Assembly (NCBI GenBank): GCA_951406725.2
Contig: OX597831.1
Span: 72,602,001-72,666,000 of the forward strand
DNA from: Octopus vulgaris
Taxonomy: Eukaryota
Reading direction: 5' to 3'
DNA: 64,000 nucleotides
The position numbers and the translations under genes are program-made. Positions 1 through 64,000 of this stretch are shown here, piece by piece. Positions within the stretch are counted from its first letter, which is position 1; every line of letters starts with the position of its first letter. The notes beneath the pieces were generated by a model. The model made no database searches. It worked only from the letters and a program-made list of their open reading frames with translations, and was not told the origin of the DNA.

Positions 1-1329
1 TGGGAGCTCCTGGATGTTTAGAGCGATCGGTAGGAACGTTCTGTTGCATTTCTCTCAGATCTCTGAGTTCAAATCCTGCCGAGTTCAACTTAACATTCAT
101 CCTTCAGGCTAGATTTTACTTTCTCTTTATGAATTGTGTCCGTAATTTAAAGCCCAACCTCGTCGCATTGATTTGACTCGAGACAGTACAGTGTATCTGT
201 GGTATACACAGCCACTTACACGTTAATTTCCCAAAAGTGAATTGAGTTGGTCCAGCAATACAAAACTCACTGTTGATACCAACGGAATATCCACCATTTA
301 TATGTGCGCGTGTGTTTCACTGTATTTTTTAAAAACTATTTTTAACATTTTATTTTATATCCTCATCATTATCATTTAACGTCCATTTTTCATGCCGGCA
401 TGGGTTGGATTTTTCAGCAGGAGTCACAGAAGGTTCCATTGTCAGTTTTAGCTTGATTTCTACTGCTTGATACTCTTCTAGCACTAATCACTTAAGTGTG
501 TACTGGATGTTTTTTATGTGGCACCAGCACCAACAGGGTAACCAAATAATACACACACACACTAATGTATTTCTTTTCTAAAGTATTTTAAAGCATTATA
601 CTAATTCCTTAAACATGAGATGTTTCAGGTTATTTGAAATATATCTTTTAACTTTTTCATTACTGTATTTATTTTGAGATGCTCTGTGTTTCTTTCAATT
701 AATTTTAAATGTAACAAAGAATTTGGTAAAAAAAAAAACAAACTTTGAAATCATTAAGCTAGTGTTAAGAATATAAATTGTGATTAAGATTTGGTGGAAG
801 ATTTTAATTCAAAACTTTTGTAAACAAGACATTTGTACTACAGAGTCAGAGGTGGTTTCAGCCAGGTTGGTAAGGAAAGAGTTGATTTTTTCTTTTTTTT
901 CTGCATTGTTTGTGAAACACTATCAGATATGATGTGTGGAGTAATAAAAAAAAAAAACAATATTGGAATGGGATAGGGTGCAAATGTATAAAAAATTAAA
1001 TTTTAGGGACAAAAAAATGCTTTCAGAGAAGAGAAAAAAAAAAACTATCCAATTCCTTGGCCTTTTCCTTCTCCGACATAGTGATAGCTGTTCCGAATGT
1101 TCTTGTGAATTAGACATTATAATACAAATCTACCCACTGTGAATTAAGTTTTATTCTAATACTCGGTACATTTTATTCATGGTATTAAATAGTTTTGGGA
1201 GTATCAAGAGAGAGTATGTTACCAGTACACTTCACATTTTCTTACCAAACTTATATAACCATACAGAATAGTATTGTAGAAAGACCAACACTGAAGTTAA
1301 CTACTCCCTGTTTTAGTTACCACAGTATA

Positions 1330-1716
1330 TTAGTAATTTTAATATTTCTATTATTGAAAACAAGTGAATGTATTCCACTGTAACTAGGTAAATAAAATCT
1401 TCGAACAGATGGTCAGTAGCGACACCTGTGGGTCTGATTATGCTGCATTGATAAAGGGCAACAACCCTGAAACATGTCTGCAGATGTCTGACTAGCAAGG
1501 TGAAGTGGCTGACCTCCCCTGTTCGAAGGTTTGTAATGGACGCAGGTTCGTGTGTCAAATAGCTAGTTAGAGGCGGTGGCCTCTTGGAGCTAATCAGCGA
1601 CAGCTTTAGTCTTATATTTATAGACTGCCATATTAGTATGGCGATAACTATTAATATCCAGTAATGCTGCCGTAATCTCCTTTAGAGAGACTTAGTAATT
1701 TTAATATTTCTATTAT
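1330..1716 (+). mobile_element. Insertion of about 340 bp carrying the hammerhead motif, bounded by a 25-bp direct repeat
   Basis: TTAGTAATTTTAATATTTCTATTAT at 1330-1354 and 1692-1716. Confidence 0.65.
1443..1483 (+). ncRNA. Degenerate minimal hammerhead motif
   Basis: CTGCA-TTGATAA-AGGG(caacaa)CCCT-GAA-ACATGT-C-TGCAG: all three stems pair and the triplet is GUC; the core differs from CTGATGA at two positions. Confidence 0.55.
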
Positions 1717-2584
1717 GTTAGTAATGTTTTACTTAATTAAAATTAATGTGGATCCCAGTTTCAACCAAAAATTGTGTGTGTAGCAATTTGTCTATAATAG
1801 TCACTGAGTTTTAAAAGTAAATGAGAACTGAACTTATAAGTCACAGAAAAGTATCTTAGATCTACTTCAGCCTGGGTCTGGGACATCAGAACACCACTCT
1901 TATGCAAAATCTATGCTTTTATACAAGTCAATGTTGTTTCCAAATCCCCTATACAATGTTATAATTGCCAATTCATATTACCAAAAAGTTTCATGTGGAA
2001 GAAACCTTCAAATATGGAAAGATAAATCAACTCTCATTGGACCCAAATGAAAGGAAAAAACACTTTCCATTCAGTCATATCTGATGATGATAGATTCATG
2101 TCTACACTTTTGGAAGGTTCTTCAGCAAAAAGCTATTTACTAAAGTGATTTGGCTGTTATGAGGTTAACATTTTTAATATGGTATAAATAATATACCCAC
2201 TCTATTACCTAATGTACAAGTGCCTGCTCTTTTGTTTCTACTAACGTATGAAAACTTGTACAACTCTCTCTCTCTCATATATGAAAGAGAGAGATGAGGA
2301 GGACAATATATGAGAGCTTATACTGTATAGGTAGGATAAAAATATTCAGTGACCAAATGCTTGTTTATAATTCCATAACATTATAAGAACATTGCATTAC
2401 ATCCCTGATCAAAACATCATGGTTTTCATGTTCAGTTTTACCTTGGTGTATGAAATACTTACCACATCTTGTAGGGGTCTGGATACTGGAGTTACTTCTT
2501 CAATGGCAAATCTTCTCTTTCCAATGGCATGCATTAAAAATTTGCTTTACATTCATTTACCAGTAACTGGTAAAAAAAAAAGAA

Positions 2585-2805
2585 CAAGAGGTGCTGAAAA
2601 GTTCCTGGCTCTGGATATGAAAAAAAAAATACGGTAGGATCAGTTAATTCTGATTTTATTCAGTATATTCCCCTCTCAGATTCACACACTTATTGCAGTG
2701 GTCCTTCAGTTTTTCTAAGCCCTGTAAAAGATCTCAGAAGGTTGGGCCTCCAACCAGGCTTTTTGCAAGACCCTTAAAGCTAGAAACTTTTCAGCAGCCC
2801 TTGTA
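2585..2805. mobile_element. Tc1/mariner-type MITE
   Basis: TIR GAGGTGCTGAAAAGTTCCTGG / CTAGAAACTTTTCAGCAGCCC; second copy at 16029-16246. Confidence 0.75.
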
Positions 2806-3385
2806 CAATAAAGTATCAACCCAGCAGACCTTTGTGTGTGCATGTCTAAACACACACATTCATAAACATAAGATTTATGTCTACATGGGGTAACACAGTT
2901 TAACATGTAGTGTATAGAAATTTTACTTTTATTCGTACATCATAGTTTAGTATGTCATGGTAATGGTAAATTACAAACAAACCAATAACCATTTGTGGAA
3001 TCAATGGTTATTTTCTTTGTTTATATTTTTATTTGTAACTTGTCTCCACAATAGAATTATGCTCAAGTAATTTCTCCTTTCTCTGCTAAGACTCTCTTCA
3101 CAACAACTGCAACGAAATTTAACAAGCTTTATGTTTTATACCAGAATTGTTCAAGAGGAATGGTGTCGATTTCCAAACCATTGGTTTACTGTCTTACTAA
3201 TGGTAATAATGGCAAGAGATATTCTCTGTAGTGAACAGATAATGAAGGGGAAATTAAACAGAAGCACTAGGTTTCCTCACCAACATTTATCTTCACCTAT
3301 ATATATAGATCAGTAGCCACTACACACATTATTTTTCTCTCCTTGTTTCTCTTCTTTTTTTTCTCTCCTTGTGTTTTTCTGTGTT

Positions 3386-3422
3386 CCTTTCTGTAGAAGA
3401 GCGTAGGCTCGAAACCTAAAAG
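3386..3422 (+). ncRNA. Hammerhead-like variant in a short repeat between (AT)n tracts
   Basis: CTTT-CTGTAGAA-GAGC(GTAG)GCTC-GAAACCT-A-AAAG: stems I and II pair, but the core and stem III deviate. Confidence 0.35.
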
Positions 3423-3780
3423 ACTTTTTCAATTCCTGAGCGTTATACTAATACATCTGTTTGTTTTGTACACCACCTGTCTTTGTGTTTTTTTTTTTTC
3501 ATGAACTCTCCCCCTATATATATATAGGTACACATTAAATAAAGATATACACCTCTATTATTATATAACAGAACCTTATAAAATGTCCAGTATTGTTGAT
3601 GCAATATTTCATACTATCTGTATAATGTCATCTCTTGAATCCAATATCTTTCATTTTCTTTATTATATAAAATATTCTTAGAATAGCTGGTAGGGACACC
3701 GTATTTCGTTTTGCCACTATGATATGCTACCAATTATATTAAAGGTCCATAAATCAATGCAGTGTTTTACTTTTGGATAT

Positions 3781-4056
3781 TCTATAGAAATTAGAGCCAT
3801 CACGGAGAGTGACTAGGTTTCATATACGAATATGTAAGCAATGCGATCGAAGATAGAAAAATAGGTAATGGGTGTACATACATATTTCTCATTAGAACCA
3901 CATCCAACCCATTAAGCATGGTACTGAAGAAAGAGCAACAATTCCTGAAATATGTGTATACACCCATTATCTGGTTTTCTTTGATTGCATTGTTTACATA
4001 AACATATTTGCATACGATACATTGTGACTTTCAGTACTGGCTCTAAATTCTATTGA
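3781..4056. repeat. Degenerate foldback with a hammerhead-like core (CTGAAGA...GAAA, 3924-3950) at its centre
   Basis: Inverted pairs: TAGAAATTAGAGCCA/TGGCTCTAAATTCTA, ATGTAAGCAATGC/GCATTGTTTACAT and TAATGGGTGTACATACATATTTC/GAAATATGTGTATACACCCATTA. Confidence 0.55.
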
Positions 4057-5167
4057 AAATCAGTAGAGATAACTCTTCAGAATAGATATCTGTGTATTAT
4101 AAAATTGATTCCTGCAAGATGTTTCCATCTCCCGCAAAACAAAATATTTGTGTGAACATCGCTTTGACAAAGTTATGTTATTCAAATAGAATCATTCATA
4201 AACTATTGTTTTATGGTTTGTGTTGTGGTGATTTTGTAATTATTTTTCAGTGAAAACTTGAAATACCAATCTTTCTGTCTAACTTAATACTACTTTTTCT
4301 CAACTTAATACCAGCCTGTCCAAGAATGCCACTTCTGGTTTTATGACACAAAAATCCTCCATTTTAATGCATTCCTATTTGAATTTAAACCATTTGTTAT
4401 TTCATGTAGAACCTTTTAAGTACAGTTCCAAACAAGAAATTACTAACAGAGAAGTTATTTGATTCATTCCATCCAAACTCTTGATGATACGTAACTGTGT
4501 AATTTAGCCCCTGGAGACATTGTCTCCACTCATAAACACACACATCGCCCGGTCTGAGATTCGAACCCGTGATCTCTCGACCGCAAGTCCACTGCTCTAA
4601 CCGCTAAGCCACGTGCCTCCACACAGGTAGCAGGATTGGATCAATTCATGTCCAGTTGAAACTTATTTTATCAACCTCCAAACAATGAAAAACAAAGATG
4701 ATCCTCATGGAATTTGAACTCAAAACATAAAGCATTTTCCCAACATGCTAACAATTCTGCCAATTTTTCACTTTCAATAATAATAATAATAATAATAATA
4801 ATTTAAGAACAATAACAACAACACTGATGACAAAACATAATGAGGTTAATTTACCAAGTTTTTTTTTTGTTGTTTTTTTTACACAAAATTCAGACTTTGT
4901 TTTTAAATAATACAATGGACAGAAGGTATTACCAAATAATTTGTTTGTATTTTTTGGTGTTTGTTTACATTGAATAATTTACTGGCCATTGGATTCCGGC
5001 CACTGGAGTTCTGATTTTTAACAGTTTTTTTTTTCTTTTTTATTTATTTTTTTTGGTCAACTGGAGGAATCAGTAACCATTTAACTTAACGTTGGGGTCA
5101 GTTTAATATTCCAATAGATCTTCAGTTCGTTTCTTCAACATTAAGTCAGACGGGGTGAGGGTTTTAG

Positions 5168-5202
<35 letters not shown>

Positions 5203-5234
5203 ACTTAAAGAGAAAGACAGACAGGGAGAAAGAG

Positions 5235-5265
<31 letters not shown>

Positions 5266-5715
5266 AGCAGGCCCAGATAGACAAGCAGATAGTGATAGAC
5301 ATAAATAGAAAAGAAGGGAGAGAGAGAGAGAGATGCATATAGACAGAAGTAAACACTTACAAGCGAAGACACATCCACACTCACATCCACACACAGATAC
5401 AGATAAATACATACTTATACAGTGAGGTGGGGGCAGAGAGTTTACAAGTCAATATGAGAGGGGAAAATGAAAAAGTGGTAAAAGTTCAGAGCGACAGTGA
5501 GGTGGGGGGGGGGGCATGAGAGGGATTTGGTAATGTGGGCATTAATGCTGTTTATAAGTAAAACCTTATTGACAGGATGAGCGAGGAAGGACAAGAGTTC
5601 AAATACAAGAGCAGTTGGGAAGAGCGTTTGCTTAAATATAACATGGGGGACAGGGTGGGGGAATGAAACAATTAAAACAAAATATAAACAGGTGAACAAA
5701 AGACGCTGAAATTTC

Positions 5716-5763
<48 letters not shown>

Positions 5764-6017
5764 ATGCTTTCACATGCATTTGTAATAATTTTGCATATTC
5801 ATCAGGATGTCTTTGCGACATATATGTAAAATATTTGAGGTTTTTGAGTATTTGTGCTTTGAAAGAAGCATGTGTATGTATACGCTTGTATATGTATACA
5901 TTTATATGTATGAACATATATATATATATATATATATATTCATTTAGAAATTATATTTATATGGAAATTATTATTTGTAAATCTCAACAAAAGATATTCA
6001 GCAACAGTCCTCTAGAA

Positions 6018-6294
6018 TAAAGATTATTTGCCAACCTGACAGGGCAGTCTTGGTTTAGGATGCATGTTGCTGTAATTAGCCCCCCCTGGAGACATTGTCT
6101 CCAGCTGGCTATATGACAAGATCTGTGTCCTTATATTTTTGAACAAGGGGTGGGTGCTGAATACCTTTGTTCGAAAATATAAAGACACAGATCGTGTCGT
6201 TTAGCCAGCTGGAGAAGATGTCTCCAGGGGCTAAATTACGGCAACATTCATCCTAAACCAGGACTACCATGTTAGGTTGGCAAACAATCTTTTA
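6018..6294. repeat. Foldback element with arms of about 130 bp
   Basis: 6018-6148 is an imperfect reverse complement of 6164-6294, with a short central spacer. Confidence 0.85.
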
Positions 6295-7109
6295 TATATA
6301 GACATGTGTGCACACTTACACACACACACACACACACAATATTTGTGTTATTGTATTAGACTAATCATTTCTTTGAAGCTAGTCTAAAATTCAAGTTACC
6401 CTTCAAAAACATCACGCAATATTTATAACAACCACCCTTTCTACCATAGACACAAGGCCTGAAATTTGTGGGGAGTGGGCAAAGTCAATTACATCAACCC
6501 CAGTATTTAACTGATACTTAATTCATCAACCTTGAAAGGATGAAAAATCAAAGTCGACCTTGGCAGAATTTGAACTCAGAATGCAAAGATGGACAAAATG
6601 CTGCAAAGCATTTTGCCCGGTATGCTAACAATTCTGCCAGCTTGCCACTTTAATAATAATAATAATAATAAAGAACTGCTCCTCAATAATGAAGAGGAGC
6701 AGAAAAAGGGAAAACTCTGATTCACAAATAGAACAGAAAAGAAGATTAAAGAGTGGGACTCTATTCAGGGGCTTTTGTTTTAAATCTGTTTTTTCTTTTC
6801 TTTTCTCTAATCTTTTTCTGTTATGAGAAGAAAAAAAAAACACTTTCCTGAACTACTTAAAGAAATCATAAGCAACAATATCAGGTGGGGAGGACTTGTA
6901 TATAATATAATAATAATAATATTATATCTTATCGCATGGTATCAGAATATATTATACATATAAACCTTATATCGTATATGTCATATATATATAATTGCTT
7001 TTATATGGGGAGAAGGCCATAATGCAGGGGCAAGAGAGCATTCGATTTTATTGGCCCCCAAAACTTGATTAGTACTTTTTATTGACCCCTGTAGAGATAA
7101 ACCTTGGAG

Positions 7110-7147
<38 letters not shown>

Positions 7148-7628
7148 TGTATGTATACACACACATTTAAAGTCAAAATCATATATATATTTTATATGTA
7201 TTATGCATTACATATAAATATGCATATATATATATACTCATACATATATATGTACGTACATACATATATATATATAATATATGTATTATAGAATACATAT
7301 AAATATGCATATATATAATACATTGTTATATCATTTATTATACAGTTATTATATGTATGTATACACATAAATATGTTAAATAAGATTCGGGTAAAAACCT
7401 TGAAGAATGCTATGCAAAGCTTGTCCACCAGTATTGGCTACCTGATGTCATCATACAGTGGAAATGCTCCAGCAACAGGCTATACATCAGTGATTCCATA
7501 GTATACGTAGAGTTTATACAAATAGATAAATGATAGAAAAAGGAATGAATGACATTCTTTATTTAAAACCACTTCTCGGTGAGTTTAAATAATACAATTC
7601 ATTCAATTTCCCATCATCTAATCTATTC

Positions 7629-7669
<41 letters not shown>

Positions 7670-7947
7670 GTATATAATTATAAACATATATATACGTAAG
7701 ATACATATGTTTATATATATGTATAAATATATTTGCTTACACACAATTATCTTGAAGAGACCAACTGCTTTGTCTTTAGACGGTATCATAATACTTCAAC
7801 CGATAGAAACAGCCCCATGATTATTTTGTGGCTGTTCTTGCCATTGTCATTTGACTCCATATCCTCCTCATCATCATCCTCATCATATAAACATTAACAC
7901 CACTATCATCGTCATCGTCGTCGGCAGTGTGTTCTTGTAAACCTTAC

Positions 7948-8084
7948 ACTGAAGCGACAAAGTAATTGATCATCACATTGAAAGGTAGACAGACAGGTAA
8001 CGGCTACCGAAAAAGCCATATTTTTTTCAGCAAATTTGAGTTTTTAGCTCCTTTACCTTGTTGGTCAGGACTGGTGGCTCCTCC
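7948..8084 (-). CDS. Candidate exon of a second gene (EEPPVLTNK to a donor at 8057, or ATG at 8019 giving MAFSVAVTCLSTFQCDDQLLCRFS to a donor at 7948)
   Basis: Long polypyrimidine tract plus ATGTAG acceptor; two possible donors (AAG|GTAAAG and AGT|GTAAGG). Confidence 0.3.
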
Positions 8085-9024
8085 CTACATGAAATACCAA
8101 AAGAAAAGAAGAAGAAAAAAATAGGGGGACGCATAGAAAATGAAATATATAATGAAAAAGGGGGCTGCCTTGTTATCAATGGAAGGAAATATTTTGAGGG
8201 AATTGTAATATACTGTTGATGGTTTATAATAATGATAATAATAAGCAGAATTGTAATATTTTGTGATGCCAAGAGAAATAATGGTTTCAATCTTTGGTAC
8301 AAGGTCAGCAATTTGAGGAGAGGGGTTTGACCTCTGTCCTTGCTGGTATGAAAGACAAAGCTGACATTGGTGGGATTTGAACAAAATTCTGCTAAGCATT
8401 TTGCCCAGCATGCTAACAATTCTGCCAACTCAGTCTTCGTAATATTTAATAATATTACAATGATAATTTAACAAAATAATAGTAATATTTATTGATAATA
8501 CTAAAATAGTAATAATTTATAATTTATATTGTAATAATTTATGCTAAAATGTAGTATTAATAAGTTGTCCTGATATTTAATAATTTTAAATGATAGTTAT
8601 GATTTTTAATAGTAGAAACCCCCACTAAATTTTGATGAAAGGAACTGTTGAATATATTCACTGGAATATTTGATGGGTAAAGGTGACCCCCAACTAGAGT
8701 TGAAATCAGAATGTAATGGGCTGGGATTATTATATATAAGGCATTTTGGTCTGGTGCCCTGCTGATTCTGTCTGTTGCCCCAATACTACTACTACTAACT
8801 ACTAATAATAATAATGGTACAAGACCAATAATTTTGAGGGGAGGGGGACAAGTTGATTACATCAACCTTAATACATGATTGGTACTTTATTAACCCTGAC
8901 CTTGGTGGGATTTGAACACAATGTAAAAAAAAAAAACTGAAAGAAATGCCACTTTGCATTTTGTTCTGATATGCTAATGGTTTGGCCAATCCGTCACTAT
9001 AATAATAATAATAATAATAATAAT

Positions 9025-9585
9025 AAATGCCCTGATGCAGTACCAGGCATTGGCTCTCATGGCTTCTGATCTTAACTGACTGGATGTGTTATCATGTACA
9101 TTGTTTTGTCTTGGCATAAAAGATGGCCTACAGCAAATATTCTGCTCAATACCACAGATTTGCTTGTCAGTTGTTTGACCTTAACCAGTTGAGCATGTCC
9201 CTTAGTCGCTGACGATATGTGCATCTCTGATCACAAGCAGAAGTAGTGGGGGAGCATCATAGCCATGTGTTGAGAGGGATTCTTTGGGGTTTGAATAATT
9301 CACCTCTGGAAACATGGGTGTTTCATTCAACATCCTTAAACAACCCTTATTCAGGGACCTTTTGAGCAGGATGGGTTACTCGACCTGAAGAAAATTCTAA
9401 GTGGGCCCCACCTGCAAGGTCATGTGCTGTTTATCTTGATATGAGATCACCATGTTGCACACATATGGTTGTGATGCATGTGCCTGGTGTACCCTTATCA
9501 GATGGGTAGTCATGATGGGTATACTGGGCTTCGTATATTTTACCCCAGTGTCACTTTGATGGCATGCACTGCTCTCTCACTCAAT
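9025..9585. mobile_element. Interspersed repeat of about 560 bp inserted in (AAT)n, copy 1
   Basis: Colinear with 62883-63445; both copies are flanked by (AAT)n. Confidence 0.8.
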
Positions 9586-9626
9586 AATAATAATAAAAAT
9601 AATCTTACAAAAACTCTTTTGGGAGT

Positions 9627-9854
9627 TTAACCCTTTCGTTACCAACCCGGCTGAAACCAGCTCTGGCTCTGAGTACAAATGTCTTGTTTTCAAAAGTTAT
9701 GAATTAAAATCTTCCACTAAGCCTTAGTCCCAATTTATGTTCCTAACACTAGCTTAATGATAACTAAGTTATTTTACTAAATTCTTTGTTATATTTAAAA
9801 TAATTGAAAGAAATACGGAGCATCTCAAAATAAATACAGTAACGAAAGGATTAA
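9627..9854. mobile_element. TTAA-flanked (piggyBac-type) MITE
   Basis: TTAA-CCCTTTCGTTAC ... GTAACGAAAGGA-TTAA; related copies at about 608-884, 23159-23382, 23780-23992 and 24009-24238. Confidence 0.8.
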
Positions 9855-9855
9855 A

Positions 9856-10250
9856 ATCCAAACAGATTGAGTGATACACTCCCATTAACTGGGGATTTTT
9901 ATGGCTTAGAAAAGCGATGCAAAAATATGACATTTCAAATGTAGCTACCCCAGATACCCACAGTATGGCAAAGAGCTTGAGAAAAAAATTGATAAATCTT
10001 GAGTGTTCGGTTTGGAAATTTCAAGAATGTGGAACTCAAGAACTAAAGCTGTGCCAACAGTAATTGGAGCTGTTGGCTTTGTTCCTACCAAGTTTGCAAC
10101 ACATCTCCAAGCTAAATATAATATCTAATATTGTAACTTTACAAAAATAGACACCACTTGGATCTGTAGAAATCCTGCTGAAGGTACTTGGGTCATATGA
10201 CTTGAGGGAGAGCACCCAGTATGTGACTGGTTAAGACCTGAAGCCTAAGG
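9856..10250 (+). mobile_element. Highly decayed RLE LINE C-terminal remnant
   Basis: A PTVIGAVGFVP-like segment near 10054-10090 resembles the VPxIxGALG motif; many stop codons. Confidence 0.4.
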
Positions 10251-10630
10251 TAATAATCTCTTATGCTATAGACACAAAGCCTGAAATTTTGTTGGATATG
10301 AGATAGTCAACTACATCAACCCCAGGGTGTAACTGGTACTTAATTTATCGACCCTGAAAGATTGAAAGGCAAAGTCGACCTCAGCAGAATTTGAATTCAG
10401 AGCGTAAAGACAGACGAAATACTGCTAAGCATTTTGCCCGGCATGCTAACGTTTCTGCCAGCTCACCGCCTTTCTAGCATAATTATTAAGTCTAGAAATG
10501 TTTGGGAGACAAAGGAGAATCAATTAGATGGACATGAACCCCAGTATACTTTATTTTATTAATTAGAAAAAGAATGAGATGCTAAGTAGATTTTGGCAGG
10601 ATTTGAACTTAGTATCTAAAGAGCGGTAAC

Positions 10631-10676
<46 letters not shown>

Positions 10677-10995
10677 TTTAGTTTCATTGATGAAGAGGAG
10701 GAGAAGATAAAGCCATATCTTTAGAAAGAACCCATTACAAGCAAACAAACAAACAAAAAAGCAAAAATCATGCAAGTTCTAGCATGCTGAAGCAAAAATT
10801 GTTCCTGTTAATTATTTGTTCGAAAATACATTAACGTGTAATATGTGTGTTCACCTATGTTTACTTATGTTCACTTACGTTCATCTATTCAAAATATCAT
10901 GATATCTTTGATATTGGCTGATGGTCTAAATTCTCTTAAAATTGAGATTGAATAAATACTTAAGATGTTCAGAAACTTAAAAATAAAAAATATAT

Positions 10996-11380
10996 AGGCG
11001 CTGGAGTGGCTGTGTGGTAAGTAGCTTGCTAACCAACTACATGGTTCCGGGTTCAGTCCCACTGTGTGGCATCTTGGGCAAGTGTCTTCTGCTATAGCCC
11101 CGGGCCGACCAATGCCTTGTGAGTGGATTTGGTAGACGGAAACTGAAAGAAGACTGTCGTATATATGTATATATATGTATATGTGTGTGTTTGTCCCCCT
11201 AGCATTGCTTGACAACCGATGCTGGTGAGTTTACGTCCCCATCACTTAGCGGTTCGGCAAAAGAGACCGATAGAATAAGTACTGGGCTTACAAAGAATAA
11301 GTCCCTGGGTCGATTTACTCGACTAAAGGCGGTGCTCCAGCATGGCCGCAGTCAAATGACTGAAACAAGTAAAAGAGAGA
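10996..11380 (+). mobile_element. tRNA-derived SINE family A (head GGAGTGGCTGTGTGGTAAG...GGTTCAGTCCC, internal (AT)n)
   Basis: A/B-box-like head. Near-identical copies at 17424-17970(+), 26755-27130(-), 29340-29725(-), 33610-33985(-), 44090-44503(+), 52929-53470(+) and 61043-61425(+); older copies at 16660, 19380, 47030 and 60270. Confidence 0.9.
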
Positions 11381-14300
11381 GAGAGAGTATATATATTATA
11401 TAAATCATTTATGGAAATTAGTCTAAGCCATAAACATTGTATTCTTTTTGTGTATATGTCTGTGTCCTGTTGTTCAGGAAATATTGTAGAACTGCCATGC
11501 TGATGATGTTTAATAAGGCAGAAACATGTCCACACCCACCCTCTTGTCTCCAGACTATCACACAGTCTTTTCCTTAATGGTAAGTTGGTTTTGGATGATT
11601 CTTGACTCTCGGGATTATCTTCCCTTCCCATTTGGTTCTGGTCTCAGTTGCCATCAGGTAATTGTTCTACCTTCTCTGAAACTGGAGGTAATTTCAACAA
11701 ATCAAGAATCTATGATGTCCATTACCTAATATATCCTTATTCCTCTTTGTTGTTCAAATATATTCCACTGGTCCCTCTGAATTGTTTCTCCCTTTAAGTT
11801 CCACTTATTTTTAAAGACTGGCACTCGGTCAGTTACGGCAACTAAAGTTCCAGTCGATCACATCAATAGAACAGCCTGCTTGCAAAGTTAAAATACAAGT
11901 GGCTGAGTGCTCCACAGACATGTCCTCTTAACATGTTTCACAGTGAGATTCAGCATGACACAGAATGTGATAAGGTTGGCCTCATTGAATTACAAGTACA
12001 ACTCACTTTCACCAGCTGAGTGGACTGGAGCAAAGTGAACTAAAGTGTCTTACTGAAGGACCCAATGCATCACTGGGAACTGAACTCACAACCTAGAGCC
12101 AAATACCCTAACCACTGAGCCACGTTCCTTCACTAAGTTCCATGTAAACAAGGTTACTCAGACAGCAGCCTGTGTCTAAGATGGTGTCAGGATTCAAACA
12201 GAGAAGGCACAGGGCTGAAAGAGAAACAACACCTCTCACCCAACCGTTTCATCTTCCATCGACCAAGACTTATCAGCTTCACTCAACAGAGTGGAGGAGG
12301 AGAAGTTGACCTCAGTCAGACTTGAACTTGGGACCAAGACCTTTGGCATTATGTCGTACTTGAGAAGAAGATTCATCAAGCCAAGCAAAATCACAATCAT
12401 GGCAGATACCGGTGTCACACAAATTGGCACCCGTGCCAGTGGCACATAAATGCACCCCAATATCAAGCAAATGGCACCTGTGCCAGTGGCACGTAAAAGC
12501 ACACATTACACTCTCAGAGCGGTTGGCGTTAGAATGGGCATCCAGCCCTAGAAAACGATGCCAAATCAGACTGGAGCCATCCAACCCATGCCAGCATGAA
12601 CAACAGACGTTAAATGATGATGACAATGATGATGATTGCAGAAATCCAATTCCTAAAACATTCTAAAATCTCTACCAAATGAATACCATTTTTGTTTGTT
12701 GATTCTAAAATGGCTGAGGAATTGACCAAAATGGTTGAGCAGTGGATGAAAGAACTTGTTACACTGCAGATTTTCTTATGGAGGTGTGTGGCTTAGTGGT
12801 TAGGGGGTTAAGCTCACAATTGTAAAGCCAGGAGTTCAATTCCTGGCAGTGCCTTGTGTCCTTGAGCAAGGCACTCTATTTCCCTTTGCTCCGGTCCACT
12901 CAGCTGGCACTCAGATATACATCAGTCATCATCATTTAATGTCCATCTTCCATGCATGTACCTGTAATTCAAAGGGCCAGTCTTGTCATATTCTGTGTCA
13001 TGCTGAATCTCCCCAAGAACTACATTAAGGGTACGTGTGTCTGTGAAGTATTCAGCCACTTGCATGTTAATTTCACAAGCAGGCTGTTCCGTTGATTGGA
13101 TCAACTGGGACCCACATCGTCGTAACTGATTGAGAGCCAGTGTTGTCTGAGTTCATATCCTACCCAGAACAACAATTGCTTTTCATTCTCCCAGGGTAAA
13201 AATAACATAAAATAAGTACAAGTAGGCACGAATTAATGAACCAGAGCTAATTAGTGACTCTGTGACTAATTAGAAATCCTTTTTATTGATGTTATTAATT
13301 CTAGGATCTGTTTCTTAAGACCTGCTTTGCAATAGTGGTTTAGTGTGTGTGTGCGTATGTTGATGACTGTGTATGTGAGTGTGTGAATGAGGGTCAGTGC
13401 GTATGCAAGGAAAGGGGGAACGCTAGAGACTAAAGCCTCACCCCCTTTGGAGAGAGATTTCTGAGCTGTTTTTGGTTTAGTTGATTGCAGTATCATCATC
13501 CTCATCATCAAGGATGGTGATGGTGGTATCTACGGCTTTGTTTCTAACACTGCAAACTGAAAAAGGAACTTAGTTATACAGTGCTCCTGCTGCCTACAGC
13601 AGTGAGTTGTGGCCCTTCATGTGGTAACTGTTGACGATAGGTGTCTGCTGGGTTAAACAAGATAATCTGTAGACCAGGTTTTCTACACCCTTGAGATATA
13701 TATATATACTGTATACCATATACTAGATATAGAGACAACTACTTCTGGCTGCTTCCATGTTGTAAAACGAAAGTAGAGAGCGATTCACTTCTTTGTATTA
13801 TATCACATTTGGTGAATAACAGTTCCAGTAATGGTTTGCAAACACCAAGCCAATTACTGAGTCTCTGACACTGAGAATGACAAGGGATAGTCTATGCAAC
13901 TCGGTACGAAACAAACATCACACAGGGGAATTTTATTGAGAGCATAATTATTTTTTCTTCTACATCATTTACCAACAGACTTTGGCAAAGGACACATACA
14001 TTGTGTGTGTGTGTATACATCTGCAGTCAAGTTGAAAACCATTTTAGATAACTGCGCAAGAATGTAGCCCCTCTCATTGAGATCCATGATCAAATTTCAT
14101 TCCACATATCAAAAAAAAAAAAAAAAAAAATCAGAAACAAATTGGAGCAATCTAAGGGTCCATGGTTGTAGTAATCTAAAGATCCATGGTAGGAGATCCT
14201 AAAGGGATCTCACTTGCAACTCCTTTATGCTTTTAGAAGCCTGCTCTTGTTAACCACGAGAGAGACCACATACTGGAAGACAAGCACAAGATGTCTGTGT

Positions 14301-15784
14301 GCATATAGGTCCACCAACTGCATTATGTCCCTGCTGTTCTTTTATACTTGTGTGCATCAGTAAAGTATTATTGGGTTGGAATCCAGTTTTTATGAATGCA
14401 CAGAGAGCAACCCTTGTTGTTGATGTCCTTGATAAAAGTTTTTGCTAAATTTGTTAAAAATCATTCCAGACCAAGTCAGAGTTTCAGTTGTCGTTTAAGG
14501 GCCCTTGGTAGAGAAGCTCCACAAACCTGATTTAGATAAATGACCACAATAATAAAGTAGTGGAGCTTGAAACTGAGTTAATGATCAATGAGGCTGTGGG
14601 GTTAAAAAGTTTACTTCCCATACTCATGGCCGTGGGTTCAGTCCCATTGCATAGCACCTTGGGCAAGTACCTTCTACTATAGTTTCGGAGTGAATCAACA
14701 CATTTTGAGTGAATTTGGTAGATGGAAACTGAAAGAAGCCCATCATGTATGTATGTATGTGAGTATATACATGTATGTAGATGTGGTGGTGTGTATGTGT
14801 CTCTGAGTCTTGGTATTGCATGATAGTTATAAATGAGCACCCCCATCATACAACTGTGTCATTTGTTTCTAGTTTTCTGTCAAAACATGGCCTTTGATTG
14901 GAAACAGACAAGGGTTGGTGACAGGAAGAGCATCCAGCTATAGAAACATTTGCCTCAACACATCCCATCTTAACCAATCCAAGCACAGAAAAGTGGACAT
15001 TGAAGGATGATATCTACGATGGACCTCCACAGCTTCTGTCCACCAAATTCAATTCACTAAGCACTAGTCAACCTGAATCTAAAGAAGCAGATCTTGTCCA
15101 AGGTACCATGCAGTGAGATTGAACTCAAATCCACTTGGTTGTGAGGTAAACTTCATTACATGGCCATACCTTTGTTCCATTCTAGGTGTGTTCCCATCTC
15201 CCTGCTTCCCACACTTGCTGGCAATGTCTGTGGACCTGTGTCAGAACTGAAGAAATTTTAATTGGATGACATGGAAGACACATCATCATCATCGTCGTTT
15301 AGCGTCCGCTTTCCATGCTGGCATGGGTGCAACTGGGGTCTGGGAAACCAGAAGGCTGCACCAGACCCAGTCTGATCAGGCAATGTTTCTATGGCTGGAT
15401 GCCCTTCCTAACGCCAACCACTCCATGAGTGTAGTGGGTGCTTTTTACATGCCACCGGCACAGGTGCCAGACGAGACTGGTAAATGGCTACAATCGGATG
15501 GTGCTTTTTACGTGCCACCGGCACGGAGGCCAGACAAGGCTGGCAACGGCCACAATCGGATGGTGCTTTTTACGTGCCACCTGCACGGAAGCCAGTCGGG
15601 GTGGCGCTGGCAACAGCCATATTCGGATGGTTCTCTTATGTGCCACCGGCACTGGTATCACAGCTGCAATTTCCAGTGAACACAGTGAACAGTAATTATG
15701 TAGAGGTTAATGAGTGCAACAGCTGAAAACGTGAGTATGGTGGTGGTGGGGGAGATGGGGATGTTTGTGCAACCAGCAACTTAC

Positions 15785-15876
15785 CCACCCGTAACCTCAG
15801 TGGTGGACGGTTGATGCTGTTGTTGTTGTTGTTGGTTGTTGTTGTCACTTTCTCGGCACCAACATGAAGAGAGATT
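15785..15876 (-). CDS. Candidate exon of a second gene (NLSSCWCRESDNNNQQQQQQHQPSTTEVTG)
   Basis: TTTCAG acceptor and GG|GTAAGT donor bracket a 92-bp open segment in unique sequence. Confidence 0.35.
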
Positions 15877-16028
15877 CTGAAACTGGTAAATTGATGATTA
15901 TAAGCAACAGTCTTATAACTGAGGCTGAGGGTCAAGTGGATGTAAGTCTGTGTTGTAAATGAAATTACTGAATAGAATGAGGTGTGTGTGTGTGTATGTG
16001 TGTGCTTGTGGATATGTGTATGTTTATG

Positions 16029-16246
16029 TAGGGGTGCTGAAAAGTTCCTGTCTTTGGGTAAAAGAAAATAGAGGAGGATCAGTTAATTATGATTTTACTC
16101 AACATATTCCCCTCTCAGACTCCTGCACTTATTGCAGAAGTCATTCAGTTTTTTTTAAGTCCTGTAAAAGAACTTGGAAGGTTGGACCTCCAATCAGGCC
16201 TTTCGCAATACTCTTAAAACCAGGAACCTTTCAGCAGCCCTTCGCA
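16029..16246. mobile_element. Tc1/mariner-type MITE, same family as 2585-2805
   Basis: Colinear sequence and the same TIRs. Confidence 0.75.
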
Positions 16247-17258
16247 TATGTGTGTATATATATGTGCGTATATATGTATACACATAAACACACTAACACA
16301 GCCAACTCATCTACATCACATGGTCTGGTGATTTTACTCCCCAGCCACCTATCCCACAGGTTAACATTACTTCAGATTCATTTCTCCCCACAGATCTCCC
16401 ACATTCAATGCTACATGTTTCATCACCATGTGGCATTGCAACTGACATCACCTGTTACTTTTAAAAGCCCATCCACTCCCTCAGCTCATAGACCCTCTCC
16501 CTTCCACACCAACTTTCACACAAATCCTGTCCCCTTTCATTCCACTCTAATTTTCACAGATCTTCCACCACACTCACTGCCCACGTCTCACTTTAACGTG
16601 TTTTACAGTCTGAGATTTTCAGAGAGAGAGAGAGAGAAAACTTTTGCCATTAATATGTGCATGCATGGCTGTGTGATAAGAAGCTTACTTCCTAACCACA
16701 TGGTTCCAGGTTCAGTCCTACTGTGTGGCATCTTAGGCAAGTTTCTTCTACTAAGGTCTTAGGCCAATCAAAGCCTTGTGAGTGAATTTGCTTGGCAGAA
16801 ACTGAAACAAGCCTGCCGTATCTATATGTGTGTGTTTGTCCCCCCACCATCGCTTGACAACCGGTGTTGGTGTGTTTACGTCCCAGTAACCAAGTGGTTC
16901 AACAAAAGTGACTGATAGGCTTAATACCAGGCTTAAAAAACAATGTACTGCGGTTGATTTATTCGACTAAAAAATTCTTCAAGGCAGTGCTTCAGCATGG
17001 TCGCAGTCTAATGGCTGAAACAAGTAAAAGAGTAAAGGGTCAGAGGTAACAGCTACTTCACCTTTGACCCCTCTTATTCCAGCTACAACATTCTCATTAT
17101 AACAAATATCTACACTAATTACATCACCATGGTTACAGCAATTATCACCTGTATCAAAAGAGCCAGGTGTGTAGCTGAACATCATTTCATGTCTGATACG
17201 GGTGTTAGCTTTTTTATCTATCACATTTGAGGTCTTGGTATCCTCTGTCAGTCTATGA

Positions 17259-18106
17259 CACTGTTTCTCAACCTTTTTACCCTTGCATACCCTTAAAATA
17301 AATTACATGTCTCATGGAACCCCTGCACAAAAGAATATACACACACACATATATATGGTTGTTGTATTTTTTTGATAACATAACAGGTTAGATAGGATGA
17401 TGTCTATATTACAATACTACAATAGGCGCAGGAGTAGCTGTGTGGTAAGTAGCTTGCTAACCAACCACATGGTTCCGGGTTCAATCCCACTGCGTGGCAT
17501 CTTGGGCAAGTGTCTTCTGCTATAGCCCCGGGCCGACCAATGCCTTGTGAGTGGATTTGGTAGACGGAAACTGAAAGAAGCCTGTCGTATAGATGTATAT
17601 ATATATATATATCATCATCATCATCATTTAGCGTCCGTTTTCCATGCTAGCATGGGTTGGACAGTTCAACTGGGGTCTGTGAAGCCAGAAGGCTGCATCA
17701 GGCCCAGTCTGATCTGGCAGTGTTTCTATGGCTGGATGCCCTTCCTAACATATATATATATATGTGTGTGTATTTGTGTTTGTTCCCCTGGCATTGCTTG
17801 ACAACCGATGCTGGTGTGTTTATGTCCCCATCACTTAGCGGTTCGGCGAAAAGAGACCGATAGAATAAGTACTGGGCTTACAAAGAAGAAGTCCCAGGGT
17901 CGAGTTGCTCGACTAAAGACGGTGCTCCAGCATGGCCGCAGTCAAATGACTGAAACAAGTAAAAGAGTAAACCGATAATATGTTGTGCATTTATAGTAAT
18001 ATTACGATCATGAAATTAGAATTAGCTTATCTCACTCTTTCTTGCAGAACGCCTAGGAACCTTTTGCAGAACCCTAGGGTTCCAGGAAACCCCAGTTGAG
18101 AAATGC
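17259..18106. mobile_element. hAT-type MITE with nested SINEs
   Basis: CACTGTTTCTCAAC / GTTGAGAAATGC ends; TCTATGA repeated on both flanks. Confidence 0.55.
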
Positions 18107-18334
18107 TCTATGAGGTACTCCAAAGAGTCTACTGTTGTATACTCTTGTGCCTCTTGCACATCTAAAGTCTTGGTACTTTGTTGTTACCTAGAGATTCTAT
18201 TGCCTTTTAGGAGTTCTTGGACTGAGTACACAATTTCAAGCACCTAACTTACTCCTTGCATAGTGCAACTCAGTGAGATTTTATGAAACATACACACGCA
18301 TAAATGTGTGCATGTGCGAGAATGAATATATCTA

Positions 18335-18588
18335 TATTGGATTGGTGCATAATTATTGCGGCTTTTTCTCAACAAATTTTATTCAACAAAAACAATAACA
18401 ATATCTAAAAAAAACATCTTTAAATGACGGTCTGACCGTCTGCCAAGCAAATGGGAGGCAGTCATTGAAGTAAATGGTGAATATGCTCCAGAATAATCAT
18501 TTAAAGGTGTTTTTGTTACATGTTGTTATTGTTTTTGTTGAATAAAATTTGTTGAAAAAGGCCACAATAATTATGCACCAACCCAATA
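18335..18588 (+). mobile_element. Mariner-derived MITE with long TIRs
   Basis: TA-flanked TIRs of about 90 bp starting TTGG(A/G)TTGGTGCATAATTATTG; the centre encodes a mariner C-terminus-like DRLPSKWEAVIEVNGEY. Confidence 0.85.
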
Positions 18589-18939
18589 TATATATATATA
18601 TATATATACACAATATACAAAAAGTGTGAAATATAATTTAATAAAATTAATAAATTTCACCTAGTAGTTTTTTCGGTATGGAACAGACCATATTTGGTAA
18701 GAATTATATTAATTATAATAAAGGGTTAATTGCAACAAGTTGCTCAAAACCACATACCGAAAATATTAGAAATAGCAGCCAAATAGATCACTATTTCTAC
18801 TACTAGTAAAAAAGTCTCCACAAACAAACAGAATTTACAACCCATATATGGTAAAGAGAAAGAAAATAACGAAATCCCAGCCTATTGGATTAATTATAGA
18901 CGAAATCTTTTCTGGATTAGAACCAAAAGTTCATTTCCT

Positions 18940-18969
<30 letters not shown>

Positions 18970-18975
<6 letters not shown>

Positions 18976-19287
18976 ATAAAGGATTGTAGGTAAGGCCAAA
19001 ACAATGCAAAGTAAGTGCAAGGTAAATTACAAGAAAACAAAAATGTGAATTAATGTAGACTTACCTTGCATTCAATATTTCAGGGTTATGACCTCATCTT
19101 CAAGAAAATAAGCAAACATTACCAAATTTCTTGAAAATGAGGTCATAACCCTGAAATATTGAATGCAAAGTAAGTCTACATCAATTCACATTTTTGCTTT
19201 CTTGTGATTTACCTTGCATTTACTTCGCATTGTTTTGTGTGATCTTGAGTTGTTTTGGCCTTACCTACAATCTTTTATACAATATAT
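18970..19287. repeat. Foldback element with arms of about 135-155 bp, each containing a decayed hammerhead-like motif
   Basis: 18970-19107 is the reverse complement of 19127-19287 with one indel. Arm motif: TTC-TTGAAGA-TGAGG(tcataa)CCCT-GAAAT-ATT-GAA. Confidence 0.8.
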
Positions 19288-19330
19288 TCTACACAATGCT
19301 TCACAGTAATTATTCCATTATAATATATCT

Positions 19331-19362
<32 letters not shown>

Positions 19363-20207
19363 CCTTTTATTCTTTTCTTTTATCTGTTTCGGTATTTGAC
19401 TGCAGCCATGCTGGAGCACTGCCTTTAGTCAAAGAAATCAACCCAGGACTTATTCTTTGTAAGACTAGTACTTATTTTATCAGTCGCTTTTACCAAACCA
19501 CAAAGTTACACGGGATGTAAACACACCAACATTGGTTGTCAAGAAATAGTGGGGACACACGCACACACATATATATATGGCACGCTTCTTTCTGTTACCA
19601 TCTATGAAATCCACTCACAAGGCTTTGGTTGGCCTGAGGCTATAGTAGAGGACACTTGCCCAAGGTGCCACACAGTGGGACTGAACCTGGAACTGTGTGG
19701 TAGGGAAGCAAGCTTCTTACCCCATAGCCATGCCAGCACCTATGTATGCACACACACACACACAGATAAAATTGAAGGTACAACAATTGGTGGTAGGCTG
19801 TTGCCCTGATGAGTGCAAGGTTGTAGTTTCGATTCCCAGACCAGCAGAACATTGCGTTCTTGAGCAAAACACTTCATGTTGCTCCAGTCCACTTGGCTGC
19901 AACTGGATAACCCTGTCACAGACTGGCATTCTGCTCAAGGGGAGACGGTAGCCCACCTTCTGAGCCAGTGGGGTGTGGAATCACTGGAAAACAACAAAAG
20001 TGTGGTCTGGTGGTCGAGACAGTGACACAGTTGATAAAATCATAGGGAGGGAGGTGGTAAGGGGGAAAAGCAAGGATAAATGGAAAAAAGAAAAAAACAA
20101 GTAAAAAAACTAATAATAATAATAATAATAAAAAACTCAGGCACAATCAAAAGAGCTTATTAGTAGACCAGATGCAAACAGGGAAGATGATTTAACTTCA
20201 TGCTTAC

Positions 20208-20264
20208 TATAAGGAATGGTAAATTGGGGTAGTGGTGGTGGTGGTGGTGGTATATGGTTGGCAT
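20208..20264 (-). CDS. Candidate 5' exon segment of a second gene (MPTIYHHHHHHYPNLPFLI), or UTR exon
   Basis: ATG at 20264, ATA|GTAAGC donor, unique sequence up to about 20650; phase-compatible with 15785-15876. No homology recognised. Confidence 0.25.
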
Positions 20265-20730
20265 GGAGATAAAAGCAGCAAGTTATGGCACAAAATACTA
20301 GTTTCTGTTACTGGAAATACTGGAGGAAGTTGGCATGGAATCAGGGATTTCTCTTTGAAGACATTGCAAAGCATTCTAAGGAAGAAAATCACCATGCAAA
20401 AAAATGGCAAAAACAAAGGAAAAGATTGTTTGTTGCTGATGGTGTTGTTGTGGAAATGATGGTTTGTGGTTTCTAAGGAAATTCCGTGAAACATGTAAAA
20501 GTGGCAGTTTCTAATTTCTTCTTTTGTTGTTGTTGTTTTCTAAATATTTCTCTTCGTTTTTATTGAAATAGAGAATCATTTTCCGTTGATTTCAGTTTGT
20601 TTCAAAGGTGAAATGTTATTGTGTCAATTACTCCAAACACACACACGCGCACAGTAGTGTAGTAACGATTATAGCTAATACAAGAGAGTATGCAATGTGT
20701 GTGTGTGTGTATGTATATATATATATGTAT

Positions 20731-20779
<49 letters not shown>

Positions 20780-20956
20780 CATATATATATATACACTTTT
20801 TTATTGAATCTGCAAAAACATCCAAAACCGGCTGACAAATGGAAACATGAAACTCTGAGTAACAGTTTTGTGATGTCTTTGCAGCTTTAATGAAAAAGCA
20901 TATTACTCTACCTTTAGTATTTGAGTACTATTTTTTCCACCTTATTTTATATTTCT

Positions 20957-20994
<38 letters not shown>

Positions 20995-21342
20995 ATTTTA
21001 TATTCCTCAGGTGTATATATATATGGAGAAGACAAGTTGTCAAAATATTTAAGAGAATTTTATTCAAACAACTTTTCTCAATTTTTAATTAAACTGTTGA
21101 GCTTTATGGGACTTCTTTCCATAAATTCACCACACATCATATACAAGTACTACTTTCATATCTTCAGAAATTTATGCCTGTAAACTACCACCAAAATATG
21201 AAGAATCAACGTTAGAAATCTTTTTTGGAAACCTCCAAAGTAAAGGATGAATCTACATTCAACCTTTTTACACTTAAAAATATATATATATATATACACA
21301 CACACATGCACACACACACACACACACGTATATATGTATGCG

Positions 21343-21387
<45 letters not shown>

Positions 21388-23158
21388 GATTTACATGCTC
21401 CTATACATATACACACACCTACATCTATACATGTATATACACACAGTTTACAGTAGATGAGGCATTTGAATCCTACATGCAATGATGCAACTAATATACA
21501 CACACACATATATAAAATACTTGGACATTTACAAACATTAATTCCATAAGAACTCCTTTATTTTCTCTTCCCCCACCTATAACAAGAGATCCCCTCTGCG
21601 GTCGACTGACCTGCTAGACACAGCAGACAGATCATACTTAATCATCTAAAAAAACAAAACAAAAAAAACAATAAAACACATTAGATAATGGATATTTTAC
21701 AACTGAAGACCAAAAGTCAAGATGGTCATAGATGGAATGGCAGTGGGATCATAGGTCTACCTCATCAGAGCTAACCCCAGGCTAAACAACAGTAACAAAT
21801 TAAATTATTGATTGCTTGTATTTCCCTATCAGTACAGCCCTGCTTTTAACAGCATTTTGCTGGCTCTTCTACCATAATTTTAATTGGCACCATGAGGAGG
21901 AGAAGAGAGGAGAGACAGACAGCTGACAGCAACAACAAGTGTTTCATTATCTCAAACACTCATGGTGGCAAGCAGGCAGAACCATTAGCATGCTGTCTTC
22001 CCATTCTGAGTTCAAATTCCACTGAGGTCGACTTTACCTTTTATCCTTTCGGGGGTGATAAATTAAGTACCAGTTGTGTACTGGGGTCGATCTAATCGAC
22101 TGGCCCACTCCCCCAAATTTCAGGAGTTGTGCCTAGAGCAGAAATAATTATCTCAAACACTCGATGGTGTGTCCAGTTAAAGTGTGTCTTGTTTGCAATT
22201 CCATGGTTTTTGGTTCATGTTCCAACATGACCACAGTCTGGCTGAAACACATAAAAGATATACACACACACACACACACACAAACCTCTTCACCACATGG
22301 CTACAATAATGAAACATGTCTCTTTTATAGCTGCTTTCTCTCTTCACCAATCCACAGTTGTTTAAACAAGTCACATCTTCATCATCATTATTCTTTTTCA
22401 CATCCACTTTTCGATGCCTTCATGGGTCAACGTATTGAATCAGATGATTTTCTATGGCTGGATGCTCTTCCTGCTGCCAATCCTCATCTCTTTCCAATCA
22501 AGGCAGTATCTCTCCAAGGCCAGACATGTTTTCATGGAAGATTGGTAACTGTGACACTCATTCACAACTATTACACAATATCAAGACAAGGAGAGACAAA
22601 CACACACACATGCGTGTACACTCACATATAACTGGTACTCTATCAGTGACAACGATGAATGTTTCGGTTGATCTGGTCAACGGAACAGCCTGCTTGTGAA
22701 ATTAATGTGCAAGTGGTCGAGTACTCCACAAATGTGTGTACCCTTCATGCGGTTCTCAGTGAGATTCAACACGGCACAGAATGTAACAAGGTTGGGCTTC
22801 TGAAATACAGGTGTTACACATTTTTGGTAGCTGAGCAGACTGGAACAACAAGAAATGAAGTGTCTTGCTCAAGGATACAGCACACGCATACATACATACA
22901 TACATACAGGTATGCAATCCTTTATCCAGAACCTTTGGGAACAGTTGTGTTCTGAATTTTGGATTTTTTCAGATTTCAGAACAAAAGCCAGCTACACCAG
23001 ATTGTAAACTAGACATCAAAACAAACATCCTACTACGATAACAAGCAGATGCAATACATACTCACATACACACGTACTCACATGCATACATACTCACAAT
23101 CAGTGGGGAAAATAAATATTCATAGATTGATATACTAGTAAATGAAATAGTGAGATAA

Positions 23159-24238
23159 TTAACCCTTTTTGTTACCAACCTGGCTGAAACCAGCTCTGGC
23201 TCTGTAGTACAAATATCTTGTTTTCATAAGTTTTGAATTAAAATCTTCCACCAAACCTTAGTCACAATTTATGTTCCTAACACTAGCTGAACGATAACTA
23301 AGTTATTCAACTAAATTCTTTGTTATATTTAAAGCAATTGAATCACAGCATCTCAAAATAAATACAGCAAAGAAAGGGTTAAGATCACAAATAACAAAAT
23401 ACATATATTAAGATAATTTAAAACAAGAATCCACGATCCAAAAGTACAGGTATACACATTACCATAATATTTGTGTAGATAGATGCATAAGTATTTGCAC
23501 TAATTTGAATAAAGAAAGACTACAAATGGTATTATAGTTTATTTATATGCGAGAGCCAAAAATTGGTTCAAACTAGGCTAAATGTAAAGTTGCAGTTAAG
23601 TTGTAGAACAGGGTTTGTCAGTGTCACCAATGTCATCATCAGGCAAACCTCTGAGGATGGGGGCCAGGAATGGGATTCTCAAGTGATGAAGTAGCACTAT
23701 GAGAGAGGACATTTTTTTAAAGACTTCTTCAAGATTCATCTGTCTCATTAGCACAGATTTCTGTCTAAGAAATGTCTCCTTAACCCTTTCATTACAGTAT
23801 AAATTTTGAGATGATCTGTTTTTCTTTCAATTACTTTAAATATAATAAAGAATTTAGTAAAGTAACTTAGTTATCATCCAGCTAGTGTTAGGAACATAAA
23901 TTGTGACTAAGGTTTGGTGGAAGATTTTAATTCAAAACTTATGAAAACAAAACATTTGTACTACAGAGCCAGATTGGTATCAAAAGGGTTAAGAATATCA
24001 TGGTAACTTTGACCCTTTTGGTACCATATTTCTTTTGGGATGCTCAGTGTTTCTTTCAATTGATTTTAAATGCAACAAAGAATTTAGTAAAATAACTTAG
24101 TTATCATTAAACTAGTGTTAGGAACATAAATTGTGACTAAGGTTTGGTGGAAGATTTTAATTCAAAACTTATGCAAACAAGACATGTGTACTCGGAGCCA
24201 GAGGCAGTTTCAGCTGGGTTGGTAACAAAAAGGGTTAA
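23159..24238. mobile_element. Cluster of three TTAA MITE copies inside the Tigger element
   Basis: 23159-23382, 23780-23992 and 24009-24238 share the body and CCCTTT/AAAGGG ends; the first is inverted relative to the other two. Confidence 0.8.
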
Positions 24239-25321
24239 TTGAATAAACTCCCATAATCTGTTGTTCACCGATAAATGCATGTTGTTCAAGACCAGCTATT
24301 AACTGATCACAAATTTTCACCTTATCATTTATAGCGATTTTTTTTCACCTGCATTCTCTATGGCCTCATCACTACTGTCTTCATATTTAACGCCATTTCA
24401 GCAATTTCTCCATCACTCCATACACCACAGCTGCATCTTTGCCAATTTCTAGCATTTCTTCCATGTCTGCTTCTTCTGGATCATTTATACTTCCGCATGA
24501 TAAACTTTTAGCGCAAGTTACGAGTTTTGATATCTTCTCATTAGTGTCACGAAACGCTCCAAATTCGTTATCTATAGGATTCTTTTCATCAAACATCGTT
24601 ATTGGCCAAACTCCATGCCAGCCATTAGTTACTGTTGGTGGCACGCTGTGCAGGTGGCACGTAAAAAGCACCCACTACACTCGTGGAGTGGTTGGCGTTA
24701 GGAAGGGCATCCAGCTGTAAAAACTCTGCCAGATCAGACTGGAGCCTGGTGCAGCCCCTGGCTTCCCAGACCCCAGTCGAACCGTCCAACCCGTGCTAGT
24801 GCGGAAAACGGACGTTAAACGATGATGATGATGATGATGATGATTCCAAGCATCCACAACAGCGAACTCTTTCAGATAGTCTTGCATTCTTGTTTGTTGA
24901 CCGCATCAAGGCACAACAGCTCATAAAATTATAGTTACTCTTAATGGAGCCTAAAATCCATTTTCATCAGATACGATCTTGGCAGATTCGTTTATGTAAA
25001 TTTCTGCAGAAGCTTTTTCACCACAGATTTTCAGATATTTTACACCATGACACTTCTTGAATTTCTGCGGCCAACCTTCTCTTAATATGGACACTCTCCT
25101 TCAATGTTACAATTCTTTATGATATATTCTAGCTTGTTTCATGACCAACAAACCAACCAATGGCATATGTTCCCTTCTCCATTCTCAAATCCATTCTATC
25201 ACCACACAGTCAAAATCTTCATTTTTTGCCCTATGTAGTGTTTTCCTATTTTTCATTAGTCTGTGTTCATCACTCTCCCTATAAAACTTCAGTAATCTGT
25301 CTTTCTGTTTCTTTGAGTCAT

Positions 25322-25730
25322 CATCATCATCATTGTTCGACCGTGGTCGAGACAATGGAATTTACCCTGCTACGCCAGGCTTCACGGTCCATCATGGCAT
25401 TACGGAGGTCCTGTTGCTGGATGCCTGTATCCCGGGAGATTACATCAGGGTAGGAGAGTGTGTGCCCTCTGGTATTGCGAGTAGATGGCTTCCAGAGGAG
25501 AAGAGTAGAAATTACCTCTTTTTCAGCTCTACAACAATGTCCAGCAAACTGGACTCTCCTACCTTTCACAAGAGATGACACAGGTGGTAGTTTCCCATAT
25601 ATTTGCATTTTGGTTGGATGGTGCTTCCACGAGAGATTTTGAGCTCTCATAAGGAGGCGAGTGTAGGTTCCATCCAACCGCCTCTCAAGCTTCTTTGATA
25701 ACGTCCAGGTTTCTGAGCCATAGAGTAGAA
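25322..25730 (-). mobile_element. 5'-truncated RTE-clade LINE 3' end
   Basis: ILLYGSETWTL...FAGHCCR...DREAWR is the RTE-type RT C-terminus; (GAT)n tail; TTGAGTCAT duplicated at 25313 and 25731. Confidence 0.85.
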
Positions 25731-25806
25731 TTGAGTCATACTGTGCTAGTTCCAACACCATATTCTTCAGTGAGTCACTGCACAGACACACTCTTCTCTC
25801 TCTCTT

Positions 25807-25876
<70 letters not shown>

Positions 25877-26235
25877 CCCTCATGCATTATAGGTTTCTGT
25901 TGTAACTCCACTTTCTGCATTACTGATAACGATGTTTCCTTTTCTTTTTCTCACTGGTACCTGCAATTCTTTTTCACATTTTCAAGGTAAATTATCTCCA
26001 TAGTGACAAGAAACAACACAAAAACAGCAAATTGATGTCTTCTCTCTAAAAGTGCTGAACCACACCTGACACCTGGCGGTAAGTGGTGACCAACCTGCTA
26101 AGCGTTGCCACATCATACTTGAGTGAGTCAGGTACGTTGGTCAGTTGTTTGCACACCAAACGACCTGTTATGACACACTTCACCCTCCACAAGAAAGTTC
26201 GGTCTTTGGGGCTCTCTGGGTAAAGGATTGTGTAC

Positions 26236-26288
<53 letters not shown>

Positions 26289-28402
26289 TATACATATATG
26301 CACACACACACACACACACACTTACAAGCATCCACATATACTCACGCAGATGCATACACACACACACAAACAAATAGGGGCTTCTTTCAGTTTCCATCTG
26401 CCAAACTAGCCACTTACAAGATTTTGGCCAGCCTGGGGCAGAGTATTTTTACTATTTTTATATTCTGCAAATATTTTTAAGAACTAATAAAAAAGGAGAG
26501 ATTTTTCAATATTTTATAAAAGTTTAAACTACTCGAAGAGTTTCTGAAGACTAAAAGACAAATGATGCTCTGTATTTTCAGTAGACAATGTTTTATACAT
26601 TGCCAATGTTGTTTAACTCCAAATTAGTCCTGAATAAGCTGACTTATGATCAAAAGCATTCCAGACATGACCATCTTGTCTTTTAGTTATTGCATGCACT
26701 GGACTGTGTTATCCCAAAGTGACCTTTCCTTTAAGAATATCAGATGTTACTTTTACTCTCTTTTCTCTCTTTTATTTATTTCAGTCATTTGACTGCGGCC
26801 ATGCTGGAGCACCGCCTTTAGTCGAGCAAATTGACCCCGGGACTTATTCTTTGTAAGCCCAGTACTTATTCTATCGGTCTCTTTTGCCGAACCGCTAAGT
26901 GACGGGGACGTAAACACACCAGCATCGGTTGTCAAGCAATGCTAGGGGGACAAACACAGACACAGAAACACACACACATACATATATATATATACATATA
27001 TACGACGAGCTTCTTTCCGTTTCCGTCTACCAAATCCACTCACAAGGCTTTGGTCGGCCTGAGGCTATAGCAGAGGACACTTGCTCAAGATGCCACGCAG
27101 TGGGACTGAACCCTAAACCACGTGGTTGAGAAAGATTTTGGCTGTTATTTCTAGCATTACTTCAAGTAGTCCTACAGAATGTTTCATCATCATCAATCCC
27201 AGTCCTAAGACTCCTGTGGCCAGTTACCCAGTCTTTATAATGTATGAGTGACCAGGGTCACATCATTCCCCTGGACAGAATGCTAGTCCCTTGCAGGGTG
27301 GCTCATTTGCAATTGAGTGGACTGGAGCAATGGGAAACAGTGTTTTCCTCAATAACACAATGCATCAGCCAGTTCAAGGATTGAAACCATGACCTTACAA
27401 TTGTGAGTGCAACAACCTAACCACTCAGCCAACCAAACTGGCAATGGTTCTAATAATACTGAATAAACCTTTGTTATCTCAGTCAAGATAAGATGTGATT
27501 TTAGCAAACTTTGGCTGCTATATCTAGCATTTAAGTGCCTCCTTACTGTTTTTGTTGTTCCATAATTGGTAAATGTCAACAAGTGGTGATGTTCACTTGG
27601 AGGATTTTTGAGACTAATGTCTTAAGAACTCTGAGAATTCTTCAGGAAATGTCAAAAGCAATTCAATACAAACAGACATTATTTTTGTTTTGTTCCACTC
27701 AAAACTTGTTCACTTTGAAAATGTAACAACACAATAAATATATTTAAAAAATATACCTAATCTATAAAATTCCAAAGTTTCTTGTTTTAAATTTCTAATT
27801 CCAGGAATTTAAAATTTAAATATGACATTTTGAATCTAAAATTTAAATGTAATATTTTGAATTTTAGAATTAAGAACCTAAAAATATAAAATGAATTGTT
27901 TGAAATTTAATATTTAAATTTATTTCAATTTTGAATTTTAAGCTTTGTATTTACATTTCTAATGAATAAGCTTCATATTGTAATGAGAATGTGATTAAGT
28001 AACATTCATGCCTGCCTTGATGGAATTAACAATGGTAATTAAATGAAACGTTTTAAGAAGTTTCCATGTAGTCCATTCTTCTCAATATCATTTCTAATCT
28101 AAAACTGATTTCTTTTCAGTGAGCAAAGTACTCCTACAACTGACTCTGTCATCCCCAGTGTATTACAGGTATTTCTTCATATCCTACACTAATTTGCTGA
28201 ATGTAACATATTCATGTGTTTGTTATACTTTAATATTTATTAGTTAAGTTGACAGAATTGTTACCAAAGCGGAAAAAAGTGCTTAGTACTATTTCTTCCA
28301 ACTTTATGTTCTGAGGTCGACTTTGCCTTTCATCATTTCAGGGTCGATAAAATAAGGACCCTCCCCTAAAATTGCTGGTCTTATGCCAAAATTTGAAACC
28401 AA

Positions 28403-29987
28403 AATTAGCAAAGACGGAAATGTTGTTTTCAGTTGTGTTTGTTTGTTTGTCCGTGGACGAGATATCTCAAGAACCAATGGATGGATTCAGATGAAACTTT
28501 CAGGGATGTTTGACCTCATGACTGGCATTAACTGATTAGATTTTGGGATCGATCCAGTACTGGACAAGCATTCTAGATTATTTGTTATATTTACAATCTT
28601 ACGTTCACTTTCAAGACTTTTGCAACTATCTCCCTTTAGGCTGTTTCCAAAGTTTTCATTTCTTTATTAACTTTATTCGTGTTTCTATCGTAGTAGAAAC
28701 TGATGGATACAAAAATCAAACTACATAAACAATCAGCAGCAAAACCATTTAGAAATTAAATAACACTAACATAGTTTTATAATATATATATTATGCATAC
28801 ATTTTAAGACTTTACAGTATACTTACATATACACATACATCTATATATCACGTGATCACGTGACTGACCAGACCATCAGATGTTGCTACACATCGCTGGT
28901 CACAATGTGTTCGCATTGTTTTAGCCTTCGAATGACGCCACCCCGCTGGCTAAGCGAGCAGGCCAACAGAAGAAAGAGTGAGAGAAAGAGTGGTGAAAGA
29001 GTACAGCAAGGATCACCACCCCCTGCCGGAGCCTCGTGGAGCTTTTAGGTGTTTTCGCTCAATAAACACTCACAACGCCCGGTCTAGGAATCGAAACCGC
29101 GATCCTATGACCGCGAGTCCGCTGCCCTAACCACTAGGCCATTGCGCCTCCACACATACATCTATATATCAATCTAAAACAGCAGGAATACTAAAGGAAT
29201 GCCGGAATTTAAGAGAAGAGAAAAACCAAAAGATCTCATGCTATTCATTAAAAAATTCCTGAGTAGAACTTGATGTTATTACCTCTGCCTTTGAAACTAT
29301 TTTGAATGGTGAATTTGTTAACTTTGGCTTGTATTAGATACTCTTTTACTTGTTTCAGTCATTTGACTGTAGCCATGCTGGAGCACTGCCTTTAATCGAG
29401 CAACTCGATCCTGGGACTTATTCTTTTGTAAGCCCAGTACTTATTCAATCGGTCTCTTTTGCCAAACTGCTAAGTAACGGGGACATAAACACACCAGCAT
29501 CGATTGTCAAGCAATGCTAGGGGGACAAACACAGGCACACACACACACTCATATATATATACATATATACGACGGGCTTCTTTCAGTTTCCGTCTACCAA
29601 ATCCACTCACAGAGCATTGGTCGGCCCGAGGCTATAGTAGAAGACACTTGCCCAAGGTGCCACGCAGTGGGACTGCACCCGGAACCATGTAGTTGGTAAA
29701 CAGGCTACTTACCACACAGCCACTACTGTTACTAAATTTTCTACAGCCACCTTCACCTCGCATGACTACCATTGGGATCAGTCAGGTACCAGACAAGGAT
29801 TCTGGATTATTTTCCTGGTTTTTAACTTAATTGTTGTGAGTGGTCAGGTTCATTTTTAGTATTCTCATTAGTGAAAGCAGTCGAGTTTATTTCAGATATT
29901 CTCATTTTAAAAATCATCTCTGACTAATCATTGAGAGGATGTTGGTGTTGCCTTGGTGGAGGTTTGTGCTCTTTGAGTGCTCTTGTT
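28403..29987 (+). mobile_element. Helentron-associated/DINE-like element(s) with nested SINEs
   Basis: 5' (GTTT)n followed by GATATCTCAAGAACC...ATGAAACTT; 3' GGTGGAGGTTTGTGCTCTTTGAGTGC stem-loop end. A second 5'-type end, TATTACCTCTGCC, at about 29277. Confidence 0.5.
28850..29153 (-). mobile_element. SINE family C with a well-preserved tRNA-like head
   Basis: GTGGAGGCGCAATGGCCTAGTGGTTAGGGCAGCGGACTCGCGGTC...GGTTTCGATTCC followed by a non-tRNA body. Confidence 0.8.
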
Positions 29988-30202
29988 ATTATTACTATTA
30001 TTATTATTATTATCATACCAGGCAAAATGCTTAGTGGCATTTCGCTTGTCTTTACGTTCTGGGTTCAAATGATGCCAAGGTCAACTTTGCCTTTCATCCT
30101 TTTGGGGGTCGATAAAATAAGTACCAGTTGTGGACTGGGGCCAATGTAATTGACTTACCCCATCCCCTTAAACTTCAGGCCTTGTGCCTGTAGTAGAATG
30201 GA

Positions 30203-30250
<48 letters not shown>

Positions 30251-30942
30251 GGGCAGCGAGCTGGCAGAATGGTTAGCATGCCAGGCAAAATTCTTAGCAA
30301 CATTTCTTGTCTTTATGTTGTGAGTTCAAATTCCACCGAGGTCGACTTTGCCTTTCATTCTTTCGGGGTTGATAAATTAAGTACCAGTTGCATACTGGTG
30401 TCAATCTAATCAACTGGTCCCCTCCCCAAAACTTTTGGGCCTTGTGCCTAGAGTAGAAAAGAATATAATAAAAGTACTGGGGTCGAATTATTTAACCCAC
30501 ATTTTAACCTTGTGATTCTATTAAATTTGATGAGAGAAATATGAAGTATTGCTATGGTTGGAGTTAGCTTGCCCATAGCAACCTATATCTTTTCGAAACG
30601 GCCATAAGACTTTATACATGTTCCAGACTCTTTATAACTCATTTTACATTCGCTTTATCATCCACTTCATTGATTCAAATTCGAACATTCAGACTTCGCA
30701 AGTACATTTATGGACTTACATTTTTTATGTGTTTATAAATTTTTATATTTGTATGAATTTTTATAAATTTTTGTGTATATGTATGTATTTATAAATTCTT
30801 AGAAATTTTTTATATATCATATAGATGAATGCATCTATGTATGTACTTTGTATACCATGGAGAATTTCGTTAATATGGATTGAATGAATACATCGACCTT
30901 TGAATTTTTCTCTTCTCTTTAATTTTATAAATATATATGTAT

Positions 30943-31113
30943 CTATAATACAAATAAGAAAATGGAGAAACAATTTAGTTGGTTCATCAGCTTTAGCATA
31001 TTAGAATGTTGCCTTATTTGTTCTCGTTTTGTTAAATAAATAAGGCAACATTCTAATATCCGAAAGCTGATAAACCAACTAAATTGTTTCTCCATTTTCT
31101 TATTTGTATTATA
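30943..31113. repeat. Foldback with arms of about 76 bp
   Basis: ATAATACAAATAAGAAAATGGAGAAACAATTTAGTTGG...GCCTTATTT is inverted at 31038-31113. Confidence 0.8.
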
Positions 31114-33353
31114 AATTAATGCTAAAATATTTCTTTACCTTCACCCATTTAATACCCAATTTGGATATTATACCAACAGTATATTTGATAAATATTATCC
31201 CTTAGTGGGTTTGATCCACAACCCCTAACTTACTTGGTATTATATATATATATATATATATATATATCTTTATATCTTTTTCAAGCTGCTACAGTTTGAG
31301 AAAATTTTTGACTGCTGTTTCAGGAAGGTTCAGCAACTCAGTAGAAGCTTTTTCATTAGCTAACAGTTGTGTGTATGAATGTGTGTGGGAGAGGAAGATT
31401 GTCATACTTTATCAAGCATCCTGAATGCATAGTGTGTGTGTGTGTGTGCAAGTGTAAAATATTTAAGCAGGGAGTGACCGTCTTAAAAATAACAACATAG
31501 AACCATATAATGTATATATTATACACAAATCACATAACATATATATAATGGTAGTAAATTGGAGGAATATGTTGGAATGGTTGTGCCAGCATGTTCCTCT
31601 GTTTACTGCCATTAGATGGTGTATTTCTGTGTTGATCTCAAAGCCTCCATCTGTAAAAATATCATTTTTGCTGAAGGAATAAAATTGTTGAAGTCACATT
31701 TTTTTCCATTTTTATAGAAAATTTACAGCAGGAGACCTATTTAATTTTTTTTTTTTAATTTATTTCATAATTGCATCATGAAAGAACCATTTTAACCATA
31801 TTAAAAAAAATATATGCAAACTTTATTAAATTTGCTTTCCATTTATTTCTTGGTATCAAAATTCAAAATTTTCCTCAGACAAATTGTGTCATGGACCAAT
31901 GGGATGAAAATTTCTGACACTTACAGAAAATTAAATGTAAAAGAATTTAAAAATTTCTTTCTGTGTGTTGTCTTAAATGTTTAAAATAGTTCTTCCATGA
32001 TGTAATTCCTTCCGTTTTAAACACTCTCAGATCAACTCACTTGCCACACAAGTACAACTCTCAAGTTTGTTTTATTTTATTAAAATTTATTTTAAAAAGT
32101 TAAAAACTGACATTTGTGTAAATGTATTATGCATGTGTGTGTATATATGTAAGCAATAGGTGTATAACATTACAGATGCATACATGGGTGACTATATATT
32201 GGTGAGTAAATGTATGTATAATGTATTTCGAGTCCTTTTGTCCATTTTTGACATTGCTGCTAAGGCAATGATGTGTTTTTGTATGTCTGTATTTGATAGC
32301 ATAAAAGACTCACGGATATATTGAACTAAGCCCAATTCCAGCCGTACAAATTGAGTTTTCCATTGCATTAACCCTTTCTGCATTCAAATTCCTCTGTCAA
32401 ATATAATCCTTATTTATTCATTGTTTTGAATTAATCCTGCGTTATCTCGTAGCCTCAAAATTTTAATGATGTGATTATTTTTAGGGTAAGTGTAAGGGGC
32501 CAAATCTGGCCTATTTGAACCTAAAGCAGAATATTTGGAATGATTATAGCGATCGAGCCCCGTGCTAGTAGGGTGCTAAGAGCACCATCTGAGCGTGATC
32601 ATTGCCAGAGCGGCTATTTGGCCTCCATGCCGGTGGCACGTAAAAGACAACATTCGAGCGTGATCGTTACCAGCATCGCTTTACTGGCACCTGTGCCGGT
32701 GGCATGTGTAAAAGATTTGAGCGAGGTCATTGCCAGTACCGCCTGACTGGCCCCCATGCAGGTGGCATGTAAAAGCACCCACTACACTCTCGGAGTGGTT
32801 GGCGTTAGGAAGGGCATCCAGCTGTAGAAACTCTGCCAGATTAAGATTGAAGCCTGGTGCAGCCATCTGGTTCGCCAGCCCTCAGTCATTCATCTAACCC
32901 ATGCTAGCATGGAAAGCAGATGTTAAACGATGATGATGGCTGATTAAGGGTTAAAGTATGTATTGCAGGCTTGACTAAGCATAAAGGATCTGAGGAGATT
33001 TAAAAGAAATTTTTTTTTTTTTAAGGGAAACGTGTGTCTCACATTCCATCAAATACAATATGTATATGCATGTGTTTATGTAAGTATATATATGTTTATG
33101 CGCGTGAAGGAAAAACGAAGAGCAAGCAAGGTTTTAAGGACCTGCGTGTTGCTGGCAACAATACAGATGAGAAAATTATACAAAAGTTATAAAAATTAAA
33201 AAAAGAAAAAGGTAAAAAGCAACATGCTGAAAGGAAGATGCAGTTTTAGAGAGGAGAAAGGATTGAATGCTAGGCAAAGACAACATTTTGGCCAGGCTGA
33301 ATTCACCATTTACAGACAGATAAAAGAGGTTCATGCTTTGTGGAGGATTGTGT

Positions 33354-33428
33354 TCATACCCACTGGCCCTTCGGATAGACAACTTCCATATCATAATTTG
33401 GAGTTTTATTACTGCCATCTTGCATAGA
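33354..33428 (-). CDS. PLEKHA1: Probable last coding exon of the PLEKHA1/2-like gene (SMQDGSNKTPNYDMEVVYPKGQWV*)
   Basis: Strong polypyrimidine tract plus TTTCAG, phase 0, open to TGA, followed by largely non-repetitive UTR-like sequence. No homology support for the peptide itself. Confidence 0.6.
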   Translation of the reverse strand, partial: SMQDGSNKTPNYDMEVVYPKGQWV

Positions 33429-34039
33429 CTGAAAATAGAAAACAGAAGGGATTTACTGTACAATAAACATTAACAGAATTGCATTGTTAGTTGTTAATCT
33501 GCACGTTCGATGCAACCACTTGCTGGGACACATGCAGTGCCCTGGGGCCAGTGAAGGTTAAGAGATGTTGATAAACTGAAAGCTTACAGTAAAGAAATAC
33601 CTCCATATACTCTTTTGTCATTTGACTGCGGCCATGCTGGAGCACCACCTTTAGTCGAGCAAATCGACCCCAGGACTTATTCTTTGTAAGCCCAGTACTT
33701 ATTCTATTGGTTTCTTTTTTGTCGAACCGCTAAGTGACAGGGACGTAAACACACCAGCATCGGTTGTCAAGCAATGCTAGGGGGACAAACACACACACAC
33801 ACACATATATATACATATATACGATAGGCTTCTTTCAGTTTCCGTCCACCAAATCCACACACAAGGCATTGGTCGGCCCGGGGCTATAGCAGAAGACACT
33901 TGCCCGTGATGCCACGCAGTGGAACTCAACCCGGAACCATGTGGTTGGTAAGCAAGCTACTTACCACACAGCCACTCCTGTGCCTCCATATCATACAACC
34001 CAAATATCTAAATTGATAGGGTTTTTCTATTAATCATCG

Positions 34040-34259
34040 TTAAAGTGGTGAGCTGACAGAATCGTTAGCATGCTAGGAAAAATGCTTAGTGACATTTCAT
34101 CTGATTTTACGTTCTGGGTTCAAATTTCGCTGAGGTCAACTTTGCCTTTCATCCTTTCAGTGTCGATAAATTAAGTACCAGTGAAATACTGGAGTTGATG
34201 TGATTGACTTAACCCCCTCCCCCAAAATTTCAGGCCTTGTGCCTATTGTAGAAAGGATG

Positions 34260-34291
<32 letters not shown>

Positions 34292-34960
34292 GGCAGTGAG
34301 CTGGCAGAATTGCTAGCATGCCAGGCGAAATGTTTAGTGGTATTTTGTCTGCTGCTATCTTCTGAGTTCAAATTTCACCGGGGCCAATAAATTAAGTACC
34401 AGTTGCGTACTAGGCTGGATGTAGTTGACTTACCCCTTCCCCTTAGACTTCAGGCCTTGTCCCTTTAGTAGAAAGGATTATTATTGTGCTGAACTGACAG
34501 AATCATTAGCTTTTCATCTATCTTTACATTCTCCGTTCAAATTCCTCCAAGATCAACTTTACCAGTCATCCTTTTGGGCTTGATAAAATAAGTACCAGTT
34601 GAACAATGGGGTTTGATGTAATCGACTTGGCCCCGCCCCTGAAATTGCTGGTTTTGTGCCAAAATTTGAAGCAGTGAGCCGGCAGAACCATTAGCACAGT
34701 GGGTAAAATGCTAAACAGCCATCTGTCTGTCTTTACATTCTGAGTTCAAATTCTGCCAAGGTTGATAAAATAAGTCCATGTTGACTCTACCCTGCCCTGA
34801 AATTGCTGGCCTTGTGCCAAAATTTGAAATTATTATTCTCTAAGGCAACAAGCTGGCAGAATCAATAACACGCTGGACACGATGCCTAGCAGCATTTCTT
34901 TCAACTTTATATTCAGAATTCAAATTCAAAGGTCAGCTTTGACATTCATTCTTTGACAGT
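34040..34960 (+). mobile_element. Head-to-tail stack of about five or six SINE family B copies (GAGCTGGCAGAA...GAGTTCAAATTCC...AAGTACCAG)
   Basis: Heads at about 34048, 34297, 34488, 34675 and 34850, mostly separated by (ATT)n. Other copies at 6440-6650(-), 10270-10472(-), 30015-30465(+), 41748-41975(+), 49500-49728(+), 51330-51543(-) and 57950-58170(-). Confidence 0.85.
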
Positions 34961-35109
34961 TTTTTATTGGGACTGGATCCAGAACCATGTGGTTGGGAAG
35001 CAAACCTCTTACCCCATGCCCACACTTGCACCTGTCAATGAAATAAGCACAAGTCTGGAGCACTGGCATCAATGCCACTGTCCACCTCAAATTTCAGGCT
35101 TCGTCCTTA

Positions 35110-35402
35110 TCTTTTAAAGTAGCGCGTGTGAGACTGTCTCCTCTGATTTAGATTCCTAACTACTCCCACATTTTGCGGTGCAGTTTAACCAAAAGCAGGT
35201 ATCTTATAGTCGTCATTCATATCGAGCCCTTCTGGGTATTAGCGTGTGTCTACGATGAGTCTACGATTTAAAAAAAATTTACCATCCTTTTTCCGCATTT
35301 TTAATGATTTTTGCCAGGGTTATATAAGGGAAGTAACTCTCTAAAAATGCTTATATAGTTATTTCCCTTACAAACCCGAGCAACGCCGGGCGATACTGCT
35401 AG
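35110..35402 (+). mobile_element. Short non-autonomous Helitron
   Basis: A|TC ... CCCGAGCAACGCCGGG hairpin ... CTAG|T. Confidence 0.75.
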
Positions 35403-36850
35403 TTGTAGAAATTATTATTATGATAAACTTGCAGAATCATTAACGTGTCAGACAAAATGCTTAGTAATTCTTCCAGTTCTTTACTTTCCAAGTATCAAAT
35501 CTGCCAAGGTTGACTTGCCCTTCATCCATTCAGGGTTAATAAAATAAGGACCACTTGAGTATTGGGGTTTGACATAATAAACCTGACCCTACCCTTTAAA
35601 ATTGCTGACCCTGAGTCAAACTTACAGCTTCCACCCGCCAAATCTGCTCACAAGGACTTGGTCAGCTGGGGACTATAAATAGATAACACTTGCTCATGGT
35701 TCCACCCAGCAGGACTGAACTCGATAACCACATGGTTGGGAAGCAGGGCTCCTAACCACACAGCCACACTTACTCTCTTCAGAAATTAATTTAAGTTACC
35801 ATTTTAAAGACTTGTGTTAAAAGTAAAACAGGAATAATGACCACAAGCCAGACGAGGCTGTTAATTTAGTCATGGAAAGCTGAAATAATAAATAAAACAT
35901 ACAAAGAAAAATAAAGTAAAGCAAATTTGTGTTTTGTTGAAATAAAGAAAAGAGAAACTATTTCCAAAACTGTTTTATGTATTTATTTGCTTCGTCACCA
36001 TGGGTGGTTGTGTCTGTATTGGTTTGTTGTCAGCTCAGGACTTATGATCAAAGACATTCCAACTGCGACCATCCCATCATATTATCAGACATTCAATAAT
36101 GTAGTCCTAGATATACAAAGTGTCCTTCCTCTTATTATGTAGGGTGTGGCACTGATGGAGATTTGACTGATATTTCCAATGCACATCTGTGTGTTTGTGG
36201 CAAAGACATGTCTATGTTGTCCGTCTGTAGGGGCAGAGTTTTCTCACTAGTGACTTCACAAACATTTAAATAACAAAATATCCGCTAAATAAACTATTAA
36301 TTTGTAGAAGATTAGTTCAGGTAGGGGACAGAAGGGAAATAGGTGGATTGCAGAGAGAGAGAGAGAAAATAAGTTGTGTCTTAACTAAATTTCCTGTTAA
36401 TTGTTAAATAAATTAATAATGATGATGATGATAATGACTGCAGTTAAGTAATAACTAAATAGTGGTGACAAAATGTTTTTCTTTTCTTTAATCTTTTAGA
36501 AGCAGTGGTGGTGATGGTGGATGTGATGATGATGACGACAATGAATTGGATAATGAATGATGGAGACGAAGGTAACGATGATAATGGGCATGAATGTGGT
36601 GGTAATGATAACTCTGATGATGAATACGGTGATGACGAATGTGATGCTAATTATGATAATGAAGTGGGGAGAAATGTGGTGATGGCGATGATGAAGGGTG
36701 CAAATGCAATGGTGACAGCAGTGGTGGTGGTGGTGGTGGTGGTGTTTGAAAGAATTAAAAGGAAAGAAGGCAATGAATGTTCCAGATTGCGATTCCACAC
36801 CAAGAAGTGAATGACTTTGCACAAAAGCAAAACTTGTTTCCACGTCTCCC

Positions 36851-37846
36851 TTAACCCTTTCATTACTATATTTCTGACCAAAATACACCCCTTATGTGTT
36901 TCAATTAATTTCTAACATAATCATAAATTTAGTCTGGTTTCATTAAACAACTATAACTTTATTAACGGGAATTTTGGAAGATAATTTAATGAAATGTTCT
37001 CAACCAATTCTAAACTATAATTTTTGTCACAAAGTGACTCTAATTGCAGGTAGATACAGGTAAATTCAACAAAATATAAAATTATAAAAATTTTGTTCAA
37101 ACATCGCTATAGAAAATGGGTTATTAGCTAATATTCAATTGGGTATACAACAAAATTTTACGATAGAATTTGTTATTCTGGGTAACTTTCTGATACCTAT
37201 AATAATATTTATGGCAAAATAGTCTTAATTTCATTTAAGGTTGTGGCTCATTCGAAAAAGTAAAAAGAAATAGTCTAAGGCTTTACTCTTCTGGGAAAGT
37301 CTGTGGCTTGGTCCAGTTTCTTCAGAAAAATCACCGAAAGAAACAGTTTTTAAATTTCACTCCATTCAGGTGCCAATTCATTTTCTTTATCGCTGTCGGA
37401 GCTCTCGGATTCACTGTTTTCACTTTCGGAAAATGAAACATCAGATTCATTATAAAAACCACATGCTTTTTTTTTTCAGTCATAGAGTTAGATTTATGAA
37501 GGTCTTCAGTAGAAAATCCTTCGAATTCTGACTCGCTGCTTGATATAATGAAATTCGTATCCATTGTTTGTCAGAATTACAAATTTTGAAAACACAATAG
37601 GAACAAATTTCGGAAAAAAATCTCCCAAAATTCACGGAATTACAATTACACTTCGATTTTTGTACAAAACTGTCGTTGAACACTTTATGAAGTATAATAC
37701 GTATTTTCACGAATGTACTAAAGAGATTTGCTCTGATATTCTCATTTAAATATGAATAGGTAAATTCGGGCAGTTTTGGGCGGCTTGGTCACATTAACCA
37801 AAATTTTTTCGGGCGGTTTCGGGTGGTTTGGTAACAAAAGGGTTAA
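36851..37846 (-). mobile_element. Non-autonomous piggyBac-type element, about 1 kb
   Basis: TTAA-CCCTTTCATTAC ... GTAACAAAAGGG-TTAA; the minus strand encodes MDTNFIISSSESEFEGFSTEDL, resembling an acidic transposase N-terminus. Confidence 0.75.
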
Positions 37847-38040
37847 GAGCACAAACAATTCCTACGTCTCAGGAATAAAAACAGATTCTACCAAAACTAA
37901 GTTTTAAATCAGAAATTCTAAAAGGAATGAACAAGGAGGAAAATGGCAGAACAGCTTCGGTTGGTTGCTGACTGGAGCAAATAAACAGATGGGGATTGTT
38001 TCTTTAGATGACCCCCTACAGCCCTTCGATACCCTTCTTA

Positions 38041-38075
<35 letters not shown>

Positions 38076-38079
38076 AGGT

Positions 38080-38276
38080 CAGTGGTTTTCAACCAGGGTT
38101 CTGCAGAATCTTAGGGTTCCGCAAAAAGTTACAAAACTGCTAAAATCGGCAGTAATTTTTAAGTCTCCTTTGCAGATATGTGTGCATAAGACTATTAAAT
38201 TATTGCACAGGGGTTCCTCGAGCCAGTGGAATGTTTCCTTGGGGTTCTGCTCCAGCAAAAAGTTTGAAAAGCACTG
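38080..38276. mobile_element. hAT-type MITE
   Basis: TIR CAGTGGTTTTCAA / TTGAAAAGCACTG with a perfect 8-bp TSD, CCCTAGGT. Confidence 0.9.
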
Positions 38277-38337
38277 CCCTAGGTTATGTGTTTTGATGGA
38301 TTGATAAATGGCAGTGGTGCCTAAAAAGTTGTCTTAC

Positions 38338-38418
38338 CTTTCGTTCTTCACATTTAATAGTTCTAAGGAGTTTTTGTATAGCATCGATCCAGCTGCTCAT
38401 GTCTGTTGGAGAATCTGC
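38338..38418 (-). CDS. PLEKHA1: PLEKHA1/2-like exon (ADSPTDMSSWIDAIQKLLRTIKCEERK; PH2 C-terminal helix)
   Basis: TCTCAG acceptor, GTAAGA donor, 81 bp, phase 0-0. ADSPxxMxSWI is the PH terminal helix. Confidence 0.9.
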
Positions 38419-38659
38419 CTGAGAACGAAAATGGAAGAGAGAAATCCACATCACATGAAGAAAATATAACACCTTTTTAAGGGTCAGTTGTTGCTGTTTA
38501 GCCCTAGGTCAGCCCTGACCAAAAACATTCATGACCATCTGGCCTGCTTTTCTATGTCTTCAACTACACAGTCCAATGTGCCCCTCCCCCCTCAAGATGC
38601 TAGAATATGACTTGTGGAGGATTTAGCTACAATTCCTAACAAATCGAGGAATCTTGTAA

Positions 38660-38932
38660 AAGATTTCTTGTTGGTTTGTCAATTGTTGTGATGCCAAGAA
38701 TCAACAGACCAACTTGTAAGTCCTCTATTCTTGTATCAAGGATTACCAAAACAATTATTGGTCCTATATTTTGTGGTGCCAGGAACCATGAAGACAATTT
38801 GTCAGTCTCATATTCTTGAGGTCCTACACTGTCACCAAACAATTGTTGGTTCTATATTCTGGTGGTATCAGGAATTACCAAAACAACTTGTTGGTCTTAT
38901 CTTTTTTTTGTCAGAATAACTAGTTGGTCCTA
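38660..38932. repeat. Degenerate minisatellite, units of about 43-45 bp, about 6 units
   Basis: Recurring CAA(C/T)TTGTTGGTC-TATATTCT...ATCAGGAATTACCAAAA. Confidence 0.6.
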
Positions 38933-40554
38933 AATAAGAAGTGTTAGTCTTTAAGTCACAGAGATACTGTATACAAAGCATTTCAAGTCTTCATAAAAGA
39001 CCCTAGAATGTTGGTTTCAAATTTTGGCACAAGGCCAGCAATTTCAGGTGATGGGAGGGTAAGTCAATTACATTGACCCCAGTACTCAACTGGTACTTAT
39101 TTTATCAACCCAAAAGGATGAAAGGCAAAGTCAGCCTCAGTGGGGTTTGAACTCAGAATCTAAGAGTGGACACAGTGCTGTTGAGTATATGCTACCTTAA
39201 AAGACCCTAAAAATATTGTGGAGAAGAGTTATACCTTAGAAGATGTGATATTTCATAAATCGCCTGATGGACAAAAACCATCAACTTCAGTAGGTTTTGA
39301 TCTCAGAACACAGACCTAGCGAAATGCTAAAAGATATTTGGATATTTTTCTCTCACACCCTACTGATTCTGCCAGTGCAGGCTGTGCGTATGTGTCTCAT
39401 TGGTGTTTCAGTCAGCTGAGTCTCAAAGACTCCGGCTGACAAATTCCACAGAGTAAGGAACCAATATTGCAACCATGACAACATTAACGTCTGCAGCTGC
39501 GCAGAATTACTGAAACTTTGTACAGATCTGCGATGTTTCTCAAGACAAAAGAGAAGTGAGACAGAATACAAGAAAACATATGTAGATTGTCGGCAGCATT
39601 ATTAGAGTATTGGATACAATGCCATGCGGCATTTGTTCCTGGCCCCTGCACTCTGGGTTCAAATCCTGGTGAGGCCAGCTTCGTATTTCCTCTTATTGGG
39701 GGTCAGTAAAATAAAGAACCAATCCAAGATGGTGGAACTGATGGAATTGATAAAGAGTCAGTTTCAACTTTGTCCATTGTGACAGTAATCCCAGTGAGAG
39801 GCACTGGTGCCATGCTGCCTGCACTGGCTCAGGATGGTGACCTTTCTCTTGGATAAACATCAGTGGCAGGCAGAGAGAGAAGACATGGGTAACAGTTGGT
39901 CATTCTCAGAAAATCTTGTCCAGGCCTGCAACACACGTATTTACAGACGAATGGTCAACATTGACCGACGGAGGTCCTGCTTTAACACCAGGTCAACCCT
40001 AATCTGGCAGGTCAATGATTAAAAGCAATCCAACCAGAATTTTTTCATGCAGAGTGTATCTAAGAACACATTATCTAATAATATGAAGGTGCTTGACTCA
40101 TGATTGTAAGGTCAGGAGTTCAATTCCCAGCAGCACATCGGGTCCTTGAGCAAGACTTTATTTCACATTGCTCCAGTTTACTCAGCTGGTAAAAATGAGT
40201 GGTACCAGTAATTCACAAGGGCCAGCCTTGTCACATTTTGTGTCGTGCTGAATCTCCCTGAGAACTATGTTAAGGTTTCCCATGTCTGTGGAGTACTCAG
40301 CCACTTGCACATTAATTTTGCAAGCACGCTGTTCCATTCATCACATCCACAGGAACCCTTGATAACTGACAATATCAGTTTCTCTAATACGTCTTTGACA
40401 TTTAGCTGCTATTTTTAGCATATTAAGCCACCATACAAAAGCTCCTTTAATGACTGACTCTTCTCTAAGAAAATTGGTTTTCCTATTTTTATTTTATTTT
40501 GGTTAGTGCTGATCTAAATAGATAGTAAAGCAGTCTGGTCTGTTGGTCACTTAC

Positions 40555-40618
40555 CTGGACATAGAATGTTCTCTTTGAGGTAATTATTTCAAATAGGTTA
40601 TCTCTGTCAAGGTGTGTC
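40555..40618 (-). CDS. PLEKHA1: PLEKHA1/2-like exon (THLDRDNLFEIITSKRTFYVQ)
   Basis: TTTCAG acceptor, GTAAGT donor, 64 bp, phase 2 to 0, complementing the previous exon. RDNLFEI..RTFYVQ is nearly identical to TAPP PH2. Confidence 0.92.
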
Positions 40619-41635
40619 CTGAAACAAATTAGAAAAAAAAAAATAATAATAATAATAATTGTTTCTAATTTAAGCAGATGGTCAGCAAGTTTTGTGAAAG
40701 GTGGTGGGCAGGATTAGATTGACCTCAGTATCTGACTGGTATTTCATTTTATTGATCCCCCTCCCCCTCCAGAAGGATGAAGCATGAAGCTAGCCTGAAT
40801 AGGATTTGAACTCAAAACAAAGCTTTTTTTGTTGATCATTATTATTTGCAAACAAATTGCAGCTGCAAGAGTTACCAGTTGAAAGCTCCACATGGATTTG
40901 CTAGTACACCTAGGGAGGGGGGATCATTAAGAGAGAATGTGTGCCATTTCAGGGCCTTCCTCTCCAATAGCATTAATACACACCAGACCCACTCACTGAG
41001 ATGAGGCCCTTCATGTTATATCAATTGGTCCCTAGGTTTTGCTCAATATTCTTCAAGCCTTTGCTCATTGTCTCTTTTAACCAAATCCAATGGCTTTTCT
41101 TCTCCACTGCATCATTCATGATGGTGTTTGTTTCATAAGGAGTTAAACCTAGAGGCAACCACTATCATCCCATACTGCGCCCAATGAATCCTCTACAACC
41201 AACTTCTAATGGATAATGCATTGTGTCTATAATATATTGGCGTCAGTCTTTGTCACTTAATCCTTTAGCATTTAAACCAGCCATACCTGGCCAAAAATAA
41301 TCTACCTGTATTATCTCCAAACTGGCCAGATCAAACCTCTCACACCTACCCTACAATATTATTCTAAAAACAAACAATCACGTCATTGAAATCTCAAAGC
41401 TACAAAGTAATACAGAATTATTTACATTTGACAGATATTTGTCCTCATTTTAATAATAAATCTCAGAGCAAGTTATAAACAGTAGCTACAACACATCGTG
41501 ACGTATATTTGCCATTTAAATATGGCTAACCCCTAAGGGTGGATGCTACTGTAGTTTGTAGCCCCAGGAGGACACCTCCTCCAGCTGGCTATAGACACAC
41601 TTTCTGTGCCCTATGTCCTCATTTTGTTTGTTGTT

Positions 41636-41681
41636 AACACAACGTTTCGGCTGATATACTCTCCAGCCTTCATCAGGTGTC
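41636..41681 (-). ncRNA. Minimal type I hammerhead ribozyme motif
   Basis: The minus strand reads GACAC-CUGAUGA-A-GGCUG(gagaguauau)CAGCC-GAA-AC-GU-U-GUGUU: stem I, intact core, stem II, palindromic ACGU stem III and a GUU cleavage triplet. Confidence 0.75.
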
Positions 41682-41985
41682 TTGGGGAAATTTCAAACCT
41701 TGGTTCTCATTCCTAAAGTATTTTTCAATATTATTATTATTATTATAGCGGCGAGCTGGCAAAAACGTTAGCACACCAGACAAAATGCTTAGCAGCATTT
41801 CGTCTGCCGTTATATTCTATATTCAAATTCCGCCGAGGTCAACTTTGCCTTTCATCCTTTTGGGGGTCGATTAAATAAGTACCAGTTACACACTGCGATC
41901 GATGTAATCGACAATCCCGTTGTCTATCTTTGTTTGTCCCCTCTGTGTTTAGCCCCCTGTGGACAATAAAGAAATAATAATAATA

Positions 41986-42022
<37 letters not shown>

Positions 42023-42166
42023 TCACTGCCTGGAATCGAACTCGGAATCTTGGGGTTAAGAGTGCAGGCTACTAACCCTAAGATTCCAGGCAGTGATCTG
42101 AATAATAATAGTAATAACATCGAAAAATACCTTAGGAATGAGAACCCAGATTCGAAGATTTCCCAA

Positions 42167-42212
42167 GACACCTGATGAAGGCTGGAGGGTATATCAGCCG
42201 AAATGTTGTTTT
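42167..42212 (+). ncRNA. Inverted second copy of the hammerhead motif (substitutions in stems III and I)
   Basis: GACAC-CTGATGA-A-GGCTG(gagggtatat)CAGCC-GAAAT-GTT-GTTTT. Confidence 0.6.
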
Positions 42213-42485
42213 AACAACAAACAAGATGAGGACAAATATCTGTCAAATGTAAATAATGTACATAGTTCCTCGTCTCTTAAATACAGAACTGCAAAGCAGG
42301 ATTAATTCAAAATAATGTAAATAAATAAGGATTACATTTGACAGAGTAATCTGGATGCTAAAACGGTTAAATCTCAAATCTAGTTTCATACAGATTCATA
42401 AAAATGATGCAATCATTTATCAAGAAGTTCCGTGCAACCAAACCTTACTGGTTAATCCTTTTATGAGCAATGTTTCTCTTGAAAT

Positions 42486-42870
42486 GCGGAGGCACAATGG
42501 CCCAGTGGTTAGGGCAGCGGACTCGCGGTCGTAGGATCGCGGTTTTGATTCCCAGACCGGGCGTTGTGAGTGTTTATTGAGCGAAAACACCTAAAGCTCC
42601 ACGAGGCTCCGGCAGGGGATGGTGGTAATCCCTGCTGTACTCTTTCACCACAACTTTCTCTCACTCTTTCTTCCTGTTTCTGTTGTACCTGTATTTTTAG
42701 GTGCCGGCCTTGTCACTCTCTGTGTCACGCTGAATATCCCCGAGAACTACGTTAAGGGTACACGTGTCTGTGGAGTGCTCAGCCACTTGCACGTTAATTT
42801 CACGAGAAGCTGTTCCGTTGATCGGATCAACCGGAACCCTCGTCGTCGTAACCGACGGAGTGCTTCCATT
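42486..42870 (+). mobile_element. SINE with the family C head and a different 3' body
   Basis: Same head as 28850-29153; 3' body shared with about 12960-13135, 40200-40370, 11820-12120(-) and 22640-22880(-). TTTCTCTTGAAAT is duplicated at the flanks (42473 and about 42869). Confidence 0.8.
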
Positions 42871-43583
42871 TCTCTTGAAATACACTGCCTCGGTTTCAGA
42901 TAATTTTGAAAATGAAGAATTTAGCAAAATAACTGTCATTATCAATCAGGTGTTTGGAACTTAAATTAACAAGAAATTTTAATGAAAGATTTTAATTTAG
43001 ATCACTTTAAAAAGGGGAAGTTTGTACCATAGAACCAGAAGCAATCGGCATCAAAAAGATACCAACCCGTCTCTACTTCGCAAAAGATTGCTTCCCTATC
43101 ATGAGGTATTAAGTTCAATCCCAGTGTATGGCATAAATACCCAAGATTACCACATTCCTTTTGAATAAAACTGGGTCATCTGAATGGTCATCGAGTGGAC
43201 TGCCATACCTGTAATTCAGCGGTCTGGCTTTGTTACACACAAATGTGTCCAATTGTGTCTAGAGACTACAGTGAGAGTGGAAGCCTCTGTGGAGTACTCA
43301 GCCACTAACATTTTAATTCAATAAGTGGGTAGCTCAGTTGATTGAATTGTTAACCGATTATTCGATAAACCTGTTTTTATTCACTGATAAATAAAGTTGA
43401 CCAGATAATGGTGACAATGTGAAAAGTCTCTCTCTCACACAGACACAGAAATACAGAATCACAATATACAAGAGAGAAAGAGTAAGAGAAGTGGGAGGGG
43501 GTGAGAGAGGAAGAAGAGATAACTGAGAGAGTGAGGAGTGCAGGAAAAGATCAATGGAGACAAGAGACAATGTGTCTACTTAC

Positions 43584-43645
43584 GCAATTGACTTTTTAAC
43601 TTCTAGTAGATTATTTTTAGGTATTGTTCGTATTGGAGACAGTGA
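43584..43645 (-). CDS. PLEKHA1: PLEKHA1/2-like exon (SLSPIRTIPKNNLLEVKKSIA)
   Basis: TTTCAG acceptor, GTAAGT donor, 62 bp, phase 0 to 2. PIRTIP resembles TAPP PLRVIP. Confidence 0.85.
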
Positions 43646-44089
43646 CTGAAAGAAATGGCAAGAGAAGTTAAAGAGATATTTATGGACGAACAATATCAGG
43701 AATAATAAATGCCACACAAGATACAGTTCTCTGTTTATTACACATACACACACACATAATATGGTAATAAAAGCAAGAGAAATTGAAGATATTTATGGAA
43801 TGACAATATCAGGAAAAAGAAATACCACACAAAAACGGTTTAAGATTTTGGCACAAGACCAATAATTTCAAGAAAGGGGATAAATCAATTACACTGAATC
43901 CAGTCCTCAACTGGTATTTATTTTATTGACCCCTGAAAGGACAAAAGGCAAGGTTGACCATGGCAAAATCTTCCTTTAGAATATGAAGACAAAATGCACC
44001 TGAGCATTTTACCTGGTGGCTTAACGGTTCCACCAGCTGGCCACCTTAATACCGCACGATAATACACATTGTGTAATAGTACACACATA

Positions 44090-44251
44090 GGCGCAGGACT
44101 GGCTGTGTGGTAAGTAGCTTGTTTACCGACCACATGGTTCCGGGTTCAGTCCCACTGCGTGGAACCTTGGGCAAGTGTCTTCTACTATAGCCTCGGGCCG
44201 ACCAAAGCCTTGTGAGTGGATTTGGTAGACGGAAACTGAAAGAAGCCTGTC

Positions 44252-44293
<42 letters not shown>

Positions 44294-44503
44294 ATGTGTG
44301 TCTGTGTTTGTCCCCCTAGCATTGCTTGACAACCGATGCTGGTGTGTTTATGTCCCCGTTACTTAGCGGTTCGGCAAAAGAGACCGATAGAATAAGTACT
44401 GGGCTTACAAAAGAATAAGTCTCGGGGTCGAGTTGCTCGATTAAAAGCGGTGCTCCAGCATGGCCGCAGTCAAATGACTGAAACAAGTAAAAGAGTAAAG
44501 AGT
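44090..44503 (+). mobile_element. SINE family A, full-length copy
   Basis: Same sequence as 10996-11380; (GTAAAAGA)n-like tail. Confidence 0.9.
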
Positions 44504-44604
44504 ACATAAAATGTGTGTATGTGTGCAGGATAAGGTATGTGGTAGGGGTGGATATTGTATTCTAGGTTACCTCACAGCACTCAAGACTTTTCTTATACGT
44601 TGTG

Positions 44605-45035
44605 GCCATCTGAGTGTGATCGTTGCCAGGGCCGCTGACTGGCTCCTGTGCTGGAGGCATGTAAAAAGCACCATTTGAGCGTGATCGTTGCCAGCGTCAC
44701 CCTACTGGTACATGTGCCAGTGGCACGTGAAAAACAACATTCGAGCGTTGTCATTGCCAGTGCCGCCAGGCTGGCTCCTGTGCAGGTGGCACGTAAAAAA
44801 CATCTTTTGAGAGTGGTCGTTGCAAGTACAGCCTGACTGGCCCTCGTGCCGGTGGCACGTAAAAGCATCCACTACACTCTCAGAGTGGTTGGTGTTAGGA
44901 AGGACATCCAGCTGTAGAAACTCTGCCAGATCAGATTGGAGCCTGGTGCAGCTTTCTGGCTCACCATTCCTCAGTCAAACCATCCAACCCATGCCAGCAT
45001 GGAAAGCAGACGTTAAACGACGATGATGATGATGT
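44605..45035 (+). mobile_element. Repeat family D (internal units of about 60 bp, ...GGAAGGGCATCCAGC..., (GAT)n tail)
   Basis: Copies at 12310-12635, 15280-15670(-), 24635-24843, 32560-32940, 47730-48123, 49890-50100, 55800-56130 and 61950-62598. Confidence 0.8.
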
Positions 45036-45609
45036 GACATGGTTCTCCTATTACAACTATTATAATAATCATTTCGAATATAGTCATAAAACCAGAATTG
45101 TAGTTGTTTATTGTATTAACACCAGTATTTAACTGGTACTTTATTTTATCAGCCCCAGAAGGGTCTCTCTGCTTAGACCCTATCCTTCCATCCTCCACTC
45201 CCAATACCTCAAAACTACCACAATATCGTTTCAGTCATTTGACTACCTGAATGAGGAGGCCTCTATGCAGTCACTTGACCTAGCTAGAAATGGCAGTGAA
45301 ACATCTCAAACAATACCCTACAGAAGAAAGGATATATTTGGTAAAATAGCAAAAGATAAGATGATCGATAACAACAAGATAAATAAGTTGGGTTTTTTTT
45401 TTGTAGCTATTTGGTTTGTCAAAAGTGTTTACAGAGGAACAGGTATGGTCAGTTGACTGGACTGGTTTATAAGGGGTCATCATTTTATTGAAGCCAGAAC
45501 AGGAAAAGATAAAACTAAAAACTTTCAAGCACTGAAGTCCAGTTTCCTACAGTTTGCACCAACACACTGGCTTTTAATATCAAACCTGGTAGTGATTTCA
45601 ATATAGAGG

Positions 45610-45840
45610 CAACAAGGGTCTCACCTTGGACACAGCAAGGGTCTTGTCTCAGATGCAGCAAAGATCACATCTCAGATGCAGCAAGGGTCTTGCTTTAGAT
45701 GCAGCGAGGGTCTAGTCTTGGATGCAGCAAGAGTTTCCACATGTACACAGCAAGGGTTTTGTCTTAAGACATAGTAAGGGTCTAGATACAACAAATGTCA
45801 TGTTTTAGACACAAGGGTTGCATCTTAAATACAAGGATAA
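45610..45840. repeat. Degenerate 23-bp minisatellite, about 10 units
   Basis: Consensus CAGCAAGGGTCTTGTCTCAGATG. Confidence 0.8.
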
Positions 45841-46237
45841 CATCTTATAAGACTCAGATTTGAATCTGGCTGAAGATTTTCATTCTGGAGAGAATTTTCC
45901 CAAATCTTAAAACATTTACTTTCCACAATAGGGCCACAACAAAATCCTCAGGGTATCTTTTCCTGGAACCTTACCAATTCTGTTCATCCACTGCCAAGAT
46001 TAGCACAAGGCTGCAGATTTTTGAAGTGGGGACAGTTGCATTAATTGTATCAACACTAGTATATGACTGGTAGAAGGAAGAATGGTAAAGTCTATCTAGG
46101 CGGAACTTGAACACATACAATAAAGTGCCTTTACTTACCACAACAAGAACAGTTAAAAGAATACTGAAAAAAAAATCTTAAATTACAAACAATAAAAAAG
46201 ACAAATTCCTAATTACAGAAAATAATTAAAAACTTAC

Positions 46238-46306
46238 TTGTTCTGATTGATAATATGAAATTCCTTGATCTGTGAGTACAAAAAACCTCCGTTTCCAGCT
46301 TTTCCG
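46238..46306 (-). CDS. PLEKHA1: PLEKHA1/2-like exon (RKSWKRRFFVLTDQGISYYQSEQ)
   Basis: Poly-T tract plus TCTTAG acceptor, GTAAGT donor, 69 bp. WKRRFF is the PH beta2 motif. Confidence 0.9.
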
Positions 46307-46920
46307 CTAAGAGATTAGGAAAAAAAAAAAATAATAATAATTGTGTCTAATTTCAGGACAAGATCAATAATTTTAAAGGGTGGTTGTAGAGTCAGTCAAT
46401 TAAATAAACCCCCACCACCACCACCACCACCCTCAGATGAATGAAAAGCAAAGCTGACTGTTGCAGAATTTGAACTGAAAACGTAAAGATTCAGAACAAA
46501 TAATACTATAGTCACAAGGCCAGCAATTTGAGGGAAGTTGAGCCAAGTTGATTCTATTGACCCCTGTGTTCAACTGGTATTTATTTCATCAACCCTGAAA
46601 GGTTTGAAAGGCAAAGCTGACCTTGATGGTGTTTGAACTGAGAACTGGAGGAACTGAAAGAGATGCTACTGAGCATTTTGTCTGATGTAGCAATGATTCT
46701 GCCAGCGATGATGATGATGATGATGGTGATTTCAAATTTTGGCAAAATGCCAGCAATTTTAGGGAGAGGTTTTAGTCAATTGCTTATTCCACTGGTCCCT
46801 TGAAAGGGTGAAAAGAAAAGTTTCTATGATAGGATTTGGGATTAGATCGTAAAGGACCAGAAGAAATGTTGCGAAACATTTTGTCTGACATTCTAACAAT
46901 TCTACCAACTTGCTGTCTTC

Positions 46921-46958
<38 letters not shown>

Positions 46959-48145
46959 CATAATCATTTAACATCCGTTTTTCATGCTGGTATGGGTTGG
47001 ACTGCTTGACAGAAACTTATTTTCTTTAAACCTGATATTTATTTTACTGGTTTCTTTTGGTGAACTGCTAAGATATGGGGACATAAACACACCAACATTG
47101 GTTGTCAGGTGGTGGTCAGGGACAAACGCACACACACATATATATATACATATACACACACACACAGCAAGCTTCTTTCAGTTTCTGTCCATCAAATCCA
47201 CTCACAAGACTTTGGTCAGTCCAAGGCTATAATAGAAGATACTTGCCCAAAGTACCATGTGGTGGAACTGAACCCAGAGCCAGTTGGTCAAGAAGCAAGC
47301 TTCTTACCAGACAGTCACACCATTTTAATGATTTCCTTACTGATGTTCTATACTGGATTGGAGAGGACAGCTCTGTCATCCAAAAGTTTTTTCCCTTACA
47401 ATTTAGTCTTATCTGTGAAACTCAACATTCTTAGATCTAACCCTAACCATTTCTACCCTGGTCTTCTTTTGGCCAACTTCTACCACAACTAAAACCATCC
47501 ACCACCAACACACAACATTCTTTCACCCACTGTTCATCATCCCTTTACATTATGTCACTCTTCCTGTCCCCGGTGCAGTCAACTCCCCCCCCCCCCCGTG
47601 TACTTGAACCACAGCACTCCTCGACTGTTTGACCACATTCAAACTCCTGTCTCTTGACCCACTGTAAACCACTTTCTAATTTCACTGCCACAAGGGACAA
47701 ACAAACAAATAGACACACAGACAGACAAATACATATCTCAGTGGCATGTAAAATGCAACAACCGAACGTGGTTGATGCCAGCCCCCTTGCCCTGACTGGC
47801 TTCTGTGCCAGTGGCACATAAAAGCACCATCCAAACATGGACGATGCCAGCACTGCCTTGACTGGCTCCCATGCCGGTGACACGTAAAAAGCATTATCCA
47901 ATCATAGTCGATGCCAGCCCCCCCCCCCCCTGGCCCCTGTGCCAGTGGCATGAAAAAGCACCCACCACATTCTAGGGGTGGTTGGCGTTAAGAAGGGCAT
48001 CCAGCCATAGAAACATTGCCAGATCAGACTGGTGCCTGGTGCAGCCTCCTGGCTTTCCAGACCCCAGTCGAACCGTCCAACCGATGCCAGCATGGAAAAT
48101 GGATGCTAAACGATGATGATGATATACATACACACACACACACAC

Positions 48146-48185
<40 letters not shown>

Positions 48186-48263
48186 TGGAGTAAACACATA
48201 AATGTGAAACAAGGTGGAAAAAAGAATACTCAAATATTTAAAAGCAGTTTTTGCTAGCAAAAA

Positions 48264-48301
48264 CTGTCCGACGACCGGGAACGTGAAACTCAGAGTAACA
48301 G
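48264..48301 (+). ncRNA. Hammerhead-like motif with variant core CCGACGA
   Basis: CTGT-CCGACGA-CCG(GGAA)CGT-GAA-ACTC(A)GAGT-A-ACAG gives stems I, II (one mismatch) and III with a GUA triplet. Flanked by inverted TATTTAAAAGCAG (48235) and CTGCTTTTAAATA (48320). Confidence 0.55.
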
Positions 48302-48334
48302 GTTTTGTTGAATTTTCTGCTGCTTTTAAATAAA

Positions 48335-48385
<51 letters not shown>

Positions 48386-48452
48386 AGCCCTGCTGTCACA
48401 GAAAGGTTTTGAAATTGATAAGATGACATGTTTACATTTAGGATGAACTTAC

Positions 48453-48572
48453 CACAGCTCCCTGTTTGACAGCATAACCAGACTTGTGAGCTGCGAGATG
48501 GCAAGCTGGGGTACCTCGGCCGGAGACATTATCATCACTATCAGCACTTCCACTTAACTCATCAGGGTTTGT
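48453..48572 (-). CDS. PLEKHA1: PLEKHA1/2-like exon (TNPDELSGSADSDDNVSGRGTPACHLAAHKSGYAVKQGAV; start of PH2)
   Basis: ACACAG acceptor, GTAAGT donor, 120 bp, phase 0-0. KSGYAVKQGAV matches the TAPP PH2 beta1 motif. Confidence 0.88.
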
Positions 48573-50599
48573 CTGTGTAATTAGATATTATGAAACAACT
48601 AGAAAACAATTTTGTTGCTCTTGAAAGTTTACAACAACAACAACATTTAATAAAGAAATTTCTTGTATATTCCCACGTTATTTAGACAGAAATATTGTAG
48701 CATCATTAGTCACGTATCGAAAAGGTAATTTTCCAATAAATAAATGGTAGAAACAACAATCAACAACAACAACATATTTCTTGCTGGTCGGTTGTTGACA
48801 TGACGAGGCATCGAATCTACATTTAACATATTTTAGAAGCTGCGTTTCTGCTAATTTCTCAAGCAATTACTAGATTTATTTTGGTATTCCATTCTGCAGA
48901 ATTGAAATGTTAGATGCTGTGTTTATCTCAGTTAATTTTTACATAATTATTTTTATTTAGCAGATATTTATATTTGCCAGACTTGTGAGGTTAAAATGCT
49001 AAACACTGCGTGTGTCTTGCTCAGTAGCTAATTCTAAATGAACAATTGGTTTCAAATTTTGGCACAAGGCCAGCAATCTCAGTGGAGGGAACAAAGTGAT
49101 TACACTGACCCCAGTGATCAACTGGTACTTATTTTATCGATCCCAGAAGGATGAAAGGTGAAGTCAACTCTGGCAGCATTTGAACTCAGAACAGGAACTC
49201 AGAAGAAACACTGATAAGCAATTCTTCCATTCTCATAACAATTCTGCTAGATTGCTATCTTATTTCTGAATAATCATTAGAATTATTTAGATATTACCAT
49301 CTGCAGAGTTTAAATGAGAGGCAATGTTGTTTCTCAGGAACTAATTCCTAAACCATTACATTTTGCAGATATTCCTGTGCAATGAATTAAGAAATTAGAG
49401 GGTGTGTCTTAGCTGATTGTAATTATTTTTCTTTCTGGTTTTGGCACAAGGCCGTCAATTAATTTTGAGGGGAGGGGAAAGTCAATTATATTAACCCCAG
49501 GCGAGCTGGCAGAAACGTTAGCAAGCCAGGCGAAATACTTAGTGGTATTTCGTCTGTCATTACATTCTGAGTTCAAATTCCGCCAAGGTCGACTTTGCCT
49601 TTCATCCTTTCGGGGGTCGATAAATAAAGTACCAGTTTCGCACTGGGGTCGATGTAATCGACTTAATCTCTTTGTCTGTCCTTGTTTGTCCCCTCTATGT
49701 TTAGCCCCTTGTGGGTAGTAAAGAAATATATATTAACCCCAGACCTTGACTGGTTCTTATTTTATCAAGCCTGAAAGGATGAAAGGCAAAGTTCACCTCA
49801 GCAGTACTTCTTGTGTTCTGCCTTAAATGATGTGTTAACGGTTGAGCCAGCTCTTACTACCTGTAACTTCATCCTCATCAATTCCATGATCATACTTGAG
49901 AAGAAGACCCATCAAGCCGAGCAAAATCACAGTCGTGGCAGATACTAGTGCCACACAAATTGGCACCAGTGTCACTGGCACATAAACGCATCCTGGTGTC
50001 ATGCAAATGGCACCCGTGCCAGTGGCACATAAAAGCCCACATCACACTTTCAGACTGGTTGGCCTTAGGAAAGGCATCCAGCCATAGAACCATGCCAAAT
50101 CAGCCTTCCAGCTTACCAGCTGGATACTGATATTGGCAGGATTTAAACTCTGAATATAAAGGGCTCAAGTAAATACCATGAGTATTTTCTCTAATGCTAC
50201 AAGAATCCATTTTACTATAGGCACAAAACCTAAAATTTTGAGGAAGGGGGCTAAACTTAACAGCAGTCAACATCAGAGCATAAAGACCCCTAAAATATTG
50301 TTAAGCACTTTAAACAGCATCATGCTAATGATTCTACCAACTCACCTCCACAACAACAACAACAATAATGATGATGATGATGATGATGATGATAATAATG
50401 GTTTCAAAGACCAGCAAGTTTGGGGGAGAGGTTAAATTGATTAGATCAACCCCAGTGTTCAGCTGGTCCTTATTTTATTGACCTTGAAAGGATGAAAGGC
50501 AAAGTTGACCCCAGAGGAATTTGAACTCAGAACGTAAGGACTGATGAAATGCTGCTTAGTATTTCGCCCAGCATGCTGAAGATTCTGCCAGCTTGCCAT

Positions 50600-51320
50600 G
50601 CTGCCCAAAGCAAGCACTAAGAACAAACTAAATAAAATACAGAACAGACAACACAGCAGAAAGTGATAAGTGCAGAATTTGTGGACAAAACGGTGAAACC
50701 ATATGGCATATTACCAGTCAATGTACGCCATTAGCCCAGAAGGAATATAAGAGATGCCACGACAATATAGCCAGGCTTGTCCATTGGACACTTTGCAACA
50801 AGGATGGACTTGACAGAGCAAAAACTTGGTATGACTATAAACCTGAAAGCATCATCGAAAATAGAAATGCAAAGATCCTGTGGGATTTTATGATTCAGTA
50901 CGACCATGAGATAGAGAATAGGAAGCCGGACATAGTCTTAATTGAGAAAGAAAACAAACTATGCTGGATTATAGACATAGCATGCCCAGCTGACAACAAG
51001 GTATGCGATAAGGGAGAAAGAAAAGTCGAGAGATATGACAGGTTAGCTTGGGAAGTTAAGCAGTTGTGGTTGATGAAAAAGGTAGCAGTAGTACCAATAA
51101 TTGTCGGAGCCCTGGGAACAGTGAGTAAAAATCTTGAAACGTATATGGAACAAATAGGGGCTGCAAAAAGGGTGGTGCACTTGCAGGAAACAGCACTGCT
51201 TGGAACCACTCGAATACTTCGGAAGGTGTTCGAAAAATGAGGGGTGTTACCTTAGTACACTGGTAGTGAACAGCTGACACTGTAGTACATCTCCAGCGTT
51301 AGAAGCTGTGCAAAGACAAT
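50600..51320 (+). mobile_element. R4/Dong-like RLE non-LTR retrotransposon 3' fragment
   Basis: CRICGQNGETIWHITSQC zinc knuckle, RCHDN, ILWDF, RKPDIVL...IIDIACP...VVPIIVGALG restriction-like endonuclease; ends in (AAT)n. Confidence 0.85.
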
Positions 51321-51541
51321 AATAATAATCCTTTCTGCTATAGGCACAAGGCCTGAAATTTTGGGGGAGGGGACAAGTTGATTACATCAACCTCAGTATT
51401 TCATTAGTATTTAATTCATTGACCCCGAAAGGATGAAGAGCAAAGTCGACCTCAGTGGAATTTGAACTCAGAATGTAGTGACAGGCGAAATACCACTAAG
51501 CATTTTGTCCAACATGCTAACGATTCTGCCAGCTCACCACC

Positions 51542-51571
<30 letters not shown>

Positions 51572-51577
<6 letters not shown>

Positions 51578-52495
51578 ACCCAAAGAGAACGAATAATGCC
51601 AATATTGACAAAGCCCTTACCCATCAATGACTAATGGCTTCTGGCTTAAAATCTGAAACAGAAGGGTTTATCATAGCAGCCCAAGATCAATGCCTACCTA
51701 CAAGGAACTACCAGGCCAAAATATTAAAGAACAGCAGTTCCCAAATATGTCATGTATGTCAACAACAAAATAAGACCATGGATCATGTTGTCTCCAAGTG
51801 CAGTCTTCTAGCGCCTACAGAGTATCTCAACATGTATGATAGAGCTGTACAATATATTCACTGGGTAATTTGCAAAAGCCTGGACTTGCTCCATGATAAA
51901 AACTGGTGGGAACACAAACCACCTCCAGTGCTTCAAAATGATCACATCTCACTCCTCTGGTACTTCACCATTCAAACTGACAGAAAGATAGATGCAAATA
52001 GACCAGGCATTATATTGAAAGACTTCAGACAAAAATCATGCCTCCTCATTGATATGACTGTCCCCAATCGATATAAACGTATCTGTCAATACCTACCAAA
52101 AACTGAGCAAATATAAAGATCTTGAAATAGAAATTAGCAAAATGTGGAACCTGAAGACTAAAACAATACCTGCTGGGAATGATAGCAAAAGGGGCTGATT
52201 GCTACCTAGCTCAGATACCAGGAAACCCCAAAATGGCAGAAATTCAAAAGATAGTGCTCATGGGAACTGCCCATATCCTGCATAAAATACTGTCTATGTA
52301 ATCTCAAATTTTAAAACAAACACATAATTTCTTATGGTTTCTTAAACATTCTCTAGAACAACACTATGTGTAAAACCAAATATATGACACCCTGGGCATA
52401 ACACCACATGAACTTCTAACCTGTTGTCTCTTGAGGTCTCTGGGTGAGACTTGGAGCCAATTTGTACAAATGTAAAGCAAAAGTCAAACATAAAA
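51572..52495 (+). mobile_element. Second R4/Dong-like RLE LINE 3' fragment (different family)
   Basis: ETEGFIIAAQDQCLPTRNY, CxxC...H...C knuckle, NRP(G)II...LLIDMTVP; frameshifted; (AAT)n on both sides. Confidence 0.85.
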
Positions 52496-52526
52496 TAATA
52501 ATAATAATAATAAAATTTGAACTGAC

Positions 52527-52643
52527 CTCCTGAGCAATTTTACAAACTACACCTCCAGCCACCTGGGTTCGGTAACTGGCCTGTGTTAGATCACCATAAT
52601 GCCACTCCATTGCTTCTTGTTTTTGTGCCTCAGATTTGGGTAC
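52527..52643 (-). CDS. PLEKHA1: PLEKHA1/2-like exon (VPKSEAQKQEAMEWHYGDLTQASYRTQVAGGVVCKIAQE)
   Basis: TTCCAG acceptor, GTCAGT donor, 117 bp, phase 0-0. The VPK start and SYRTxxxGGV linker motif are characteristic of TAPP proteins. Confidence 0.88.
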
Positions 52644-53083
52644 CTGGAAGATTGAGTGGGAAGAAATAGATGGAAATGGTGAATGCAGATCAAAAAATGG
52701 TAGAAGAACTGACAGCAGGGAGATAGATAGATGTTGTATGGAGTTGGGATCAAATCAAATCCAATCCTCTACATCATTACAAAGACAGTCATTCCAGCCT
52801 TCTATATCATTACAAAGAATCATTTCAATTTATAGCATTACAGACATGGTTATTCCATCTCTCGGTACTATTACACAGGCAGTTATTTCAAACAAAAAAA
52901 CAAAACAAAAAAAAGTCAAGAAACAATAGGAGTGGCTGTGTGGTAAGTAGCTTGCTTACCAACCACATGGTTCCGGGTTCAGTCTCACTGCGTGGCACCT
53001 TGGGCAAGTGTCTTCTACTATAGCCTCAGGCCGACCAAAGCCTTGTGAGTGGATTTGGTAGATGGAAACTGAAAGAAGCCCGT

Positions 53084-53115
<32 letters not shown>

Positions 53116-53118
<3 letters not shown>

Positions 53119-53215
53119 TATCGGTCTCTTTTGCCGAACCGCTAAGTAACGGGGACATAAACACACCAGCATCGGTTGTCAGGCAATGCTAGGGGGACAA
53201 ACACAAACATACACG

Positions 53216-53263
<48 letters not shown>

Positions 53264-53365
53264 TGCGTGTGTGTTTGTGTTTGTCCCCCTAGCATTGCTT
53301 GACAACCGATGCTGGTGTGTTTATGTCCCCGTTACTTAGCGGTTCGGCAAAAGAGACCGATAGAA
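53116..53365. repeat. Near-perfect hairpin: inverted duplication of about 105 bp of SINE body around an (AT)n centre
   Basis: 53116-53220 is the reverse complement of 53261-53365, inside the SINE at 52929-53470. Confidence 0.85.
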
Positions 53366-56300
53366 TAAGTACTGGGCTTACAAAAGAATAAGTCCCGGGG
53401 TCAAGTTGCTCGATTAAAGGCAGTGCTCCAGCATGGCCGCAGTCAAATGACTGAAACAAGTAAAAGAGTAAAGATTTTAAAAGATTGTTAAATAATACCA
53501 TCTTCTACAACGAGCCACCCTTCTCTAGTACCAAGTGTCTTTTTTTACTTCTGAATTCCAAAAACCTCTAACTACATAATTATCATTCTTTCCACAAAAA
53601 TTGCTCAGAAGTAAAATCGAGAGAGAGAGAGAAAGAGAGAATCTACACAGCATTTGTATCACATACAGAGTAGACTTGTTAAATAATGACCATCATTATA
53701 TAACCTAATTATTATTTATTGATATAATAACTATAATTAGTGGTGGTATAATATACGCAAGATAGGCATTAATTATCTTGTTGTCCACTCCAGCTTATTG
53801 TAAATGTAATTTTGGTAATGTCAGAAGAATAAAAGCGAAGGATAAGAAATTGCTTTTCTATAAAAGTCTTAGAGTAAGTTGAAAACAGATTTAGTAGCAG
53901 ATCTCATTCAGAGTGTGTGTGTGTGTGTCTGTCTGTCTGTCTGTTGCAAGCTTAATCTTTTTGATGCCAACCCACCTAAGACCACCCCTCTTGTGTTTTT
54001 TTAAATGATCTAAATTCTAACCTTCCATTCAAAATTCAGTGTTACTGTTCCAAACCCAATTGATTAATTGCTATTATTTTGCTAAGTTCTTCATTATTTT
54101 CAAAATTAAATTTAATGAAAGGTTTCATGTAAAAAGGTCTCAGTCCACTCTGTAAAATGGTTGGCATTAGGAAGGGCATCCAGCCATGGACACCATGACA
54201 AAACAAACCAAGTGGAGCCTGGTGCAGCTCTCCAGCCTCGCCAGCTCCTGTTAACCCATCAAACTCAAACCAACATAGGAAACGGACATTAAATGATGAT
54301 GATGATGATGAGTATATTTCAGTAGAAATATGGTAACACAAGGATTAAAGGCTCATTAGACTGGAGTTTGTCCTGTTTTTTTTCTGGTGTGGGAAGGGGT
54401 GGTTAAGTGTCTGAAAGTACAAAACTAACCCCTGGACAGGATGCTAGTCCATCAAAGATTAAACTTACTGCCACCTGCTGGTACTCATTTTCACCTGAAT
54501 GAACTGAAGCAACATTAAGTGCCTTGCTCAAGAATAGAACACATTGCACAACCTGCGAATTGAACCCACAACCTTAATGTTTGTGAATCCAATACCAAAA
54601 CCACTAGGCCAGGCACCGAATGGTTTGGCAATGTCAGAATTGGTAGTATTAGACAAAATACCTTGTGGTATTTAAGTCTGTCCATACTCTAAATCCATTT
54701 CCCTTCTCAATCAGGCCAACTTTAGCCTTCATCCTTCCAAAATCAAAATAAGTAGCCTTCAAGAACTAAGGGTGATCCAATTAACTAAAAACCCTTCGAG
54801 ATCAAGCCCCAGCATGGCCACAGTCCAAAGACAGATAACAGTAAAAGAATATAAACAACTCTGTGGTAGCTATTGAGAACTAGATGGAATTGGTAGTTGA
54901 GAGTCATGTGTGGTGGCCATGAACAAAACACCATGTCAGTGTAGTGTCACAAAAGGAAACCATCAACTCCTCAATTGTTATCCTAGCAATGTTGACCATC
55001 CATACTTTTTTGTCTTTATTGTATAAATATATTGTAATTCAGGTTACGGATATTTTAGTTGCTTAAATGTGTTCAGTTCAAGCAGAGACAGGCTGAAGAG
55101 TGTCTACATCTACCTTGGCTGTTGTTTAAAACTGGGTCGACAGCCTGAAATGTCACTGGTTTTGATGTCAATTATGAAATGGTAGTCAACCACCTGTACA
55201 CGACATGATACGTGACTAAAGTTGCTATGTGAAAATAGGTGTGGCAAGAAGATTGCTTCCCAACCCAATGGCTTCAGGTTCAATTCAACTACATGGCACC
55301 TTAGCTATGTATCTTTTACTATGTCAGCAGGCTGATCAAAGCCTCGTGAGTGGATATGACAGGTGCAAACTGAAGGACAGCCATCATGTGTGTATGTGTG
55401 TGTGTCCGTGTGTTATGGTCTCTTTGCTTTGGCATTATGTGACAGGTGTAAACAAGCGTCACTGACATGGGGAAATATTACCTGACTTGGAAACAGACAA
55501 GGGTTTGTGACAGGAAGGGCACCTGGTTGTCAAAAATCTGCCTCACTACCTATCCAGCTCGACATGAGTTCTCTATAACTGAATGCAATAACATTTTCAC
55601 TGATAATCCATTCTGGTTAAGCATTCAAATGCACTTGGAACACCCAATGCAGGGCTCCAAGCAATCATAATGGTGAAATGTATCTAGGAACGAATAATAC
55701 ACACCTATATTTATCTGAATTACACACACATGCATGCACACACACACACACACACACACAAAGTTTACTATTCTGTTAAGGTAGGATCAACAAAAAAAGT
55801 ACTCCATCCAGTGAGAGGTAAATATCATTTGATTGAGTTCCTTTCAAGTGTAGGGCCTTGTGGAGGCAATGACCAAGCCCTTTGGCATTATGTTGTGCTT
55901 GAGAAAAAGACCCATCAAGCTGAGCAAAATCGCAGTCGTGGCAGATACCGGAGTCACGCAAATGGCACTCGTGCCAGTGGCATGTAAAAACACCCATTAC
56001 ACTCTTGGAGTGGTTGGCATTAGGAAGGGCATCAAGCTGTAGAAACCTTGCCAGATCAGATTGGAGCCCAGTGCAGCCTCCTGGCTTGCCAGCATGGAAA
56101 GCAGATGTTAAACAACGATGCTGATGATGATATATATATATATGTATAAATATACACACACACATATATCTATAAACTACTATAGTCAAACAATCTGCCA
56201 GAAATTGTAGCTAAATCATACACTGCAATTTAAAAAAAAAAACAAGTAAAAAATATATTGGACAGTGTAATCCTAGATACATGTTGCCTGAAAATAAAAT

Positions 56301-56421
56301 GTGATGGCCATGGATGGAATACTTTTTGATGACTGATCTGCCTTCATAAATGACCCTTCTTGCAAGTGAAACATTTTTTCTTTTTGTTTTAAATAGGTTA
56401 AATAGTAGCTACCTAAATGAA

Positions 56422-57829
56422 TCTTATAAATTAAAAAGGCAAGTTGTCTGTCTGCATAACTGAATTTCACCAAATTTGACATGTGCGCTCTCTTTGACTT
56501 AGGACACATTTTCTTATAATTTTTTTCCTTGAAATTCTGCATCCCCAACATAAATAGACTACTCTCAATTTGCCTAGGATTTGGCTTGAGCCAGCAAAAC
56601 AACGTGACACACACCCAGCTGGAAAAAATCAATGCTTTACTTTGTCAGCTGTGGTGAGCTCTTATTGACTGCTTGCACTGTACTGCCAGCAGTATTCATT
56701 TGTGAGTTACAATTTGCCTCTGTTTTTACGTGAGCACTCTTTTACTTATAATTATTCCAACCTAAATTAGCCACTTCAAAACTCTTACCCAAAATTAAAA
56801 ATCCTAAATTTGGTCAACATTTTTGCCAACTGCATTTTACTATTTTTGGGGTGCTCCACATTCACCGCTTTTTCCTGAGGACTTTTTCTATTGCGGAAAC
56901 TGATAATTGTCCACCCTGCCTTGATGCAAAAGATCCAATATAGGTCAGCAAACAAATGCTGCAAAGAAAAGTAGGCGTATGCGTGCAAATGAATCTGCTG
57001 GGGACGCCACCAGGAGGAACTCTCAATGCACTTAGGATGGCTTCAGTGTGAAGAAGGGAAAGTGAAGAGCAGCGTTGTGATCAGTTGGCATGTATTGCTG
57101 TGCAATGAACAGCAACGAGCAACGTTCAGCATGCCGAACAAGAAATGCTTCCTCTACTGCTGCTGCACGAGCATCAGAGACTGCAGCACAACGTGCAGTT
57201 CAACTTACAAGAGATGCTTCCTCAACTGCTGTTGCACGAGCTGCAGAGACTGCAGCACAATGCACAGATCGACTTACAAGAGATGCTGCAGCAACTGCTG
57301 CTGCGTGCGCTACAGAGACTACAGGGGAAAGACAACAACGGATGTTGCTCTTTGCGGCAGAAAACATCGGGTAACCACACCCTTGTCACCTTATTTATTT
57401 CATTAGCGTAATCTTCACAGTGTGCTCTCCGTTAAGTGCGCCCCAATCTTGAGGTAGATACTACACTTTTCATCTTTTTTGCACAGGCCACACGTCAAAT
57501 AATGCTGTATGTACAACCCAGTGAAAGAGCAGGTAAACATACTATTTCTCTTTATGTCATATCGTTAGGCTCAACCTTTCCATCTGCTGAACAGCACACG
57601 TCAACAGTCATGTGGTAAGCAAAATAAACTCAATTACTGCCAGTTTTTTACAGATCTACCAACTGTCCAAATGGAAAACAATGACAATGGTGTGGGCATA
57701 TGACTCTGCGTGTTCACTATTGCGCTCAATAAATCAAACAACAGTTCAGAGGTGCAGCGGTGAATGCTCTGATAACCAAACAGGCATACTTAACAAACAG
57801 TTCTGGGCAACGCCGGGTACACCTGCTTG
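56422..57829 (+). mobile_element. Non-autonomous Helitron-like element with a remnant of N-terminal repeat coding sequence
   Basis: A|TC start; 3' end GGGCAACGCCGGG hairpin then CTTG|T. Internal repeats of about 66 bp encode ETAAQRxxxL-type units (57090-57374). Confidence 0.65.
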
Positions 57830-58604
57830 TACTTTATAAATAGCCTCTTTGTAAACATACATACACACAGATGTACAAACACACATGCACATACATATAC
57901 ACACACACATGTATATATACACACACACACACACACAGACACATATATATATTTCTTTACTACCCACAAGGGGCTAAACACAGAGGAGACAAACAAGGAC
58001 AGACAAAGGGATTAAGTCGATTACATCGACCCCAGTGCATAACTGGTACTTAATTTATCGACCCCGGAAGGATGAAAGGCAAAGTCAACCTTGACGGAAT
58101 TTGAACTCAGAACATAACGGCAGACGAAATACGGCTACGCATTTCGCCCGGCGCACTAACGTGTCTGCCACATATATATACACACACACATATACAAACA
58201 CATATATATACGTACACAAACGCATATACGCACACGCACATGTAAATGCACACACAAATGTATATTTTTTAATGCATATGCATGTGTGTGTGTGCAGTCA
58301 CAGTCGCCCCCCTCCCCCACCATAGTGGGGGGGGGGTTAGTTACTGTTGTTTCTACAATGATTGACAGTTGCTACAAGTTACAATTCTAAAAAAAAAACA
58401 CAACAACCACCACAACAGCAGCCGAAGCACAGCGCTTGTTACTGTTGCAAGTCCAGTCTGCTATGACAATATTTCTGTACAAGTGACATTTCTAACAGGC
58501 CTTATTAAAATCTTATTAAGCTTAATTGATGTGACATTTCTAAACTACCCACTTTCATTAGACACTATTAAGTTATATAGCCTTTTACACTTGCTCCACA
58601 AAAT

Positions 58605-58699
58605 ACAGACATACAAATATATATACACATATGTATATACATACATATATACATATATATATATATGTATATATATATATGTATATATATATATATACG

Positions 58700-58744
<45 letters not shown>

Positions 58745-58775
58745 GTATATATATATATGTATATATATATATACG

Positions 58776-58846
<71 letters not shown>

Positions 58847-58976
58847 GTATATATATATGTATATATATATGTATATATATATGTATATATACATATGTAT
58901 ATATACATACGTGTGTATATATATATACACGTGTATATATATATACATACGTGTGTATATATATATATATACATAC

Positions 58977-59054
<78 letters not shown>

Positions 59055-59088
59055 TACACACACACACACACACACAAATATATATTAT
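58605..59088. repeat. Compound (AT)n/(GT)n/(CA)n microsatellite, about 480 bp
   Basis: Alternating purine-pyrimidine tract; the source of the spurious YI-repeat ORFs. Confidence 0.98.
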
Positions 59089-61042
59089 ACAGTCAGGCAC
59101 TAAATGACACACCCACTAGATACACCTCCCATTATTCCCTGATAATAAAGGCACAATGGAGGCCTTTCATCTTTCTCTCTCTCTCTCTCTTTCTTCCTCT
59201 TTCTCACCCCCCCCCCCCGGACTAACATCTTTCTGTTCTCTTCTCCTCCTCAGTGAAACCAGGCTTATTACAAGTGCCTTTCTCCTCACACTCCACCCTC
59301 GCCTTCCCAAAATGAAACAAGATTTATTAGTTTAGACACATTACACACACAGAGTCTATCTATCTCTCTCTCACACATACACACACATGTGTATGTATGT
59401 ATGTGTATATATATATATATATATACACACACAGATCCTTGTCTTTTCTGTTTTCGGTCTTTATTTCCTACTAAACTTATCACATCAATGAGAGAGCCCA
59501 AAGTGGTCATTCACCTTGCTTGAAACAGCAGCCTAATCTCCCTGTAATATATCAGGTAGAATTGTGCTACTCCTAAAACGACAGAGCGGTCATGACTGGA
59601 ATGTCTCTCATCATCGATCAACTCAACCAGGGTTGTCCTCGTGTTAAACAACAACTTAGTATGTAAGATAATCAACAGAGCCACTTTTAACCATTTGGCC
59701 TGCTAAAAATAGTAGCTAAAACTCCTTCAAACTCAAACCTATTGTTTTAAGACAAGATACATATAGATAATGTAGTCTAAGATACACTATGACTGAATAA
59801 AAACAGATTGGTGGGAGGGGGGCCAAAAGGGTTCTCAGGGAGAGGCGTCCCTGCCTTCCTCAGCTAGTTTTCCACCACATTTCTTAAAAATCGTGGTAGA
59901 GGCCTTGATCTCAGAATCACTCATGTCTAGAAACTAAGGTTGGGGGTAAGCAAGGGCCTGCTCCCTGTAGAAAATCCAGCTCTAAAAAAAGCCTCATGAT
60001 AGCAAGGGAGAATGGGCACCCGCCAGCCCAAAGGTTGGGGTGGGCTGCACCTGCCTATCTTTGTTGCTATGGCATTGAGGTTAACAGGAACAAAACTTGG
60101 ATTTAAAACACTGGATGATGATGGTCATGATTAGAGGGGCTGAACAACAAAGTCAGACATTTTGTGTGTACTTTGGTAACCTTTAATTCTGAGTCAGTGT
60201 TTGTTTCTTTAGGGAATAAATTTCACCTACTGAGGGGAAGGAGCAGACACAATTCGCATACAGGGGGTAGAAGTGGCTAAGTAGCAAGGAGTTTGCTTTC
60301 CAACCACATGGTTCCGGGTTCAGTCCCACTGCGTGGTACCTTGGGCAAGTGTCTTCTACTATATCCTTGGGCTGACCAAAGTCTTGTGAGTGGATTTGGT
60401 AGATGGAAACTGAAAGAAGTCTGTTGTGTGTGTGTCACCACTGCTTGACAACCAGTGTTGGTTTGTTTACATCCCTGTAACTTTATGATTCCACAAAAGA
60501 GGCTGACGGAATAAGGACCAGGCTTCAAAAAAAGAAGTACTAGGGTCAATTCATCTAACTTAAAATCCTCCGAGGTGGTACCCCAGCATGGCCACAGTCT
60601 AATGACTGAAACAAATGAAAGAAACAAGATATGTTGCGGGGTGGATGTGTCAATATACATACTGGGGGGTGGGGGACATAACCGTTTTTTGAGGGGGAAA
60701 AGGTTATTTTAGTTAGCACTAAATAAACAGCTTCAAAATCCTTTATTTTTATTCCAAGAGGAATCAGTTTCAAATATCAGAGAGCAAAATAATAAATCAG
60801 TATAAATTTGGTTTCCTTTTTGTTTAGTTTCACATAAGCTCCTGATCCATCAGAGATGTTCCAGCTGTGGCCATCCTGTCTTTTACTTAGACTTAAGTGT
60901 ATCTAAGACTACATTATCTAATGTATTATATGGTTGTTAGAATTGGTAGTTATAGTTGTTGTTGTTTTTTAGTCCTGGATTCAGTGATCAAAGGGGTTCT
61001 AACAGTGACCATCCCACCTTTTATTCAAACATAGCTTATATA

Positions 61043-61425
61043 GGTGCGGGAGTGGCTGTGTGGTAAGTAGCTTGTTTACCAACCACATGGTTCCGGGTTC
61101 ATTCCCACTGCGTGGCACCTTGGGCAAGTGTCTTCTACTATAGCCCCCGGCCGACCAATGCCTTGTGAGTGGATTTGGTAGACGGAAACTGAAAGAAACC
61201 CGTCGTATATATGTATATATATATATGCGTCTGTGTTTGTCCCCCTAACATTGCTTGACAACCGATGCTGGTGTGTTTATGTCCCCTTAACTTAGTGGTT
61301 CAGCAAAAGAGACAGATAGAATAAGTACTGGGCTTACAAAGAATAAGTCCCGGGGTCGAGTTGCTCGATTAAAGGCGGTGCTCCAGCATGGCCGCAGTCA
61401 AAATGACTGAAACAAGTAAAAAGAA
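61043..61425 (+). mobile_element. SINE family A, full-length copy
   Basis: Same sequence as 10996-11380. Confidence 0.9.
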
Positions 61426-61819
61426 AAAAAGAAGGAAAAAGATAGGACTGCATTATTTATTGTTAGGGTTAGTTATTGTTTAGCCCCAGGTCAGTTCCTG
61501 ATTCAGCAAACTCATAATCAAAAATGCGCCAACCATGACCACCACATCTTCTATTTAGGCATAGTATATCTATGACTACATCATCTAATGTGTCCTTCAT
61601 TGTTGTCTAATCTCATGTCAAACCTGATCCACCAAAGCAATGATCAATGGTGTTCTAGCCATGACCATCCCATCTTTTATTCAGAAACAGAGGTGAATCA
61701 ACAAAAGGACCCGACCTGGGAGTCCTAATCCTTCCATCACTCCATCCGTTTCCCACCCATCCCCACCCTACTCCCTCTACAGAAAAACAAAAAAAAACAA
61801 AAACACTATAGATACTTAC

Positions 61820-61917
61820 AATAATTTTACTAGCATTGTTGAGGACATCAATCCACTTGTTCATGTCTGTCTGGTCCTCCGCTTGTAGAAAATAACGCTG
61901 ACCAGCAAAGTTGACCA
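61820..61917 (-). CDS. PLEKHA1: TAPP/PLEKHA1-2-like gene, first coding exon in window (end of PH1: (V)VNFAGQRYFLQAEDQTDMNKWIDVLNNASKII)
   Basis: TTTCAG acceptor and GTAAGT donor; 98 bp, phase 1 to 0. The peptide matches the C-terminal strand and helix of TAPP1 PH1 (recalled as ..[25 protein letters not shown]). Confidence 0.9.
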
Positions 61918-61951
61918 CTGAAAGATAATAATAATAATAATAATAATAATA

Positions 61952-62400
61952 CATCCGATTGTGGCCGTTGCCAGCCTCGCCTGGCCTCTGTGCCGATGGT
62001 ACGTAAAGCACCATCCGATTGTGGCCGTTGCCAGTCTCGCCTGGCCTCTGTGCCGATGGTACGTAAAAGCACCATCCGATTGTGGCCGTTGCCAGTCTCG
62101 CCTGGCCTCTGTGCCGATGGTACGTAAAAAGCACCATCCGATTGTGGCCGTTGCCAGTCTCGCCTGGCCTCTGTGCCGATGGTACGTAAAGCACCATCCG
62201 ATTGTGGCCGTTGCCAGTCTCGCCTGGCCTCTGTGCCGATGGTAAAAGCACCATCCGATCGTGGCCATTGCCAGCCTCGCCTGGCCTCTGTGCCGATGGT
62301 ACGTAAAAAGCACCATCCGATTGTGGCCGTTGCCAGTCTCGCCTGGCCTCTGTGCCGATGGTACGTAAAAAGCACCATCCGATCATGGCCGTTTGCCAGC
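61952..62400. repeat. Tandem array, about 7.5 near-identical units of 56-63 bp, within a family D element
   Basis: Unit CCATCCGATTGTGGCCGTTGCCAGTCTCGCCTGGCCTCTGTGCCGATGGTACGTAAAAGCA; no unique spacers. Confidence 0.95.
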
Positions 62401-62851
62401 CGCGTCTGGCACCTGTGCCGGTGGCATGTAAAAGCATCCACTACACTCATGGAGTGGTTGGCGTTAAGAAGGGCATTCAGCCATAGAAACATTGCCAAAT
62501 CAGACTGGAGCCTGGTACAGCCACCTGGCTTCCCAGACCCCAGTTGAACCGTCCAACCCATGCTAGCATGGAAAACAGATGCTAAACGATGATGATGAAT
62601 GGTTTCAAATTCTGCCACAAGGGCAGCAATTTTGGTGGGGAGGGGATGAGTTGATTACATTGACCCCCCCCCTCCTTTGTGTTCAACTGGTACTTATTTT
62701 ATTGACCCCCAAAAGGATGAAAGGCAAAGTTTGACCGCAGCAGAATTTGAACTCATAATGGAGTGACAGGTGAAATACCACAAAGCATTTCATCCAGCGC
62801 AGTATCAATTCTGCCAGCACACCACCTTAACTAATAATAAAGATAATAATA

Positions 62852-63443
62852 AATGTCCTGATGCAGTACCAGGCACTGGTTATGCCCTGATGCAGTACCA
62901 GGCAGTGGCTCTCATGGCTTCTGATCTTAACTGATTGGAAGTGTTATCATGTACATTGTTTTGTTTTGGTATAAAAGATGGGCTACAGCAAATATTCTGC
63001 TCAATACCACAGATTTACTTGTAAGTTGTTTGACCTTAACTGGTTGAGCATGTCCCTTGGTGGCTGACAATATGTGCATCTCTGATCACGAGCAGAAGTA
63101 GTGGGGGAGCATCATAGCCATGTGTTGAGAGGAATTCTTTGGGGTTTAGAAAATTCACCTCTGGAAACATGTGTGTTTTGTTCAACATCCTTAAACAACC
63201 CTTATTCAGGGACCTTTAGAGTAAGATGGGCTACTTGACCTTAAGAAACTTCAAGCTGGGTCCCTACCTGCAAGGTCATGCACTATTTATTTTGATATGA
63301 GGTAGGTCACCAGGTTGTGCACAAATGGCAGTGATGCATGTGCCTGATGTACCCTTATCAGACGGGTAGTCATGATGGGTATATTGGGCTTCATATATTT
63401 GGACCACAGTGTCACTTTGATGGTTTGTGCTGCTCTCTCACTC

Positions 63444-63445
<2 letters not shown>
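62852..63445. mobile_element. Same 560-bp interspersed repeat, copy 2, with its first 30 or so bases duplicated
   Basis: Matches 9025-9585; CCTGATGCAGTACCAGGCA occurs twice (about 62857 and 62886). Confidence 0.8.
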
Positions 63446-63480
<35 letters not shown>

Positions 63481-64000
63481 TTAATAACCATGTTCCATGC
63501 TGGCATGGGCTGGATGGTTTCACAAGATCTGATGGGTCCAAGGACTAAATTGTGCTCTGGTGTCTGCTTTGGCATGGCTTCTATGGCTTGATGCCCTTCT
63601 TAATGCCAACCACTTTACAACATGGAATGGGTGACATTTTTATGTCACCAGCAGCAATAACAATAATAATAATGGTTTCTGGTTTAGGCACAAGACCAGC
63701 AAATCTGATAACATCAACCCCAGTCCTTAACAGGTGCTTTATTTTATCGACCCTGAAGGAATGAAAGCAAAGTTAACATTGGCAGGGTTTGAACTCAGAA
63801 ACTAAAGAGTTGGAATAAATACTGGAAACCATTTTTTGTAATGCTTTAACAATTCTGTCAGCTAACGACCTTTAAAAGTGGTTTCTAATTTAGGTACAAG
63901 AGCAGCATTTTTCCAGGAGCTGGGTTAGTCAATACCACTGACCCTTAATAATTGGCTAAAACTTTATTCTATCAACCTTTGGAAGAGAAAGGAAAAGTTG

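Follow-up and report, generated by a model that had tools for sequence, protein, structure and literature searches.

Minimal hammerhead ribozymes of metazoan Penelope elements (PLEs) were described by Cervera and De la Pena 2014 (PMC4209133). That paper reports many hammerhead families per genome, pairs on opposite strands and U3-A8 cores; this general picture is already published, as are U4C and the extra base in the core. The anatomy of PLE insertions has been described (PMC8557442), and the tail has been attributed to two start sites of the reverse transcriptase (RT) (PMC11167929). Almost all Penelope elements carry a hammerhead, which is slow in vitro; a reconstituted system could dispense with it, as the PLE in question inserted RNA that the hammerhead had not cut (PMC11167929). 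For the metazoan non-LTR retrozymes, the available portions of the retrozyme papers (PMC7229834; bioRxiv 10.64898/2026.07.22.740005) infer mobilisation by PLEs from co-occurrence and terminal-repeat similarity.

The window analysed here is a stretch of 64 kb of Octopus vulgaris (OX597831.1; genome size 2.8 Gb). All six hammerhead-like motif types of the original prediction were found at their positions with the parts in the order described (Table 1), and each of the six repeat families (A to F) has more than 1,000 first-look candidates genome-wide. Type I folds, diverse families across the genome and an association with Penelope elements were supported as well. The window resembles the metazoan PLE hammerheads of PMC4209133 in its many families, mostly solo truncated copies, and opposite-strand pairs. 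We consider it probable that these are type I hammerhead folds at the 3' ends of PLE insertions, where B, D and E would be ends of coding PLEs, A, C and probably F would be non-coding and likely copied by PLEs, and the U6 core of B would likely cut poorly or not at all. The types were said to be unrelated, and in a unit-to-unit comparison of A to F matches were confined to low-complexity stretches, but A and C share their stem II architecture despite unrelated sequence.

Table 1. Hammerhead-bearing repeats and their parts in the 64-kb window.
Feature	Position	Strand	Description
Family A	1330..1716	+	non-coding; single retrozyme-like unit (362 nt) and 25 nt of the unit before it
A hammerhead	1443..1483	+	5-bp stem I, U3-A8 core (1448-1454), 4-bp stem II, 6-nt loop, palindromic stem III, predicted cut after 1478
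Family B	3308..3514	+	5'-truncated 3' end, older Neptune-like PLE subfamily, TA repeats on both sides
B hammerhead-like motif	3387..3422	+	core C3-U4-G5-U6-N7-G8-A9 (3391-3397), extra A, 4-bp stem II
Family C inverted arm	3689..3888	-	two pieces, without intact core
Family C direct arm	3919..4088	+	hammerhead, canonical core (3924-3930), 5-bp stem II, 6-nt loop
Family D inverted arm	18967..19107	-	hammerhead copy at about 19071-19106
Family D direct arm	19122..19290	+	hammerhead 19128-19163; 3' end of decayed coding PLE
D hammerhead	19128-19163	+	U3-A8 core, extra U, 5-bp stem II at family level
Decayed F copy with tail	20824..20954	+	absent from the original prediction
Family E inverted arm	41614..41746	-	intact minimal hammerhead 41636-41681; further arm piece 41417-41451
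Family E direct arm	42054..42290	+	tRNA-like segment remnant, AAT repeat, hammerhead 42167-42212, tail
Family F inverted tail	48173..48236	-	
Family F direct arm	48254..48335	+	hammerhead 48264-48301
F hammerhead	48264-48301	+	U4C core, 2-3-bp stem II, GNRA loop, interrupted-palindrome stem III

The cores, several of which had been taken for degenerate, are mostly fixed family variants and not products of decay. At family level A, C, D, E and F have a C3-G8 or U3-A8 pair, G5, A6, A9 and G12-A14. The extra base after A9, G10.1-C11.1 and a palindromic stem III are all present in B, D and E; A and C have no extra base and an A-U pair at 10.1/11.1, and F departs at 10.1/11.1. These three features (the palindrome at 15.2-16.2) and the U3-A8 cores are shared with the hammerheads of PMC4209133. 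By that account E is a textbook PLE minimal hammerhead, and A and D have the same cores as S. mansoni families 3 and 4 in Fig. S3. F has the core of PLE minimal hammerheads yet carries C4, and this base, a stem II of 2-3 bp and a variable base before G12 set it apart from those of that paper. B lacks the A at position 6 by which PLE minimal hammerheads are defined; in Fig. S3 all 56 representatives have A, which the descriptor used there required.

Intact copies of family B are near-identical, Neptune-like and 4.5 kb in length, with an ORF of 1082 aa for RT and GIY-YIG (RVT_1, E 1.4e-07; GIY-YIG, E 0.006, below the Pfam cut-off). The GIY-YIG domain was located 765-886 nt upstream of the motif in 30/30 loci; for the subfamily present in the window, its own endonuclease was found upstream in 6/25 loci. 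Full copies carried the motif in both terminal repeats, which a partial tandem forms (4/4 stretches fetched), with a repeat identity of 97.2-99.8%, and the element looks recently mobile. Compared with Neptune-clade PLEs (PMC8557442), to which B was assigned by its linker motif and not by a tree, the hammerhead is non-canonical.

U occupied core position 6 across the B subfamilies, in 30/30 copies of the anchored set and 28/30 of the unanchored one, and no other letter reached 5% at this position in four public runs, while the sister family G had A6 in 19/19. Positions 7 and 17, which are free, vary; a change at 3416 is private to the copy in the window. A register with the core shifted by 3 nt was rejected, since the variable positions fall on 7 and 17 solely in the chosen register and, as inspection showed, the shifted one does not allow stems I and II. 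The remaining core positions are conserved across the subfamilies, a pattern that a ribozyme still active would give as well. The B pattern gave no matches in metagenome contigs, and no report of an A6U hammerhead core was found in an incomplete search of the literature. Hammerheads at PLE ends are already known, and the U6 core is the new item. Family B represents a natural experiment: an intact, near-identical element with the U6 motif only, and an A6 sister family as comparison. The natural A6C hammerhead of phage Bcep176 (PMC3088659, PMC7151607) likewise has a pyrimidine at position 6; it is a single phage example with C, whereas the U of B is the fixed state of a retroelement with, by rough extrapolation, tens of thousands of copies.

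Because B, the commonest family, has U where A is normal, cleavage by its core is likely poor or absent, and the earlier description of these repeats as ribozyme-processed is doubtful for B. Mutating the CUGA turn at one or two positions leaves low activity, the C3-G8 swap excepted (PMC9901934), and PLE minimal hammerheads are already slow (PMC4209133). Structure predictions for the youngest B subfamily pair U4-U7 with the GAAA side in 3/4 contexts (P ~0.85). A hairpin in which U6 locks the core was considered and applies to this subfamily, not to A7, C7 and G7 copies, so it offers no general explanation. It is possible, although we regard it as unlikely, that U6 forms a working ribozyme whose cleavage is fast enough to be of use when it is a dimer, when the metal ion is a different one or when the PLE protein is present. 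The constancy of C3-G8, G5, A9, G12-A14 and the stems would suit such a ribozyme, as would the intact unit having no hammerhead-like motif besides the U6 motif and the behaviour of the natural A6C hammerhead, which has low activity in Mg2+ and cleaves well in Mn2+ (PMC7151607).

Families D and E also end coding elements. The D motif was found 28-160 nt downstream of GIY-YIG in 27/30 loci, and 5' truncation near the hammerhead is frequent in this family. The E motif follows the stop of a GIY-YIG PLE ORF in 20/30 loci, and by its sequence the direct arm in the window is the 3' end of a Poseidon/Penelope-type PLE. Neither ARAGORN (11 loci) nor Rfam found a tRNA in the tRNA-like segment of E. A SINE-like pile-up of 5' ends at this segment is at most tentative, with 3/17 unanchored matches starting there and a biased anchored set; there may be a non-autonomous subfamily with a tRNA-like head inside E.

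Family A, as judged from its sequence, is retrozyme-like and non-coding with a predicted type I hammerhead. What had been noted as a long duplication (1330-1354 = 1692-1716) reflects the overlap between the ends of a head-to-tail 362-nt unit and not a target-site duplication. In 22/25 loci a tandem copy, the unit's own 3' end, lies upstream, and up to three hammerheads spaced 362 nt were found. A second subfamily, at the unbiased locus L255, has an identical layout. The unit agrees with the non-coding tandem monomers of about 170-400 nt with a canonical type I hammerhead that define retrozymes, and its predicted fold is highly self-paired, with a z of -5.5 as linear monomer and -4.7 to -6.1 as circle (four folding controls, -0.03 to -3.75). 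Across eight sequences, 99% of the pairs were kept and two were compensated.

Set against the accounts of metazoan non-LTR retrozymes (PMC7229834; bioRxiv 10.64898/2026.07.22.740005), A is alike in its non-coding 362-nt tandem monomer, strong self-pairing and GC content of 42%, and in having a type I hammerhead of canonical size (PMC7229834). It differs in its U3-A8 core with A10.1-U11.1, in being known here from genomic data, and in occurring as dispersed 1-3-mers with the tail, inversion and TA-target marks of PLE insertion. These marks comprise partial tandems, inverted truncated arms (an inverted arm in 11/25 loci, with 7/12 outer ends at unit position 327-328), a 59-nt tail and TA-repeat targets (21/25 loci have such a repeat at their 3' end), and they make the proposed partnership of Penelope elements and retrozymes testable through insertion anatomy. 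None of the public runs with family A is recorded as RNA, and contigs cannot show RNA ends.

Family C is non-coding, and F probably is by its sequence. C is an old family (about 80% identity), and its period of about 440 nt was seen in a few loci, with an ambiguous register of stems I and III. F has a fixed 5' end close to the hammerhead, which truncated coding PLEs can also give, as seen in D. In similarity-ranked loci and with queries from four PLE lineages, no RT/GIY-YIG ORF adjoined the motif in 25 loci of A, 25 of C or 55 of F (51 distinct places). Among 14 PLE-bearing stretches none held an autonomous partner of A, C or F, the sole match to A being another A-type fragment, so the claim of mobilisation by PLEs rests on insertion anatomy. 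A young Nematis-like element was rejected as partner of F; it has a different hammerhead and shares with F only C4 and stem III.

That all six families are 5'-truncated ends of coding PLEs, with no non-coding propagation, is improbable: this holds for B, D and E and draws on the frequent truncation in D, but the tandem layout of A in both subfamilies, the period of C and the lack of adjoining ORFs in A, C and F speak against it, and for A it is already unlikely. The converse, stated in the original prediction, that all six are ribozyme-processed non-coding retroelements, is less probable still; it suits A, C and probably F and is refuted for B, D and E, which run upstream into RT/GIY-YIG ORFs.

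In the favoured combination of coding ends and non-coding units, the mechanism, inferred from published PLE work, would be that the PLE reverse transcriptase starts at one or the other of two sites inside the RNA, close to its 3' end, giving copies with or without the tail, and often stops or folds back close to the hammerhead, giving the foldbacks. Copies of A above unit length suggest a circular or tandem RNA template, and the fold of B would likely be retained for a role without need of fast cleavage. A bolder reading, held tentatively and not as the one we expect, is that the most abundant and seemingly active Penelope lineage of the genome swapped the 'universal' core base A6 for U and retained the change across several subfamilies and related species, as a new working core or with the hammerhead fold kept by Penelope elements as a non-cutting RNA signal, and that A is a retrozyme with the tail-and-inversion footprint of Penelope, which would be direct genomic evidence of mobilisation by Penelope.

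A strict descriptor gave two matches in the window (A at 1448, +; E at 41676, -) and none in 12 block-wise dinucleotide shuffles of it; where the remaining motifs miss it, the sole causes are private decay, variant cores or short stems. If two core mismatches are tolerated, shuffled window sequence gives about one match. An Rfam scan of the window returned 146 matches at E<=5, none to hammerhead models. As predicted, four motifs (C, D, E and F) sit in foldbacks, which by locus were present in 16/25 for D, 24/30 for E and merely 2/25 for B. The arms are unequal, with a tail on one side and TA repeats at the ends, unlike a MITE, whose terminal inverted repeats are fixed and accompanied by a short target duplication. 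In an unbiased genome sample of 600 kb (60 x 10 kb), the strict descriptor gave nine matches, against 0, 1, 0, 0 and 0 in five shuffles. MITEs of DNA transposons, or chance matches in DNA rich in AT and foldbacks, which the two strict window matches and the match in relaxed shuffles might suggest, are refuted by this excess, by cores and stems restored at family level, by the ORF linkage and by the one-sided tails. The same sample held 29 family matches, or about three expected per 64 kb, and with nine motifs the window is above the genome average. Freeing position 6 added five U6 matches to the nine, and none in the shuffles; descriptors that require A6 miss B, so hammerhead counts in genomes may be low.

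Hammerhead-like motifs of six repeat families, A to F, were found in the window at every position and in the form given by the original prediction, whose observation is confirmed. A strict type I descriptor gave two matches against none in 12 shuffles; when two core mismatches were tolerated, the window still gave two and the shuffles about one, and an Rfam scan of the window returned no hammerhead. In the assembly (2.80 Gb, 227 contigs), first-look candidates numbered 1,052–3,915 per family, 40 being scored per search. An unbiased sample of 60 stretches of 10 kb held nine descriptor matches versus 0, 1, 0, 0 and 0 in five shuffles, a density above background. BLAST matches of at least 40 nt in this sample were 14 for B, five each for E and F, four A-like, one for D and none for C; the B matches translate to roughly 65,000 genome copies, subfamilies included.

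Features of the window, with the family base where the window copy differs from it
Feature	Position	Family base (copies)
A motif	1443	
A copy	1330-1716	
A, possible target duplication	1324-1337, 1713-1726	
B motif	3386	
B stem	3416	G (25/30)
C motif	3921	
D motif	19071/19128	
D stems	19140	G (30/36)
D stems	19152	C (27/36)
D, splice-donor-like sequence	19166-19174	
E motif	41636/42167	
E, tRNA-like remnant	42054-42095	
E stems	42204	C (33/51)
E stems	42210	G (46/51)
F motif	48264	
F stem	48275	A (25/26)
SINE-like repeats (examples)	10991-11290, 44084-44512, 47930-48122, 50407-50598	

Several cores had been described as degenerate. Per-column base counts, with rows below 70% identity left out (2/27 for C, 2/38 for D, 2/53 for E), show private decay of the window copies, but in the stems, whereas the core variants are fixed per family. 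The core of A and D is U3-A8, that of C and E is canonical, F has C4 in 22 of 26 copies (U4C is a viable viroid hammerhead variant in published work) and B has U6 in 30 of 30. The prediction stands on this point because the family counts restore cores and stems overall, A6 of family B excepted.

Families B, D and E form the ends of coding Penelope-like elements (PLEs). In some loci of these types GIY-YIG fragments precede the motif. Among loci retrieved with such fragments as queries, the motif lay on the same strand, 765–886 nt downstream, in all 30 B loci and 28–160 nt downstream in 27 of 30 D loci; the E motif followed the ORF stop in 20 of 30 loci by simple pattern match, with deletions in several of the others. 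One B element (L306) has an ORF of 1082 aa with an RVT_1 match and a weak GIY-YIG match, and in four stretches examined the unit is about 4.5 kb long and each of its terminal repeats holds the motif. The B element looks very young, all 150 scored protein matches (the best-ranked of 18,126 candidates) being 100% identical and mean DNA identity among 30 loci being 99.4%. The window copy falls in a sister subfamily that is older (74% over 207 nt) and has its own endonuclease upstream in 6 of 25 loci picked for length. In D and E stops are frequent, and both look decayed. The interpretation as ribozyme-processed, Penelope-mobilised non-coding retroelements is partly supported: RT/GIY-YIG ORFs upstream of B, D and E contradict it, whereas A and C, without an adjoining ORF, and probably F agree with it.

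A splice-donor-like sequence follows hammerhead stem I directly on the 3' side in most D copies; introns are known in PLE terminal repeats. The PLE of E carries a tRNA-like segment between ORF stop and hammerhead (L320, L024, L310–L339), with A-box and B-box look-alikes by eye; ARAGORN and Rfam called no tRNA in it. Since a run of four T stands downstream in only two of nine measurable copies, the terminal repeat may contain a Pol III promoter. Titles and abstract openings gave no report of a tRNA-like segment in a PLE terminal repeat. A second very young PLE (L216–L245, L370–L374; 150/150 matches at 98–100%, ORF of 717 aa), which we take to be Nematis-like by its linker motif, has a hammerhead with a C4 core, a long stem II and a stem III identical to that of F.

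The U6 core of B recurred in 30 unanchored copies (U 28, A 1, C 1), with any of four bases at position 7 and A or U at position 17; 3 of 90 rows were left out as not core-like. A sister of B, family G, is a seventh abundant family (L257, L272, L292, L293, L298 and others), grouped by its 3' flank and sharing stem II with B; it has A6 in 19 of 19 copies and mostly C4, and no copy was found in the window. Four public runs under four organism labels (22,546 contigs), one possibly the assembly's own source, had no other base at 3394 at the 5% level and at least 80% likeness, which places more distant A6 families outside the comparison; each of the four showed variation at 3395 and at 3418. A relaxed scan of one full B unit gave no second hammerhead. 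A6 is present in all 56 representatives in Fig. S3 of Cervera and De la Pena, under a descriptor that demanded it (PMC4209133). A literature search, which did not cover the possibly relevant Lunse et al. 2017, found no report of A6U; among core variants only A6C turned up. The B motif likely cuts poorly, since A6C is slow in Mg2+, though rescued by Mn2+ (PMC7151607; PMC3088659), and CUGA-turn mutants have low activity (PMC9901934). The low activity of these mutants also weighs against U6 being a working ribozyme variant, a less likely reading that keeps some credit because every other core base of B is conserved. In a PLE of the green anole, killing the hammerheads left RNA insertion just as efficient, and the cut site showed no RNA ends (PMC11167929).

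Family A is a retrozyme-like unit. In 22 of 25 loci the unit is preceded by its own 3' end, the window copy being among the three without a longer tandem, and one locus (L052) has three hammerheads spaced 362 nt apart. An inverted arm was present in 11 of 25 loci, and 7 of 12 arm ends fell at unit position 327–328, which is 59 nt short of the other end; a TA repeat stood at the end in 21 of 25. Protein queries from four PLE lineages found no ORF adjoining A in 25 loci. A second subfamily from the unbiased sample (L255) has the same layout. Among eight sequences picked by hand, 99% of cells are paired, and changes on both sides occur at two pairs; the covariation score was reached by only 1 of 500 shuffles, a significance inflated by kinship among the eight. 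Folded as a circle, the monomer gave z of −4.7 to −6.1; for comparison, four window repeats scored −0.03 to −3.75. We infer mobilisation by a PLE because A shows partial tandems, truncated arms in inverted orientation and a tail, all of them known marks of PLEs (PMC8557442), the tail corresponding to two RT start sites (PMC11167929). Comparison of A with 14 PLE-bearing stretches found no partner. One copy outside a TA repeat (L053) has a target duplication of about 13 nt; the window copy may have one of 12 nt, overlapping the element by microhomology. A more distant A-like tandem (L274) has a shorter period, about 260 nt.

Family C is old, with the stem II layout of A. A few loci show a period of about 440 nt, the stem I/III register being ambiguous, and PLE protein queries found no adjoining ORF in 25 loci. 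F copies are short, with foldbacks in 26 of 30, and form two subfamilies, each beginning at its own short palindrome; none of 55 loci had a PLE ORF match. As D copies too break near the hammerhead, F is only probably a non-coding unit. Some F copies (L351, L353, L135) hold at least 100–200 nt of unrelated sequence between left-arm stub and hammerhead, which template switching may have captured.

Taken together, the families are a further case of something already published. In 2014 Cervera and De la Pena described genomes with several consensus families each, truncated solo copies and opposite-strand pairs, and cores with an extra base or U3-A8 (PMC4209133). Their 2020 paper defined non-LTR retrozymes and named PLEs as candidate carrier (PMC7229834), and a 2026 preprint backs PLE carriage by co-occurrence and phylogeny (bioRxiv 10.64898/2026.07.22.740005). 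A literature search on octopus and hammerhead ribozymes found nothing on families A–F by titles and abstract openings. Two features go beyond this picture: an element that seems to be active has a U6 core, and insertion marks of PLEs accompany a retrozyme-like unit.

Rfam miRNA matches in the window were rejected as TA/CA microsatellites, which are numerous there. Several abundant SINE-like families, with 5–9 copies each, are also present.
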